Positions 1 to 64,000 of a stretch of DNA of 64,000 nucleotides are shown here, piece by piece. A program made the position numbers and the translations under genes. The notes beneath the pieces were generated by a model. The model did not search any database. It saw only the letters and a list, made by a program, of their open reading frames with translations, and was not told the DNA's origin. Within the stretch, counting starts at the first letter, position 1. The number at the start of each line of letters is the position of its first letter. The DNA is from an uncultured delta proteobacterium (GTDB lineage Bacteria; Myxococcota_A; Polyangia; Haliangiales; Haliangiaceae), in the NCBI GenBank assembly GCA_963848295.1, contig CAWKDB010000010.1, positions 4,576,001 through 4,640,000 of the forward strand, in the 5' to 3' direction.

Positions 1-1073
1 AATTGCGGGTGATCGAACGTCGTCTCGTGGATCGGACCCGCGATCGAACCGCGCGGATTGAGCGTCACGAGGTACGGCGCGTCGGGCAAGCCCTGGAGTC
101 GGGTCATCGAATAGGTGACGGCAACCTGCGCGGTGTCGGGATCGGCGACGTAGTTCCATGCCGCATGAGCGGCGGGGCGGCGCGGTAACAGCCTGCGATC
201 GCGATGCAACACCGTGCGGTTGCGGCTGTACCGAAAGGCGGCGAGCGCGTGGTGCTCGCGTTCGGTCGGTGCCGCGAGCAGCATCAGGGCGGTGTCCGCG
301 TGGGTCGCGATCACGACCCGATCGTAACGATACTCACGACCGAGTGCGACGACCGTAACGCCGCGTGCATCGCGCGCGATCGACGTCACCGGCGTGGCGG
401 CGTGAAGCGCGAACCGGCCGGTCGCGCGCAGGCCAGCGAGCAAGGCGGTCACGTATGTCCGACTGCCGCCGACGATCGTGTGCCAGGCGAGTGGGCGCAA
501 CGGCCGCAACATCCCGTGCTGATCGAGGAACGCGAGGTACGTCGCGGCAGGAAAACCGGCGACGCGTTCCGGTGCCAGCGACCACAGCGCAGCCGCGAGC
601 GGCACGATGAACCGGTCGCGCACGTCGACCGGGACGCGAACGCGCGCGAGGTAGTCGCCGAGCTCGCCGGTCGCGCCGCCGGTCGCGAGATCCTTGCGCG
701 CCCGCTTGAGAAACCGCACGATCTCGACGAGAAATCGCCAGTGCCGCGGATCGAGCAGCAGGCGGCGGTCGGCGAACGCCGCCGACAGACTCTCGCTGCC
801 CCATTCGAAGTCCTCGCCCGGCAGCGCGACTGAAAACGACATCGTCGTCGGTCGAGTCGCGACCCCGAGCTCGCCGAGCAGCGCGAAGAATCGCGGATAA
901 CGCTCGCGGTTGCAGACGATGAACCCCATGTCGATCGCGTGCCCATCCGCATCGACTGTGTACACGTGCCCGCCGGCGCGGTCCGCTGCGTCGAACATCG
1001 CGACCTCGTGCCCGCGCAGCGCATGAGCCGCGCCGAGCCCGCCCGCGCCGGCGCCGATGATCGCGACTCGCAC
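1..1073 (-). CDS. FAD-dependent oxidoreductase (amine-oxidase-like); 3' end runs off the window
   Basis: Manual translation from GTG at 1073: MRVAIIGAGAGGLGAAHAL (GxGxxG Rossmann)...RAGGHVYT...IDMGFIVCN..YPRFFALL. The frame is open to the window edge, so it is absent from the ORF track. Confidence 0.85.
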   Translation of the reverse strand, partial: MRVAIIGAGAGGLGAAHALRGHEVAMFDAADRAGGHVYTVDADGHAIDMGFIVCNRERYPRFFALLGELGVATRPTTMSFSVALPGEDFEWGSESLSAAFADRRLLLDPRHWRFLVEIVRFLKRARKDLATGGATGELGDYLARVRVPVDVRDRFIVPLAAALWSLAPERVAGFPAATYLAFLDQHGMLRPLRPLAWHTIVGGSRTYVTALLAGLRATGRFALHAATPVTSIARDARGVTVVALGREYRYDRVVIATHADTALMLLAAPTEREHHALAAFRYSRNRTVLHRDRRLLPRRPAAHAAWNYVADPDTAQVAVTYSMTRLQGLPDAPYLVTLNPRGSIAGPIHETTFDHPQ

Positions 1074-1123
1074 CGCTGACGGTGTAGCGTCTGACCACCA
1101 GCGCCTGCAAGCGCCCGAACGCC

Positions 1124-1214
1124 GGGGACGGAGGGACCTTTGTCAACCACCTCGGACCGGGCGAACGTGTTGATCTCGCGACGTTACGTTGGGACGGAGG
1201 AATCTTTGTCAACC
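1124..1214 (+). repeat. Direct pair of the intergenic GGGGACGS-N7-TTTGTCAAC repeat (period 66 bp)
   Basis: GGGGACGGAGGGACCTTTGTCAACC at 1124-1148 and TGGGACGGAGGAATCTTTGTCAACC at 1190-1214; similarity continues into CCTCGGA(C/T)CGGG. Confidence 0.85.
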
Positions 1215-1241
1215 GCCTCGGATCGGGTGAGGCTCTCGCGG

Positions 1242-1883
1242 TTGACGACGCGCGCCCTCGATCTCGCCGGCCATCCCGGCCTGCTACTCCGGCCGCGGGG
1301 AGCGCGCGCTCTCTATCTGTTCGCGCATGGCGCCGGCGCCGGCATGCGTCATCCGTTCATGGCAGGTCTGGCCGAGGCGCTCGGCGAGCGCGGGATCGCG
1401 ACGCTGCGCTGGGAGCTACCCTATATGGCGCGCGGAGCAAAACGCGTCGATTCGCCGGCGATCAGCGAAGCCGCGGTGCGCGAAGCATGGACCGCGGCGC
1501 CGAAGCAGCTGCCGGCGTTCGCTGGTGGCAAGTCGTTCGGCGGCCGGATGACATCGCGCACACACGCGGCGACACCGCTGGTTGGATTGCGCGGCCTCAT
1601 CTTCGTCGGCTTTCCGCTCCATCCCGACGGCAAACCCGCGATCGAACGCGCCGAGCATCTCGCGCACGCGGCCGGCCCGATGCTATTCGTCCAGGGTAGC
1701 CGCGATGCGCTCGCCGAGCCGCGCCTGTTGCGCCCGATCGTCGCCTCGCTCGGCACCCGCGCGACGCTGCACGAGCTCGCCGGCGCCGATCACGGCTTCA
1801 CACGCGTGACGCTCGCCGAGATCGCCGATCCGATCGCTAGCTGGATCGATCACGTCTTGACAGCCGATCGACCGCGGCGATGA
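1242..1883 (+). CDS. Alpha/beta-fold hydrolase (KANSL3/dienelactone hydrolase-like)
   Basis: AHGAGAGM, GGKSFGGR nucleophile elbow, QGSRD, GADHGF; start uncertain (1227 GTG or 1242 TTG). Confidence 0.85.
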   Translation: MTTRALDLAGHPGLLLRPRGARALYLFAHGAGAGMRHPFMAGLAEALGERGIATLRWELPYMARGAKRVDSPAISEAAVREAWTAAPKQLPAFAGGKSFGGRMTSRTHAATPLVGLRGLIFVGFPLHPDGKPAIERAEHLAHAAGPMLFVQGSRDALAEPRLLRPIVASLGTRATLHELAGADHGFTRVTLAEIADPIASWIDHVLTADRPRR

Positions 1884-1890
1884 TGGCGGC

Positions 1891-2712
1891 GTGTGGACGA
1901 ACTACTCGGCGAGACACGCGGCGCAGCTGATCGGGCTGCCCGAGTCGGTCGTTCGTAGTTGCATCCGCGACGGCTTGGTCGGTGCGCCCGGCGCGGTGCC
2001 AGCGCAGTTGTCGTTTCGCGATCTGTCGGCGCTGCGCACGGTCAAGACGCTGATCGATGCGGGGCTGCCGCTCGTTCGCGTTCGCCGCGAGCTCGTGCGG
2101 ATCCAGCGGAGCCTCCCCGCCGGCACGTCGATCGTCGAGCTCACGGTCGAGGCGCGCGACGGTCGCGTGCACGTCCGCAGCCGTGACCCCGCTAGTGCTG
2201 GTCAGCTCGCGTTGCCTCTCGAGCTCGCGATCGAACCACCGGCCGGCGAGCTTCGCGAGCTGCCGCGCGCGCCCGACGCGCCGGTGCCGGTTGCGGTACC
2301 GCCGGCGACCGCCGATCAGTGGTTGCTGCGTGGCCAACAGCTCGAGGAACGCGATCCGGTCGCCGCGATCGATGCGTATCGTCGCTCGCTACGCCTGCGC
2401 CCGGAGTGCACCGAAGCGTGGATCAACCTCGGCCGCCTGTTCGCGGAGAGCAACGACGCCGACGCCGCGCGCGAGTGCTTCGGCCACGCGCTCGAGCTCG
2501 ATCCGGCCGACGCGACCGCGTACTACAACCTCGGCGTCATCGCCCAGGACGCGGGCAAAGAGACCGACGCGATCGCGATGTACACGCGGGCGCTCGAGCT
2601 CGACCCGCAGCTCGCCGAGGCGCATTACAACCTGGCGACGCTGTTCGATCAATCGGGCGATTCACGCTCCGCGATTCGCCACATCAACGAGTATCGCAAG
2701 CTCACTCGGTGA
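1891..2712 (+). CDS. MerR-like HTH plus TPR-repeat protein
   Basis: N-term YSARHAAQLIGL...LSFRDL; C-term TPRs AWINLG, AYYNLG, AHYNLA. Confidence 0.8.
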   Translation: MWTNYSARHAAQLIGLPESVVRSCIRDGLVGAPGAVPAQLSFRDLSALRTVKTLIDAGLPLVRVRRELVRIQRSLPAGTSIVELTVEARDGRVHVRSRDPASAGQLALPLELAIEPPAGELRELPRAPDAPVPVAVPPATADQWLLRGQQLEERDPVAAIDAYRRSLRLRPECTEAWINLGRLFAESNDADAARECFGHALELDPADATAYYNLGVIAQDAGKETDAIAMYTRALELDPQLAEAHYNLATLFDQSGDSRSAIRHINEYRKLTR

Positions 2713-3460
2713 GCGTTAGCACCGGGCCGGGCGTGCAGGTAGTCGCGCCGATCGCATCGATCTCGTTCCAGCCGGGGACCTGGCCCGACGCTAGCGTGAT
2801 CCGCGCCGCGATGATCGGCTCGCCGCAGTCGAGGGCGAGCGAGAGCCGGTGCGATGCCGTCGACGGCTTGCCGTCGATCATCGCCTCGGGCGGCGCCGTG
2901 TGGACGATGTGCTGCCCCGAGGCGGTGATCAGCTCGATCTCGCGGACCGCACCCGGGTTGTACGTCTCGTAGATCGCGAGCTCGCTGATCGGGTACGGGT
3001 GCGCGAATCCGACCTCGATGAACTCGTCGCCGCCGTCGGCGGCGAGCGACGCCCACGCCTTCGCGTTGTCGCCGGCGGAAGGAAACACATCGGGTGGACC
3101 GAGCACCTGTTGTGCCGACCAGCTCGTGTTGGTGTATTGCGACGACACGGCGCGCACCGTGCTCGCCCACTCGGTCTCGGGCATCGGCGGCGGCACGACC
3201 GGCGGGGCGGCCAGGCCGACCAGCTGGAGATACTGCTCGTGCGTGATCCGCTCGTGGACGAGGTCACTGCACGCCACCGCGTGCTTTGCGAGCAAGTCTT
3301 GCGCCGACGGCGACAGCGCGCCGCTGTTGCCAGGCAACGCGCACGAATCGCGCGTGGCGGGCGCGACGAGCACCCACGCGGTGACCGCGGCGAGCGTGGC
3401 ACACGACGAGACGAGCAGCGCCGCGGTGGGCGCGCGAGCGGGCAGGGAGGCGATTCGCAT
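2702..3460 (-). CDS. Exported protein with a discoidin/galactose-binding-like C-terminal domain
   Basis: N-terminal hydrophobic segment, Pro linker, WAS.V...SSQY...WSA.QVLGPPDV.P..GD...AWA, IYETYNPGAV, WNEIDAI. Confidence 0.6.
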   Translation of the reverse strand: MRIASLPARAPTAALLVSSCATLAAVTAWVLVAPATRDSCALPGNSGALSPSAQDLLAKHAVACSDLVHERITHEQYLQLVGLAAPPVVPPPMPETEWASTVRAVSSQYTNTSWSAQQVLGPPDVFPSAGDNAKAWASLAADGGDEFIEVGFAHPYPISELAIYETYNPGAVREIELITASGQHIVHTAPPEAMIDGKPSTASHRLSLALDCGEPIIAARITLASGQVPGWNEIDAIGATTCTPGPVLTLTE

Positions 3461-3620
3461 GCGAGTTCAACGCACCGCGGGGGCGAATAGTTTCAGAGCT
3501 TCAGCACCCGACGATCAGAACAGGGAGCCTCGACGGAGGACCTGATGATCAGAAACAGGGAGCAGGGACCCGAGGTGAGTCCGGAGTCGGATCGTGTACG
3601 TGCATGTGGCACGTGCATCT

Positions 3621-4841
3621 CTACTTCAGCGAGCGCATCTCGGCGAGCCGCATGGCGAGGAACCGACGCTCGGGCTCGGAGCCGGCAAGCTCGAGCGCCC
3701 GCTCGTATGACGCGGCCGCCTCGGTAGCTCGGTCGAGCCGGCGGAGTAGATCGGCGCGCGCGGCATGCCAGAGGTGATAGTCGCCGAGCGCGCCGGCGAG
3801 CGCATCGACCGCGGCGAGTCCGGGGGCGGGGCCCCGCGCCATCGCGACCGCGACCGCGCGGTTGAGCGCGACGACGGCCGACGGTTTGCGCCGATACAGC
3901 TCTTCGAACAAGCCGGCGATCTGCGGCCAATCCGTGGCGTCGGCGCGCGGGGCCGTGGCGTGCAGCGCAGCGATCGCCGCTTCGATCGGATAAGGTCCCG
4001 TGCCCGTGCGTAGCGAAACCGGCACGAGCTCGAGCGCCTCGTCGATCTGGACGCGGTCCCAGCGAGTGCGATCCTGATCTTCGAGCAGGACGAGGTCGCC
4101 GGCGGCGTTCGTACGCGCGTCGCGACGCGAATCGTGGAGCAGCATCACCGCGAGTAAGCCGATGACGTCGCCGGTCGCACCGAGCTCGACGAGCAGGCGC
4201 CCGAGTCGGATCGCTTCGCGACACAGGTCCTTGCGCAGCCACGCATCGCCAGCGGTCGCCGCGTAGCCTTCGTTGAACACCAAGTAGACGACCGCGAGCA
4301 CTGCATCGGTGCGCGCCGCGAGCTCGGATGCCTCGGGTACTTCGTACGGGATCTTCGCGTCGCGGATCTTGGTCTGCGCGCGCACGAGTCGCTGCGCCAT
4401 CGTCGCGGGTGAGGTCAGAAATGCACGTGCGATCTCGTCGGTAGTCAGCCCGCCGAGCGTGCGCAGGGTCAAGGCGACTTGCGCCTCCGGTGCGATCGCG
4501 GGATGGCAGCACGTGTAGATCAAGCGCAGCCGATCATCCGCCACGGCGGTCGGCTCCTCGGTGATCGTCGGCTCGGCCGGGGGTGTCTCGGCGACGAGCT
4601 CGCGCAACTTGACGCGACGGCGGATCTGATCGACCACCTTGTTGCGTACGACCGCGATCAACCAGCCGCGCGGCTCGGCCGGAATGCCTTCGCGCGGCCA
4701 GCGCGCGAGCGCGGCCTCGAACGCATCTTGCACGGCTTCCTCGGCGAGCTCGAAGTCGCCGTGGCTGACGCGAATCGCGGTCGCGAGCACGCGCGCTCGC
4801 TCGGCGCGAAACACGTCGGTGATCGCGGCGGCGCCTTGCAA
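3621..4841 (-). CDS. ECF sigma factor with C-terminal TPR extension (ECF42-type)
   Basis: AEEAVQDAF, DDRLRLIYTCCHP, LTLRTLGGL, VYLVFNEGY, C-terminal TPR; downstream of a DGPF/YciI gene. Confidence 0.9.
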   Translation of the reverse strand: MQGAAAITDVFRAERARVLATAIRVSHGDFELAEEAVQDAFEAALARWPREGIPAEPRGWLIAVVRNKVVDQIRRRVKLRELVAETPPAEPTITEEPTAVADDRLRLIYTCCHPAIAPEAQVALTLRTLGGLTTDEIARAFLTSPATMAQRLVRAQTKIRDAKIPYEVPEASELAARTDAVLAVVYLVFNEGYAATAGDAWLRKDLCREAIRLGRLLVELGATGDVIGLLAVMLLHDSRRDARTNAAGDLVLLEDQDRTRWDRVQIDEALELVPVSLRTGTGPYPIEAAIAALHATAPRADATDWPQIAGLFEELYRRKPSAVVALNRAVAVAMARGPAPGLAAVDALAGALGDYHLWHAARADLLRRLDRATEAAASYERALELAGSEPERRFLAMRLAEMRSLK

Positions 4842-4850
4842 GCGATTAGC

Positions 4851-5198
4851 TTACTCCGCGTGAAGCGGGCGAACTTCGATCGAGCCGTGGCGGGCGCCCG
4901 GAATGCGCGCCGCGATCTTTGTCGCTTCATCGAGGCTCGCCGCGTTGACCAGGTAATAGCCGCCGAGCTGCTCGCGTGTCTCGGCGAACGGCCCGTCGGT
5001 CAGCTGCGTCTTGCCCTCGCGGACTCGCACCGTCGTCGCGGTGTCGACATTGCGCAGCCGGTTGCCACCGACATACGCGTTCGTCCTCTTCAGATCCTGC
5101 GTCAGCGCGCGGTACTCGCCCATCATCGTCTCGAGCTCGCCTTTGGGCGTGGCGTCGAACGACTTCTCGTTCGCGTAGATCAGCAGTAGGTATTGCAT
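4851..5198 (-). CDS. YciI/DGPF-domain protein
   Basis: MQYLLLIY, TDGPFAETREQLGGYY, IEVRP; AGGAG RBS upstream. Confidence 0.92.
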   Translation of the reverse strand: MQYLLLIYANEKSFDATPKGELETMMGEYRALTQDLKRTNAYVGGNRLRNVDTATTVRVREGKTQLTDGPFAETREQLGGYYLVNAASLDEATKIAARIPGARHGSIEVRPLHAE

Positions 5199-5222
5199 CG
5201 CGGTTCTCCTTTTCGCCCATCA

Positions 5223-5249
5223 GTCGAACGAGAGCCATCGAGATCGACA
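5223..5249 (-). promoter_or_regulatory. Putative ECF42-type autoregulatory promoter
   Basis: Minus strand TGTCGA-N17-CGAC just upstream of the YciI-sigma operon; matches the TGTCGA/CG(A/T)C consensus known for ECF42. Confidence 0.7.
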
Positions 5250-5251
5250 TC

Positions 5252-5343
5252 GGGGACGGTGTTCACTTTGTCAACCGGGAGTAATTGCAAACCGCAGTCA
5301 TCCCAACAGCTTGAGTGGGGACGGTGTTCACTTTGTCAACCGG
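5252..5343 (+). repeat. Direct pair of identical 27-bp repeats separated by 38 bp
   Basis: GGGGACGGTGTTCACTTTGTCAACCGG at 5252-5278 and 5317-5343. Confidence 0.9.
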
Positions 5344-5377
5344 CGGTGTGGGAGGGGCGTGTTAGCGATCGCGCGGG

Positions 5378-7273
5378 ATGAAAGCCTTGGGCATCGCGAT
5401 CGCGCTGATGATCGGCGCTGCGCACGCGGCTGCGGCCCCACCTCACACGCTCGCGATCAGGCTCGGTTCAAACGACGTTGGCGACTGGCGCGGCGAGGCG
5501 CTGACCGAGACGCTCGGCAGCGATCTCGCGGACGATAAGATCAGCGTCGCGCCGACCGGCGCGGACCTCACGCTGGACGGCTCGTTGACCGCGAGCTCGC
5601 TGCACTACGAAATCCGCGCGTCGTGGCCGGACGCACCGCCGCCGGTCGAAGGTACGATCGCATTTGGCCCCACGACCGATCGCGCGAAGCTCGCGGGCAT
5701 CCTGCGCGATCAGCTGCACCGCCTCGTGCGAACGGCGAACGAGCGCGAGATCGACACGGCGATCGCGCCGCCTGGAGTCGGAGGTGTCGCTCTCTGCGCG
5801 CTGTTAGCGTGCGGGCTACTCGCGTTGCCGTTCGCGATAGGCGCGCGGCGATTGCGCGATGGTCGCCGTCGCGTGTTGGCGCTCCCCGCGCTGCGACGCT
5901 CGGTGATCGGCGGCCTCGTCCTGTGCGGCGCGGCGATCGCGATCGCGAGCCGCGGCGGGCTGGTCGCTGCGGCGGGTGGCGCCGCGTGGGGCGGCTTCGC
6001 CGCCGTGCTCGTTCCGTTCGCGTTCCCTCCGATCGTCGGGCTCGGCCGGGTCGATCACGACGAACTCGCCCGCATCCTCGGCGCCTGGTTCGTGCTCGCC
6101 GCGCGGCGGCTCGCGCTCGCGATCGTGCTCTACGCGCCGATCGGCGTGATCGCTTACTTCGCACTCGGCGACGACGCGCTCGCCGTCGGAGTCCCGGTCG
6201 CCTTGCTCGTCGTTCGCGCGGCCGCGCGCAATGCGCTCGCGGTCGCGACGCTCGCCCTCGACGATCGTCTGATCGATGCCGACGCCGATGGTCGCGGCTG
6301 GCCCGCCGCCGTGCGCGGCTACCTCGTTGGCTACTTGCACCGCAACGGCTTGCCGGTCGACGAGCCGCTGCTCGCGCGCGTCGAGCTTCACGCAGGCGGC
6401 GATGACCTCGCGGTCTACGGCGGCGGCGCCACCGCGTCGCGCATCGTGATCCCGACGAAGCTCCTCGAGCTCGCACTCGCTCCCGCGGGTCGCCCTCACG
6501 ACTACGCCGCACCGCGGGTCTCGACGTTGCACTGGTCGCAATGGAACGCCGGCCTCGTGATGGCAACTGCCGCCGACGCCGTGCTCGCGACCGCCGAGCA
6601 ACGCCAGCCGCGCGAGCTCACCGACTACGGCGAAGCCGAGCGCGAGTTGTTCGGCGAGCCACCGACGACGGCCGGTGTGATCGAGCCGGTCGCACTCGAC
6701 CCGCGCACGAGCTATCGCCCGCACGACGATCCGATGTGGCTCGATTGGGAATCCGGCGACGGCTACGACGGCACCGACCCCGGCGATCGCGACTTCCTGT
6801 TCGGCGCGCTCGTCGCCGCGCTCGCCACGATCCAACGCGGCGGCGATCGCGAAGCCACGGTGCGCCTGCTCGCCCGCAAGCGTGCGCGCAAACCGCTCGC
6901 GATCGACGATCTCCACGCCGCGCTCGGCGGAGCGCGGCACCATCTCGTCCAGTACCTCGGCTGGCGCGCATCGCATCGCGACGACATGCTCACCGCGCGC
7001 GCGTACGCGCCGGAGCTCGAGGCCGCATCGCGCGAGATGATCGCGGCGACGACCGAGCCCGCGCTGCGGCAACGCTTGGCGCGGCTCGCGAAGCTCGCGC
7101 GTCCGGTCGCCGACGTCGCGCCGGTGCGTACACCACGCTGGCAGCGCTTCGTGTTCGCTGGTGCGGCGGTCGCGCTCGCGGGTGGTGCGGTGTTCGCGAT
7201 CGTCGACGCGGTTCGCTATCGCAGCGTGTACGCGCAACGGATGGAAGGTAACGATCATGGCCAAACAAAGTAG
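5378..7273 (+). CDS. Multi-pass membrane protein with signal peptide; degenerate M48/M56-peptidase-like C-terminal region
   Basis: Signal peptide ending AHA-AAA, about 6 hydrophobic segments, LAVYGGG..SRIVIPTKLLE and FGALVAALATIQRGGD (no HExxH), C-terminal TM. Confidence 0.7.
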   Translation: MKALGIAIALMIGAAHAAAAPPHTLAIRLGSNDVGDWRGEALTETLGSDLADDKISVAPTGADLTLDGSLTASSLHYEIRASWPDAPPPVEGTIAFGPTTDRAKLAGILRDQLHRLVRTANEREIDTAIAPPGVGGVALCALLACGLLALPFAIGARRLRDGRRRVLALPALRRSVIGGLVLCGAAIAIASRGGLVAAAGGAAWGGFAAVLVPFAFPPIVGLGRVDHDELARILGAWFVLAARRLALAIVLYAPIGVIAYFALGDDALAVGVPVALLVVRAAARNALAVATLALDDRLIDADADGRGWPAAVRGYLVGYLHRNGLPVDEPLLARVELHAGGDDLAVYGGGATASRIVIPTKLLELALAPAGRPHDYAAPRVSTLHWSQWNAGLVMATAADAVLATAEQRQPRELTDYGEAERELFGEPPTTAGVIEPVALDPRTSYRPHDDPMWLDWESGDGYDGTDPGDRDFLFGALVAALATIQRGGDREATVRLLARKRARKPLAIDDLHAALGGARHHLVQYLGWRASHRDDMLTARAYAPELEAASREMIAATTEPALRQRLARLAKLARPVADVAPVRTPRWQRFVFAGAAVALAGGAVFAIVDAVRYRSVYAQRMEGNDHGQTK

Positions 7274-8045
7274 TCAGGCAGCAGATGGCCTCGCGCTCGG
7301 CGAAGAGAGCGCCGGTGCCGGTGCGCTCGGGTTGATCGGCGCCGCGGCGGTGTTCGCGGTCGCGATCGTGTTCTTCGTCGCGGAGAGCTACTTCCTCGCG
7401 ATGTTGCTAGTGTCGTTCGCGTTGCTCGTCTATTCGGCGGGAGGCGAGCTCGGCAAGCTCGTGCGCGCCTCGTTCACCGTGTTTTTCTCCGGTCGCCACC
7501 TGATCCGCAACGCGACCTACGTCCAAGACACCGTGACCGCGTTGCGCAAGTTCCTCTACATGAAGCGCGACGACGCCGGCTGGATCAAGGTCGGCCCGAT
7601 CGAGCCCGGGACGAAAGCGAAGCTCCCCGACAATCCGCTCGTCCGCGAGATCCAAGCGGTGCTCAAGCGCAAGAAGGGCAAGGAGTACGCCGAGTACGTC
7701 GCACATCAATACTACGTCGACTGCCGCGAGCTCTACGACCACCTGCACGCGCACCTCGACTTCGTCGCGAACGTGATGCCGCTGTTCGGCCTGATCGGCA
7801 CGGTGATCGGCCTGATCGGCATGTTCGATCGCCTCGGATCGAACACGTCGGTCGAGAACCTCGCGCCGGAGCTCGCGATCTCGCTGCAGTGCACGCTGTA
7901 CGGCGCGATCTTGGCGTCGGTCTACATGAGCATGGCGTCGCGGTTCGATCAGCGGATCAAGGCGCTCGAGTACGACTACGACATCCTCGTGCACTCGCTC
8001 GACGTGTTGGTCGAGAACGGCGCGGAGATCGAGATCGCGGCATGA
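7257..8045 (+). CDS. MotA/TolQ/ExbB proton-channel family protein (MotA-like)
   Basis: MPLFGLIGTVIGLIGMF and ISLQCTLYGAILA TM motifs; two N-terminal TMs. Confidence 0.88.
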   Translation: MAKQSSQAADGLALGEESAGAGALGLIGAAAVFAVAIVFFVAESYFLAMLLVSFALLVYSAGGELGKLVRASFTVFFSGRHLIRNATYVQDTVTALRKFLYMKRDDAGWIKVGPIEPGTKAKLPDNPLVREIQAVLKRKKGKEYAEYVAHQYYVDCRELYDHLHAHLDFVANVMPLFGLIGTVIGLIGMFDRLGSNTSVENLAPELAISLQCTLYGAILASVYMSMASRFDQRIKALEYDYDILVHSLDVLVENGAEIEIAA

Positions 8046-8632
8046 GACGCCGGACGCGTCCGTCGGGGAAGCGCAGTCACGGCGCGCTGTGGTCGATCAT
8101 CTACATCGATCTGATGACGCAGATCATGGCGTTCTTCGTGATCGTCTGGGCGGTCGAGCACGGCACGAAGCTGTTGAAGACGCCGAACCTCGGCACCGGC
8201 GTCGGCATGGGCGACCAGACCGCGCGCATGGTCGACTTGCCGGGCGACGTGTTGTTCGCGTCCGGCCAGGTCGCGATGGCGCCCGAGGGCAAGGCGATCC
8301 TCGACAAGCTGTTCGGCGACGAGGCGAGCGGTGTGCTGAGCTTCGATCAAGGCGGGCTCGCCGATCGCAAGCTGGTCATCCACGGCCACACCGACGACGT
8401 CGGGCCGAAAGACAAGAACCTCGAGCTCGGCTATCAACGCGCGTATGCGGTGTACGAAGAGATCAAGAAGCACTCGAAGGAGCTGCCCGATCACGTGATC
8501 CTGTGCACCCACGCCGATAACACCCCGGCGCAGAGCCTGTCCGGCGACAAGGAAGCGGCGCGCGCCAAGAATCGGCGGATCACGATCGAGGATCTCGTGG
8601 TCGCCAAACCATCGGCTGCCCAAGCGCGATGA
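8042..8632 (+). CDS. MotB-like protein with OmpA-type peptidoglycan-binding domain
   Basis: WSIIYIDLMTQIMAFFVIVWA (conserved TM Asp), VLFASG, IHGHTD, NLELGYQRA, KNRRITI; ATGA overlap with the motA-like gene. Confidence 0.9.
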   Translation: MRRRTRPSGKRSHGALWSIIYIDLMTQIMAFFVIVWAVEHGTKLLKTPNLGTGVGMGDQTARMVDLPGDVLFASGQVAMAPEGKAILDKLFGDEASGVLSFDQGGLADRKLVIHGHTDDVGPKDKNLELGYQRAYAVYEEIKKHSKELPDHVILCTHADNTPAQSLSGDKEAARAKNRRITIEDLVVAKPSAAQAR

Positions 8633-10248
8633 CCGGGTTCGGGCTCAAGAGCGCGAGTGCGATCGTCGTGGCGGGGTTGCTCGTCGCGATCGCGGCCGTG
8701 CGCGGAGCGCTCGCGCCCGAGCATCTCGCGCATCTCGGTGCGCCGGCGTGCTGGACGATCGGGCTCGTCGCCGCGCTCGGCACCGCGCTCGTGATGCAAG
8801 GGTGGCACCCGGCGGTCGCGAGCCGCACCGCGATCGCGCTGCACGCACACCGGCTCGCGATCATCGAGGGTGTGGTGCCCCGCGAGCTGCCCGCGTTCGC
8901 CCAGCGCGCCTTGTTGTTCATCGGCATCGCGTGCGTCGCGGTCAGCGCGCTCGGCAATCACGCGGCGGCCAAGCTCGCGGCGCTGCCCGGCGAGCTCGCG
9001 TCTCCATCACCGTCGCGCTACTGCTTGCCGAAGGTCGCGGCGGCACCCGCGGCCAAAGCTGCGCCAGCGCCGGTGCCGATCGAGCAACCAGGCTGCGCGC
9101 TCGTCAAGCGCGCGTTCCAGCTCGGCTACGCGAAGACGCTCGGCTCGTGTGCGCCGAAGGTCGCGGTGGCGACGCCCGACGCGCCGGTCGCGACGAAGCC
9201 CGAGGTCTGCGAGCGGCGTCAGCTCGACGAGCCGTTCCTGCACTTCGCGGCGCGGCGGCTCGCCGGCGCGTTCGGCGATGCCGTCGCGGAGTCGCCGATC
9301 GCGCGGATCGAGCATCGCGCCGCCGACGTGCGCACCCACATCGATTACCTCGGCGGCCTCGTCGCTGATATCCACTCCGCGATCGAGGGCAGCCCGCACG
9401 CGGCGCATCACATCTGGATCAACCTGCCCGATCCGCATCCCACGAAGCTGATCGAGCACTTCACCGGCGAGCCGCGCTGCTCGACCCGGTTCGCGAGCCT
9501 CCCGCTGTGGCCGAGCTGGCACGCGGGTGACGAGTCGCGCGTCGTCGAGCACGTGCTCGGCCAGCTGTTGTTCGCGACGCGGTTTGGCACGACCGCGAGC
9601 TGCAACGACTACACGATCCATTGGGATGCACCGGCGGATGCGTGCGCCAAGTTGCGCGCGGCACCGACCACATTTGCCACGGCGAGCGTCGGCGCGGTGC
9701 TCGATCGCCGGAAACGTCAACTCGAGCTCGGCGAGCTCGCGAAGCGCCTCGGCCGCACGCCACCGCTCGCTCCGCCGCCGGCCGATGCGATCGTCAGCTT
9801 CGCGTGTCTCTCGGTCGGCGCGGCGAAGCCGGCGACCGGCACGACCGTGCAGATCGACGGCGAGACGATCAGCGTGCGCGAGGTCGGCATCGCGGCGGTG
9901 AAGCCGACCGGTGACGGTCCGATCGATGTCTACCTCGCGCTCGCGGCGATGCTCGGCGGTACCGCCGTCTTGCCGGCACCACGCGGCGCCGCGCCGACGC
10001 CGGCCGAGCTCGACGGCGACGACTTCTCGCTGACCCGCCTCGACGCGCTCACGTTCGCGGATCCGTTCTATGGAACCGCACCGCCATCCGGCGGTGCTGA
10101 CGGCGCGGGGCAGGCCCGCACCGTCGAGGGCACGCGGTGGCCGCTCGATCGCCCCGATCTGGTCCCGGTGTTTCCGTTCGAGCCTCATCTCCACGCGTTC
10201 ATCGAGACGTTTCGCCGCGGCTATCTCGCACAACGAGGTCGACTGTGA
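8629..10248 (+). CDS. Hypothetical membrane protein with a Cys-rich extracytoplasmic domain
   Basis: 3 N-terminal hydrophobic segments, at least 8 Cys in the soluble part; ATGA-coupled to the upstream gene. Confidence 0.75.
   Translation: MTGFGLKSASAIVVAGLLVAIAAVRGALAPEHLAHLGAPACWTIGLVAALGTALVMQGWHPAVASRTAIALHAHRLAIIEGVVPRELPAFAQRALLFIGIACVAVSALGNHAAAKLAALPGELASPSPSRYCLPKVAAAPAAKAAPAPVPIEQPGCALVKRAFQLGYAKTLGSCAPKVAVATPDAPVATKPEVCERRQLDEPFLHFAARRLAGAFGDAVAESPIARIEHRAADVRTHIDYLGGLVADIHSAIEGSPHAAHHIWINLPDPHPTKLIEHFTGEPRCSTRFASLPLWPSWHAGDESRVVEHVLGQLLFATRFGTTASCNDYTIHWDAPADACAKLRAAPTTFATASVGAVLDRRKRQLELGELAKRLGRTPPLAPPPADAIVSFACLSVGAAKPATGTTVQIDGETISVREVGIAAVKPTGDGPIDVYLALAAMLGGTAVLPAPRGAAPTPAELDGDDFSLTRLDALTFADPFYGTAPPSGGADGAGQARTVEGTRWPLDRPDLVPVFPFEPHLHAFIETFRRGYLAQRGRL
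10072..10128 (+). repeat. In-frame 57-bp double-hairpin coding repeat, copy A
   Basis: GGAACCGCACCGCCATCCGGCGGTGCTGACGGCGCGGGGCAGGCCCGCACCGTCGAG, translating to GTAPPSGGADGAGQARTVE. Confidence 0.85.
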
Positions 10249-10802
10249 AGGCGCTCGCGCTGCTCGTTATTTTCACCGCGACAACAGCAGCGGCGCCCGA
10301 TCGCGCCGCGTACGTCGGTCGTGCGCTGGCCGCGGTCGAGCAGCTCGGTGCCGGGCGCGACGCGCTCGCCGCGAAGATCTACACGGCGGCGCGCACGCAG
10401 TGTCACTCCGACAATGCCGCTCCGACGATCGCGTGCCTGATCGACGCGGCTCGCGCGCAGTGCGCGGGCGATGCCTCGTGCCTCCCCGCCGCCGACGTGA
10501 TCGCCACGAACTTGCGCTCGGTCGATGCGTTCGTCGACGAGGTCACCCGGGTCCGCTTGCTGCGCTCGAGCGCCGATTATCGCGTCGCGCTCGCCGCCGA
10601 GCTGCGCCGCCGCTACGGCGTGCTCGCCGCCGAGCTCGTGCTCGCGGGCGGCAGCGACGAAGCGCGCGCGATCGACCAGCTGTGCATGCACCGAGACGCC
10701 GCGGTCCACGTCTGCGAGCCCGGCGCGACCGACTGCATCCCGAGCGTGCCTTACGCGCGTTGCGTCGCGGCGCTGGTCTGGTACGTAGGAGGCGCGCCAT
10801 GA
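10245..10802 (+). CDS. Secreted Cys-rich hypothetical protein
   Basis: GTG overlaps the upstream stop; signal peptide MKALALLVIFTATTAAA; 8 Cys. Confidence 0.75.
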   Translation: MKALALLVIFTATTAAAPDRAAYVGRALAAVEQLGAGRDALAAKIYTAARTQCHSDNAAPTIACLIDAARAQCAGDASCLPAADVIATNLRSVDAFVDEVTRVRLLRSSADYRVALAAELRRRYGVLAAELVLAGGSDEARAIDQLCMHRDAAVHVCEPGATDCIPSVPYARCVAALVWYVGGAP

Positions 10803-12034
10803 GTCAGGCCTTGCGTGATCTCGTCCGCGCCGAGACCGATCGGCTCAAGCAAGCCGGTCTATACAAGCGCGAGGTCGTGTTCTCGCGCTCGGGCGGCATG
10901 GCCGCCGGCGGCATGGTCGACGGCCGCGAGGGCCAGCCGGTCGTGAACTACACGACCCACGATTTTCTCGGGCTGTCGGTCGATCCACAACTGCAGCAAG
11001 CCGCGATCGATGCGGTCCGCAAGTACGGCGTCGGCTTGTCGTCGCAACGGGTGATGTGCGGCACGCTCGATATCCACAAGGAGCTCGAGGAGTGGCTGCG
11101 CGGCTTTCTCAAGGTCGAAGACGTGATCCTCTACGGCTCGGGCTATCACGCGAACATCGGCGTGTTCGCGCCGCTGTTCGGCGCGAAGGACTGCATCATC
11201 TGCGACGGCGGTGTCCATCCGAGCCTCGCCGAAGGTGCGCGACTCGCCGGCGCGCGGCTCGTCACGTTTCGTAGCAACGATCCGGATGACCTCGAAGACA
11301 TCTTGCGGCGCTCGCGCTGGGCGCGGTTCCGCGCGGTCGTCACGAACGGCGTGCATCCGTTCACCGGCCGGCTGTCCGACCTCGGCGCGATCTGCGATCT
11401 CGCGGAGAAGTACGACGCGCTCGTCGTCGTCGACGATGCGCTCGGCCTCGGCGTGCTCGGCGATCGCGGCCGCGGCAGCGCGAGTCACGCCGGCGTCACC
11501 GACCGCGTGCACATCGTCACCGGCACGTTCAGCAAGGCGCTCGGCGGCGCGACCGGCGGCTTCGCGGCGGGCCCGCGCGAGATCATCGATTGGCTGCGCC
11601 AGAAGTCATCGCCGTACATGTTCTCCGCCGCGTTGCCGCCGCCGATGGCCGCGGTCGCGATGGCGGCGCTGCAGATCCTCGAGAGCGGCGAGGCGCCGTT
11701 GCCCGGCCTGCGCGACAACGTGAAGGCGTTGTGGGACGGCCTGGTCGAACGCAACTTCCGCGTGCTCGGAACCGGCGAGCATCCGCTGCTCGTGGTCGAG
11801 CTTGGCCGCTACGAGATCCTGCGCGAGGCGATCAACATCCTCTACGACGGCGGCATCTACTGCCACGGCCTGTGCTACCCGGTCGTGCCCGAAGGCGAGG
11901 CGCGGATTCGCTTGATGGTGTCGGCGCTGCACTCTGCCGAGCATATCCAGCAGACGCTCAAGGCGTTCGAGTCGACGAAGCAAGTCGCGTCGTTCGCGGT
12001 CGACGCGATGGACGTGCTGACCGGATTGTTATGA
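10799..12034 (+). CDS. PLP-dependent alpha-oxoamine synthase family enzyme (Kbl/AONS/SPT-like, atypical motifs)
   Basis: DFLGL, CGTLDIHKELE, GTFSKALGG (PLP Lys), PYMFS, YPVVPEGEARIR. Confidence 0.88.
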   Translation: MSQALRDLVRAETDRLKQAGLYKREVVFSRSGGMAAGGMVDGREGQPVVNYTTHDFLGLSVDPQLQQAAIDAVRKYGVGLSSQRVMCGTLDIHKELEEWLRGFLKVEDVILYGSGYHANIGVFAPLFGAKDCIICDGGVHPSLAEGARLAGARLVTFRSNDPDDLEDILRRSRWARFRAVVTNGVHPFTGRLSDLGAICDLAEKYDALVVVDDALGLGVLGDRGRGSASHAGVTDRVHIVTGTFSKALGGATGGFAAGPREIIDWLRQKSSPYMFSAALPPPMAAVAMAALQILESGEAPLPGLRDNVKALWDGLVERNFRVLGTGEHPLLVVELGRYEILREAINILYDGGIYCHGLCYPVVPEGEARIRLMVSALHSAEHIQQTLKAFESTKQVASFAVDAMDVLTGLL

Positions 12035-12684
12035 GGCTCGTGCTCGCGTTCTTGTTCGCGTGCGGTGCGGGCGCGACAGCGCCGGTCGCGAATCACACGA
12101 CCGCGGTGACGAGCGCCGAGTCGGTGGAGCAGATCTTGCGCGGGATGGCCGCGGCGTACGCGCACCTCGCGACGTTCGCGGAAGACGGATCGATCAAGAC
12201 GGTCGCCGAGGCTCACGGCGACGTTCGAGGCGACATGCAGTTCCACACCGCGAGCGTCGCGCGGGGCGCGTTCCGGATGGAGAGCGGCGGCGCGATCGCG
12301 TGGTCTGATGGCAATCGCAGCCGCCTCGTCGTCGGCAGCCTCGAGATCCCGCTCGTCGATCGACCGATGAACCTCGCGACCGACGACTTCGAGCAGCTGA
12401 CGTTGAAGCAGTGGGCCGAAGGCGACTCGGAGCTCATGCACCTGACGAACCCGCGGCTCGTCGGTGTGGAGCCGCGCGATGGTGCCTCGTGCTGGCACGT
12501 CACCGGCAACGCGGGGCGCTTCGACGTGTGGATCGATCAGCGCGACCATCGCGTCCGCGAGGTGATCACCCGCGTCGACGGCACCGAGCTCGACACGGAG
12601 AAGCTGATGTACGACGCCCATTTTCGCGTCGCCGCCCACCCGATCTCGACGGCCGAGCCGCCGCCCGCCCAGCCGGTGCCTTGA
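12031..12684 (+). CDS. Lipoprotein with a LolA-like/DUF2092-like fold
   Basis: Lipobox FLFAC; WSDG, GVE..DG..CW.V.G, VWIDQ motifs; paralogous to the N-term of the next gene. Confidence 0.65.
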   Translation: MRLVLAFLFACGAGATAPVANHTTAVTSAESVEQILRGMAAAYAHLATFAEDGSIKTVAEAHGDVRGDMQFHTASVARGAFRMESGGAIAWSDGNRSRLVVGSLEIPLVDRPMNLATDDFEQLTLKQWAEGDSELMHLTNPRLVGVEPRDGASCWHVTGNAGRFDVWIDQRDHRVREVITRVDGTELDTEKLMYDAHFRVAAHPISTAEPPPAQPVP

Positions 12685-14089
12685 CCGCGGGAATGCGCTG
12701 CTATGCTTACGGCGTGAGCAGCGCACGCGTCGCCGTGGTCGGGTTGGTCGCGGCGTGCGCGCACCCGGTCGCGGCGAAGCCCCCGGCGACAGCCGCACAG
12801 GTGTTCGCGGCGATGCGCCATGTGTATGCCTCCGCGACGACGTATGTCGACCACGGCGACATCGCGGCCACCGTGCGCTCGGGCGCCAAGACGCAGACGA
12901 CGACCGGTACGTTCCGCACCGATCACGAGCGGCGCGGTCGGTTGCGGTTCGAGTATCAGGGCGCCGAGATGAGCCATCCGCTCGTCCTGTGGTCCGACGG
13001 CGCGACCGCGACGCAAGTCAGCGGCGACACCGAGAGCGAGCCAGCCTCCGAGAAGTTCGGCGGCTTCAACATCCTGACGAAGTACATCTCCGGGTTGGTC
13101 CTCGGCGAGCTGCGCAACGAGCCGGCGTCGCTCACCGAGGTCGATCACGCGCAGGTTCAGGGCGTCGAGTCGATCGATGGACATCCGTGCTGGAAGATCG
13201 CGGGCGCCGTTCACGGCGGAGCGCGGACCCTGTGGGTGGATCAGAGCAGCTTTGTCGTGCGCAAGCTGACCGAGCACGACCGGATCTCGGCGAGTGAGTC
13301 GGCCGACGTCGACCTGATGGCGCACTACGTGCCCGAGCTCGATGTCGCGATCGCGTCGGGCCGGCTCGATCGTCCAGCGCCCGATCCGCCACGCGAGCCT
13401 GAGCACCCGCAGTGGATCGGCGTCGGCTTTCATTCGGGCGGGGCGACGGTCGATCGCGTCTACAAAGACTCGCCGGCCGACACCGCGGGCTTTCGAGCCG
13501 GCGACGAGATCAAGAAGCTCGACGGTCAGCTGATCGACGTCACCAAGTTTCGCGAAGCGATGGCGACGTCGAGACCCGGCGCGGCGTTCGCGGTCACGGT
13601 CGAACGTGCGGGCCAAGAAGTCACGCTCCACGTCGCGCCGGCTCCGCGGCCCGAGCTCGCGACGTTGCAGCAAGGCCTCGTCGACAAGCCGGCGCCGCCG
13701 TTCGCGCTCGCGCGGATTTCCGGAACCGCGTCGCCGAAGCTCGCGGACCTCGCGGGCAACGTCGTCGTCGTCGACTTCTGGGCGACGTGGTGCGGTCCAT
13801 GTCGGATGTCGATGCCGCATCTCGACGCACTGTCCGCGAAGTACGCGACGAAAGGCCTGCGGATCATCGGCGTCACCGACGAGGACGCGGCGACGGTCAA
13901 CGAGTTCTTGAAGGCGAACCCGGTCGGCTACACGCTCGCGACCGATCCCGACGACGCGATCGCGAGCGCGTACCTCGTCCAAGGCTTGCCGACGTTGATG
14001 GTGCTCGATCGCTCCGGCGTCGTGCGTTACGAGCAAGTCGGCGTCGGCGACTTCGCCGCGCTCGACGGCGAGATCGCCGAGCTCCTCGC

Positions 14090-16251
<2,162 letters not shown>

Positions 16252-16255
<4 letters not shown>

Positions 16256-16485
16256 GGGTCGTCGATCCGGATCTGCGCCGCTTCGCTGCGTCGCATCGAC
16301 CATTGGCCGCCGCGGACCTCGATCTGGAGCGGGTCACCGAGCGGCGCGATCGCGACGATCCGCACGCCGATGCCAGGAACGAGCCCCATCTCGAGCAGGC
16401 GGCGTCGAAAGCTCCGCGTGCCATCGACCGCGCGGACCGTCGCGACCTGGCCGAGCGGGATCTCGGCGAGCGAGCGCGACGACAT
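16252..16485 (-). CDS. feoA: Ferrous iron transport protein FeoA
   Basis: RRRLLEMGLVPG, APLGDP, MRRSEA. Confidence 0.95.
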
Positions 16486-16503
16486 GATCCAGCGGTAGCA
16501 TTC

Positions 16504-16520
16504 TTGAAAATCGTTTTCAA
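16504..16520. promoter_or_regulatory. Putative Fur box
   Basis: AT-rich palindrome TTGAAAA-TCG-TTTTCAA, 18 bp upstream of the feoA start. Confidence 0.75.
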
Positions 16521-16545
16521 CTTCAAATCCAGAACCTTGCCCGGG

Positions 16546-16601
16546 ACGGAGTAACCTTTGACACCTTGCGCCCCGGTGTCTGGTGTCAAAGGTTACTCCG
16601 T
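16546..16601. repeat. Perfect 20-bp inverted repeat (variant of the GGGGACG..TTTGTCAAC family)
   Basis: ACGGAGTAACCTTTGACACC (16546-16565) and GGTGTCAAAGGTTACTCCGT (16582-16601), 16-nt loop. Confidence 0.9.
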
Positions 16602-16660
16602 GCCCGGGTATGTGCCCGAGATCGCACGATCTGGCGCAAATCTCGCGCGAGCCATCCGCG

Positions 16661-17218
16661 ATGCTAAATTCGAAGAGCGTGGACGCCGCTAACACATTGC
16701 TGCTCAATCAGGGGTTCGAGCCGATCAAGGTGATCTCGTGGCAGCGCGCGATCAGCTTGTTGTTCCTCGGCAAGGTCGAGGTCATCGAGGAATACGCCCA
16801 CGACATCCGGTCGGTGAACCTCGTGATCAAAGTACCTGCGGTCGTCCGGTTGCTGCGCGCGTTTCGCCGCCACGCGCGGCCCGTGAAGTTCTCCCGCGTC
16901 AACATCTACGCGCGCGATCACTACAAGTGCCAGTACTGCGGCAAGAAGGCGTCGCTGACCGAGCTGACCTACGACCACGTCGTGCCGCGGTCGCGCGGTG
17001 GACTCACCGACTGGATGAACATCGTCACCTGCTGCTACATCTGCAATCGCAAGAAGGGTGGGCGCACGCCGCAGGAAGCCGGCATGCGGTTGCTCGCTCA
17101 GCCCGCGCAACCGAACTGGGTGCCCGCGATCACGATCCGGATCTCGCTGCGCTCGGTGCCCGAAGCGTGGCGCGACTACTTGTATTGGACCGGCGAGCTC
17201 GACGCGTCGCCCGGCTAG
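16661..17218 (+). CDS. HNH endonuclease (McrA/HNH_5-like)
   Basis: LLLN, RDHYKCQYCG, TYDHVVPRSRGG, WMNIVTCCYICNRKKG. Confidence 0.92.
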   Translation: MLNSKSVDAANTLLLNQGFEPIKVISWQRAISLLFLGKVEVIEEYAHDIRSVNLVIKVPAVVRLLRAFRRHARPVKFSRVNIYARDHYKCQYCGKKASLTELTYDHVVPRSRGGLTDWMNIVTCCYICNRKKGGRTPQEAGMRLLAQPAQPNWVPAITIRISLRSVPEAWRDYLYWTGELDASPG

Positions 17219-17221
17219 ACG

Positions 17222-17337
17222 TGGGGACGCTGTCTCTATTGTCAACTTAGGCGGCTAAGTCACGGATTCGTGGTGACGACCGAGTTGGATCGTGGTGACG
17301 AGAGGGGAGTAAGTTGACAAAAGAGACAGCGTCACCA
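17222..17337. repeat. 28-bp inverted repeat pair of the GGGGACG..TTGTCAAC family (2 mismatches)
   Basis: TGGGGACGCTGTCTCTATTGTCAACTTA (17222-17249) and TAAGTTGACAAAAGAGACAGCGTCACCA (17310-17337). Confidence 0.9.
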
Positions 17338-17357
17338 TTCGATGTAGTCTGCGCGGG

Positions 17358-18977
17358 ATGACCGTCCAGACGATCGCGCACGCCGCTCGCGACCTTGCCG
17401 ACCGCGCGATCGCCGCCGCTCGCGCCTTGCCCGGGGACCCCGACGATCGTCAGGTCGTCGTCGAGAAGGTCGCGTATGCCGCGACCGAAGCGCGCGTGAT
17501 CGACGAGCTCGTCGCAACGCCGGCGGAGCTCGCGCCCGCCGCCGCGGTCGCGATCGCGGAGCTCGCGGCGTCGCTCCGTCATCGCCTGGAGCCGATCGCG
17601 CCGGCCCTTGGGCTCGGCGAACTGCGCTATGGCGATGCCGCGCGCGCTGCGATCGCGGAGCTCGTCGCGCCGTCGGCGGTCGAGGCGATCGGCGCCGCCG
17701 CGCTCGCGGGCATGCCGGCATGGCCTCTCGACGAAACGCTCACCGAGGTTCGCAGCAACGTCCGTGCGTTCGCGGAACGCGAGGTCGCGCCCGCCGCCGA
17801 AAAGATCCACCGCCACGACGAGCTCGTGCCCGAGCGGTTCATCAGCGAGATGGCGAAGCTCGGCTACTTCGGCCTGTCGATCCCGGCGAAGTACGGCGGG
17901 TTCGAGCTCGGCAACCTCGCGATGATCCTCACGACCGAGGAGCTGTCGCGCGCGTCGCTCGCCGCCGCGGGCTCGCTGATCACGCGCCCCGAGATCCTCG
18001 CGAAGGCGTTGCTCGCCGGCGGCACCGAACCGCAGAAGCAGACCTGGTTGCCGCGCCTCGCGTCGGGCGAGGTGATGGCGGCGATCTCGGTGACCGAGCC
18101 CGACGTCGGTTCGGATGTCGCCCAGCTCGCGTGTCGCGCCGAGCGCGTCGCCGGCGGCTGGGAGATCACCGGCGCGAAGGCGTGGTGCACGTTCGCCGGT
18201 CGCGCCGACGTCATCGCGCTGCTCGCTCGCACAGGGCCCGGTGGCGCGCGCGGGCTGACGCTGTTCATCGTCGACAAGCCGCGGTTTCTCGGGCACGAGT
18301 TCACCGCGACCCAGCCGGGTGGCGGCACGTTGACCGGCAAAGCGGATCGCACGCTCGGTTATCGCGGCATGCACTCGTTCAGCCTCGCGTTCGATCGCTG
18401 GCTCGTGCCGGATACCCAAGTCGTCGGCGGTGACGATGGCGTCGGCCGCGGCTTCGCGCTGCAGATGACCGGATTCGCCGCCGGCCGGTTGCAGACCGGC
18501 GGTCGCGCGTGCGGGCTCGCACAGGCGGCGCTCGATCACACACTCCGCTATGTTGCGGCTCGTCGTCAGTTCGGTCGACCGACCGCCGAGTTCGAGCTTA
18601 CCCGCTACCACCTGGGACGGATGGCCTCTCGCCTCGTCGCAGCTCGAGCGATCACCTACGCGGCGGCGCACGCGATGGACGGCGACGACGGCGCGCGGGG
18701 CTCGGACGCCAACACCCTCGATCGAACCGCACCGCCCTTCGGCGGTGCTGCCGGCCGCGGGCAAGCCGCGACCGTCGCGGCGATGGCGAAGCTGTTCGCG
18801 AGCGACGTCGCGGTCGAAGTCACCCAGCTCGGTCAGCTCCTCCATGGCGGCTGGGGCTACGCCGAGGAGTACCCGATCAGCCGTTACGTCGCCGACGCGC
18901 TGGTCTTGCCGATCTTCGAGGGGGTCAAGCCGATCCTCGCGCTCAAGGTGATCGGTCGCGCGCTGCTTGGTTCGTGA
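17358..18977 (+). CDS. Acyl-CoA dehydrogenase with N-terminal extension (methylsuccinyl-CoA dehydrogenase-like)
   Basis: TEPDVGSD, GAKAWCT, LGYRGM, RRQFG, HGGWGYAEEY, IFEG. Confidence 0.9.
   Translation: MTVQTIAHAARDLADRAIAAARALPGDPDDRQVVVEKVAYAATEARVIDELVATPAELAPAAAVAIAELAASLRHRLEPIAPALGLGELRYGDAARAAIAELVAPSAVEAIGAAALAGMPAWPLDETLTEVRSNVRAFAEREVAPAAEKIHRHDELVPERFISEMAKLGYFGLSIPAKYGGFELGNLAMILTTEELSRASLAAAGSLITRPEILAKALLAGGTEPQKQTWLPRLASGEVMAAISVTEPDVGSDVAQLACRAERVAGGWEITGAKAWCTFAGRADVIALLARTGPGGARGLTLFIVDKPRFLGHEFTATQPGGGTLTGKADRTLGYRGMHSFSLAFDRWLVPDTQVVGGDDGVGRGFALQMTGFAAGRLQTGGRACGLAQAALDHTLRYVAARRQFGRPTAEFELTRYHLGRMASRLVAARAITYAAAHAMDGDDGARGSDANTLDRTAPPFGGAAGRGQAATVAAMAKLFASDVAVEVTQLGQLLHGGWGYAEEYPISRYVADALVLPIFEGVKPILALKVIGRALLGS
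18723..18779 (+). repeat. In-frame 57-bp double-hairpin coding repeat, copy B
   Basis: CGAACCGCACCGCCCTTCGGCGGTGCTGCCGGCCGCGGGCAAGCCGCGACCGTCGCG, translating to RTAPPFGGAAGRGQAATVA. Confidence 0.85.
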
Positions 18978-18978
18978 G

Positions 18979-19524
18979 ATGACGAAGTGTCCGCGCTGTC
19001 TGTTTCCCGCATGCCTGTGCGGTGAGCTGCCGGCGATCACGACGCGCACGCGGATCGTGATCGTGCGCCATCATCTCGAGCGCCATCGATCGTCGAACTC
19101 CGGCCGGCTCGCTCATCTCGCGCTGCCGAACAGCGTGATCATCGACCACGGTGGACGCGAAGGCATCGCGCGGCTGCCGGCGCTCGATCGCGGCTGGCTA
19201 CTGTGGGTGGACGGCGAACCGATCTCGAGTCGACCCGAGGTCGGCACGCTCGTCGTGCTCGATGCGACCTGGTCACAGGCGCGCCGCATGTTTCGCAAGA
19301 TCGATGCGGTGCGCGGCCTGCCGATCTTCAAGCTCCCGGACGCGCCGATGCCGGCGGCGCGTCTGCGTGCGGCACCGGGTCCCGGCCGGGTGTCGACGCT
19401 CGAAGCGATCGCGGGCGCGCTGCGAATTCTCGAAGGTGATGCGGTGGCAGCGGCGCTCGAAGCCGTGTTCGCTCTCGCGGTCGATCGGGCCGAGCGGAGC
19501 GGTCGTCGTAAAGCCCCCCCATAG
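18979..19524 (+). CDS. DTW-domain tRNA-uridine aminocarboxypropyltransferase (TapT/YfiP-like)
   Basis: CxxC..CLC N-term, SNSGRL, LDATWSQA, STLEA. Confidence 0.85.
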   Translation: MTKCPRCLFPACLCGELPAITTRTRIVIVRHHLERHRSSNSGRLAHLALPNSVIIDHGGREGIARLPALDRGWLLWVDGEPISSRPEVGTLVVLDATWSQARRMFRKIDAVRGLPIFKLPDAPMPAARLRAAPGPGRVSTLEAIAGALRILEGDAVAAALEAVFALAVDRAERSGRRKAPP

Positions 19525-19564
19525 ATTGCCACGGCAAGGTCGGGGGACTTAAGCTCTGTAATAA

Positions 19565-21214
19565 GTGAGCGGGGCCGCACAAAGTCGGGCCGGAATCCCG
19601 ATTTCCGCCAAGTTGGTGTTCGCGACATCCGTGATGGTGGCGGCGGTCCTGGGCATCGCGTCGTGGTTCAGCGCCAAGACGATCGACGAGCTGACCGCGA
19701 CTCAGATCTCGGCTCGCCGGGTCGCCGCCGAGAAGTCGATCACCCGCGACTCCGAGCTGATCACCCAGAGCGTCGCGAACGGCGTGGCCCACGCGGTCGC
19801 CGAGACCCGGATCCCCGACATCAAGCCGGTGCTCGATGCCGCGCTCGCCGACGACAAGGCGAGTGGCGATAAGCGCGTCAATTGGATGGTCGTGATCGAC
19901 GGCAGCGGCCAGGTGGTCGGCTCGACCGATGGCGCGCCCGCCGGCGCCAAGCTGGCGGGATTCGAAAAGCTGTTGGCCGCCGCCCCGAAGACCGGCGAGG
20001 TCGTGCACGCGCGCATCGACGCCAGCTCGGACTACGTCTACGGATCGCCGACCAAGATCGGGACGACGGTGGTCGGCTCGGTCCGGGTCGGGGTCTCGAC
20101 CGCGAGCCTCGACGCCGAGCTCACGCACTCGCTCGCCGAGTCCGACGAGCGTGCGCGAGCTTCACGCCAGCGCGTGCTGCTCGTGTCGCTGATCGTGCTC
20201 GGCATCGGCATCGTGCTCGCCGCGCTGCAAGGGGTCCAGCTCGCGAAACCGATCAAGGAGCTGACCGTGGTCGCGCAGCGCATCGCCGAGGGCGACCTCG
20301 CGAGTCGGGTCCCCGAGACCCGGCGCGACGAGCTCGGCACGCTCGCGCGCACGTTCAACTTCATGACCCATCAGATCGTCCTGCTGCTCAACGAGCAGGC
20401 GACGAAGCTGTCGCTCGAGAAAGAGATGGCCCTCGCGCGCCAGGTCCAGCAGGCGATGATTCCGCCCGGCGAGCTCGACCAGCACGGGCCGCTCAAGTTC
20501 GTCGGCTACTGCATGCCGGCGTCGCAATGCGGCGGCGACTGGTGGATGTATCGCAAGCTGCCGAACGGCCGGTTGTTGCTCGTGCTCGGCGACGCGACCG
20601 GCCACGGCATTCACTCGGCGATGATCGCGGCGACCGCGCGCGGAGCGGTCGAAGCGCTCGCCGGCGTCGACGAGCGACTGCTCGAGCCCGATCAGATCCT
20701 TCGCGCGATCGATCAAGCGATCCGCATGGTCGGCGACACGAACGTGCGGATGACCGCGTTCGCGGCGGTGATCGATTCGCAGAGCGGCATGCTGCACTAC
20801 GCGAACGCCGGCCAGAACTTCCCGTACGTGATCCGTGTCAACCCGCAGCGCCGGCTCGAAGACGCGAACGTGATCGCGGCGAGCGGCAGCCCGCTCGGCG
20901 ATCGCAACGTCGCGGTCGAGATCAAGCGCGGGCAACAGCAACTGTCGCCGGGCGACCTGTTCGTCGTGTTCACCGACGGCGTCGTCGAGCGCGCGAACTC
21001 GAGCGGCAAGCAGTTCGGCGATCGCCGGTTGCGCAGCACGCTGAGCGGGCAAGCGCTTGACGATGGCCAGTCGCTCGTCGCGCTGCGCGATCACATCATC
21101 GGGACGGTCGAGCAATACGCCGAGGGGACGTTCGCCCAAGACGACGTGACACTGGTGTTGTGTCAGTTCGATCCGCGGCCGACGCAATCGCGAGCTCGAT
21201 GGGGAGTTGCATGA
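19565..21214 (+). CDS. Membrane PP2C/SpoIIE-family phosphatase with HAMP domain
   Basis: Two TMs flanking a periplasmic domain, DELGTLARTFN (HAMP), GGDWW, GDATGHG, NAG, TDGVVE, DDVTLV. Confidence 0.92.
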   Translation: MSGAAQSRAGIPISAKLVFATSVMVAAVLGIASWFSAKTIDELTATQISARRVAAEKSITRDSELITQSVANGVAHAVAETRIPDIKPVLDAALADDKASGDKRVNWMVVIDGSGQVVGSTDGAPAGAKLAGFEKLLAAAPKTGEVVHARIDASSDYVYGSPTKIGTTVVGSVRVGVSTASLDAELTHSLAESDERARASRQRVLLVSLIVLGIGIVLAALQGVQLAKPIKELTVVAQRIAEGDLASRVPETRRDELGTLARTFNFMTHQIVLLLNEQATKLSLEKEMALARQVQQAMIPPGELDQHGPLKFVGYCMPASQCGGDWWMYRKLPNGRLLLVLGDATGHGIHSAMIAATARGAVEALAGVDERLLEPDQILRAIDQAIRMVGDTNVRMTAFAAVIDSQSGMLHYANAGQNFPYVIRVNPQRRLEDANVIAASGSPLGDRNVAVEIKRGQQQLSPGDLFVVFTDGVVERANSSGKQFGDRRLRSTLSGQALDDGQSLVALRDHIIGTVEQYAEGTFAQDDVTLVLCQFDPRPTQSRARWGVA

Positions 21215-23439
21215 GGAATCGCTTGTTCGTGCGGGTCGCGGTCGCGGTTGCGGTGTTCGGGATCCAAGGAAGCGCGCGAGCCCAGCAACCCGCACCGGCC
21301 GTCGATCCGGCCGACCTTCCGCCGCTGCCGGCCGCCGAAGAAGACACGTCGAGCTCCGCCACGGTCATCGCCGCCGCGTCGGCCGAAGAAGACGTGGTCG
21401 TGGGTGCCGCGAAGCGCGAGCAGAGCCTCGGCAACGTGGCCTCGGCGGTCACCGTCGTGTCCGGCGATCGGATCCGCCGGTTCGGCTATCGCACGATCGG
21501 CGAGGCGCTCGCGTCGGTCGCCGGCACGTACCTCGTCGACAACCGCGAGTCGTACACGCTCGGGATCCGAGGCCTCAACATCCCCGGTGACTTCAACACG
21601 CGCATCCTCGTCCTGGTCGACGGCGCCACGATCAACGATCCGTGGGGCAGCTTCGCGGGTATCGGATTCGACAACTTCGTATCGATGGACGACATCTCGC
21701 GCATCGAGCTGATCCGAGGCCCGGTCTCGAGCGTCTACGGCGCGAATGCGTTCTTCGGCATCATCAACATCGTCACGCGCTCCGCGTCGGAGACACCGGG
21801 AGCGTGGGGCCGCATCTCGGTCAACTCGATCAACGGTGTGATCGGCGCTGCGGGCTTCGGGGTCGGCACGGTGCAGAAGGGCATCCGCGGCACGTTCCAG
21901 TCGATGGGGCGGTTCGGCGAGACGCTGACCGTTCCGAACATCACCGGCAACAACAGTGATGGCAGCCTCAGCGGCGGTGATGGCTCGTCCCAGATCATGG
22001 GCTCGGTCGTCGGTACGTACGGTGGGACGTTCGGCCAGGCGCGGTTCTATCGCTACGAGCGCGGCGATCCGTTCGCGCCCTTCCTCGGCGATCCGACGCA
22101 GGTCAACCCGTACGTCCAAGATGACACGCAGGTCCTGCTCGAGGCCGGGCACACCAAAGAGCTCACCGACAAGATCACGGTGACCGCGCGCGGGTACGCG
22201 AACCTCTACAAGTTCACCGACCAGATCCTGCAGGCCGGCATCGCGCCGTTCGAGGATCGCGGCGACGGATATGCGTACGGCGCCGAGGTCCGCGGCCGGT
22301 TCGAGATCTTCCCGAAGAAGCTCGGCCTCACCACCGGCGCCGAGGCGACCTACTACGATACCTATAGCCGGTCGCAACAAGATTCGACGCCGCCCGATCC
22401 ACCACCGACGTGCACGAACCCGATGTTCCCCGCCGCGTGTGTGCCGAAGAACTTCAACATCGAGGGCGTCTACGCCGAGCTCGACGGCCAACCCCTGCCG
22501 TTCCTCGGCTTCACCGCAGGCCTGCGGTTCGATAATAATTCGGCGGTCGAAGCTCGGGCCTCGCCGCGCGCCGCGCTGTTCCTGTCGCGCTCCGACACCG
22601 CCGGCTTGAAGTTCCTGTTCGCGCAAGGCTTCCGCAACCCGAGCGCGTACGAAGCGTTCTTCTACGACAACACGAGCTACCTGCCGGCGCAGGACCTCAA
22701 AGCCGAGGTCATCACGAGCTACGAGGCCGTCGCGTGGGCCAAGCCGATCTCCGGACTCTCGGTCCGGCTGTCGGGATTCTACTGGGACATCACGAACGGG
22801 ATCGAGGCGCTGTCGCCGACGACCCCCGACGTGATGTTCCCGAGCATCCTGCAGTTTCAAAACGCCGCGCACTACGTCAGTGAAGGCGTCGAAGCCGAGG
22901 GTAGCTATCGCAACAGCCAAGGATGGTACGCGTTCGGCGGTGCGACCTACAGCCGAGTCGGGTGTGCCGACTGCGGCGCGATCACCGACGGCGCGGTCGA
23001 CGCAAGCGGCAACCCGGTGGTCGTGTTCGGCAGCGTGCCGAATGCGCCGGCGTGGACGGCCTCGGGCGGCGTGTCGACGCCGAAGTTGTTCGGGCGATTC
23101 CATCTCTCGACCGAGCTGCAGTACATCGGCCCGCGCCCGACGCGCCCGGGCCTCGATGACTCCTACGTCATGGGCATGGTGGATCAGATGCCGTACACGT
23201 CTCCGAACGCGGCGGCGTGGCTCAACTGGAACTGGGCGCTGTACTGGCCGCAGATCGCGAACCACTTCGACTTCACCGCCGGCGTGCGCAACCTGATCGG
23301 GACTCGGGAGCAGGTCGTCGCGCCCGGCGAGTACGACATCGCGGCGACCGACCCTTCGGGCAACGCGATCACCACCGTCATCCCGGTCGTCCCCGGAGAG
23401 GCGAGAGAGTTCTATGTCAAGCTCGGCTACAACTACTAG
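21211..23439 (+). CDS. TonB-dependent receptor
   Basis: Signal peptide; plug motifs ILVLVDG, RIELIRGPVSSVYGANA..GIINIVT; barrel QGFRNPS, GVRNL; C-term VKLGYNY. Confidence 0.92.
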   Translation: MRNRLFVRVAVAVAVFGIQGSARAQQPAPAVDPADLPPLPAAEEDTSSSATVIAAASAEEDVVVGAAKREQSLGNVASAVTVVSGDRIRRFGYRTIGEALASVAGTYLVDNRESYTLGIRGLNIPGDFNTRILVLVDGATINDPWGSFAGIGFDNFVSMDDISRIELIRGPVSSVYGANAFFGIINIVTRSASETPGAWGRISVNSINGVIGAAGFGVGTVQKGIRGTFQSMGRFGETLTVPNITGNNSDGSLSGGDGSSQIMGSVVGTYGGTFGQARFYRYERGDPFAPFLGDPTQVNPYVQDDTQVLLEAGHTKELTDKITVTARGYANLYKFTDQILQAGIAPFEDRGDGYAYGAEVRGRFEIFPKKLGLTTGAEATYYDTYSRSQQDSTPPDPPPTCTNPMFPAACVPKNFNIEGVYAELDGQPLPFLGFTAGLRFDNNSAVEARASPRAALFLSRSDTAGLKFLFAQGFRNPSAYEAFFYDNTSYLPAQDLKAEVITSYEAVAWAKPISGLSVRLSGFYWDITNGIEALSPTTPDVMFPSILQFQNAAHYVSEGVEAEGSYRNSQGWYAFGGATYSRVGCADCGAITDGAVDASGNPVVVFGSVPNAPAWTASGGVSTPKLFGRFHLSTELQYIGPRPTRPGLDDSYVMGMVDQMPYTSPNAAAWLNWNWALYWPQIANHFDFTAGVRNLIGTREQVVAPGEYDIAATDPSGNAITTVIPVVPGEAREFYVKLGYNY

Positions 23440-25819
23440 CCTCGCGATCGCGCTGGTGGTCGCGTCGAGCACCGCGACGTTCGCGCAGCGCGCGAACCAG
23501 GCCGAGGACGACAGCGCCGCGCTGGTCGAAGAGGGCCGGTCGGATCTGAAGGAGAACAAGCTCGACGACGCCGCGAAGGCGCTCGATCAAGCGATCAGCC
23601 TCAACCCTCGTCGGGTCGAAGCCTACGTCGTGCGCGCCGGGGTCTATGCCGCGCGCAAGCAATACCAAGCCGGTATCGTGCTGATGCGTAAAGCACTGGA
23701 GCTCGCGCCGCTCGATCTCGACGTGCTGACGTCGCTCGGTTCGCTGCTCGTGTTGTCGGGAGATGAATCGGGCGTCCCGCTGCTCCAGCAGGTCGTCTCG
23801 AAAGAGCCGGCGCGGTTCAATGCTCAGCTGCTGCTCGGCCAGCACTGGCACGAGGTCGGCCGCTGGCCCGATGCGATCACCGCGCTCGAAGCGTACTTCG
23901 CGCATCGCCCCGACCAGCTCGAGCGCGAGGATGCGAGCCATCGCATCGATCTCGCCGACGCGTACTTGCGCTATCACGAGCCGAAGAAGGCGCTCGAGCT
24001 GTTCGAGGCCGCAGGGCGCGAGCGGCGCAACGATCTGCGCGTCCGCATCGGCATCGCTTGGGCCACCGCGGCGACCGACTGCCGACGCGCTCGCCCCCTG
24101 CTCGCCGACCTGGAGCCGATCGCCGATCAGCACCCCGAGGTGTGGCTCGTCGATGGCCAGTGCGCGCTCGCGCTCGGCGATAGCAACGGCGCGCTCGCGC
24201 TCGGCCGCCGCTACCTCGCACGCGCGCCGAACGGCTCGGCCGCGGGTCATGCGCTCGTCGGCGAGGCGCAAGCGTCGCGCGGCGACTTCGCCGATGCGCG
24301 CCGCGAGCTCGAGGCGGCGCACGCCGCCGACAAGAATCGTCGGCGTTGGGTCGACCGGCTCGCGTACGTGATCCGGCGCAGCGGCCAGCCGGCCGACGCG
24401 ATCGCCGAGCTCGACGAGATCGGGCCGCCGAGCGCTCCGTCGATCGACCCCGACTGGTGGGTCGAGCTCGGCGAGTCGATGCTCGCGAAGGGCGAGTCGC
24501 AAGCGCTCGTGTCTCGGCTCGGACCGATCGTTTCCGAGCTGCCGGGCAACGCGACCGTGCGCGTCGTGCTCGGTGCGGCGCAGCTCGCGATCGGTCAGCC
24601 CGACGCGGCGATCAAGTCACTCGATGACGCCGAAGCGATCCAGGCAACACCGCGTTCGAAGAAGGTGCTGGTCGAAGCGCTGACCGTGGCGGCTGCTACG
24701 AAGCTCGCCGCGAACGATGCTGCGGGGGCCGAGCCGATGCTCGTACGCGCCGATCAGCTCGAAGCGACGCCGTCGGTGTTGCGCGATCTCGGCATCGCGC
24801 GGTTGATGCTCGGCAAGGCGAGCGAGGCCGTGCCCGTGCTCGATCGCGCGGTCAAGCTCGACAGCTCGCCGATCACCGCGATGCTCGACGCGCGCGCGCA
24901 TGCGATGTCGGGTGACGTCATCGGCGCGCGTCCGATCTACGAACGCGCGCTCGCCGCGGAGAAGGACAACACCGCCGAGATCGCGCTCGATTGGGCTGCC
25001 TCCGAGCTCGCGGGCGGTGATCCGCAGCTCGCGGTCAACGCGCTCGAGAAGACGGCGAACCCGTCGAAGCTGGGGCCGCTCGCGAGCCGGCATCGCGCCG
25101 CGCTCGCCCAGGCGCGTCACGCCGCCGGTCTCGCGGCGCTGCGCCAGGGAAACGGCATTCGCGCCGTCGAGCTGTTGCGCGCTGCGACCGGCGGGGGCGA
25201 CTCCTCGCTCGCGACGCGCTGCGATCTCGCACTCGCTGAAGTCGTCGTCGGCGAAACCGGCGGTGCGATCAACGCGCTCAGGTCGATCTCCGGCCAGAGT
25301 TGCCCGTTCCCGCCGCCGCTCGATAGGCAAGCCGCGCCGATCCTCATCGCGTTCACCGAAGGCTTGAACCCGAGGCGCGCCGCCAAGGCACTCGAACGGT
25401 TGACCCAGCTCGGCGGCAGATCGACCGGCGTCGCGGCAAACCTCCTCGGCACCGCGATCCGCGTCGTCGCGCTCAACGCGGCCCAAGATGCCTATCGCAG
25501 CGGAGCGCTGGCGCAAGCCGACAACTACCTGGCGACCGCGCGCGGCGCGGCGGCGCGGGTCGGTACCGACGAGATCGCACAGAACATCGCGGCGCTCGAT
25601 CTCGCCGAGAATCATGTCGACGTCGCGATCGGCCAGCTCGAGCGACTCGCGAACAAGGTGCCGGAGGCGCTCGTCAACCTCGGCATCGCCTACGAGCGCA
25701 AGGGCGATCAGGCCAAGGCGATCGACGCCTGGAAGCGAGCGAAGAGGGCAGGCGTTCGGTTCGCTCCGCTCAACGACTGGATCGAATCGAAGGAACGGGT
25801 CTACGGAGGTACGCCATGA
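23414..25819 (+). CDS. Exported TPR-repeat protein
   Basis: Signal peptide; many TPR-like repeats (AISLNP, ALVNLGIAYE). Confidence 0.85.
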   Translation: MSSSATTTSLAIALVVASSTATFAQRANQAEDDSAALVEEGRSDLKENKLDDAAKALDQAISLNPRRVEAYVVRAGVYAARKQYQAGIVLMRKALELAPLDLDVLTSLGSLLVLSGDESGVPLLQQVVSKEPARFNAQLLLGQHWHEVGRWPDAITALEAYFAHRPDQLEREDASHRIDLADAYLRYHEPKKALELFEAAGRERRNDLRVRIGIAWATAATDCRRARPLLADLEPIADQHPEVWLVDGQCALALGDSNGALALGRRYLARAPNGSAAGHALVGEAQASRGDFADARRELEAAHAADKNRRRWVDRLAYVIRRSGQPADAIAELDEIGPPSAPSIDPDWWVELGESMLAKGESQALVSRLGPIVSELPGNATVRVVLGAAQLAIGQPDAAIKSLDDAEAIQATPRSKKVLVEALTVAAATKLAANDAAGAEPMLVRADQLEATPSVLRDLGIARLMLGKASEAVPVLDRAVKLDSSPITAMLDARAHAMSGDVIGARPIYERALAAEKDNTAEIALDWAASELAGGDPQLAVNALEKTANPSKLGPLASRHRAALAQARHAAGLAALRQGNGIRAVELLRAATGGGDSSLATRCDLALAEVVVGETGGAINALRSISGQSCPFPPPLDRQAAPILIAFTEGLNPRRAAKALERLTQLGGRSTGVAANLLGTAIRVVALNAAQDAYRSGALAQADNYLATARGAAARVGTDEIAQNIAALDLAENHVDVAIGQLERLANKVPEALVNLGIAYERKGDQAKAIDAWKRAKRAGVRFAPLNDWIESKERVYGGTP

Positions 25820-26715
25820 GCCACCTCGGATCGAGAGGCGCCCTCGGGGCGAGCTTGGTCATCGTCATCGCGCTCGCGACGACGGCTCGAGCGGACGTCA
25901 CGGTCGGCGTGTTCGCGCCGAGCTCGCCGTTCCCATCGACCGGCGCGCGCGTCGAGCTCGCGAATCGCCTCGGCGAGGAGGTCGGCGCCGCGCTCGGCGT
26001 CAAAGGTGTCGGCAGGGTCTACGCCCGCGGCTCGGACTTCGCGGCCGCGGTCAAACGGGGCGAGGTCACGGTCGCGCTCGTCGACGCCGCATATCTCGCG
26101 ACCGCCGGCGGCGGGTTCACGCTGATCGCTTCGGGCGTCCGTGGCGGCGATACCAGCCACGGCTGGCAGCTCGTCGTGCGCGGCACCGACAAGATCGCTC
26201 AGCTCAAAGGCAAGCACGTGCTCGTGCCGGCGGTCGGCCGCGAGACCGACTTCGTGCTCAACGTGCTGCTCGGCAGCGAAGTCGGTCGCGACTTCTTCGG
26301 CAAGATCGAAGCGGCACCCGATACGGCCTCGGCGCTCGCGGCGGTCGGGCTCGGCAAGGCGGACGCGGCGGTCGTCCCGGACGGCGTCGCGCTGCCGGCC
26401 GGCACGTCCCGGGCGCTCGCGCTCCCGGCGACGGCGGGTGCGGTCCTCGTCGGCTACGGCCTGAGCTCGGAGCAAAAAAAGGCGCTGGCCGGCGCGGTCG
26501 GCACGTTCTCCGGCGATGAGACGGTGACCGGATTTCGCGGCGCCGACGGCGATGCGGTCGGCGCGATCTCGCGGCGGTTCGGCGCGGTCGTCAAGCGCGG
26601 ACCGTTCGCCATCCCCGCGGTGCGCTTGCTCGTCGGGGATCTCGTCGAGGGCCGCGTGATCGCGATCGAGCGCACACCCGCGGCGGCGTTTGCGGTCGGC
26701 CCCGAACGCCGGTAG
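25816..26715 (+). CDS. Phosphonate/phosphate ABC-type substrate-binding-like protein
   Basis: Signal peptide ending ARA; LVVR...IAQLKGK, SALAAVGLGKADAAVV (PBP2 fold). Confidence 0.7.
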   Translation: MSHLGSRGALGASLVIVIALATTARADVTVGVFAPSSPFPSTGARVELANRLGEEVGAALGVKGVGRVYARGSDFAAAVKRGEVTVALVDAAYLATAGGGFTLIASGVRGGDTSHGWQLVVRGTDKIAQLKGKHVLVPAVGRETDFVLNVLLGSEVGRDFFGKIEAAPDTASALAAVGLGKADAAVVPDGVALPAGTSRALALPATAGAVLVGYGLSSEQKKALAGAVGTFSGDETVTGFRGADGDAVGAISRRFGAVVKRGPFAIPAVRLLVGDLVEGRVIAIERTPAAAFAVGPERR

Positions 26716-26738
26716 TCGATCCGCGCTAGGCTGTGGTC

Positions 26739-28034
26739 GTGAGCTTGTCATCGACGTATCCCGACCACATCGCACGGCTTCAGGCCGGAACCGAGGCCGC
26801 GCTCGCTGCGAACAACCTCGAAGCGCTCGTGATCTGCGGCGGCGCGCCGACGATCAAGAATCGCTTCGACGATGCGTGGTGGCCGCTGTCGCCGACCCCG
26901 ACGTTCTCGCACTGGTGCCCGCTCGTCGAGGCCGACGCGTTCCTCGTCATCCGTCCAGGCAAGAAGCCGACCTTGGTGCGCACCGTCGTCGACGACTTCT
27001 GGGAGACGCCGGCGCCGCCCGAGAGCGATCACTTCTGGACGGCGTTCGACGTCGTCGAGGTCGAGCCGGATCACGCGGGCGACGTCCTGCCCGGCGGCAA
27101 GGTCGCGGTCGTCACGCGCGATCCGGGCTCGGCGCCTCCCGGCGAGGTCAACCCGGTGCACCTCGTCGCCGCGCTCGACCTGTTGCGCACGAAGAAGACC
27201 GCGTACGAGCTCGAGTGCCTGGCCGCGGCGACCGCGCGTGCGGTCAAAGGCCACCGAGAAGCCGAGGCGAGGTTTCGCGCCGGCGGGATCTCCGAGCTCG
27301 CGCTGCACCTCGCGTATCTCGCCGCGTCGGAGCAGGACGACGCGACCACGCCCTACAAGAACATCGTCGCGCTCGGGGCACACGCGGCGGTGCTGCACTA
27401 CATCGCGTATCAGCGCGACAAGATCGCGGGCGATACGTCGTTGCTCGTCGACGCGGGCGCGCGCAGCAACGGCTACAACAGCGACATCACGCGGACGTAC
27501 GCGCGCGGCACGGGCGCCGCGGCGAAGCGGTTCAGCGAGCTCGTCGCGCGCCTGGACACGCTGCAACAAGACGTGTGTAAGAAGATCCGTCCGGGCGTGC
27601 AGTACGAGGCGCTGCACGACGAGTCGCACCGGCTGCTCGCGGTCGTGCTGCGCGAGGTCGGCATCGCCAAGGGCAGCGCCGACGAGCTCGTCGATCGCGG
27701 CGTCACGCGCGCGTTGTTACCGCACGGCCTCGGCCACTCGCTCGGCATTGTCACCCACGACGTCGGGATGAAGCCGCGGCCGCCGCGCCCCGAAAACAAG
27801 TTCCTGCGCAACACGTCGGCGATCGAGGTCGGTCAGGTGTTCACGATCGAGCCCGGCTGTTACTTCATCGACGGCTTGCTCGGCCCGTTGCGCGCCGGCG
27901 AGCACGCCCGGCTCGTCGATTGGGCGGTGATCGACGAGCTCCATCCGTTCGGCGGAATCCGCATCGAGGACAACGTGTTGGTCCAGGCCAACGGGATCCG
28001 GAACCTGACCCGCGAGGCCTTCGCGGCCCCGTAA
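26739..28034 (+). CDS. pepQ: Xaa-Pro dipeptidase (prolidase)
   Basis: AAVLHY, LVDAGA, SDITRT, HGLGHSLGIVTHDVG, TIEPGCYFI, GGIRIED. Confidence 0.92.
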   Translation: MSLSSTYPDHIARLQAGTEAALAANNLEALVICGGAPTIKNRFDDAWWPLSPTPTFSHWCPLVEADAFLVIRPGKKPTLVRTVVDDFWETPAPPESDHFWTAFDVVEVEPDHAGDVLPGGKVAVVTRDPGSAPPGEVNPVHLVAALDLLRTKKTAYELECLAAATARAVKGHREAEARFRAGGISELALHLAYLAASEQDDATTPYKNIVALGAHAAVLHYIAYQRDKIAGDTSLLVDAGARSNGYNSDITRTYARGTGAAAKRFSELVARLDTLQQDVCKKIRPGVQYEALHDESHRLLAVVLREVGIAKGSADELVDRGVTRALLPHGLGHSLGIVTHDVGMKPRPPRPENKFLRNTSAIEVGQVFTIEPGCYFIDGLLGPLRAGEHARLVDWAVIDELHPFGGIRIEDNVLVQANGIRNLTREAFAAP

Positions 28035-28179
28035 ACGGGGGCCCCCGGCCCAGGGAGTCGGCCGTCCTTGCTACGCGGCGGACACCCGATCGATCGATCG
28101 GCCTCGCGGCGGCATAGCGATCTGAACGCGCGATGGCCGCCCGGCGATCGTACAATTAGCGACCGTGGGGCATTTTGCG

Positions 28180-29070
28180 ATGTTCGCGATCGCGTTCGCT
28201 GCGGTGGGTTGTGGCCGGATCGATTTCGATCCGTTCGGGCCCGGCGGCGGCGGTGGCGGTGATGCTGCGCTCGGCGATGGGGCCGGCCCCGATGCATGCG
28301 TGCAGACCGCGTGGTCAACGCCGAGCGAGCTCTCGACCGTGATCAACGCGAGCACCACCAACTGGGAGCCTGCGTTGCGCCGAGACGGCCAGATGCTCGT
28401 GTATGGGCGCGACCCCTCCGTCAACCAGCTCTACGCCGCGGCGGGCAACCCGACGGATGGCTACGCGACGCCCACGATGATCTTGCCGTCGGCCAACAGC
28501 AACGGCGGCCCGGCGTGGTCGCCTACGGGCGATCAACTGTTCTTCGTCAGCGATCGCTTGGTGATGGATTCGTTTCGCCTCTATACGAGCAACTACGACG
28601 GCACGACCTTCGCGCCCGCGATGGAGGTGATGGAGCTCGCGGGTCAGGAGGTCGATGGCCCGACGATCTCGTCGACTGGGCTCGAGATGGTCTACAACGA
28701 AGGCTCGGGCAACGGCGCGACGCTGCGGATCGCGATTCGCCTGACCACGAGCGCTCCATGGCAGGACCTCGGCCAACTCGCGAACGTGAACTCGGGTTCC
28801 ACCGATGGCTGGGCGACGTTCGCCGACAACGACCTCACGATCTACTGGGAATCGCATCGCAGCAACGGCAACGGCTCGATCTACATGGCGACGCGGCCCC
28901 AAGTTGGAGCCGATTTCACGAATCCGGTGGAGGTACCGGGGCTCTCCGACGACGGCGGCAACGATGGCGGCGATCCAGAGGTCAGCGGCGACGGTAAGAC
29001 GATCATGTTCGCGAGCGACCGCGACGGCGGGACACCGAACATCTTCGTGTCGACACGCGCCTGTCCGTGA
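28180..29070 (+). CDS. Lipoprotein with PD40/TolB-like beta-propeller repeats
   Basis: Lipobox AVGC-GRIDFD; PAWSPTGDQLFFVSDR, PEVSGDGKTIMFASDR. Confidence 0.8.
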   Translation: MFAIAFAAVGCGRIDFDPFGPGGGGGGDAALGDGAGPDACVQTAWSTPSELSTVINASTTNWEPALRRDGQMLVYGRDPSVNQLYAAAGNPTDGYATPTMILPSANSNGGPAWSPTGDQLFFVSDRLVMDSFRLYTSNYDGTTFAPAMEVMELAGQEVDGPTISSTGLEMVYNEGSGNGATLRIAIRLTTSAPWQDLGQLANVNSGSTDGWATFADNDLTIYWESHRSNGNGSIYMATRPQVGADFTNPVEVPGLSDDGGNDGGDPEVSGDGKTIMFASDRDGGTPNIFVSTRACP

Positions 29071-29138
29071 CCTGCGGCATCTCGTACGGACCTGGCGGGT
29101 TGCACGGAACGGCCAGGGACCGTATGTTCCACGCGCCT

Positions 29139-30518
29139 ATGCGTGGTTTAGCCATCGTTTTCGCCATCTCCCTCGTCGCTTGCCAGAAGAGCGACGCCAA
29201 CAAGACCGCGTCCGCGACCGGCTCGGGCTCGGGCTCGGGCTCCGCCGCGGCCAGGATGCCGCAGCGTCCCAAGCCGGAGCAGATTCCGCCGCCGTTCGAT
29301 CTCAACAACCCGCCGAGCGACGCGATCAAGACGGCTTCGGGCTTGATCTACAAGAAGGAAGTCACGAACGACGCCGGTGTCGCCGCGAAGCGCAACGACA
29401 CGGTGATGATCAACTACACCGGTTGGAAGCAGGCGACCGGCGAGACGTTCTTCACGAACAAGACGCGCGGCCAGCCGATGCCGTTGCCGCTCGCGAACGC
29501 GGCCCCGGCGTTCACCGAAGCGTTGCAGCTGATCAAGAAGGGCGAGAAAGCCGTGCTGTGGGTGCCGCCGTCGATCGGCTACAAAGGTAAGCCGCAGGGC
29601 ACGCCGGAGACGCTGGTCTACGAGATCGAGGTCGTCGACATCCAGCCGGCGCCGCCGATCCCCGACGACATCACGAAGCCGAGTGACAAGGCCGAGACGC
29701 TCAAGAGCGGCGTCAAGATGCTCGTGCTGAAGCCGGGCACCGGCAAGGTCAAAGCGAAGGACTACGACACCGTCGAGTACAACTACAGCGGTTGGGACGC
29801 CGACGGCCGGATGTTCGACTCGACCGAGATGCGCAAGCACCCCGCGACGTCACAACCGTTTCATCAGTCGCCCGCGTTTCAAGAAGTGCTGACGAACATG
29901 ACCGAGGGCGAGCGCGTGCGGTTCTGGGCGCCGGCCGAGCAAGTCCTGAGGGGCGGGCGGCCGCAGCCGGGCGCACCGACCGGGTTGCTGTGCTACGAGG
30001 TCGAGATCGTGAAGATCACCCCGGGCATCGCGCCACCGCCGGTTCCGGCCGACGTCGCGAAGCCGCCGGCCGACGCGAAGAAGACCGCGAAGGGCGTGTT
30101 CTACAAGGTGCTCTCGGCAGGCAAGGGCGGCCCGCACCCGACGCCGACCGACACCGTCAAGGTCAACTACACGGGCTGGACGACCGACGGCAAGATGTTC
30201 GACTCGTCGGTGATTCGCAACCAACCGGCCGAGTTCCCGCTCAACGGCGTGATCGCAGGTTGGACCGACGGCATTCCGGTGATGTCGGTGGGCGACAAGG
30301 TCCGGTTCTGGATCCCCGAGGAGCTCGCCTACAAGGGCTCGCCCGGTCGGCCGCAGGGCATGCTCGTGTTCGACGTCGAGCTGCTCGAGATCAAGGCGGG
30401 ACCGCCGCCGGGCCAGGGTCCGCACGGTGGCATGCACGGCATGCCGGGCATGCACCCGCCGGGGATGCACCGGCCGCCGCCCGGTGCCCCGCCGCCGACG
30501 CCTCCGACGACGAAGTGA
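29139..30518 (+). CDS. FKBP-type peptidyl-prolyl isomerase lipoprotein (three FKBP domains)
   Basis: Lipobox LVAC; three NY(T/S)GW / F(F/D) / WxP / (Y/F)(E/D)xE domains; Pro/Gly/Met/His tail. Confidence 0.92.
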   Translation: MRGLAIVFAISLVACQKSDANKTASATGSGSGSGSAAARMPQRPKPEQIPPPFDLNNPPSDAIKTASGLIYKKEVTNDAGVAAKRNDTVMINYTGWKQATGETFFTNKTRGQPMPLPLANAAPAFTEALQLIKKGEKAVLWVPPSIGYKGKPQGTPETLVYEIEVVDIQPAPPIPDDITKPSDKAETLKSGVKMLVLKPGTGKVKAKDYDTVEYNYSGWDADGRMFDSTEMRKHPATSQPFHQSPAFQEVLTNMTEGERVRFWAPAEQVLRGGRPQPGAPTGLLCYEVEIVKITPGIAPPPVPADVAKPPADAKKTAKGVFYKVLSAGKGGPHPTPTDTVKVNYTGWTTDGKMFDSSVIRNQPAEFPLNGVIAGWTDGIPVMSVGDKVRFWIPEELAYKGSPGRPQGMLVFDVELLEIKAGPPPGQGPHGGMHGMPGMHPPGMHRPPPGAPPPTPPTTK

Positions 30519-31573
30519 TTCCGGCCGAGGTCGCCGCCGCGTGGGGATGGTCGCCGACCGCGACCACCGCGTTGCCCGGCGGCCTCATCAACGCGACGTT
30601 CGTCGTGCGCGACGCCGAGCGACCGATCGCGGTCGTCCAGCGCCTGCATCCGGCGTTCGGCGCCGAGGTCAACCTCGACCTCGAGGCGGTGACCGCGCAT
30701 CTCGCCGCGCGCGGGCTCGAGACCCCTCGGTTGTTGCGCACGCTCGCCGGTGAGCCGTGGTTCGTGCACGCAGGCGTGTGGCGCGCGCTGACCTGGGTGG
30801 ACGGCGAGTCGGTCGATGCGGTGCCCGATCCGGCCTGGGCGCGGGCCGCCGGACAACAAGTCGGCCGGTTTCACGTCGCGCTCGGTGACTTCGCGTACGA
30901 CTACCGGTTCGTGCGCGCCGGCGTCCACGACACGGCCGCGCACCTCGCGAAGTTGCGGGCGCGGATCGCCGGCGGTGCACCCGAAGCGCGCGAGGCCCGT
31001 CAGCTCTACACCGCGCAGGAGCTGCGCGAGGCCGTCGAGGTCGCCGAGGCGATCGACGCCGCGGCTGCCGCGTTACCGGCGCTGCCGACGTTGCCACGTC
31101 GCCACATCCACGGGGACCTCAAGATCAGCAACGTCCGGTTCCGTCGCGATCCGCTACGCGCGGTCGCGTTGCTCGATCTCGATACGCTCGGCAAGGGCGT
31201 GATCGCGTTCGAGCTCGGCGACGCGCTGCGCTCGTGGTGCAACCCGCGCGGCGAGGACGAAGCGGTGGCGCGGTTCGAGCTGCCGATCTTCGCCGCAGCG
31301 ATCGAGGGCTTTCGTTCGGTCGCCGATTCGATCGTGACGCCGGCCGAGCTCGCCGCGATCGCGATCGGGCTCGAGACCGTGTGCATCGAGCTCGCCACGC
31401 GCTTCGCGGTCGACGCATTCGATGACGACTACTTCGGCTGGAACCCGGCGAAGTTCCCGTCGCGCCGCGCTCACAACCTCGTGCGCGCGCGCGGCCAGCT
31501 CGCGCTCGCCCTCGCGGTCCGCGCCGCGAAAGCGGAGATCGCGGAGCTCCTCGCTACTTCGCGTACAGCATGA
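30515..31573 (+). CDS. Aminoglycoside phosphotransferase / type II homoserine kinase family protein
   Basis: GGLINATF, HGDLKISN, LDLDT, ELGDALRSWC. Confidence 0.85.
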   Translation: MIPAEVAAAWGWSPTATTALPGGLINATFVVRDAERPIAVVQRLHPAFGAEVNLDLEAVTAHLAARGLETPRLLRTLAGEPWFVHAGVWRALTWVDGESVDAVPDPAWARAAGQQVGRFHVALGDFAYDYRFVRAGVHDTAAHLAKLRARIAGGAPEAREARQLYTAQELREAVEVAEAIDAAAAALPALPTLPRRHIHGDLKISNVRFRRDPLRAVALLDLDTLGKGVIAFELGDALRSWCNPRGEDEAVARFELPIFAAAIEGFRSVADSIVTPAELAAIAIGLETVCIELATRFAVDAFDDDYFGWNPAKFPSRRAHNLVRARGQLALALAVRAAKAEIAELLATSRTA

Positions 31574-31961
31574 CGGTCGCCTCTGGCGTCGTCATGTGCA
31601 GGTAGCGGAACTCGAACTTGCGCGGGAACTGCATGCTGTCGCCCGGCAGATCGAACTTGTGGCTCTTGTTGGTCGCGTCGAACTTGATCACGTCCGGCGG
31701 CGAATCCTTGGTGCCGTCGCCCATCGTGATCGCGATGTCGCCCATGTCGAGCGGCTGATCGACCGTGACCATCGCGATGCCGAACTGGCCACCGTGGCTA
31801 CCGATGTCGATCACGCCGTGATCCGTCGTGTTCTGGATCTTGACCTGGCCGAGCAGCTCGTAGCCGTTCATGCCGCTACCGCTGCCGCCGCCAGTCGATT
31901 GAGCGCCGCCGCACGCGGCGAGGCCGACAACGAATGCGAGAAGTAAGCTGGATGACTTCAT
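31554..31961 (-). CDS. Small lipoprotein
   Basis: MKSS..LAAC lipobox, Gly/Ser linker, beta-rich domain. Confidence 0.7.
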   Translation of the reverse strand: MKSSSLLLAFVVGLAACGGAQSTGGGSGSGMNGYELLGQVKIQNTTDHGVIDIGSHGGQFGIAMVTVDQPLDMGDIAITMGDGTKDSPPDVIKFDATNKSHKFDLPGDSMQFPRKFEFRYLHMTTPEATVMLYAK

Positions 31962-32054
31962 GGCCCGTGCGTACACCAAAACTGCCCCGCGGTGACAATC
32001 AGGATGGCGTTCCTTCGCTTCACGAAACGCCGAGGATCCTGCTCTAATTGCCGG

Positions 32055-34979
32055 ATGGGCGTTCGTCTGCCGGTCGTGGTCGGCTGCCTACTGGCCGCGG
32101 CGTCGGCGCACGCTTTCGTGCCGAAGCACGGTCCCGCGATCGTCGCCGATACGCTGACCGCGTTGCCCGCGGCCGGGACCAGACCGCTGCGCACTCACCG
32201 TTCGTTCCGCGTGCAGGCAACCCCGCCGATCGCCTGGCAAGAGTTCGCGGCAGTTGCCGGCCCGAGCTGGCAGGCGACGTGGGACGACGCGACCGGCGTG
32301 CCGAGCCAGATGTGGGGCCCGGGCATTCCGGTGCCAGGCGCGAACGCCTCGCCGGTGATCGCGGCGGCGTTCGCGACCCAGATGCTCGCCGATCACATCG
32401 CGCTGCTCGCCCCCGGCGCGGCGGCGAGCGACTTTCAGCTCGTGTCGAACTCGAGCGATGGCGCGATTCGCTCGATCGGCTTCGTACAACATGTCGGGGG
32501 CACGCTCGTCGTCGGCGGCCAGCTCAGCTTTCGGTTCAAGCGCGATCGACTCTACGTGATCGCATCGGAGGCGCTGCCGAACGTCGCGGCGAAGTTGCCG
32601 ATCACGCCGTACGTGGCTCGTGCGCCGGTGGCGACCGCGATCCAGACCGTTCGCACCGCGGTCAACTTGCCGCTCGCGCCGGTGACCGCGCTCGGTGACG
32701 ATGTCGTGCTGCCGCTCGTCGGTGATGTCGCGGTGCTCGGCTACCGGGTCGTGACGCCGTATCAGATCGACGGCGGACGCGACGGCCGGTTCATCGCGTA
32801 CACCGATCCGAGCAGCGCGGCGGTGATCGCGGTCCGCCAGCTCAACGACTACGTGACCGGCGACGTGCTCTATCACACCGTCGATCGCTATCCGGCGCGA
32901 GGCTACAAAGACAATCCAGCGCCGCAGTGCTTCGTCCAGCTCGACGGCACCGCTCAGACGACCGCGCAAGACGGCAGCGTGACGTGGTCGGCCGGCACCG
33001 AGACCGTGACGACGTCGGCGAGCGGCAACCTCGTCGCGATGGTCAATGAAGCGGCCGACGGCCTCGCGGCCTCGACGCAGCTGACGCTCGTGCCGAGCGG
33101 TTCGGTCGTGTGGGACGCGTCGGCGACCGAAGAGGACGACGCGCAGCTCAGCGCGTTCATCGACGTCAACAACGTCAAGGAGTACGTCCGCGCGAACCTC
33201 GATCCGGGCATGCCGAACCTCGAGGCAGCGTTGACCGTGAAGGTCAACCTCGACATGGACTGCAACGCGTTCTTCGACGGAGCCGCGCTCAACTTCTTCC
33301 ACGCGACGACCGATTGCGAGAACACCGCGCTCGTCCAAGACGTCGGCTACCACGAGTTCGGCCACGACGTGCACTACAGCCGAGATCATCGCCGGCGTCG
33401 GTGCGTTCGACGGCGCGATGAGCGAAGGCGCCGCCGATTATCTCGCCGCGAGCGTCACCGAGCGACTCGGGCGTCGGCCGCGGCTTCTACTACAACGACA
33501 TGGCGCTGCGCGACATCGATCCGGTCGGCATGGAGTATCAGTGGCCGATCGATATCGGCGAGATCCACCACACCGGCCTGATCTTCAGCGGCGCGTTCTG
33601 GGATCTGCGCAAGGCGCTGATCGCGCAATACGGGCCGGTGTTCGGGGTCGCGCTCGTCAACCAGCTCTACCTCGGTGCTCTGAGGCGCTCGGTCGACATC
33701 CCGAGCAGCTTCATCGAGACGCTCGCGGCCGACGACGACGACGGCGATCTGTCGAACGGCACGCCGCACGAGTGCGAGATCCGGAAGGCGTTCGGCGCGC
33801 ACGGCCTGCGCGACGTCGGCGGTGACATCGAGGCGCCGGCGACGCTCGACGAAGCCGCGCAATCGATCGGCGTGATCATCGACGTCACCGGGCTGTCCGC
33901 GCGGTGTCCGAGCGATCAGGTCAGCAGCGCGACGTTCTCGTGGTCGCCAGACTTCTTCTTGCCGAAACCCGGATCGGTCGACGCCTCGCTCGCCGGCGTC
34001 GGCCGGTTCTTCGCGCAGCTCCCGCTCGCTCTCGACGACACGGTGTTCTATTCGGCCCGGATCGCGTTCTCTGACGGCAGTCAGATGAACCTTGCCGGAC
34101 AACCGCGCGGACTCGGACTATCAGCTCTACCAGGGTCACACGGTGCCGCTGTACTGCACCGACTTCGAGTCCGAGGACCCGCTCGCGAACGGCTGGACGA
34201 CCGGCGCGGTCGACAGCAGCGGCACGATCGCGTCGCCGTGGACGTGGGGGACGCCGACCTCCGGCGCGAGCAATCCACACGCCGCGTTCTCCGGCAGCCA
34301 CGCGCTGGTCGAGGATCTCGACACCGACTACGCGCCCGACTCGTACTCGTACGTCGCGACGCCGCCGATCGACGTCGGGCAATACACCGACGTGCGCCTG
34401 CAGTATCGCCGCTGGCTCGCGGTCGAAGACGGCAACTTCGATCAAGCGCGGATCACCGCGAACGGCAATCGCGCGTGGTTCAACTACGACTCCCAGATGG
34501 GTGGCTCGAGCACCGACGATCTGATCGACAAGGAGTGGCGGTTCCAGGACGTGCCGCTCACCCAGTTCTTCTCCGGCCACACGCTCACCGTCGGCTGGGA
34601 TCTGATGGCGAACTCCGGCCTCGAGCTCGCGGGCTGGGCGCTCGACGACGTGTGCGTGGTCGCGAACCCGAAATCGATCTGTGGCGACGGCGTGATGTCG
34701 GTCTACGAACAGTGCGACGACGGCTCGGCCAACGCGGACGAGCCCGACAAGTGCCGCACGTATTGCAAGACTCCGGCGTGCGGCGATGGCATCGTCGACA
34801 CCGGCGAGGACTGCGATGACGGTTCGGCGACCGAGACGTGCACCGACAAGTGCAAGGTCATCCCGACCGGCGGCGGGTGCTGCTCGACGAGCGGCGGCGG
34901 CGCCGGCTCGCTGGTGCTCGGCATGTTCGTGCTCGGCGTGGTGCGGCGGCGCGGTTCTAGGCACCCGCCAAGTCGCTAG
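32055..34979 (+). pseudogene. Secreted M4/M36-type zinc metallopeptidase with Cys-rich repeats and MYXO-CTERM tail, broken by three +1 frameshifts (possibly sequencing error)
   Basis: Signal peptide, NAFFDG, HEFGH, SEGAAD, EIHH and CGDG..EQCDDG repeats, and GGGCCST..TM..RRR, spread over successive frames; shifts near 33377, 33461 and 34090. Confidence 0.85.
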
Positions 34980-35557
34980 TCGTCAGCCTCGTCGCCGAAC
35001 AACTCGGAGACATCGAGCTCGATGGCTTCGAACGGTTCGGCTCGAACGCGATCTCCGGAGGTCGCGGTGACGATCACCGTGTAACCGGCGGTGGCCCACC
35101 GATGGACGAGCAAGATCTTCTCCTCCGGATGCAGCGCCCAGTAATGCGGCACCTCCGCTGCGTGCAAGATCCTTGGCTTGACCACCAGGTCCTGGCGCTC
35201 GTGCTTGGGCGAAATGATCTCGCACACCCAATCGGGCCGGAGTCGGACGGGCCAACCTGTCGGTCGCTCGGGGGTTCGATCGCGACGCCAGCCGGCTGCA
35301 TCGTGGCAATACACTTCGCCGGTCGCATACTCGACGTGGATCTCGGTCAAGATCCACCAGCCGCCCGGGCCGCGCTTCCCGGGGCGACGATTGAATCCGT
35401 GCAACACACCGCCGAGCCGGCTCTCTGCAAAACTGTGCTCGGGCGAAGGAGAGGCCTTTTCGACGATCGTCCCGCCGATGATCTCGAGTCGGTCGTTCGC
35501 AGAGATCGCACCGAGGTCCGCAGCCGTGGCGGGCTTGAGCTTGGAAGGTGCGGCCAT
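34976..35557 (-). CDS. Uma2/DUF820 family endonuclease
   Basis: EIIGG, PSPEH, PDWVCEIISP, VPHYW, AEPFEAIEL. Confidence 0.9.
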   Translation of the reverse strand: MAAPSKLKPATAADLGAISANDRLEIIGGTIVEKASPSPEHSFAESRLGGVLHGFNRRPGKRGPGGWWILTEIHVEYATGEVYCHDAAGWRRDRTPERPTGWPVRLRPDWVCEIISPKHERQDLVVKPRILHAAEVPHYWALHPEEKILLVHRWATAGYTVIVTATSGDRVRAEPFEAIELDVSELFGDEADD

Positions 35558-35603
35558 CGCCCTCCTATGCTACCGCGAGTCGATGGCGCAGCCTCGGCGG
35601 ATC

Positions 35604-36101
35604 CTAGTCGAAGCGCAGACCGGCGATCTGCGCGGCGGCGTTAGCACCGTGGAGCGCGTCGCGCTTGAGTGCGGCGAGCTCGACGCGCAGTGGGTCGGCG
35701 TCGGCGAGGCTCGCGAGCTTGCCGGCGAGCGAGCGCGACCGCGACGCAAACGCGAAGCCGGTGCTGGTCACCGGAGGCGCGGTGATGACCTCGGTGGAAT
35801 GGTCGGTGATCGCAGCCCAGGGCGCGGACTCGTGTGCGGCGCGTGGCCACGCCAGCGTCGCGACCAACACGGCCGCCATCGCGGTCGCCGCGAGCGCCGG
35901 CCACACCATCGCCGGTCGACGCGCGTTCGGCCTCGGAGCCCTCGGCGCTGCCACCGTCAACCGGTCGTGCAACGCGTAGAGCCGAGTCGCGACGGTACGG
36001 CACCGCTCGCAGGTCTCGAGGTGACGCGCCACGGAAGGGCGACGCTCCCCATCGCCGTCGAGCTCCGACGACAGCTGCCAACGCACGATGAAGCAGGTCA
36101 T
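35604..36101 (-). CDS. Zinc-binding anti-sigma factor (HxxxCxxC)
   Basis: C...LS..LDG, HLETCERC, single TM; overlaps the sigma stop codon. Confidence 0.8.
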   Translation of the reverse strand: MTCFIVRWQLSSELDGDGERRPSVARHLETCERCRTVATRLYALHDRLTVAAPRAPRPNARRPAMVWPALAATAMAAVLVATLAWPRAAHESAPWAAITDHSTEVITAPPVTSTGFAFASRSRSLAGKLASLADADPLRVELAALKRDALHGANAAAQIAGLRFD

Positions 36102-36613
36102 GGCACCGTCTCCTTCATTAGCTTTCCACGAGCGCGGAACAAAAGCACCTTGGTTCCGACCACCGACTTGCCGAGCTCGCGCGCGACCTCGCGGACCTCG
36201 AGATCGCGGGCGTAGCGCAGCCACAGCGCGCGATACGCCTGCTCGGTCAGCACGCGGCGCGCGGTCTGCCAGACGGCATCGTCTCGGTCGGCGATCGGCG
36301 CCTCGCTGACCACCGGCTCGCCCTCGCTTTCGACGCGCTCGCGGCGCTGCTGGGCGATCCGGTAGTTGATCGCGGTGTTCTTGCCGATCGCGAACAACCA
36401 GGTCGAGAACTTGCGCGCGGGATCGTAGCTCGCGAGGTGCTGGTATGCGCGAGCGAGTGTCTCTTGCGCCACGTCGTCGGCATCCGACGGTGCCGCCACG
36501 CGACGCGCCAAGAACGCGACGAGCGGCGGCCTCACTCGCGTCACGAGCTCGTCGAAGCTCGCTCGATCACCGCGCTGGGCGCGGACCGCCAAGTCTTCCA
36601 ACGACACGTCCAT
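36098..36613 (-). CDS. ECF sigma-70 factor
   Basis: ADDVAQET, FSTWLFAI, EVARELG...KVLLFRAR. Confidence 0.9.
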   Translation of the reverse strand: MDVSLEDLAVRAQRGDRASFDELVTRVRPPLVAFLARRVAAPSDADDVAQETLARAYQHLASYDPARKFSTWLFAIGKNTAINYRIAQQRRERVESEGEPVVSEAPIADRDDAVWQTARRVLTEQAYRALWLRYARDLEVREVARELGKSVVGTKVLLFRARGKLMKETVP

Positions 36614-36618
36614 CGGGA

Positions 36619-37560
36619 TCAGTTGATCTTTGCATTTACCGCGTTGTTGCTGATCAGCAGCTTGACGAGATCCGCCGTCGGCATCGCGAACGCGACGTCG
36701 GTGGTCGTGCCGGAGATCGAGATCTTCACGTTCTTCGTGATCTGGGCGAACTGCTTGTTCTCGTCTGCGAGTGCGGCGAGCGCGAGCAGGCCGTCGAGCA
36801 CGCTCTTGACCTTCTGCGCGCCGTCGAGCGTCGCCATCGTCGCGGTGGCACGAGCGCGGAGCTCGCCGCCGAACTCCCCGATGTCGAGCGCCACCGCGGA
36901 CATCTCGGTCTGGAGCAGCGTCGAGCCGGCTGCCTTGCGGACGTCGTCGAGCATGCCCTTGCCGAGCACCACGAACAGGAACATGCCGCGGTCCATCGTC
37001 GCCGGCAGCTGCTTCGCGGTCAGGCTCGCCGCCTTGCCTTGGCTGACCGCGATCGTGCGGTCGAGGTCCGCGACGCGATCGGACACCCCGACGACGTTGC
37101 CGAACACCGCGACCGTGACCGGCTTGGCGTCGAGCGTGATCGTATAGCGACCGCCCTGCACCTTCTGGCCAGCGAGCATCGCGATCGAATTGGCAAAATC
37201 ATTCGCAGCGGCGACCCCGGGAAACTCGAACATCACGACGCCCTGGGTGTCGGCCTTGTCGTCGGGCTTCGCGCCCGCCGGGTGCGGCGAGTCTGCGAGC
37301 CACAGCGTGATCGCGGAGCAATTCTTCTCGAGCTGCGCGATGACGGGCTTGGCCTTGACCAGCTCGGCGTCGTCCTTATCGGCGGCGAGCGCCGCCTCCA
37401 GCATCTTCATCAGGCTGGACGCTCGGAACGCATCGACATCCAGGTGGCCGACGCCCGCGGCGTCCGCGGGGATCCGGTGCAGATCGAGCGGGGTCGCCTC
37501 CGCAGCCGGGACGAAGATCAAGGCGAGACCGAGTGCGAATCCGAGGAACATGTGGCGCAT
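36619..37560 (-). CDS. Secreted hypothetical protein
   Basis: Signal peptide MRHMFLGFALGLALIFVPAAEA; co-oriented with the ECF sigma. Confidence 0.75.
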   Translation of the reverse strand: MRHMFLGFALGLALIFVPAAEATPLDLHRIPADAAGVGHLDVDAFRASSLMKMLEAALAADKDDAELVKAKPVIAQLEKNCSAITLWLADSPHPAGAKPDDKADTQGVVMFEFPGVAAANDFANSIAMLAGQKVQGGRYTITLDAKPVTVAVFGNVVGVSDRVADLDRTIAVSQGKAASLTAKQLPATMDRGMFLFVVLGKGMLDDVRKAAGSTLLQTEMSAVALDIGEFGGELRARATATMATLDGAQKVKSVLDGLLALAALADENKQFAQITKNVKISISGTTTDVAFAMPTADLVKLLISNNAVNAKIN

Positions 37561-37610
37561 ATGCCGCTGATACAACGGCCGGGTGCCCCGGGTTACACGG
37601 GCGGCCAAGA

Positions 37611-37997
37611 TCAGCGCAGATCGTTGCCGTCGACCCAGCCGTCGCCGTTGCGGTCGAGCCGGCGCAACCGGCGCTGTTCGCGCAGCGGCACTTCGCCCGG
37701 GCCCGCAACACCATCGCCGTTGCGATCGTAGCGCTGGACCGCGCCGTTGATCTCGCGGCGTTCGGCGCGGCGCTCTTGGCGGACGAGCCGCCGCTCGATT
37801 TGGTGCAGCGCGCGGATCGCGTGGCGCCGTTCGTTCGGCTCGAGCCGGCCGTCGTGGTTGCGATCGAACCGCTCGAGCAAGGCTTGGCGCAGCTCGCCGC
37901 GCTGCTGAGGCGGACCAACAAGACGATCCGCGCGTGCGGCCCCACCAAGTGCGGCGAGCGAGAGCACCGAGGCGGCGATCAAACTTACGAGCTTCAT
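37611..37997 (-). CDS. Secreted EF-hand protein
   Basis: Signal peptide; DRNHDGRL, DRNGDGVA, DRNGDGWV loops. Confidence 0.85.
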   Translation of the reverse strand: MKLVSLIAASVLSLAALGGAARADRLVGPPQQRGELRQALLERFDRNHDGRLEPNERRHAIRALHQIERRLVRQERRAERREINGAVQRYDRNGDGVAGPGEVPLREQRRLRRLDRNGDGWVDGNDLR

Positions 37998-38056
37998 GCC
38001 CGGTTCGACTCACGTCGCCCGAGGAAGTTAAGCAGGTCGCGATGTAGTCGCGTTGC

Positions 38057-40021
38057 CTACGGGCAGGGGTCGGTGAGTCCGCCGGGCGCTGGGATCGTCG
38101 GCACGCCATCGCGCAAATAGCTCTCGAGGAAGCAACCATACTGGTGCTTCACGCTGTCGAGCTGGCGATAGATGTAGTGCGGATCGATGATGCCGTCGCC
38201 GTTGAACTGCACGACCGCGCGCGTGTAGCCGTCGCGGTTGCCCTTGACCGGGTACGTCATCAGACCGCTGGTGCCGTCGAGCGCGAGTGCGTCCTGCATC
38301 GTCGGCCAGACCTCGTCTCCGGCTTCGGTGTTGCCGTACGACAGTGCGGCGGCGTCGTAGACGTCCGTCGGGAAGTACGTGTCGCCCTTGCCGACCGGCT
38401 CGTAGATATGGCGGATCGGCATGCCGGGCAACGGGCGGTCGCCGAGGCGCGACATCGCCGCGACCGGCTCGGCGATCTCCCAGCCAAGCGCGATCGTGTT
38501 CATCGCCGGATGCAGGAACGTCGCGCTGTCCTCGTCGATCCCGAGCGCCGCGGTCAGCAGGTCCCTCGCGCCGGGCACGCTCGCGGTCTCGAGGATCATC
38601 AGGTTCCAGAAGCCGCCGGCGCCGGTCGGCACGAGCGCGCCGAATCGCGGCTCGATCGAGCCCACCAGGTTCGTGTACATGCCGCCCATCGATTGGCCGC
38701 CGGCCATGCGATTGCTGGCATCGAACGAGTAGCTGCCGGTCGTCGTCGAGATCCCGGTGCAGCCGGCGAGCGTCGCCGCGGGAATCTGCAGCGTCTCGAG
38801 CGCGTCGGTGAGCAGCCGTTGCTCGAACACGCCCTGCTGGAACGTGAACGGCAGCGCCGCGACGTTGTTGATGCTGAGGTACTCGTAGTCGGTCGCACCG
38901 GGGAAGCGCTCGGGGTTGAGCGGCAACGCCGAGGACACCGCGGCGATGCCGTGCAGCGCGACGACATAGCCCGGACCTTTGCCCGGCTCGGGATCGTCGC
39001 TCGAGTCGGGCGAGCGGCCGAGATCGACGAGCCCGCTCGAGAGTCCGCCGGAGCCGTGGAAGAATTGATAGAGCGGAAAGCCGTTCGCGGGCATCGCGAG
39101 CTTCGGCAGCGTGATGACGACCGGGATGGTCATCATCGTCTGCATCTGCGGCACGTCGTTGCCATCGACGACGAAGATGCCATCGCTGTTGAACGGCGGC
39201 GTCCCGGTCTGGAACTGCGGCACGGTGAGCGTGCCGTCGAGTCGGCAGAAGCCGTCGTAGGTGTCGCCGCCGGTGAGCGCGAGGTTGTCGACCGTGACGT
39301 GATACGCGGCGCGGATCGCTTCCGAGCGCTTGAACAGTCGGCCGACCTCGTCGCCGGTCGTGAACACGGTCGCGATGAGCACGTCGTCGGTTGCGATCCC
39401 GGCGGACGCGAGCGCGGGCCACAGCGGCGCATACAGCGTTGCGGCAGCGGCCCCTCGGTCGCCACTCGGCGTCTTGCCGGCGGCGAGCTCGGCGAACGCG
39501 GCGGGTTGCGTGAAGCCCGGTGCGAACGACGTGCGCAGCACGTACGCGTACGTCGTCGCGGGGCGAAGCACGATGCCAGGACGCGGCGCGATGCCGACGA
39601 GGTTCGTCGGCGTATAGCCGTCGGGTACGAGCGTCTGAGCGACGGTGGCGTACTCGGTGCCGAGCTCGGGCGAGGTCGGATCGATGTCGATCAGCACGAC
39701 GTCGCCGCCCGGTGCGATCACATCGCCGATCGCGCGATCGGGAATCGTGGCGGTGAACCGGAAGTACGCCGCGGGCATCGACGTCCAGCCCGTGTGCGCG
39801 GGGACGTTCGACAGCACGTTCTCCACGAGCGGGACGTCGCGCGCGTTGAGGAACCCGGTCATGTCCGGCGCGCCATTCGCGTCGAGCCGGAGGTCCGACG
39901 GGAACGGCAGGTCATAGAACGATTGATCGGCGAGCGGGCTGCTCAGATCGAACACCGCGGTCGATGAGGTCGAATCACCGCCGCACGAGACCACGAGCGC
40001 GACTGCGAGAATCCGTTTCAT
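38057..40021 (-). CDS. Lipoprotein with Ig-like N-term and alpha/beta hydrolase (lipase-like) domain
   Basis: Lipobox VVSC; PFPSD, FHGSGG, GQSMGG nucleophile, GKGD, DPH. Confidence 0.8.
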   Translation of the reverse strand: MKRILAVALVVSCGGDSTSSTAVFDLSSPLADQSFYDLPFPSDLRLDANGAPDMTGFLNARDVPLVENVLSNVPAHTGWTSMPAAYFRFTATIPDRAIGDVIAPGGDVVLIDIDPTSPELGTEYATVAQTLVPDGYTPTNLVGIAPRPGIVLRPATTYAYVLRTSFAPGFTQPAAFAELAAGKTPSGDRGAAAATLYAPLWPALASAGIATDDVLIATVFTTGDEVGRLFKRSEAIRAAYHVTVDNLALTGGDTYDGFCRLDGTLTVPQFQTGTPPFNSDGIFVVDGNDVPQMQTMMTIPVVITLPKLAMPANGFPLYQFFHGSGGLSSGLVDLGRSPDSSDDPEPGKGPGYVVALHGIAAVSSALPLNPERFPGATDYEYLSINNVAALPFTFQQGVFEQRLLTDALETLQIPAATLAGCTGISTTTGSYSFDASNRMAGGQSMGGMYTNLVGSIEPRFGALVPTGAGGFWNLMILETASVPGARDLLTAALGIDEDSATFLHPAMNTIALGWEIAEPVAAMSRLGDRPLPGMPIRHIYEPVGKGDTYFPTDVYDAAALSYGNTEAGDEVWPTMQDALALDGTSGLMTYPVKGNRDGYTRAVVQFNGDGIIDPHYIYRQLDSVKHQYGCFLESYLRDGVPTIPAPGGLTDPCP

Positions 40022-40107
40022 GGCGCGTGAATATAGAGAGCCTGGCGTACGAAGCGACGAATAGTTACAGCCCGATGACCCGGGGTCTGCAACGAACGTG
40101 AGCCGGA

Positions 40108-41385
40108 TTACCCGGAGATCGTGCGGCGCGGGGCGCGATACCTCGGCGGGACCCTCGCGGCGGTCCTGACCTTGTCGAGGATCGCGTGCGCGAGCTCGGC
40201 GTCGTCGGGGATGAACGGCACGCCGACCGCATCGAACAGCGGGCGATCGCTGTCGGACACCTGGCCGATCAAGCAGACCTCGCCCTTGGGTCCGTCGGGC
40301 AAGCCGCGCGCGTACATGATCAGCTCGAGCGCGTTCATCACGCCGCGCAACGACGAATCGACGAGCACGAGATCCGGCTGATCGCGGTTGAGCTTGTGAG
40401 CCGCATCGGTGCCTTCGCTCGCGATCTCGACGTTGACCGATGCCTGAGCGCGGCGCGCCAGGCTCCACAACCAGCGTGCGCGTGCGGTGTCGTCATCCAC
40501 GATCAACACGCGTAGCGTGCGAGTCGCGGCGCCGAGGCGTTCGATGATCGCTTCGAGCTGGAGCAACACCTCGGCTGCGGAGCGCGGCCGCATGGCGGGA
40601 TGTTTGACGAGCAGCCACTCGACCAGATCCGACAGCTCGCTCGGTAGGTCGGGTCGCAGATCGGCGATGCGCGGTGGTGGCTCGTGCGCGTGCCCACGCA
40701 GCTCGTTGGCCGCATCCTCGTCGGCGAACGGCGGTAAGCCGCGCGCGAGCTCGATCGCGACGCAACCAAGGCCATAGAGATCGATCGCTTCGGCGGCGGC
40801 CGGATCGTGTGCGACCGCGGTGCCGAGCACGATCTCGGGCGCGAGCACCTGGCCGTGCGGGCCGAACGCAGGCACCTGAGACAGCGAGAGTCGACCGAGC
40901 ACCATCCGTCCATCGGCGCAGAGCAAGACGGTCGAGCCCGAGATGTCGCCGACCGCGATGCCACTCTCGTGCGAGCGCACGACCGCCGCGACCAGCGTGC
41001 GCAGCCGATCGAGATAGACGCCCGGAGGTGGAGGCGTGTCGAGCACGTCGCGCAGCAGCTGGCCGACGACGCGTTCGCCGACGACATACTCGGCTCCGTT
41101 GTGGTTGCCCATGCCGTGCATCTGGACCGAGCACGGGTCGCGGACCGCGGCGCAACGCCGTGCTTCGAGGATCAGCGACGGCGTGCCGGGGTCGCGCCAC
41201 GCGAGCTTGAACGCGACCGGGCGGTCGAGCAGCATGTCGCGGGCCTCGAACACGACGCCGGTATCGGTGCGCGCGATCTCGTCCTTGATCGCGTACGTCG
41301 AGTTGATCACCTCGCCCTGGGCGAGCGATCGCACCGGGCTTTCGCGAAATCCCGGCGGCGCACTGAACGATCCCGAGCGAGACAC
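40108..41385 (-). CDS. Ser/Thr pseudokinase fused to a receiver-like domain
   Basis: VAFK and APE, DLYGLG retained; HRD/DFG replaced by VGDISGST/GRL; C-term VLIVDDD..PDLVLVD. Confidence 0.8.
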   Translation of the reverse strand: MSRSGSFSAPPGFRESPVRSLAQGEVINSTYAIKDEIARTDTGVVFEARDMLLDRPVAFKLAWRDPGTPSLILEARRCAAVRDPCSVQMHGMGNHNGAEYVVGERVVGQLLRDVLDTPPPPGVYLDRLRTLVAAVVRSHESGIAVGDISGSTVLLCADGRMVLGRLSLSQVPAFGPHGQVLAPEIVLGTAVAHDPAAAEAIDLYGLGCVAIELARGLPPFADEDAANELRGHAHEPPPRIADLRPDLPSELSDLVEWLLVKHPAMRPRSAAEVLLQLEAIIERLGAATRTLRVLIVDDDTARARWLWSLARRAQASVNVEIASEGTDAAHKLNRDQPDLVLVDSSLRGVMNALELIMYARGLPDGPKGEVCLIGQVSDSDRPLFDAVGVPFIPDDAELAHAILDKVRTAARVPPRYRAPRRTISG

Positions 41386-41398
41386 GACCTCGGGTGTA

Positions 41399-42247
41399 TC
41401 ACGGCCACGCCATCGCGACCGCGCCCGCCGCGACCAACGCGGCCCCGGCGATCTGCGGTGCGCGCGGCTTCTCGCCCATCGCTGCGGCGAGCATCGTCGC
41501 GAACAGGACCGAGGTATTGCGCGCGGTCAAAGCGAACCCCGCGCCGCTCGACGCGAGCGCCTGGATCAGCAGCAAGAACGAACCACCGCAGATCACGCCC
41601 ATCAACGCGACCCGCAGTGTACGCGTACGCAGCAACGCGATCGCGACGCGGCGGCCGGCGCGGCCGAGGCGCACGTAGTTGATCGCGGTCGCGAGCCCGA
41701 GCGCGAGCGCGAACACCGCCGACGAGCTGCCGCCCGCCTCCATCGCCGCCTTGTACGCGAGGTGATAGCCGGCGATCGCGCCCGCACAGGCGATCGTCCA
41801 GGGCAGCGCGCGCCGCGGCATCGACGCCGATCCGGACGTGCGGCCGGCCAGCGCGACACCGGCGAGCACCGCGACGCTGCCTGCGATCGCTCCGGGCGTC
41901 GCGACCTCGGAGAACCACGCGATCGACAGCGGCCAGATCACGAGGATCGCGCCGCCGCGCGACACGGTGTAGACCGGCCCGAGCGGGCCACGGTCGAGCG
42001 CGCGTGCGAGCGTGACGAAGTAGGCGAGCTCGAGCACGCCAGCCGACAGCGACCACGCGATCGACGCGGTCGTCGGCAGCGGCGGCACCCCGGTCGCGGC
42101 CCAGCGCGCCCCGGCGACGACGGCGGCGAGCACCGTCGCGACGGTCACCGCGGCGACGAGCGCGCGGTCTTTGTCGGCTTCGAGCCGGAGCAGCGCATTC
42201 CACAGCGCATGCAAGAACGCCGAGGCCAAGACCAGCGCGATGTCCAC
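41399..42247 (-). CDS. EamA/DMT family transporter
   Basis: LASAFLHALWN, VYTVSRG, RNTSVLF, GE motifs; about 10 TMs. Confidence 0.88.
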   Translation of the reverse strand: MDIALVLASAFLHALWNALLRLEADKDRALVAAVTVATVLAAVVAGARWAATGVPPLPTTASIAWSLSAGVLELAYFVTLARALDRGPLGPVYTVSRGGAILVIWPLSIAWFSEVATPGAIAGSVAVLAGVALAGRTSGSASMPRRALPWTIACAGAIAGYHLAYKAAMEAGGSSSAVFALALGLATAINYVRLGRAGRRVAIALLRTRTLRVALMGVICGGSFLLLIQALASSGAGFALTARNTSVLFATMLAAAMGEKPRAPQIAGAALVAAGAVAMAWP

Positions 42248-42259
42248 GTCGGACCCAGC

Positions 42260-43351
42260 TTACGCGCGCCGGGCCGCGGATATTGCATCGCGCTCCGCCC
42301 AGAACGTCGCCATCGTCGGCCACACGCGCTCGGCTGCCTTGCGCGAGACGACCGCGCCGACGTGGCCGCCGCCGAGCGCGACGAGTTGCTTGTCGCGGCT
42401 CGCGACGCCGCCGAAGGTGCGGACTTGCCCCGCGCCGGCACCGGCGCCGAATGGCGGCGCGGTTCCACCGACGAGCGGCGCCGCGCTCGCGAGCGGCACG
42501 ATGTGGTCGTCGGTGAACGCGAGCGCGAGCACCGGGCACGTGATCTGTGCGAGGTCGGCTCGTCGGCCGGCGAGCGCGAAGCCGCCGCGCACGAGCGCGT
42601 TGCCGCGATACAGCTCGTCGATGTAGCGCGCGTAGCACGCGCCCGGGAACGCCACGTTGTCGTTGCCCCAGGTCTCGGTGGCGACGAAACCCTCGAGGAA
42701 CTCGTCGTCCCATGCACGATCGAGCACCGCGACCAGCTTGGAGGCGGCCAGCGTGGGCCTGAGCGCGTGAAAGCTCGCTTGCATCAACCGCCACGGCACG
42801 TTGCCGAACGCGTCGGTCAGTGCGCGGACGTCGAACGCGGCCGTGCGCGTCCACGTCGCCATGATGCCGGCGTGATCGAAATCGATCGGCGCGGCGAGCG
42901 CGACGAACGAGGCGACGTGCTCGGGGAACGCCGCGACATACGCCGCGGCGAGCGTGCCGCCGAGGCAGTAGCCGAGCACGTGGACGGGGCCCGCCGCGTA
43001 GCGCGCCGCGACTCGCACGGCGCGACCGAGGTAACGGCCGCCGATGTCATCCCAGGTCAGGAACCGATCCTCGTCGGTCGGCGTGCCCCAGTCGATGCAG
43101 AATACCTCGTGGCCGTGCGCGACGAGCCACTCGACGAACGAGCGCCCGGGCCCGAGGTCGAGCACGTACCACCGGTTGATCAGCGACGGCACGAGCACGA
43201 TCGGCGTGCGAAAGCGCCGGACGCTCGGCGAGAACCGCAGCAGCCGCCACTTGTTCTCGGTCCACACCACGGTGTGCGGTGTCGAGCCGACCGACGCCGG
43301 GCCCTTCGTCGAACGCTTCGCGAGGGCGAGGAGTGAGCGCAACGGTTTCAA
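42260..43351 (-). CDS. phaC: Polyhydroxyalkanoate synthase, class III PhaC-like (copy 1)
   Basis: TPH.VVW, LVPSLINRWYVLDL, IDWG, GYCLGG (Cys), DDHIVP (Asp), GGHVG (His). Confidence 0.85.
   Translation of the reverse strand: MKPLRSLLALAKRSTKGPASVGSTPHTVVWTENKWRLLRFSPSVRRFRTPIVLVPSLINRWYVLDLGPGRSFVEWLVAHGHEVFCIDWGTPTDEDRFLTWDDIGGRYLGRAVRVAARYAAGPVHVLGYCLGGTLAAAYVAAFPEHVASFVALAAPIDFDHAGIMATWTRTAAFDVRALTDAFGNVPWRLMQASFHALRPTLAASKLVAVLDRAWDDEFLEGFVATETWGNDNVAFPGACYARYIDELYRGNALVRGGFALAGRRADLAQITCPVLALAFTDDHIVPLASAAPLVGGTAPPFGAGAGAGQVRTFGGVASRDKQLVALGGGHVGAVVSRKAAERVWPTMATFWAERDAISAARRA
42410..42466 (-). repeat. In-frame 57-bp double-hairpin coding repeat, copy C
   Basis: GGAACCGCGCCGCCATTCGGCGCCGGTGCCGGCGCGGGGCAAGTCCGCACCTTCGGC, translating to GTAPPFGAGAGAGQVRTFG; absent from the paralog at 52162. 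Confidence 0.85.
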
Positions 43352-43378
43352 GTCGCGGCCTCGCCGAGCCGACGAGCA

Positions 43379-45016
43379 TCACGCATAGAGCGCCTCGAAC
43401 TGGTCGCGCAGCCGCTCGTATACGATCTTGCGCCGCAGCTTGAGTGCCGCGGTCAGCGTCCCGTCTTCGACGGTGAGCGGCGCCTCGACCACGAAGTGGC
43501 GCTTGATCGTCTCGTGGCGCGCGAGCCCGCCGTTGATCGCGTCGATCCGCGCCGCGACCTGGCGCGCACGCTCCCCTTCCGGGACGTCGGCGCGACTCCA
43601 CACCGCGGCGACGAGGTAGGGCCGCGCGTCGCCGTAGACCACGACGCGCTCGATCACCGGGTCGCCTTCGAATCGCGCTTCGATGTTGACCGGTGGGATG
43701 TTCTTCCCGCCGGCGGTGACCAGGATGTCCTTCTTGCGATCGATGATCTGCAGGAACCCATCGGTCGTCCACCGGCCGATGTCGCCGGTGCGAAACCAGC
43801 CGTCGGCCGTGAACGCCGCGGCGGTCGCCTCCGGATCTTTGAAGTAACCGCCGAACACGTTCGGGCCGCGTGCGAGGATCTCACCGTCGGAGTCGAGCCT
43901 GAGCTCGAGCGATGCTAACGGCTTGCCGACGGAATCGAACCGAAACGCATCCGGCCGATTGAGGGTCAGCGTGGGCGACGTCTCGGTCAGGCCATAGCCT
44001 TCGATGATCAAGACGCCGGCGTCGTGCAGCAACTGCTTGATCTCGAGCTTCAGGCCGGCGCCGCCCGACAGGCAGAAGCGCAGTCGACCGCCGGTGACGC
44101 GGCGCAGCGCCTCCTCGCGCGCGACGCGCGAGCTCGTGGCGGCGTTCGCGCCCGGTGGCGCGAGCATCGCGCGCGCGATCTTCTCCCAGTATGCCGGGAC
44201 CGACATGAACACCTGGGGCGCCACCCCGGGCAACACGTCGAGCACGTCCGCTGGAGTCGCGAGATACGTCTCCCAGCCGAGCACGTTGCCGCAACACAGC
44301 TCGCCAAACCCGAAGATGTGGCTCATCGGCAGCCACAAGAGATCTCGGTCGCCCTCCGCGAGCAGCGGCGCGTTGCTGCGCAACCAGTCGGCTCCGTTAC
44401 TGCCGACATTGCGGTGCGTGAGCGGAACGCCTTTCGGATCGCCCGACGTGCCGCTCGTGTAGAGCATCTGCGCGGGGTGATCGAGCTCGAGTGCTCCGAG
44501 CCGGGCGTCGACCAAGGTCGGCGCGGCAGCGTCGCGATCCGACGCCGCGCGAATCGAGTCGTTGTCGTCCGCGAGCCAGGCGCAGGTCTCGAGATCGACG
44601 ACGGTCGGCGCGCGGGGCACGCAGCGTCGCGCTTGCTCGAGACGAGAGACTTGATCGGCTCCGGCCACGAACACGTAACGGATCTCGGCATGCTCGAGGA
44701 TGTAGGCCACTTGCTCGACCGTCGACGCCGGATAGATCGGCACGAACACCGCGCCCGCGGTCTGCGCGCCGAGCGCCGCACTCGCCCATGCCACCGAGTT
44801 CGGTGCAAAGATCGCGACGCGCTCGCCCGGGTCGAGCTCGCGCTCGACGAGCCAGCGCGCGACGCCGCGGATCTGTAACGCGAATTGCCCCCACGTCACC
44901 GGCCGCCATGCGCCACCATCGCGAACCTGAAACCGGGCGCGATGGCGATGAGTCGCCAGCCGATCGAACACCGCGCGCGGCGCCGGTTGGATCGTGAGCA
45001 GCGGCGTGACGTCCAT
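43379..45016 (-). CDS. AMP-dependent acyl-CoA synthetase (FadD15-like)
   Basis: [35 protein letters not shown]. Confidence 0.92.
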
Positions 45017-45020
45017 GATG

Positions 45021-45317
45021 TTAGCTCCGCTTGCTCGTCTCGAGCCGCGCTTCGAGCTGCTCCGCCAAGTCGTAGAGCCGGCTCTCGAGCATGTTGAGCT
45101 TGTGCAGCGCGCGCTCCTGGTCGCGCCGAGTCGACAGCCCGAGCGCAGCCCACCACGCGGTCATCGCGCGATCGGTCGCCGCCTTCGTCTTCATCGCGGC
45201 GGTGAGCATCGCGCCCGCGGGGCCGAGCACCGCGGGATTGGTCATCACCTTCTCCATGTACTGCGCGGTCGCTTGTTCCCAGGCGTTGAAGCCTTGCTTC
45301 CACAGGTCCCAGATCAT
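45021..45317 (-). CDS. Small PhaE-like PHA synthase subunit
   Basis: 98 aa; [19 protein letters not shown] resembles the PhaE C-terminal L.PTR.E motif; GAGGAG RBS; in the phaC operon. Confidence 0.65.
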
Positions 45318-45368
45318 GTGCGTTCTCCTCGTTCTTCCTGTCGGTCGTTCTGTCATTCGTTTCGGTGG

Positions 45369-46177
45369 TCAGTCCTGGCCGAGCGCAAACCGCCTGAGCG
45401 TCGCCGCGGTCGTGAAGTCTGCGTTCGTCTCGTTCGGCTCGCTGTCCGCATGGGCGACCTCGCCGAAACACTCGAAGTAGAACCCGGTCGTGCGCTTGCC
45501 GATCGTCGTCGTGCCGGTCGAAGGCGCGCGCACGAGGTGGGTCCGGACGCGCAGCACCGGCGAGAAGTCGACATACGGCAACTCGAGCTCGCCAGCGCCC
45601 GAGACGTCGATCTCGAACTGATCACTCCCGACAAACGGCAGCCCGTCGATCGTCGCCGCCGCCAACGGCGCGGTCGTCGTGAACGTCTGGCCATCTTCGA
45701 TTGGAAACCGCAGCGCCGCGACCGGCTCGGCATACGCGACCAACGTCTTGCCGGCGCTCGGCATGGCCTCGTGCGACGCCGTGCCATCGAGCCACAGCGC
45801 ACTGGCATCTTGATGATAGATGCCGTCGATCCCGTCGCCAGCGTCGACCACGAATTGTCCGGCGGGAAAGCTCGCCGCATACCACTGGCCGGACAGCGCT
45901 ACGGGCCCGAGCGCGACGATCGTGTCGTCCGGCAACTGGGTCGACAGGTCCCAGACGTCGTCGGTCGCGACCAGGTCGACCGTTCTATTTTCACCTTGAT
46001 AATAGGACAGCGTCGCCCCGAGCGCGATCGGCAGCTCCTCGGCCGTGATCTCGCCATCGCGGTTCGGCACGCACGACGGCAACATCGGCACCGGCTGTGG
46101 TTGCGGGGTCTCGTTCGTCCCGCACCCTGAAGCGAGTACGAGCACGAGTAGCGAGACGGGTCGAGGTTGGTGAAGCA

Positions 46178-46178
<1 letters not shown>
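45369..46178 (-). CDS. Lipoprotein (paralog of 48826-49728)
   Basis: Lipobox ASGC; CVPNRDGEI..ELP, WDLS, ECFGEVA. Confidence 0.75.
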
Positions 46179-48825
<2,647 letters not shown>

Positions 48826-48829
<4 letters not shown>

Positions 48830-49728
48830 GGGGCGAGCCTCTCGACTTCCGCGTCGTTCGAGAACTCGGTGCCGGACTCGAAGCTCTGCGACGTCACGGT
48901 CGCGACCGGTCCGAAGCATTCCGCGACCCACGCGAAGGTCTTGTTCGTCAGCAACGTCGCGACGCCTTCGGTGCGTTCGAGTGTCGTCGCGACGCGGAGC
49001 ACCGGGAACGCTCCGTACGGCGTGGTCATCGTGCCGACTTGGTCGACGCTCGAGTCGTATTCCTCGCTGTAGCCGGTGATCACGCCGTCGGCATAACCGG
49101 TGACGGTCGAAGTCGAGGTCCAGGTGTCGCCCGCTTTGAACGGGACCGCGAGGATCTTCGCCGGCGGGTCATAGGCCAGCTCGGTCTTCGTGCCGCCGCC
49201 GGTCGGCGACACGACGCCCAGCAAGGTCACGCCACTCGCGTTGACCTCGAACACGCCGAGCAGAGTCGACGAGGACGACAGCGGCGTCGCGTAGGTCGCC
49301 GCGGTGAAGTCCGCGGCCCACCACGCTCCGGTGGGCGAGGCGAGCGCGACGGTCGAGTCCGCGTCGCTCGAGAGCTGCCCGGACAAGTCCCACGTGCGCG
49401 AGCCGTCGCCGTTCGCGGTGCCCGCGGTGCTCCACGTCGCGTTCGTCGCGATCCGGAACTTCGCGCTCTGGCCGGCCGCGAGCGGGAGCTCGGAGCCGTC
49501 GATCGAGCCGTCGTGATTCGGCGTGCACACCCCAGTCGCGCCATCGCTGCCAGAGCCGTCGTTCGCGACGCCCGCGTCGAGGTCGGTCGGGCTGCACGTG
49601 TGGTCAGCGCGGCAAAACTTCGATGCACAATCGGCATCGACCGAGCAGGTCTCGCCGCCGCCGTTGCCGCAGCCCAGCATCAGTATGCTGCAATGCAGCG
49701 CAAAGATCGAAATCGGGCTGCGTGGCAT
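48826..49728 (-). CDS. Lipoprotein with Cys-rich N-term (paralog of 45369-46178)
   Basis: Lipobox MLGC; C..DADC...C....C; CTPNHDGSI..ELP, WDLS, ECFGPVA. Confidence 0.75.
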
Positions 49729-49810
49729 CGGCGGGCACGCTACGACCCCGGTAACACGGCTGTCAAGTCGGTTTTTGCGCTGCAACAAAAAACGGTCTTG
49801 CAGTGCGGCA
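49685..49810. promoter_or_regulatory. Three putative PhaR boxes and a sigma70-like promoter for the minus-strand operon
   Basis: TGCAATGCAGCG (49689), TGCGCTGCAACA (49776), TGCAGTGCGGCA (49799); minus-strand TTGACA (49766-61) N18 TAGCGT (49742-37). Confidence 0.65.
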
Positions 49811-49833
49811 ACCGGCCCCGTAAGGTGCCCGCG

Positions 49834-50433
49834 GTGGCGGTCCTGATCAAGAAGTACGGCAACCGCCGGCTCTACGACACCGGGGAGAGTCGCTACGTCA
49901 CGCTCGAGGAGCTCGCGACGAAGATCCGGAGCGGCGCGGATCTGCGCGTCGTCGATGCACAGAACGGCGAAGATCTGACGCAGGCCACGCTCACCCAGAT
50001 CGTGCTCGAGACCGGGAACGCCGCGAAATTCTTACCGGTGCAGCTGCTCACGCAGATGATCCGGCTATCCGACGATTCGCTCGCCGAGTTCTTCAGCCGC
50101 TATGTGACCGGTGCGCTCGATCTCTACTTGCAGGCGAAGCGCGGCGTGCAGACGCTCGCCTCGTACAACCCGTTGACGCAGATTCCGATGGCGGCGACCG
50201 ACGCGTTGACCCGGATGTGGATGGGCGGTCCGTTCGGAGGCGGCTATCAACAACCATACGCCGGCGGCTACGCTGCGCCGCCGCCTCCCGAGCCGATGCC
50301 GGTGGTCGCGACGCAACCATCGCCCGAGCCGGAGCGGGTGACCGAAGTCGCTGCGATGCGGCGCGAGCTCGACGAGCTCAAGCAAGCGATTCGCGAAGGC
50401 CTTCGGCCGAAACCTCGGAAGAAGAAAGCATAG
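49834..50433 (+). CDS. phaR: PHA synthesis repressor PhaR
   Basis: IKKYGNRRLYDT..SRYVTL, V.DA..GEDLT..TL.QI..E. Confidence 0.92.
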   Translation: MAVLIKKYGNRRLYDTGESRYVTLEELATKIRSGADLRVVDAQNGEDLTQATLTQIVLETGNAAKFLPVQLLTQMIRLSDDSLAEFFSRYVTGALDLYLQAKRGVQTLASYNPLTQIPMAATDALTRMWMGGPFGGGYQQPYAGGYAAPPPPEPMPVVATQPSPEPERVTEVAAMRRELDELKQAIREGLRPKPRKKKA

Positions 50434-51679
50434 CCACCTCGGGCTTGGGTACGAGTCGCTTGCGCAGCGCGAGCACCGCGCCGGACATCCCCACAAGACC
50501 GGCGCCGACGACGATCTCGATCGTCGTTGCGAGCGAGAGCCCGGTCGCACGCGCGAGCGCCGGGACCAGGGTCGGTACGAACGCGGCGAGCAGCGCGCCA
50601 ACGTGATAGACGATGCCGATCGCGCGGGCGCGCACCGGCTCGGCGAACAAGCTCGTCGTCAACATCGGGGTCACGCCCGAATAGCCGACGCCGAGCGCGC
50701 CGCCGAGGAATGCCCCGAGCGTCGCAACGTGCGGCCACGCGCCGACGAACAGCGGCAGCGCCGGCACCATCAGCAACGCCGGCGTGACGAGCGCGGCGAT
50801 CATCCCGAACCGATTTGCGATCCAGCCCGCGGCGACCACCCCGACGAGCATGCCGACGTTGAAGTAGATGAGGCCGCTCCAGCCGATGGCCGCGGCGCCT
50901 GCGAGACACCGCCCATCCGACGTGGCGCATCCTGCTCGCTCGACCTGCATGCCGATGTACGAAGTCGTCATCCCGTAGTAGACGACAAACCCGAGCGCCA
51001 TCACGAGCGAGCCGAGCACGAGCATCGTTCGGACTTGTGGCACCGCGAGATCGCCGAGCGCACCACGCGACTTCTCTCGCGGTCTTGCGCGCGCGCCGTC
51101 GTCGGGAACGAGCATGCGGATCGGCAGCACCGCGAGCGCCGGCACCGCCGCGATCAAGAACATCGCGCGCCAGCCGTACGCGGGGACGATCCACGACGCG
51201 AGCGCGGCCGCGAGCAAGAAGCCGATCGGCCAACCTGCCTGCAGCAGCCCCGACGCGAAGCCTCGGCAGCGCGGCGGCAAGCTCTCCATCGCGAGCGCGG
51301 TGCCTGCGGTCCACTCCGCGCCCATGCCGAATCCGAACAGCGTGCGCAGCACGAGCAGCCACGCGAATGACGGCGCGAAGTAGATCGCAGCGTCGAACGC
51401 CGCGAACCACAGCAGTGACAACATCAGTGGCAGGCGCCGCCCCCAGCGATCCGCGATCCAACCAGCGATCACTCCGCCCGCGAGGCGGACGATCAACGTC
51501 AGCGTGAGCGAACCGGCGACCGCAGTCGTCGACACGCCGAACTCCTTGCTCACGCTCGTGGTGACACAGATGAAGATCGTGAAGTCGAACGCGTCGAGCA
51601 CCCAGCCGACCCACGCGGCTGCAAACGCTGCCCATTGAGCGCGCGTAGGCTCGCGCCACCATCGTGCGGTTCCATCCAT
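50378..51679 (-). CDS. MFS transporter (SHS/NanT/JEN carboxylate-type)
   Basis: GWVLDAFDF, ADRWGRR, GFGMGAEW, RGFASGLLQAG. Confidence 0.88.
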   Translation of the reverse strand: MDGTARWWREPTRAQWAAFAAAWVGWVLDAFDFTIFICVTTSVSKEFGVSTTAVAGSLTLTLIVRLAGGVIAGWIADRWGRRLPLMLSLLWFAAFDAAIYFAPSFAWLLVLRTLFGFGMGAEWTAGTALAMESLPPRCRGFASGLLQAGWPIGFLLAAALASWIVPAYGWRAMFLIAAVPALAVLPIRMLVPDDGARARPREKSRGALGDLAVPQVRTMLVLGSLVMALGFVVYYGMTTSYIGMQVERAGCATSDGRCLAGAAAIGWSGLIYFNVGMLVGVVAAGWIANRFGMIAALVTPALLMVPALPLFVGAWPHVATLGAFLGGALGVGYSGVTPMLTTSLFAEPVRARAIGIVYHVGALLAAFVPTLVPALARATGLSLATTIEIVVGAGLVGMSGAVLALRKRLVPKPEVAMLSSSEVSAEGLRESLA

Positions 51680-51704
51680 GGGCGATCGGTATCGAAGGTG
51701 ATGA

Positions 51705-51826
51705 TGCGACGCAATACAAAAATTGTTCACGTCACATAACATGCTAGTATAACAGGTATAATACCTAACATAAATGCTGCGATGCAGCATCAACGCCTTG
51801 ACGTTCGCGATCACAGTCCTTAGGGT
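51705..51826. promoter_or_regulatory. PhaR boxes and sigma70 promoter upstream of the phasin-phaC operon
   Basis: TGCGACGCAATA (51705), palindrome ATGCTGC-GAT-GCAGCAT (51774-51790), TTGACG (51798) N17 TAGGGT (51821); AT-rich island. Confidence 0.7.
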
Positions 51827-51858
51827 GGCAGCACAACCGACTGACAAGGACTCTCACT

Positions 51859-52161
51859 ATGACGACTCAGAAGACCGAAACCGAAGCGAAGACCGACTCG
51901 AAGACCGCGGCGTTCGATCCGACCGCCGCGTGGGCCGCCTCCCAGCAGGCGTTCCACGAGATGATGACCGAGGCGTTCGAGCGTGCTCAGGCGCTGTCGG
52001 GCGAGTACGTCGCGCTGGAGGCGCAGATGATCGCGAAGGCGCGCGAAGCGATCGCGCACTGGGCGCAGCTCGCGCAAGACGCGATCACCTATAGCTCCCA
52101 GTTGGCGGCGCAGGCACGCAAGGTCGGCGCCGATGCGGCGCGCAAGATGGGCGTCGCCTGA
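51859..52161 (+). CDS. Phasin-like PHA granule protein
   Basis: 100-aa Ala-rich amphipathic helical protein; AAGGA RBS; behind PhaR-like boxes and directly upstream of phaC. Confidence 0.6.
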   Translation: MTTQKTETEAKTDSKTAAFDPTAAWAASQQAFHEMMTEAFERAQALSGEYVALEAQMIAKAREAIAHWAQLAQDAITYSSQLAAQARKVGADAARKMGVA

Positions 52162-53211
52162 ATGACCGAGGCGCTGCTCGGCTGGCCACGCGCGATGTCG
52201 GATGCATGGACCGACGTCGCGCTCGCGACCCTCGGCATCACGGCGCCGGCGCACGCACTGATGCCGACGCCGCGCGACGAGCTCGCGCTCCACGGCGGAT
52301 CGAAGCTCTATCACTTTCAACCGGCCGGGCCGGGCATCCCGCTGTTGCTCGTGCCGTCGCTGATCAATCGCTGGTACGTGCTCGATCTGCGAGCCGGCGC
52401 CAGCCTCGTCGAGGCGCTGGTCGGCGCCGGGTTCGACGTGTGGTGTCTCGACTGGGGCGTGCCCGAAGCCGAAGACCGCTATCTCGATTGGGAAGCGGTA
52501 CTAGAGCGGCTAGGGCGCGCGACCCGGCGGGTTCGGCGCGAGACCGGCGCGGCGCAGCTCGGTCTACTCGGCTACTGCATGGGGGGAACGCTCACCGCGA
52601 TCCACGCCGCACAGCATCCGAGCGAGCTCGCCGCGCTGGTCACGCTCGCGGCGCCGATCGACTTCGCGCGCGGTGGCATGCTGCGGGCGATGGTCGATCC
52701 GAGCTGGTTCGATCCCGCCGCGGTCGCCGATGCGGGCAACGTCGCGCCGTCGCAGATGCAAGCCGGCTTCGTCGCGTTGCGACCGACGCTGGATCTCGCC
52801 AAGCTCGTCTCGCAACCCGAGCTCGCGATCGATCCGGCGAGTCGCGCGAGCTTCGCGGCGCTCGACGCCTGGGCGAGCGATCAGATTCCGTTTCCCGGCG
52901 ACGCGTATCGCCGCTACATCCGCGATCTCTACCAACGCAACGAGCTCGTCGCCGGCAGCCATCGCGTCGGTGGCAAGCCCGTCGAGCTGTCGGCGATCGC
53001 GTGCCCGGTGCTCGCGATCACCGCGTCACGCGACGCGATCTGCCCTCCGCCAGCGGCTACCGCGTTGCTCGACCTCGTGGGCTCGACCGACACGGCGACG
53101 CTCGAGGTCGCGGGCGGTCACGTCGGTGCGGTGGTTGGCAGCCGCGCAGCGCGCGAGATGTATCCGGCGCTCGTCGCCTGGCTCGGGCCGCGGCTGTTCA
53201 CGTCGCGATGA
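52162..53211 (+). CDS. phaC: Polyhydroxyalkanoate synthase, class III PhaC-like (copy 2)
   Basis: LVPSLINRWYVLDL, LDWG, GYCMGG, RDAICP, GGHVG. Confidence 0.85.
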   Translation: MTEALLGWPRAMSDAWTDVALATLGITAPAHALMPTPRDELALHGGSKLYHFQPAGPGIPLLLVPSLINRWYVLDLRAGASLVEALVGAGFDVWCLDWGVPEAEDRYLDWEAVLERLGRATRRVRRETGAAQLGLLGYCMGGTLTAIHAAQHPSELAALVTLAAPIDFARGGMLRAMVDPSWFDPAAVADAGNVAPSQMQAGFVALRPTLDLAKLVSQPELAIDPASRASFAALDAWASDQIPFPGDAYRRYIRDLYQRNELVAGSHRVGGKPVELSAIACPVLAITASRDAICPPPAATALLDLVGSTDTATLEVAGGHVGAVVGSRAAREMYPALVAWLGPRLFTSR

Positions 53212-53839
53212 GCTCGCGCATCGTCACGAGCTCGAACCCCGCCGCGCGCAACGCACCGACGATCGTGGGGAGCGCATCGAGCGTCCACTGTTGGCCCTCG
53301 TGAAATAGCAGCACGTCGCCGCCGTTGACTGCACTGGGTGCGCACCGCGCGGCGAGGGTGCTCGCATCCTTCTCGTGGTAGTCCTCTGGGTCGATCGACC
53401 ACAGAGCGACGACGTAGCCGGCCGCGCGCAGCGAGATCAGCGACCTCGCGTCGAGCGCACCGTACGGCGGGCGAACCCACGGTCGGCTGCCGCGACCCTC
53501 GCCGAGCACGCGTTCGGTGCGGGCGCATTGTTCGAGCAGCTGGACGCGCGACAGCTTCGTGAACCGGGTGTGATCGTAGCCGTGACCGGCGATCTGGTGG
53601 CCCCGGCGGACGTACTCGCCGACGAGCTCGGGATGAGCCTCGACGTGCCTGCCGACGACGAAGAACGTCGCTGGCGCGCCGAGCTTGTCGAGGAGGTCGA
53701 GGTACTCGTGGGTCATCGCGTCCGGGCCGTCGTCGAAGGTCAGGGCGACGCGCTTCGCGCTCGTCGGGCCGCGGCGGAGCAGGCCGGGCACGTGGTCGAA
53801 CAGCGCGTTCTTGACCAGCGAGCGCAGCGACCGAGCCAC
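53198..53839 (-). CDS. Polysaccharide deacetylase (NodB family)
   Basis: ALTFDDGP, ATFFVVG, HGYDH, RPPYG, LLFHE. Confidence 0.9.
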   Translation of the reverse strand: MARSLRSLVKNALFDHVPGLLRRGPTSAKRVALTFDDGPDAMTHEYLDLLDKLGAPATFFVVGRHVEAHPELVGEYVRRGHQIAGHGYDHTRFTKLSRVQLLEQCARTERVLGEGRGSRPWVRPPYGALDARSLISLRAAGYVVALWSIDPEDYHEKDASTLAARCAPSAVNGGDVLLFHEGQQWTLDALPTIVGALRAAGFELVTMRELIAT

Positions 53840-53904
53840 TCCCTTGCGTACCGGGTTTTCGCGATCGCGACAAGCACCGTGAACCCGCGATATCCTCACG
53901 GACG

Positions 53905-54447
53905 GTGAAGGAAGCCCTCAGCTACCTGCTCGTGTTCGCGGGCCTCGGTATGACCCTGTGGGCGTACTCCGCCACCGCGGGTCGGCTGCGTTATCTCGAG
54001 GCGCGCCCGATGATCATCCATCTGCTGCGCACGAACGGCAACCAGGCCGAGCTCATGGCGCGCGGTGGCAAGACCACGTTCCTCGAAGCGGTCGCCGCCG
54101 CGATCAAGACCGCCGCGATGATGAAGACGACCGACCTCGCGATCATCGCGAGCGCGACGAAGCCTGCCTACGACGCGTCGGTCGCGCCGATCGGGATGCA
54201 CTGGAAGGCGGTGCTCAAGCGCCTGCGCACCGGCGCGGTGCTCACGCTCGGCGGCGTCGTGACGGCGATCGCCGTCGGCGCGTTCCCGCTCCTCCATATT
54301 CTCATCGCGATCACCGTGTTCTTCTTCGCGGGCTATATCGTGATCTTCAAGCTCGACGTCGACCGCTCGTTGCTGCTCGCGCGTGCGGAGGTCCTGCCCG
54401 AGGTCGAGCTCTCGTTCGCGAACGGCCGCTACATGCTGCCGCCGTAG
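53905..54447 (+). CDS. Hypothetical membrane protein
   Basis: 3 hydrophobic segments, typical codon usage. Confidence 0.7.
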   Translation: MKEALSYLLVFAGLGMTLWAYSATAGRLRYLEARPMIIHLLRTNGNQAELMARGGKTTFLEAVAAAIKTAAMMKTTDLAIIASATKPAYDASVAPIGMHWKAVLKRLRTGAVLTLGGVVTAIAVGAFPLLHILIAITVFFFAGYIVIFKLDVDRSLLLARAEVLPEVELSFANGRYMLPP

Positions 54448-54451
54448 ACGA

Positions 54452-54781
54452 TCAGCCGCCGGTGATGACGTTCGGCGAGCCACCACCTGGCTTCATATTG
54501 CCGACGCCGCCGCAGTGGGTGTCTTGATCGCCCTCGCGATGCGCTGCGAGGTTGTTGATCATCACGGTGCTGCTGCCCGCTTGCGCGATCCACGTGTTCG
54601 GGCCGCAGCAGGCGGCGTGCGTGCCGTTGTCGCTGACGCGGACTGCCGGCTTGCCATTGACGTTCACGTCGGGTGAGCCCTTGATCGCCGGACCCTGGAC
54701 GGAGTGCGGTGCACATCCCGGGCACCCGTGAACATCCGAAGGGCAGACAGAAATGTCTCCGAGCCGAGATTGCGGCGGCAT
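54452..54781 (-). CDS. PAAR-domain spike-tip protein
   Basis: SRLGD, GSPDVNVNGKPAVRVSD, GSSTVMINNLAAHREGD, Cys/His residues. Confidence 0.9.
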   Translation of the reverse strand: MPPQSRLGDISVCPSDVHGCPGCAPHSVQGPAIKGSPDVNVNGKPAVRVSDNGTHAACCGPNTWIAQAGSSTVMINNLAAHREGDQDTHCGGVGNMKPGGGSPNVITGG

Positions 54782-55608
54782 CAGGTAAATCCTCCAGGCG
54801 ACATCATCGCGGTGCCGACCGCCGGAATCGGCGTGATCGGCGTGCCTCCGGTGGCGACCGCCATGACGTTGTTCACCATCGTCGACAACTTCCAGATGTT
54901 GTAGCACTGCTCGAACGCGAAGCTGATCGACTCGAACAGCTGCGACGAGAACGGCGCGGTCGGATCCCCGTGCTGCGCGACCATCTGCATCTTCAGCACG
55001 TCGGCGCTGATCGAGACCGGCACTTGAACGAACATTCCGAACGGGGTCGGGACATTCGGCATCGGCGGCGCGACCGGCGTCGGTACGGCTGCGTACGCCG
55101 GATACCACGGCAGCGCGGCGGCCTTGACCGTCCCGGTAAACGTCAGCCACGCATTGCTGATTACGGTCGCGATCGTCGTCGTGTATTTTATCTGCATTGG
55201 CGTACTCATTGGCGCGCCGCCGGACAGGATCAGCGGGATCAAGGGCACCCCGACGATCTGACCGCCCGATACGAGCGGACCGGATACGACGAAGCCGACC
55301 ATCGTCGACGTCGACTGCCAGTCGGACCACGCCGAGCAGATCGCCGAGCAGATGTTGTCGATGAAGCCACCGAACGTCGAGATCAGCATCTTCTGGGTAT
55401 CGGTGTGGTACTTGTTCAGCGTTGCCGGGACGAACAGCGGTGGACTGCCGGGTGACGTCGCCTTCTCGTCCGCTTTGAACGCGTTGCCGTATTGCTGAGC
55501 GTCAGGATCGCCGCTCGGGTCCTGCCAGTTGGTCGGCACGCGCAGCGCGAAGCTCATGAACTTCGCCCGCGCGAGCTGCTGCATTTCGGAGGCTTGGGGC
55601 GCCGGCAT
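54781..55608 (-). CDS. Hypothetical protein translationally coupled to PAAR
   Basis: 275-aa ORF; TGATG overlap with the PAAR gene. Confidence 0.8.
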   Translation of the reverse strand: MPAPQASEMQQLARAKFMSFALRVPTNWQDPSGDPDAQQYGNAFKADEKATSPGSPPLFVPATLNKYHTDTQKMLISTFGGFIDNICSAICSAWSDWQSTSTMVGFVVSGPLVSGGQIVGVPLIPLILSGGAPMSTPMQIKYTTTIATVISNAWLTFTGTVKAAALPWYPAYAAVPTPVAPPMPNVPTPFGMFVQVPVSISADVLKMQMVAQHGDPTAPFSSQLFESISFAFEQCYNIWKLSTMVNNVMAVATGGTPITPIPAVGTAMMSPGGFT

Positions 55609-55709
55609 GGTCTAGTGGTTACGAGCTTATACGGACGAAGCCCCCTGCGTGTTCCTACTCGCAAACCCTTAAGAGGGTCGCCCGGATCCATATGATAGCC
55701 TTTGCAAAG

Positions 55710-56093
55710 ATGTCGGGATCGCCAAAGCAAAAACTCCACCCCGAGACCGGCGAGGAGTTGACCGAAGACCGCGAGGTCTACCTGCGCGATGGCCGCAAGC
55801 TGGTGGTGTCCGAGGCCGGGATCGATCAGCTAGTCGAGATCCGCAACGGTGCCGGCCTGGTCGAGATTCGCATCCAGCTCACCGAGCAGGGGCCGGTCGT
55901 CCAAGTCGAGGCCGCCCGGCTGCAGCTCAAGGCCAGTGAGGCGATCGAGATCGCCTCGCCTCATGTCGCGATCGCCGGCAGCGAGAAGCTCGAGCTCACC
56001 GGCGGCAAGGTCGGCGTCCATGCCGAAGACGACCTCGACGTCGACTCCAAAGAAGAGATCCGGATCAACGGCAAGATGATCTGGCTGAACTGA
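55710..56093 (+). CDS. Small protein resembling a VgrG/Gp5 C-terminal beta-helix segment
   Basis: Approximately 8-residue alternating repeats (LQLKASEAIEIAS..LELTGG..), C-term INGKMIWLN; divergent from the PAAR operon. Confidence 0.55.
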   Translation: MSGSPKQKLHPETGEELTEDREVYLRDGRKLVVSEAGIDQLVEIRNGAGLVEIRIQLTEQGPVVQVEAARLQLKASEAIEIASPHVAIAGSEKLELTGGKVGVHAEDDLDVDSKEEIRINGKMIWLN

Positions 56094-56096
56094 CGT

Positions 56097-57674
56097 CTAC
56101 CCGCGATACCGCTTGCGCAGCTCGGTCTTCTGAAACTTACCGGTCGAGGTCCGCGGGATCGCGTCGATCACCTCGAACGCGTCGGGCAGCCAGAACTTCG
56201 GGAACCGCTCGGCGAGAAAGGCCCGCATCTCCTCGGGGCTCGCCGATGCGCCCGGCTTGAACGCGACGACCGCGAGCGGCCGTTCGCTCCACTTCGCGTC
56301 GGGCACGCCGATCACCGCCGCTTCGCGGACCGCCGGATGATCCATCAGCGCCGTCTCGATCGCCGCCGAGGCGATCCATTCACCGCCGCTCTTGATCAGA
56401 TCGGCGACGCGGTCGACGAGGCGAACGAACCCGTACTGATCGACGGTCGCGACATCGCCGGTGCGAAAGTAGCCATCGCTCGTCCACCGCTCCGGCGTTT
56501 GACCACCGGTGTACTCGTCGGCGATCCACGGGCCGCGGACGAGGACTTCGCCCGAGCTCTGATCGTCGTGCGCGACGTCGCCCTGGTCGCCGACCACTCG
56601 GAGATCGAGCAGCGGAGGCGGCACACCTTGCTTCGCGCGCAGCTTGTAGCCGATCGCCTCGTCGAGTGCGGCGAGCTCGGGCGACAGCCGTGACACCAGA
56701 CCGATCGGCGAGGTCTCGGTCATCCCCCACGCATGGACGAGACGCAGGCCGAGCCGATCGAAGTCGCGGATCAACTGCTCCGGGACCGCGGCACCACCGA
56801 CGATCATCTGCACGTTCGGCAACAGATGCCATTTGCCGGGCGCGGCGTCGAGCGCTTCGCGAATACCGATCCAGATCGTCGGGACGCCGGCGGCAAACGT
56901 GACGCGCTCGCTCGCCATGAGGTCCAACAGGCTCGGTGGGTCGAGGAACGGCCCGGGGAACACGAGCTTGGCGCCGACCATCGTCGCGATGAACGGCAGG
57001 CCCCAGGCGTTGACGTGAAACATCGGCACCACGGGCAACAGCGTGTCGGCGCGGACGAGTCCGAGTTGGTCGGGCAGCGCGGCGACCAGCGTGTGCAGCA
57101 CGGTCGAGCGATGCGTGTAGACGACGCCTTTGGGATCGCCGGTCGTGCCGCTCGTGTAGCAGGTGCCGAGCGGATCGCTCTCGGCGAGCACCGGCAACGC
57201 GATGTCGTCGCGCGCGGAAGCGAGCAGCGCTTCGTAGCTCTCGTGCTCGCCGGCGTTGCCGACCACGATGATCCGCTCGAACTTCGCGCCGGCGGCGATG
57301 ACCTTCGTGAGCAACGGCAGCAGCACGTCGTCGACGATCACGATGCGGTCGCGGCCGTGGGTCGCGATGAACGCGATCTCCGGCGGCGCCAGTCGTAGAT
57401 TGAGCGTGTGGGTCACGGCGCCGGCCAGCGGGATCGCGAAGTAGGCCTCGAGGTGCTCGACGTGGTTCCACATGAGCGACGCGACGCGATCGCCCTTGCG
57501 GATCCCGCCGGCGATCAGGGCGCGCGCGAGCTTGCGGGCGCGCGTGATCATCGCGCCGTAGGTCGAGCGATGCAGGCTTCGATCGGGGCGGCGCGAGACG
57601 ATCTCGACGTCGCCGAACTGCTCGGCGCGGCGCGCGATGTGATCGATCGTGAGCCCGACATCCATCATCGTCAT
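56097..57674 (-). CDS. Medium/long-chain acyl-CoA ligase (AlkK/DmdB-like)
   Basis: YTSGTTGDPKG, PMFHVNAWG, AWGMTETSP, FRTGD, IKSGGEWI. Confidence 0.92.
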   Translation of the reverse strand: MTMMDVGLTIDHIARRAEQFGDVEIVSRRPDRSLHRSTYGAMITRARKLARALIAGGIRKGDRVASLMWNHVEHLEAYFAIPLAGAVTHTLNLRLAPPEIAFIATHGRDRIVIVDDVLLPLLTKVIAAGAKFERIIVVGNAGEHESYEALLASARDDIALPVLAESDPLGTCYTSGTTGDPKGVVYTHRSTVLHTLVAALPDQLGLVRADTLLPVVPMFHVNAWGLPFIATMVGAKLVFPGPFLDPPSLLDLMASERVTFAAGVPTIWIGIREALDAAPGKWHLLPNVQMIVGGAAVPEQLIRDFDRLGLRLVHAWGMTETSPIGLVSRLSPELAALDEAIGYKLRAKQGVPPPLLDLRVVGDQGDVAHDDQSSGEVLVRGPWIADEYTGGQTPERWTSDGYFRTGDVATVDQYGFVRLVDRVADLIKSGGEWIASAAIETALMDHPAVREAAVIGVPDAKWSERPLAVVAFKPGASASPEEMRAFLAERFPKFWLPDAFEVIDAIPRTSTGKFQKTELRKRYRG

Positions 57675-57763
57675 GGCGAGAACCTACCACCGGCTAACCG
57701 AGCAGCTGCGCAGGTTTGTGGGCTTGTTGCCCATCGCGCGGAGTTCCGGCTACGATCGCGGTG

Positions 57764-58939
57764 ATGAGGTTGTTTTGGCTCGTCGTACTCGCCGGGTGCG
57801 GTCGCATTGGCTTCGGCCTCGGTGGCGGGGGTGGAGGCGGGGCGGGTGGCGGCGGCGGTACGGGCGATGCGCCGCGAGCGGATGTCGCGATGACGACGGC
57901 GCCGCCATGCGGCTCGGGCATCTCCGCCCAGCACCTCGCGATCGATCCGGGCGGCGCGCCGATCGGCTCGTGGGTCGACGCGATCACGGCCACCGTGACC
58001 GGCGCCGGCGCCGCGGTCACGTATATCGCGCCCGATGGCGTCGGCTGGGCCGTGACCTATAACGGCGCGGCGGGCCACCTTGCGGTCGACAAGTCCGATA
58101 CGCAGATCGCCGCGTCGACAGTCACCGATATGCACGTCGTCACCTTCTCCGGCGCTCTCGTGGCGTCGATAGAGGCAGGGACGTTCTCGGAACAGTGGTT
58201 CAACCTGGGCACGCTCGCCCCGACCAATGCTCCGAGCAACGCCACGGCGATCGCGCCGATCACATCTCCACTCGCCGCGAGCTCGACCGAGGCCGTGTGG
58301 CTGGGCGTGAACGCAAGCGGTGCGGTCGTCGGCCAGACGATCTCTGCCACCGACGTCGTGTCGGCGAGCAAGCAGGTCCTTCCGGCTGTGGCCGCCGCGC
58401 AGCAGGCCTCGGTGATCGCGGCGAACAACGCGTTCCTCGTCACGTGGCTCGCGAGCACGGCAAATCCGGTCGGGGTCAACGCGCAGCTGTTCGATGGCAC
58501 CCTCGTCCCCACCGCGGTGACAGGCGCGTTCACCGGCAGCGTCGACTTCTTCGAGCCGCGTTCCGCGTGGGCCTCGACCCCGAACGTCTATGCCATCGCC
58601 TACCTCACCAGCACAGACGTGTGGGTGCAGCTCGCCGACAACAGTCTCGCGCCGCTCGGCTCGCCGATCGATCTCGGTTCCGGTACCGCGCCGACGATCG
58701 CGAGCGACGGCACCGGGTTCTGGCTCGCGTGGCACGACGTCGCGCAGGCGTCCGAGCTGTCCGCCGCGTACGTCGACGCCACCGGAGCGATCGCCAAGCT
58801 CTCGGTCGCCGGATCGGGCGGCACCGAGGTCGATCACGTGGTCGTCGACGTCGGCGGAACCGCGGTGCTGTTCTACGTCGAGCGCAACGGCGCGACGCCG
58901 AACCTGCCGCTGTGGGCGATCCCCATGTGCGCGCTGTGA
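57764..58939 (+). CDS. Lipoprotein with CGRIGF N-terminal motif
   Basis: Lipobox LAGC-GRIGF, poly-Gly linker, beta-rich repeats. Confidence 0.75.
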   Translation: MRLFWLVVLAGCGRIGFGLGGGGGGGAGGGGGTGDAPRADVAMTTAPPCGSGISAQHLAIDPGGAPIGSWVDAITATVTGAGAAVTYIAPDGVGWAVTYNGAAGHLAVDKSDTQIAASTVTDMHVVTFSGALVASIEAGTFSEQWFNLGTLAPTNAPSNATAIAPITSPLAASSTEAVWLGVNASGAVVGQTISATDVVSASKQVLPAVAAAQQASVIAANNAFLVTWLASTANPVGVNAQLFDGTLVPTAVTGAFTGSVDFFEPRSAWASTPNVYAIAYLTSTDVWVQLADNSLAPLGSPIDLGSGTAPTIASDGTGFWLAWHDVAQASELSAAYVDATGAIAKLSVAGSGGTEVDHVVVDVGGTAVLFYVERNGATPNLPLWAIPMCAL

Positions 58940-59767
58940 TCAGCCGAACAACCGCGACCACAGCGAACGACTGACCGGCAGCGGCGACACACGCGGCTCG
59001 GGCACCGCATCGAACCCGAGCGCATCGGCGACCCACGCGCGGTCGAGCTCGGCGAGCGTGGCGCGCGCGACCGCCGCTTGGTTCGCAGGCAGCTGCTTGG
59101 TCAGCCACCTCGCGGTCGCCGGGTCGTAACCGCGAACGACGAGCTGGGTCGCGAGCAAGAACGCCATCTCCTGCGCCGCGAGATAGCCCTGGCGCGCGTG
59201 GCTCCACGAGCTCCCGAGGTTGCCGTGGCTCTTCGTCACGAAGCGCTGCGCCGCCGCGGTCGTGAGCACGCCGAAGCCGAGGTAGATCGTCGTGACGTCG
59301 GTCAGCTTCTCTTCGAGATCGTGGTCGCGGAGCTCGAGCCGATGACTGCGGCGAAAGGCGTGACCGACCTCGTGGGCCATCGCCGCGACGAGGCCGAGCG
59401 CGTCGTCGAGCTTGCTGGTCTCGACCCCGAACCGACACGCGTTGCCCGAGATCCCCGCGAACCACGCCGCTGCACCTGCGTGCGACGATTTCGCGGCGTT
59501 GCCGTCGAGCCCGACCTCGTGAACCTCGGTCTCGTTCGTAAACAGCTCGAGCCGGACCCCGAGGTGCGGCAGGCCGGCGTAGTCGAGCAGCCGCCGCGCG
59601 AGCGCGCTGACCCCGCGTTCGTCGGGCGACCAGCGATCCGGAAAGTACGCGTCGGTCGGGAGCAGCAACGGCGCATCGAGGAAGGTTGCCTCGCCGCGCC
59701 GCTCGATCAACGTGGCGAGTGCCGCCCACAACCACTCGCGTTCGAGCGGGGGCGGGAGCGCCACCAT
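58940..59767 (-). CDS. Hypothetical HExxH zinc-metalloprotein
   Basis: MAHEVGH, EEKLTD..IYLGFG, QGYL. Confidence 0.7.
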   Translation of the reverse strand: MVALPPPLEREWLWAALATLIERRGEATFLDAPLLLPTDAYFPDRWSPDERGVSALARRLLDYAGLPHLGVRLELFTNETEVHEVGLDGNAAKSSHAGAAAWFAGISGNACRFGVETSKLDDALGLVAAMAHEVGHAFRRSHRLELRDHDLEEKLTDVTTIYLGFGVLTTAAAQRFVTKSHGNLGSSWSHARQGYLAAQEMAFLLATQLVVRGYDPATARWLTKQLPANQAAVARATLAELDRAWVADALGFDAVPEPRVSPLPVSRSLWSRLFG

Positions 59768-59769
59768 CG

Positions 59770-61911
59770 CTACTTCTTCGCGGCCTCGGCTTTGGCCTTC
59801 GCCGCTTTCTGCAGCAGCTCCTCGGTGATGTTCGACGGCGTCTCCGCGTACTTCGCGAACTCCATCGTGAACTCCGCCTTGCCTTGGGTCGCCGAGCGCA
59901 GCGGGGTCGAGAACCCGAACATCTCGGCGAGCGGGACCTCGGCGTCGACGCGGGCGTTGCCGTCTTCTTCGGTCGAACCCATGACGATGCCGCGGCGCTG
60001 CATGATCAAGCCGAGGATGTTGCCGGAGAACTCCGCCGGGCCTTCGATCGACAGCTTCATGATCGGCTCGAGGATCTTCGGCGACGCGCGCGGGAAGAAG
60101 TCGCGGAACGCACCGCGCGCCGCTTCCTGGAACGCGATGTCGCTCGAATCGACCGCGTGTGACGCACCGTCGTTGATGACGACGCGCAGCCCGACGACCG
60201 GCACCCCGAGGCGCGGTGACTTCATGATCATGCTCTTGAAGCCCTTCTCGCACGACGGGATGAACTCGCGCGGAATCGATCCGCCCTTGATCGCATCCTC
60301 GAACTCGAAGTCGCCCTCGAACGGCTCGCAATAGCCGCCGACCTTGCCGTACTGGCCCGAGCCGCCGGTCTGCTTCTTGTGGGTGTACGTGAACTCGGTC
60401 TTCCTGCTGATCGTCTCGCGATACGCGACCTGCGGCGGCGAGGTGACGACCTCGGCCTTGTACTCGCGCTTCATGCGCTCGATGTAGACCTCGAGGTGGA
60501 GCTCACCCATGCCCGCGATGATCGTCTCGGCCGATTCCGGATCGACCCAGCACTTGAACGTCGGGTCTTCGCGGGTGAACCGGTTGAGCGCCTTGGACAT
60601 GTTGATCTCGGCGCCGGAGTCCTTCGCTTTGATCGCGACGGAGATCACCGGCGTCGGCACGAACATCGAGGTCATCGCCAGGTTGACGGTGCCGTCGGTG
60701 AACGTGTCGCCCGAGTTGCAGTCGACGCCGAAGATCGCGCAGATGTCTCCCGCGCCGGCGTTCGTGATCTCTTCCTTGTCGTCGGAGTGCATCCGGACGA
60801 GCCGGCCGACCTTGACCTTCTTGTAGTTGCGCGAGTTGACGACGAAGTCGTCCTTGTTGATCTGGCCCTGGTAGATCCGGACGTACGTCAGCTGGCCGTA
60901 GCGACCATCCTCGAGCTTGAACGCGAGCATGACGAGCGGCTTGGTCGGATCCGAATCGAGGATGACCGGCGCCTCTTCCTTGCCGAGATCGAGCGCGACG
61001 TTCTCGACATCGCGCGGGTCGGGCAAGTAGTTGCAGACGCCGTCGAGCAGCAGCTGGACGCCCTTGTTGCCGAGCGCCGAGCCGAGCATGACCGGCGTGC
61101 ACTTGAGCGCGATCGTCGAATCGCGCAGGCACTTGCGGAGCAAGTCCGGCGTGACCTTGTCTTCGAGGATCGCCTCGGCGAGCTCGTCGTTGACGAGCGA
61201 CAGGTTGTCGAGCATCTCGTCGCGCAGCTTCTGCGCCTGGTCGGCGAGGTCGGCCTGGATCGGGCCGCGCTCGATTGTCTCGCCGTTGTCGCCGTAGAAC
61301 TTGAACGACTGCATCTCGATCAGATCGACGACGCCTTCGAGCTTGTCCTCGAGGCCGATCGGCATCTGGATCATCACCGGGTGCAGCTTGAGCTTGTCGC
61401 GCAGCTGGTCGCGGACGCGGAACGGGTTCGCGCCGGTGCGGTCGAGCTTGTTGACGAACGCGATGCGCGGCACCTTGTAGCGGCGCATCTGGCGATCGAC
61501 CGTGTAGCTCTGCGATTGCACGCCGGCGACGCCGCACAGCACCATGATCGCGCCGTCGAGCACGCGCAGCGAGCGCTCGACCTCGATCGTGAAGTCGACG
61601 TGGCCGGGGGTGTCGATGATGTTGATGTGGTGCTGCGCCTTGATCGGGCTGCCGGGCACGCCCATCACGCCCTTGGCCTTCTCGCCCGGGGGCCACTGGC
61701 AGAACGTCGCGGCCGATTGGATCGTGATGCCGCGCTCGCGCTCGAGCTCCATCGAGTCCATCTTCGCGCCGACACCGTCCTTGCCCTTGACCTCGTGGAT
61801 CGCGTGGATCCGCGCGGTGTAATAGAGGATTCGCTCGGTCAGCGTGGTCTTGCCACTATCGATGTGAGCCGAGATTCCGATGTTGCGGACTTTGGACAGG
61901 TCGGTAAGCAC
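59770..61911 (-). CDS. fusA: Elongation factor G (stand-alone copy)
   Basis: [48 protein letters not shown]. Confidence 0.97.
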
Positions 61912-62106
61912 GAGACGTCTCCTAAAACCGGCTTCGAAAAAGCCGAAAAAGCGGATGGTGACTACCGTGTAAGCTCTCAAGAAGCAAGCGAAACCCGGCG
62001 ATTTGGGGAGTGTCATACCTCGGCGCCTCGGTGGCGACGATTGTCCCCGCATCCATGTCATAGCATTTCAAGCGGTTGGGCGAGCGGCCCTGCTAGCCTT
62101 GCGGAG

Positions 62107-63910
<1,804 letters not shown>

Positions 63911-64000
63911 AACCGGAACGTGTGACCGATCCCGCTGACGGTGCCGCCGCCTTGAAGTATCCCGTAGCTATGTCGCGAGTCCTCGCCGCCGCCGCCGCAC

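What the first reader, a model, noticed from the sequence alone, without database searches (positions are those of the whole stretch)
10072..42466. Mobile 57-bp double-hairpin element inserted in frame into three unrelated proteins (RPE-like coding repeat)
Seen: three ungapped copies at 10072-10128 (+, Cys-rich membrane protein), 18723-18779 (+, acyl-CoA dehydrogenase) and 42466-42410 (-, PhaC). All are in sense orientation and the same frame, giving GTAPPSGGADGAGQARTVE, RTAPPFGGAAGRGQAATVA and GTAPPFGAGAGAGQVRTFG. By my count A/B match at 43/54 nt and A/C at 45/54. Stem 1 (GCACCGCC-N4-GGCGGTGC) is perfect in A and B. Stem 2 covaries (GCGGG..CCCGC in A, CGCGG..CCGCG in B) through non-synonymous changes, which points to selection on nucleic-acid structure rather than peptide. 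Internal control: the catalytic Asp-to-His span is 49 aa in PhaC-1 and 30 aa in PhaC-2, a difference of exactly 19 codons. Known: Rickettsia palindromic elements insert in frame into genes. Inference: this is an unrecognised selfish palindromic element adding Gly/Ala/Pro loops to proteins in a free-living myxobacterial relative. Three copies in 64 kb would imply many genome-wide.
Basis: partly seen in the sequence, partly recalled or inferred. Interest (0 to 1): 0.9.

Follow-up and report, generated by a model that had tools for sequence, protein, structure and literature searches.

The report
Self-targeting DNA hairpin jumping into genes
A 57-base twin-hairpin DNA unit has been copied to over a hundred places in this soil myxobacterium, mostly in frame inside unrelated genes where it adds 19 amino acids, and it likely moves as single-stranded DNA that picks its TCGA landing site by base pairing, through an enzyme not yet found.

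Summary
The three copies are real. The genome holds 151 full units at 131 loci (0 in the reversed control); 97 loci lie in predicted genes. Against a sister genome (87-92% DNA identity), 46 of 66 alignable sites are empty, 33 by exactly 57 nt, so the unit is mobile and recent. Empty sites read TCGA, and the codon phase of TCGA largely explains the frame bias. 36 of 97 in-gene copies are antisense. Both stems covary. The base beside the target covaries with internal base 30, also in empty sites, so target choice is likely element-encoded, as in IS608/REP systems. No cognate enzyme was found near Y1, IS91-type or RT genes, and there is no replication-strand bias. Variants of 51-60 nt occur in 38 of 90 congeners and none in 24 other genera sampled. 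Verdict: a new family working like Rickettsia RPEs and intragenic REPs. The scan noted similar-kind elements (81 and 84 nt) in other myxobacteria.

The parts
10067..10127 (+). Copy A: 57-nt unit (best-fit bounds 10067-10123) plus the TCGA core at 10124-10127, in frame in a 539-aa Cys-rich protein; the folded strand is the minus strand (inferred)
18718..18778 (+). Copy B: 57-nt unit (best-fit 18718-18774) plus core 18775-18778, in frame in the acyl-CoA dehydrogenase C-terminal domain; orthologs lack 23 aa here (19 from the unit, 4 extra)
42411..42471 (-). Copy C: degenerate 57-nt unit (best-fit 42471-42415) plus core 42414-42411, in frame in PhaC between the catalytic Asp and His; exact empty site in sister genome G104
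10078..10097 (-). Hairpin 1 of copy A (unit positions 7-26): 8-bp stem, loop c(GNAB)g on the minus strand; the most conserved part across congeners; predicted enzyme-binding hairpin
10098..10101 (-). Unit positions 27-30 of copy A: candidate guide at the 5' foot of hairpin 1 on the folded strand; base 30 covaries with the base beside the target
10099..10125 (-). Hairpin 2 of copy A (unit positions 28-54): variable stem that sets the unit length (51-60 nt in congeners); its foot overlaps the TCGA junction
8629..10248 (+). Host gene A, 539 aa, no Pfam match; homologs in 3 of 40 relatives
17358..18977 (+). Host gene B, acyl-CoA dehydrogenase, 539 aa
42260..43267 (-). Host gene C, polyhydroxyalkanoate synthase PhaC, about 335 aa from the predicted start

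Best explanation
The unit is a mobile, non-coding 57-nt element that inserts without net duplication at TCGA sites, and it likely moves as folded single-stranded DNA cut and rejoined in trans by a host HUH (Y1/RAYT-type) enzyme, with its own bases likely guiding target choice. Shown: copy number, presence/absence between sister genomes, exact 57-nt gain, a pre-existing TCGA target, stem covariation, covariation of the base beside the target with internal base 30, and tandem arrays of exact period. Inferred: the reverse-complement strand is the working strand; hairpin 1 is the enzyme-binding hairpin with a guide at its 5' foot; the excised circle's junction reads TCGA, so each insertion recreates targets and arrays can grow; triplet length plus the codon phase of TCGA lets most copies survive in genes as largely neutral 19-residue loops. 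The enzyme is not identified.
For: Mobility: of 66 alignable G104 sites, 33 are empty in G000 by exactly 57 nt and 13 are empty with other gaps; arrays have 4 units in G000 versus 1 in G104 at two loci. Target: the 33 empty sites read T29 C25 G29 A23, against backgrounds of 0.28 T before CG and 0.27 A after TCG. No duplication beyond the invariant core: positions -4/53 agree in 64 of 98 versus 61.5 expected. Frame bias fits TCGA codon phase (p=0.058) and not uniform (p=3e-25). DNA strand: loop 1 fits c(GNAB)g in 94 of 107 and GNRA in 1 of 107, and 66 of 73 in G104; the motif is given as a stable ssDNA loop in PMC2275088. Target programming: C30 goes with G in 55 of 96, T30 with A in 13 of 27, G30 with C in 8 of 11 (p=1.8e-6; positions -6 to -8 show nothing); in empty sites 4 of 8 versus 2 of 25 (p=0.02). 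Guide-directed cleavage is established for IS608 and TnpA-REP. Neutral decay after insertion: 7 shared copies diverge 9.0% versus 8.3% in flanks, with 1 compensatory and 14 one-sided changes. All 9 non-triplet length variants lie outside genes; 5 of 7 triplet variants lie inside. The PhaC model keeps its fold (pLDDT 90) with residues 271-285 as a low-confidence loop.
Against: No enzyme gene is linked to the unit. No unit lies within 1.5 kb of the Y1-like or Y2 genes of G000, and no convincing hit lies in 39 Y1 loci or 29 Y1 loci from five unit-rich genomes (two whole G104 contigs have copies 1.8-4.8 kb away). No Y1 clade is shared by the unit-rich genomes (quick tree only). There is no replication-strand bias, 65 of 129 on the leading strand, unlike IS608/ISDra2 (abstract of PMC6006769); GC skew here is weak. 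The candidate guide is not GTAG. The cut point within TCGA is unresolved. Copies are kin, so p-values overstate; 9 of the 11 G30 copies come from other genomes.
Confidence: 0.55

Rival explanations
1. The unit moves as a small DNA circle that integrates by short homology between its own junction (NTCGA) and the target, through a host recombinase or repair pathway, with no guide pairing and no HUH transposase.
For: This predicts the same covariation, since base 52 pairs with base 30. It fits the missing cognate enzyme, the lack of replication-strand bias and the unresolved crossover. Cyanobacterial SDR5 inserts precisely inside HIP1 (passage in PMC4390886), and TCGA is 4.5-fold above zero-order expectation here.
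Against: It does not explain the strongly conserved hairpin 1, its DNA-type loop or the strand asymmetry. Homology does not extend to positions -6 to -8. TCGA is not among the top Markov-enriched 4-mers. No IS110 recombinase was found in G000.
Confidence: 0.2
2. The unit is a 55-nt MITE moved by a DDE transposase that cuts T^CGA and duplicates CG.
For: The target is palindromic, with T and A preferred on the two sides of a near-invariant CG. A 55+2 split gives the same 57-nt gain. Several DDE insertion sequences are present.
Against: The ends carry no terminal inverted repeats (profile). None of the multicopy repeats listed has ends like the unit's (by inspection). The one-sided flank/internal covariation and strand-specific DNA loops are unexplained.
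Confidence: 0.12
3. The unit spreads through an RNA copy (reverse transcriptase or retrohoming), the stems being RNA structure.
For: Group II intron-type RT genes are present. There is a sense bias of 53:25 in phase 0 (p=0.002).
Against: Loop 1 fits a DNA tetraloop motif and not GNRA (94 versus 1 of 107). The favoured folding strand is antisense to the mRNA in most in-gene copies. No Rfam match on 7 loci carrying the unit. No convincing unit half lies near RT loci.
Confidence: 0.08
4. The copies are kept by selection for a host function (a peptide loop, mRNA structure or protein-binding site) rather than being selfish.
For: Hairpin 1 is conserved across 38 of 90 congeners, and REPs are reported to have host roles.
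Against: Most sites are empty in the sister genome. Shared copies decay at the flank rate. The pattern of variation is the same in sense, antisense and intergenic copies. In-gene loci (97 of 131) fall short of the 88% expected from TCGA sites (p=6e-6).
Confidence: 0.05

Closest known systems
Rickettsia palindromic elements (RPE; Ogata 2000/2002, seen only as summarised in PMC10969869)
   Same: Palindromic non-autonomous repeat inserted in frame in unrelated genes; no known cognate enzyme.
   Different: About 150 bp versus 51-60 nt; nearly half of 44 copies in genes versus 97 of 131 loci; intracellular alphaproteobacterium versus free-living myxobacterium; here a defined TCGA target and antisense insertions. 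No sequence comparison with RPEs was run.
GTAG/CGTC REPs, including intragenic REPs, with RAYT/TnpA-REP (PMC3733652, PMC6006769, PMC3479197, PMC8266576; passages)
   Same: Short high-copy hairpin with a tetranucleotide at its 5' foot; in-frame intragenic copies encoding 20-30 aa are reported (Opitutus terrae, Thauera, R. conorii); guide-directed ssDNA cleavage.
   Different: No GTAG or CGTC tag; mostly intragenic rather than extragenic; head-to-tail arrays rather than inverted dimers; no REPtron found; TCGA core rather than CT.
IS200/IS605 peel-and-paste elements (IS608; PMC5934647 abstract and section 12; PMC6006769 passages)
   Same: No target duplication; tetranucleotide target chosen by pairing with element bases; subterminal hairpins; a preference at the base just beyond the cut.
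   Different: No transposase gene, only 57 nt; target and element end share one tetranucleotide; no lagging-strand bias seen.
IS91 family (PMC13181058, passages)
   Same: [quoted passage not shown]
   Different: No Y2 transposase match at E<=1e-8 in the unit-rich genomes G104, G053, G049, G063, G083, G069; the G000 Y2 locus has no unit half in its flanks.
Cyanobacterial small dispersed repeat SDR5 in HIP1 (Elhai 2008; paper not held, seen through one passage of PMC4390886)
   Same: Very small mobile module inserting precisely inside an abundant palindrome.
   Different: Different host and target; other details could not be read.

Membership tests
RPE-like coding palindromic elements (as a kind) | Dispersed palindromic repeat with many copies | tested here: met
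   151 units, 131 loci; covariation
RPE-like coding palindromic elements (as a kind) | In-frame insertion in unrelated genes, absent from orthologs | tested here: met
Rickettsia RPE families proper | Length about 150 bp | tested here: not met
   57 nt; 51-60 nt in congeners versus PMC10969869
Rickettsia RPE families proper | Sequence similarity to RPE-1 to RPE-10 | not tested
   No RPE sequences were fetched
GTAG/CGTC REP | GTAG or CGTC tag at the hairpin foot | tested here: not met
   Profile: the feet of hairpin 1 read AACC on one strand and GGCA/GTCA on the other
GTAG/CGTC REP | Copies flank a tnpA-REP gene (REPtron) | tested here: not met
   G000 is 85% complete, so a missing gene is not excluded
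GTAG/CGTC REP | Predominantly extragenic | tested here: not met
   97 of 131 loci in predicted genes
IS200/IS605 non-autonomous derivative | No target-site duplication, fixed target tetranucleotide | tested here: met
   a CG duplication cannot be formally excluded
IS200/IS605 non-autonomous derivative | Target specified by element guide bases | tested here: inconclusive
   Covariation seen but not separable from junction homology
IS200/IS605 non-autonomous derivative | Autonomous partner with the same ends | tested here: not met
   No split halves around a gene in G000; none in Y1/Y2/RT loci
IS200/IS605 non-autonomous derivative | Lagging-strand orientation bias | tested here: not met
   65 of 129; skew is weak
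IS200/IS605 non-autonomous derivative | ssDNA cleavage and strand transfer by a Y1 enzyme | not testable with these tools
   Needs biochemistry
IS91 family | Y2 transposase present where the unit is active | tested here: not met
Classical MITE | Terminal inverted repeats and variable target duplication | tested here: not met

The most novel reading that the evidence does not exclude
This is a minimal self-programming transposon of 51-60 nt. One DNA hairpin recruits a host HUH enzyme with no REPtron linkage, an internal guide base sets the target, and natural subfamilies have retargeted themselves (GTCGA, ATCGA, CTCGA). Triplet length lets it use protein-coding DNA as its main habitat, adding 17-20-residue loops to over one gene in a hundred.
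Probability: 0.4. Interest if true: 0.78.

Novelty: new variant of a known kind. Interest (0 to 1): 0.6.

Why it matters
How RPEs and REPs spread is an open question (PMC8266576 calls the dissemination mechanism unelucidated). This family offers dozens of filled/empty site pairs between sister genomes, a defined target, a strand signature and natural target-switch subfamilies, so the mechanism becomes directly testable. It is also a genome-wide natural insertion scan of about 97 sites where proteins carry a 19-residue insert, including between the catalytic Asp and His of PhaC. If guide pairing holds, it would be a very small DNA-programmed insertion module. The phenomenon of coding palindromes itself is known.

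Tried and rejected
Cognate enzyme: 9 Y1 Pfam hits plus a second Y1-like family in G000; Y1 in 87 of 90 congeners, so co-occurrence is uninformative; covariance-model and half-element scans of Y1, Y2 and RT loci found nothing convincing; IS110 not found in G000; IS91-type not found in unit-rich genomes; the Y1 tree shows genome-specific expansions (quick tree, 58 of 67 loci). A resemblance between the unit and the Y1 leader element was not supported. Variable target duplication rejected. Nearest-neighbour test to assign junction bases to element or target: uninformative except positions -5 and 2. HIP1-like enrichment of TCGA: not Markov-enriched. Rfam: two chance hits, neither on the unit. Viral contigs: 0 exact matches to one 24-nt pattern. 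Sequencing runs: no RNA holder listed; the DNA contigs laid did not span copy C. Single-sequence AlphaFold failed (pLDDT 34). Paralog search gave only scattered support (29 loci with hits, a minority with clean 19-aa gaps). Gene disruption test: 1 of 34 non-genic loci looked like a possibly interrupted gene. Literature searches for this family listed no paper on it, but one search showed only 12 of 1,511 papers. Elhai 2008 was not held. No supplements were read.
Full report
Observation. The three segments, frames and peptides are as described. Pfam confirms the acyl-CoA dehydrogenase and PhaC hosts; host A has no family.

Copy number. An iterated ungapped profile gives 151 units scoring >=25 at 131 loci; the reversed genome gives none at >=10. 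nhmmer finds 182 hits at E<=0.01 versus 0 reversed. Nine loci are head-to-tail arrays of period 57, whose units are 97% alike versus 72% for dispersed copies. In an order-wide draw it hits 30 of 85 congeners and 0 of 55 genomes of 24 other genera. Most named records that match an exact pattern, and most taxon-named PhaC homologs, are labelled Kofleriaceae; a few carry other depositor labels.

Coding context. I trained a dicodon gene model on the genome (6,383 genes, 85% coding); it is my own predictor, not a curated annotation. 97 of 131 loci fall inside predicted genes, 27 are intergenic and 7 overlap an edge. Of the 97, 63 have clearly coding flanks on both sides and 10 lie in the first 20 codons, where starts may be miscalled. 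Phases are 53 sense-0, 25 antisense-0, 10 antisense-2, 7 sense-2 and 2 phase-1. This is far from uniform (p=3e-25) but close to the phase of TCGA in genes (p=0.058); in-gene copies are fewer than the 88% expected (p=6e-6). The sense excess in phase 0 (p=0.002) is unexplained; 9 of 53 sense copies would carry a stop if read antisense. Among 16 length variants, all 9 non-triplet ones lie outside genes and 5 of 7 triplet ones inside. Congeners carry 51-, 54-, 57- and 60-nt forms, but 56- and 58-nt arrays also occur.

Empty sites. Orthologs lack the segment: PhaC 23 of 23 informative loci (exactly 19 aa), acyl-CoA dehydrogenase 24 of 24 (23 aa), host A 3 of 3. One row in each of the first two sets comes from the unpublished genome G010, and G010 and G057 are in the genus tallies; no claim depends on them. 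118 of 120 PhaC homologs have spacing 29; the other 2 gave 14, likely pattern artefacts. G104 is a sister genome at 87-92% DNA identity. I fetched 91 of its loci, a subset of 60 model hits and 114 pattern hits. I dropped 10 as weak, 1 at a contig edge and 14 without an ortholog. Of the remaining 66, 33 are empty in G000 by exactly 57 nt, 13 are empty with other gaps, 10 are shared and 10 differ by arrays or partial loss. The 33 empty sites read T29 C25 G29 A23. The best-fitting crossover is between positions -5 and -4, but it cannot be fixed within TCGA.

Structure and strand. Mutual information picks out pairs 7-14:19-26 and 28-37:45-54. On 23 copies, 91.8% of cells pair and 46 cells change on both sides versus 15 shuffled; slid controls are lower. 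Both are listed as stable DNA tetraloop motifs (passage and reference title in PMC2275088).

Target choice. The base just outside the left TCGA (-5) is complementary to internal base 30: G in 55 of 96 C30 copies, A in 13 of 27 T30 copies, C in 8 of 11 G30 copies (p=1.8e-6); positions -6 to -8 show nothing. My de-duplication kept only 2 of 74 G104 copies in that test; G104 alone shows A in 11 of 16 T30 versus 6 of 55 C30 copies. The bias is already present in empty sites (4 of 8 versus 2 of 25, p=0.02). Since the gain is exactly one unit and both -5 and 52 track base 30, one of them is target-derived, so the element's sequence predicts its target. Guide pairing and junction homology both explain this, and related copies inflate the statistics.

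Mechanism. On the folded strand the order is target TCGA, hairpin 2, positions 30-27, hairpin 1, a short tail, TCGA. A tetranucleotide at the 5' foot of a hairpin that directs cleavage by pairing is the rule for IS608 and is proposed for TnpA-REP, where pairing straddles the cut (passages of PMC6006769, PMC3479197, PMC8266576; abstract and section 12 of PMC5934647). I therefore favour HUH peel-and-paste in trans (0.55). Against it: no linked enzyme, no replication-strand bias (65 of 129) and no GTAG tag. G000 is 85% complete.

Effect on hosts. Seven shared copies diverge like their flanks (9.0% versus 8.3%; 1 compensatory, 14 one-sided changes), and mismatch patterns are alike in sense, antisense and intergenic copies. 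So the stems are likely selected for movement, not for the host. The PhaC model from a 59-row alignment has mean pLDDT 90 with residues 271-285 under 50, between a helix and the strand before the catalytic His. Low confidence is expected where the alignment is empty. Activity and translation are untested.

Comparison and novelty. It works like Rickettsia RPEs (PMC10969869, passages) and intragenic REPs (PMC3733652, passages), and fails membership of RPE proper, GTAG/CGTC REPs, IS91 and classical MITEs on tested features. Rfam has no match. Paper searches listed nothing on this family; they are limited to open-access text, and I read no supplements, such as the intragenic REP table of PMC3733652. 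The scan's index has no look-alike sequence but holds similar-kind notes on 81- and 84-nt myxobacterial elements, which I did not check. Verdict: real, a new variant of a known kind, interest 0.6.

Noticed in passing
G000 C2:1374899-1375151, C10:3039972, C10:4478154, C10:4764552 and others (loci L003-L006, L008, L009): A separate structured non-coding element of 250-450 nt, 12 strong copies, lies upstream of most copies of a multicopy Y1/RAYT-like gene family and also alone; no Rfam match on three such loci. Y1 genes are multicopy across the genus, up to 37 matches per genome.
   Followed up: partly
window 1124-1150, 1190-1216, 5252-5278, 5317-5343: A second repeat family beginning GGGGACG and ending TGTCAAC, often as direct pairs 65-74 nt apart; 131 matches genome-wide, 0 reversed. 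Its start fits the GGGG[AT][CG]A[CG] motif reported for repeats flanking subclass 2.1 Y1 genes (PMC6006769).
   Followed up: partly
window 47758-47918: A (GGAACC)n hexamer satellite inside or next to an alpha/beta-hydrolase ORF.
   Followed up: no
G000 C10:3663347-3664411, C10:3189407, C10:3947044, C2:1134464, C2:1135956: A second multicopy Y1-like family (about 355 aa, NHHH motif) that the Pfam Y1_Tnp search missed.
   Followed up: partly
G000 C10:52753-54547: An IS91-type Y2 transposase ORF back to back with a fragment of another.
   Followed up: partly
window 18690-18722: Four extra residues precede copy B relative to all 24 orthologs, a second small insertion beside the unit.
   Followed up: no
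G000 C10:1625306, C10:2876722, C2:116226, C2:1211701: Four predicted genes each carry two independent copies, two of them in opposite orientations.
   Followed up: no
window 16661-17218 and 54455-55584: An HNH endonuclease gene lies just upstream of host gene B, and a PAAR-motif ORF lies near 54.5 kb.
   Followed up: no

Follow-up and report, generated by a model that had tools for sequence, protein, structure and literature searches.

Class III polyhydroxyalkanoate (PHA) synthases favour short monomers. Among the closest described systems to the locus reported here are the class III phaEC loci of the Allochromatium vinosum type with the PhaR-phasin circuit, with which it shares a PhaC of ~350 residues with a Cys-Asp-His triad, a candidate PhaE-like partner and a PhaR-type regulator whose predicted boxes match the published PhaR core YGCRNYGCR, as given in the accessible part of its source (PMC12542648). 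Unlike those loci, it has a PhaE-like protein of only ~100 residues, two old PhaC paralogues that score below the TIGR01836 cut-off and no phaAB in the cluster, and its putative operon also takes in a ligase and a four-part envelope module. In Bdellovibrio, the depolymerases PhaZ Bd3709/Bd2637 free dimers and trimers from prey PHA and related depolymerase families are found in the genomes studied here, though the accessible portion of that report describes neither a dedicated pore nor a tethered periplasmic esterase, nor any re-polymerisation (PMC4834554). The PhaG-FadD1/AlkK route of Pseudomonas putida activates free hydroxy acids with CoA and then polymerises them to PHA, but, as far as the available text goes, the cell itself supplies the acids, the synthase is of class II and there is no envelope module (10.64898/2025.12.18.695248). 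Among envelope proteins, the 18-stranded AlgE and Occ (OprD-type) channels resemble the predicted barrel of this locus in fold (Z 22.9 and 22.6) and in their polar lumen; they differ in that identity is 9-14%, the barrel has no Pfam match to alginate export (PF13372, E up to 0.05) and no alginate synthase or TPR partner, and it is sometimes fused to an esterase. The group 4 capsule proteins GfcB/GfcC/GfcD likewise place lipoproteins beside an outer-membrane barrel, and a weak YmcC-like fold and a weakly predicted binding add to the likeness, although GfcD is larger, with 26 strands according to the accessible part of the source (PMC8592465), there is no wza/wzc here and the fold match is near background level.

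A literature search, with subscription journals and preprint supplements outside its coverage, returned no description of the cluster, and nothing on TIGR04551 or on a myxobacterial PHA synthase with phaE; by title and start of abstract, none of the papers on polyhydroxyalkanoate, Myxococcota and phaC concerned it, and among those listed on uptake none mentioned the oligomers. In the literature searched, both the passage of PHA breakdown products across the outer membrane of Gram-negatives and the source of PHA in predatory myxobacteria are unsettled, and the cluster names testable parts for each.

Organisation of the locus

The window, the 64,000-nucleotide stretch of Haliangiaceae DNA that was analysed, carries every gene of the minus-strand run named in the first-pass annotation, from L1 to the EamA-like gene, and all genes lie within 41399..53211 (Table 1). 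The first three are joined by overlapping stop and start codons (GTGA for L1/fusion and TGATG for fusion/L2), and L1 and L2 are indeed paralogous, with 32-33% identity. phaR diverges from this run and the MFS gene, which has 56 bp in common with the end of phaR, diverges from the small protein-PhaC-2 pair. Rfam gave no match within 36000-58000. Calling the small protein a phasin agrees with its position and regulation and lacks Pfam support, as a single member of its family (1/18) has a Phasin_2 match, at E 0.056, and none a convincing one. The reported absence of phaA, phaB and phaJ holds for the ORFs scanned around the cluster; thiolases, MaoC domains and a reductase orthologue are present elsewhere in the genome. 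In the host genome, which is 85% complete, no PhaB, BdhA or acetoacetyl-CoA synthetase scored over cut-off, and the best phaB-like match was set aside as it sits in an unrelated fatty-acid/polyketide-like cluster.

Table 1. Genes, domains and candidate regulatory sites of the locus (window positions).
Feature	Position	Strand	Description or basis
Lipoprotein L1	48826..49728	-	300 aa; first operon gene; no Pfam/NCBIfam match
Esterase-barrel fusion	46178..48829	-	Hydrolase domain, Gly-Ser linker and barrel
Fusion hydrolase domain, lipid-anchored alpha/beta-hydrolase	47921..48829 (end approximate)	-	Abhydrolase_1, E 2.7e-33
Gly-Ser linker of fusion	47758..47920 (approximate)	-	Sequence
Predicted 18-stranded outer-membrane beta-barrel, TIGR04551 family	46178..47683	-	TIGR04551, 305.8 bits
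Lipoprotein L2	45369..46178	-	269 aa; open beta-sheet, with weak likeness to YmcC/BDI_3050
Mini-PhaE-like subunit	45021..45317	-	98 aa; resembles C-terminal part of PhaE
Acyl-CoA ligase, FadD11/long-chain-like	43379..45016	-	AMP-binding and AMP-binding_C_3
PhaC-1, class III-like synthase	42260..43351	-	Cys129, Asp282, His330
EamA/DMT-like membrane protein	41399..42247	-	TIGR03340, E 1.5e-20
PhaR-type regulator	49834..50433	+	PF07879, 89.5 bits
MFS, sialate:H+ symporter-like carboxylate type	50378..51679	-	TIGR00891, E 5.6e-58, below cut-off
Small helical protein, a phasin on grounds of position and regulation alone	51859..52161	+	Strict box upstream in 62/64
PhaC-2, class III-like synthase	52162..53211	+	Cys139, Asp291, His320
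Main PhaR-type box	49776..49784		Matrix score 26.4, best in genome; 9 nt upstream of -35
Second PhaR-type box	49689..49697		Score 18.6; inside L1 signal-peptide coding region
PhaR-type box upstream of MFS gene	51705..51713		Score 18.3
PhaR-type box (51778-51786) and candidate promoter TTGACG, 17 nt, TAGGGT, of small protein-PhaC-2 unit	51778..51826	+	Score 22.0; promoter read by eye
Candidate sigma70-type operon promoter TTGACA, 18 nt, TAGCGT	49737..49766	-	Read by eye, just above L1 start

Conservation of the gene cluster

Conservation of the gene neighbourhood had been set beforehand as a test that could refute the proposed island. In 80 related loci with long flanks, which carry the same envelope cassette (type A), PhaC lies beside the envelope genes in 78/80 and phaR and the ligase are each present in 74/80, with the exact order lipoprotein-esterase-barrel-lipoprotein-mini-PhaE-ligase-PhaC in 66/80. 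The linkage withstands rearrangement and the exchange of the ligase for PRK06187-type enzymes, and a class III-like PhaC is found in 98/101 lipoprotein-positive genomes. The linkage of the core genes is thus confirmed and conserved. The EamA gene, the MFS gene and the fusion, counted as parts of the system by the first-pass annotation, are lineage extras: EamA is present in 9/80 of these loci, 13/80 barrel-selected loci and 0/60 phylum-wide loci, the last leading us to reject it as a core uptake transporter; the window-type MFS, in 9/80, is one of three interchangeable transporter types; and the esterase and barrel are fused in 35/127 loci and separate genes in the remainder, which rules out the fusion as a defining trait. 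The three symporter types alternate, 28/80 loci having one of them and 1 having two.

PhaR-type boxes

The regulator passes PHB_acc_N (PF07879) with 89.5 bits against a cut-off of 25, and falls below that of TIGR01848 (97.4 against 109.45 bits). The boxes noted earlier in both divergent regions in the form TGC-N3-GC(A/G) are weak on their own, since this loose pattern occurs 194 times in the window, but the strict, palindromic TGC-N3-GCA is far commoner in relatives than chance would give, being present in 103/114 phaR/L1 upstream regions (18.8 on average in shuffles, at most 28) and in 62/64 phasin upstream regions (7.7 on average, at most 14). With a weight matrix trained on relatives, the sites at 49776 and 51778 rank first and second genome-wide. 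The box followed by TTGAC points toward the operon in 80/114 loci and away in 3, and the codons of the second box are kept as LHCS/LQCS/LLCS in close L1 homologues. A consensus promoter scan gave no site at either divergent region. Judged from these boxes, the cluster is likely to be under PhaR control.

Synthases, ligase and reductase

The catalytic triad (Cys in G-x-C-x-G, Asp and His) is invariant in 49/49 PhaC-1, and the cysteine is kept in 31/34 PhaC-2, with serine in 3; both copies in the window are intact. TIGR01836 is the best family for both, yet PhaC-1 (231.2 bits) and PhaC-2 (239 bits) lie below its 365.3-bit cut-off, and in a quick version of the tree PhaC-2 forms a separate clade as an old paralogue of PhaC-1. 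The mini-PhaE, present in 69/80 loci, matches only positions about 232-317 of PhaE (PF09712, E 7.5e-4, below cut-off), and one relative matches TIGR01834 at E 7e-7. Going by these families, PhaC with the mini-PhaE would polymerise hydroxyacyl-CoA. The ligase scores 230 bits against NF038343, far below the cut-off of 950; its long-chain-like character is at odds with the short monomers of class III synthases and weighs against the salvage of PHA considered below. A FabG-like reductase (PRK08217-like) occurs in 34/80 loci, so that monomers can also arise inside the cell, and the host genome has an orthologue of 65-72% identity at G000:C10:2326066-2326833.

Envelope proteins

The esterase domain has a lipobox (LVAGC), a nucleophile elbow (GHSWG) and Asp and His motifs, and among relatives a lipobox-like motif is found in 124/127 and the Ser elbow in 126/127. 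It is below the PHA depolymerase cut-offs of NF050089 (74.5 against 300) and TIGR02240 (53 against 250.6). The barrel passes the curated TIGR04551 cut-off (305.8 against 300 bits), and two stronger members of that family are encoded elsewhere in the host genome. Its structure model (pLDDT 93.7) has 18 strands in an AlgE/MOMP/Occ fold, with Z scores of 24.1 for MOMP, 22.9 for AlgE, 22.6 for OccD2 and 22.4 for OpdQ; the best Foldseek match is AlgE (E 7e-15, TM 0.56/0.64) and its ESM Atlas neighbours are the alginate-export family at 0.97. The lumen is predicted to be polar, with 11 basic and 10 acidic conserved positions assigned by strand parity, a method that misplaces some strands. As the net charge is balanced we claim no selectivity, and a polar lumen would suit a hydrophobic polymer poorly.

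L1 has 633 homologues, and searching 1.84 billion proteins by profile turned up 964 relatives of the lipoproteins, none with a name. A sequence search of the PDB with profiles of the barrel and the lipoproteins returned no useful match. The model of L2 (pLDDT 95.8) weakly resembles BDI_3050 (4fvs; Z 9.5, rmsd 4.2, 167 residues aligned) and YmcC, which we take to be GfcB (Z 6.6, rmsd 4.6, 152 aligned), against a background whose best Z is 7-8; Foldseek gave a GfcB/YmcC-like fold at E 0.015-0.06, and LolA-like carriers are also neighbours at low Z. A predicted complex weakly suggests that the barrel may bind L2, with a score of 0.58 against 0.00 for the best control, at least 67% of contacts agreeing between runs and partner pLDDT of at least 84, on a mark reached by 116/157 solved and 2/215 mismatched pairs and, at scores of 0.60 or less, by only 18 solved pairs and both mismatches.

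A second cassette and links to depolymerases

In other Myxococcota the same place is occupied by a second envelope cassette (type B), unrelated to type A by sequence, and from its position and by exclusion we infer that barrel B is equivalent to the type A barrel. Type B was found in 50/401 genomes, 47 of them with PhaC and only 2 also with type A. One or other cassette is present in 149/401 sampled Myxococcota genomes, about a third, and in 143/165 PhaC-positive against 6/236 PhaC-negative genomes, related genomes here not being independent. In the type B loci (n=20; locus L188 is without gene calls) a PHB-depolymerase-family gene lies 1-4 genes from the barrel in 4, and a surface lipase-like protein, hydrolase X, is encoded in 9. 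Neighbours in L173-L175 pass the 150-bit cut-off of NF050058, the type-1 scl-PHA depolymerase family, with 274.4, 259.7 and 172.3 bits, while the L176 gene falls below it (136.1 bits) and passes TIGR01840. Locus L153 holds a depolymerase-like gene, an SSS symporter, esterases, barrel B, a lipoprotein, PhaC, a ligase, a mini-PhaE and phaR within 15 kb. Hydrolase X, whose best match is Bacillus LipA (E 1e-13) with a weak match to PhaZ7 (E 0.004), has a MYXO-CTERM-like tail just under cut-off and is also found in five type A loci.

While the link to depolymerases is strong for type B, for the type A cassette of the window it is indirect. The host encodes a type-1 extracellular PHA depolymerase with MYXO-CTERM at G000:C8:13867-15012 (NF050058, 304.6 against 150 bits), with no good PhaR box at this gene among the top 40 matrix matches. 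Such enzymes score over cut-off in 31/80 type A genomes against 13/80 genomes without a detected cassette or PhaC, a contrast confounded by the smaller size of the latter, and genome-level co-occurrence with extracellular depolymerases was discarded as support because it discriminates poorly.

Proposed salvage of external polyester

It would seem somewhat likely, with a probability of about 0.6, that polyester outside the cell is cut, its oligomers cross the pore and are trimmed in the periplasm, and the products are activated with CoA and stored again as PHA. A surface or secreted depolymerase, assigned by family (the host enzyme above, or those in-cluster in other lineages), would cut PHA to short hydroxy-acid oligomers, which may then pass the outer membrane through the polar barrel of predicted fold, helped by L1 and L2. 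In the periplasm the predicted lipid-anchored esterase, tethered here to the barrel N-terminus, would shorten them to monomers, to be imported by a carboxylate symporter (in the window the MFS, in other loci SSS or a different MFS, and frequently unlinked). The ligase would form hydroxyacyl-CoA for PhaC and mini-PhaE. PhaR would keep the operon and the phasin unit repressed until it is drawn off by granules, so that feedback would be positive. In keeping with such a route, Bradymonas builds up PHA during predation, according to the accessible part of PMC7460792; the Pseudomonas putida route and the release of dimers and trimers by the Bdellovibrio enzymes are further precedents. The alternating symporters, the polar lumen, the depolymerase of the host and its lack of PhaB, BdhA and acetoacetyl-CoA synthetase over cut-off also speak for it. 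Salvage, as suggested by the first-pass annotation, gains from the surface hydrolases and PHB-depolymerase-family enzymes adjoining type B and loses EamA and MFS as core parts. Weighing against it are the presence of TIGR01840 in only 13/101 genomes and of hydrolase X in only 17/80 type A genomes, none of the host's class, and the lack of a linked inner-membrane transporter in 52/80 loci.

More tentatively, and at rather less than even odds, Myxococcota may have a locus devoted to the use of polyester, put together at least twice out of unrelated components and comprising a surface depolymerase, an outer-membrane channel with lipoprotein partners, a tethered periplasmic esterase, a symporter, a ligase and a synthase, through which prey or detrital PHA would enter predator granules without breakdown to acetyl-CoA. 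If true, carbon in soils, sludge and sediments would pass by a short route from the reserves of prey to those of the predator, PHA oligomers would have an outer-membrane channel specific to them, a subgroup of TIGR04551 and two families of lipoprotein would gain a function, and the biological recycling of PHA could draw on these parts.

Other readings of the cluster

The direction of import and storage may be the same and the food another ester (lysolipids, monoacylglycerols or hydroxy-fatty-acid esters of prey), the ligase forming acyl-CoA and beta-oxidation with the FabG-like reductase supplying monomers. We consider this unlikely, though the FadD11/long-chain-like ligase, the similarity of hydrolase X to Bacillus lipase A, the occurrence of the reductase and the LolA-like neighbours of L2 all speak for it, and the accessible text on Bradymonas ascribes its PHA to beta-oxidation (PMC7460792). 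The PHB-depolymerase-family genes beside barrel B and the polar 18-stranded model are against it, the latter being unlike FadL. The FadL channel is hydrophobic and 14-stranded.

Improbable, in our judgement, is that the module serves for turnover or recovery of PHA products of the cell itself, such as leaked acids, oligomers or the granules of lysed siblings, in place of foreign polymer. The operon has a phasin-type operator layout and so would switch on once granules are present in the cell, PhaR is a repressor of depolymerases in Sinorhizobium according to the accessible part of PMC12542648, and no intracellular PhaZ was found in the 85% complete host genome; against this, such a PhaZ scores over cut-off in 2/4 relatives tested, and the surface-anchored depolymerase- and lipase-type genes of the clusters point to a solid substrate outside the cell.

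Export of a polyester or hydroxy-acyl oligomer to the surface, as in synthase-dependent polysaccharide export with a periplasmic trimming enzyme, was the alternative originally offered and is now disfavoured. It keeps a small probability, since AlgE, an exporter, and a GfcB/YmcC-like lipoprotein are among the best fold matches; in capsule export the barrel GfcD has GfcB and GfcC as binding partners (PMC8592465, accessible part), and each of the two old PhaC paralogues could have a product of its own. The uptake channels OccD2, OpdQ and MOMP score as well as AlgE, however, the lumen is polar, the linked transporters belong to symporter families, extracellular hydrolases are linked, and the recurrent neighbours in 60 loci include no conserved inner-membrane synthase or translocase and no TPR scaffold. 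Import is favoured over export in that type B usually adjoins a surface-anchored hydrolase. A chance neighbourhood of unrelated genes, which would hold only for EamA, a kinase and a deacetylase as local neighbours in close relatives, is refuted for the core genes by their linkage in 78/80 loci, the shared operator layout and the independent second cassette in the same slot.

A conserved cluster joins an envelope module to PHA synthase

The cluster, built around a type A envelope module (lipoproteins L1 and L2, an esterase and a TIGR04551 barrel), is real and conserved. Loci were chosen on their envelope genes and not on PhaC: 60 listed loci picked on score and contig size were combined with the best 80 of 587 barrel loci from a species-level collection, giving 134 after removal of 6 duplicates; in 80 of them the barrel is flanked by 6 kb or more on each side. 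All 80 long-flank loci contain the esterase and the lipoprotein, the ligase is present in 74 and mini-PhaE in 69, and the order lipoprotein–esterase–barrel–lipoprotein–mini-PhaE–ligase–PhaC is exact in 66. The linkage of the envelope genes to phaC and phaR proposed in the first-pass annotation holds among them (PhaC in 78/80 loci, phaR in 74/80). EamA and the MFS transporter, which it had included in the system, drop out, with EamA and MFS of the window's type each found in 9 of the 80; other MFS occur in 4, an SSS symporter in 16, a phasin-like gene in 48 and a FabG-like reductase in 34. A lipobox-like motif, by a relaxed pattern, is found in the esterase of 124/127 loci, and esterase and barrel are fused in 35/127. 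Where loci are rearranged the envelope module remains with PhaC, with PRK06187-type enzymes substituting for the ligase and, in two cases, TetR in place of PhaR. Among 401 genomes sampled from the phylum, L2 was detected in 101, usually in two copies spaced by about 3.4 kb, and 98 of these 101 have a class III-like PhaC. In two loci, L047 and L068, the cassette adjoins TetR, a 458-aa PhaC and an HpaB-like gene, which we take to be 4-hydroxybutyryl-CoA-dehydratase-like, a hint that the monomer may be 4-hydroxybutyrate.

Both the synthase and the regulator are variants on known types. The literature searched, which left out most subscription journals, yielded no paper on the cluster and no description of the envelope module or its coupling to PHA storage.

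In the window, the gene content, order and stop/start overlaps described earlier were borne out by the sequence and family scans. The best family for both PhaC-1 and PhaC-2 is the class III model, yet they score under its cut-off (231 and 239 versus 365); the Cys-Asp-His residues are retained in both. In a quick tree of 77 PhaC rows (loci L011-L070 and the window) the majority belong to one of two old clades. Only PhaE's C-terminal part is matched by the 98-aa subunit, the barrel domain lies narrowly over the TIGR04551 cut-off (305.8 versus 300), and neither L1 nor L2 matched a family in Pfam or NCBIfam. The name phasin for the small gene preceding PhaC-2 stands by position and regulation but not as a family assignment, those two being its sole basis. 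The GC content of the cluster, close to that of the remainder of the window, gives no sign of an island. Named homologues assign the window to a Kofleriaceae-type myxobacterium.

The envelope operon has the promoter layout of the phasin gene

Strict TGC-N3-GCA boxes are found in 103/114 phaR/L1 upstream regions (shuffle mean 18.8) and in 62/64 phasin upstream regions (shuffle mean 7.7). A box followed by TTGAC points toward the envelope operon in 80/114 regions and the opposite way in 3/114, and toward the phasin gene in 58/64 with 1/64 the opposite way; since this orientation is common to both promoters, the envelope operon has the phasin promoter layout. With a matrix trained on the relatives, the two main sites of the window, at 49776 and 51778, rank first and second in the genome. 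The motif agrees with the PhaR core of a published study, where PHB is described as relieving PhaR repression (PMC12542648), making these candidate operators by sequence. The short distance between the candidate -10 element and the L1 start, together with the lack of an obvious ribosome-binding site, suggests that the L1 transcript may be leaderless.

Predicted structures of the barrel and L2

There are 18 long strands in the barrel model (pLDDT 93.7). Foldseek ranks AlgE first, while a wide structure search gave MOMP (Z 24.1, rmsd 4.2, 348 aligned), AlgE (Z 22.9, rmsd 4.7, 353 aligned), OccD2 (Z 22.6, rmsd 3.7, 321 aligned) and OpdQ (Z 22.4, rmsd 4.0, 329 aligned); with scores so comparable, the direction of transport cannot be read from the fold. 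By a rough parity method, the conserved positions facing the lumen are polar, with 11 basic and 10 acidic. L2 is modelled as an open beta structure (pLDDT 95.8), its nearest folds, BDI_3050 (Z 9.5, rmsd 4.2, 167 aligned) and YmcC (Z 6.6), being near background. A predicted barrel–L2 complex scored 0.58 against 0.00 for the best control, with contact agreement of at least 67% and partner pLDDT of at least 84, which weakly suggests binding, as scores of 0.60 or below came from 18/157 solved pairs and from both passing mismatches (of 215).

A second, unrelated cassette accompanies PhaC

Around PhaC genes in genomes without L2 (20 stretches, 19 genomes), many stretches encode a distinct lipoprotein, a lipoprotein esterase, a distinct apparent outer-membrane barrel of 500-560 aa, judged by its signal peptide and aromatic C-terminus (type B), and often X, an exported hydrolase of 520-640 aa whose elbow reads AHSxGG and whose tail is MYXO-CTERM-like. 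Comparing the profiles of types A and B showed no homology, with 0.8% probability for the barrels and 16% for the lipoproteins, the latter confined to the signal peptide. Barrel B is found in 50/401 genomes, 47 of them with PhaC, and co-occurs with type A in 2, versus 12.6 expected were the two types independent; kin genomes are themselves not independent. One or other type is present in 143/165 PhaC-positive versus 6/236 PhaC-negative genomes.

Among 20 barrel B loci, one of them not readable, X occurs in 9, PhaC in 7 and a PHB-depolymerase-family gene in 4; in three of these last four PhaC is distant, encoded elsewhere in the genome. In one locus, L153, every part lies inside 15 kb. The best match of X is Bacillus lipase A (E 1e-13), with PhaZ7 a weak one (E 0.004).

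A candidate route for import and storage

We consider that the cluster serves import and storage in some form, with a probability of roughly 0.8; that polyester fragments are the substrate is somewhat favoured. We infer that hydrolysis would be followed by import, trimming, activation and storage. The import reading draws on the linked transporters, which belong to symporter families, and on the recurrence of outward-facing hydrolases in the equivalent type B cassette; the ligase points to free acids as its input. A polar pore and the lack of a dedicated inner-membrane machine are a better fit for small acids than for a hydrophobic polymer.

Weighing against the reading, exporter folds top both the Foldseek and Atlas lists for the barrel, and a linked symporter is absent from 52/80 type A loci. 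Also counted against the reading, a depolymerase model passes in 31/80 type A versus 13/80 negative genomes, the latter being smaller, and TIGR01840 is found in 13/101 lipoprotein-positive genomes. X is present in 17 of the 80 type A genomes tested (of 101) versus 2/80 negative genomes, and its absence from the window genome's class among those 80 likewise weighs against the reading. The long-chain-like appearance of the ligase also counts against it.

Single steps have precedents in published work: a predator cuts prey PHA into dimers and trimers (PMC4834554), and PHA is made from free hydroxy acids in a ligase-dependent manner (10.64898/2025.12.18.695248). PHA is likewise described as building up in Bradymonas during predation (PMC7460792), and type A genes occur in a Bradymonadales record (L145). 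How native PHA is released is given as unknown in a review (PMC7147478).

Related genes in the source genome

On its contig C8 the source genome (G000; 7.78 Mb, 85% complete) has a gene for a type-1 extracellular PHA depolymerase that bears a MYXO-CTERM, and the genome also holds several thiolases and two MaoC domains over cut-off; at this completeness PhaB, BdhA, acetoacetyl-CoA synthetase and intracellular PhaZ gave no match over cut-off. Further features of this genome and of the relatives are collected in the table.

Features of the window, the source genome (G000) and related loci
Location	Strand	Feature	Remarks
Window 38057-40021	-	654-aa lipoprotein, GQSMG elbow; possibly a secreted lipase	Matched by neither Pfam nor NCBIfam; close to the cluster in 10/140 loci; two paralogues elsewhere in the genome
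Window 49689-49766		Candidate -10 element, roughly 8 nt upstream of the start of L1	A PhaR-type box lies inside the L1 signal-peptide codons
Window 54452-56093		Small genes, by motif presumably akin to injection-system PAAR/spike-associated proteins	Weak Pfam matches only, in the two that were scanned
Window 56097-57674	-	Second acyl-CoA ligase	PRK06187, 537 versus cut-off 476; ligase at the equivalent position in several close relatives
G000 C10:532258-541762		Eight copies of an identical 21-nt site with near-identical ORFs, hence a long tandem array	Spacing about 1.35 kb
G000 C10:1228581-1232420		Canonical TIGR04551 barrels in tandem	391 and 415 bits; away from PHA genes
G000 C10:2326066		Orthologue of the cluster's FabG-like reductase	
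G000 C10:3513543-3514506		Weak PhaC-like match; the gene is probably synthase-like and either broken or divergent	Split over two frames
G000 C10:4295465-4296061		Another protein whose N-terminal domain is PhaR-like	43% over 83 aa; away from PHA genes
L153:13257-14255		KAS III-like gene within the type B cluster	Similar genes in L154, L177 and L178
L173:9372-12128		Depolymerase ORF running on into a C-terminal region like the neighbouring lipoprotein of L174	Either a true fusion or read-through
L175:9715-12063		Depolymerase ORF extended as in L173	Either a true fusion or read-through; MYXO-CTERM-like motif mid-ORF
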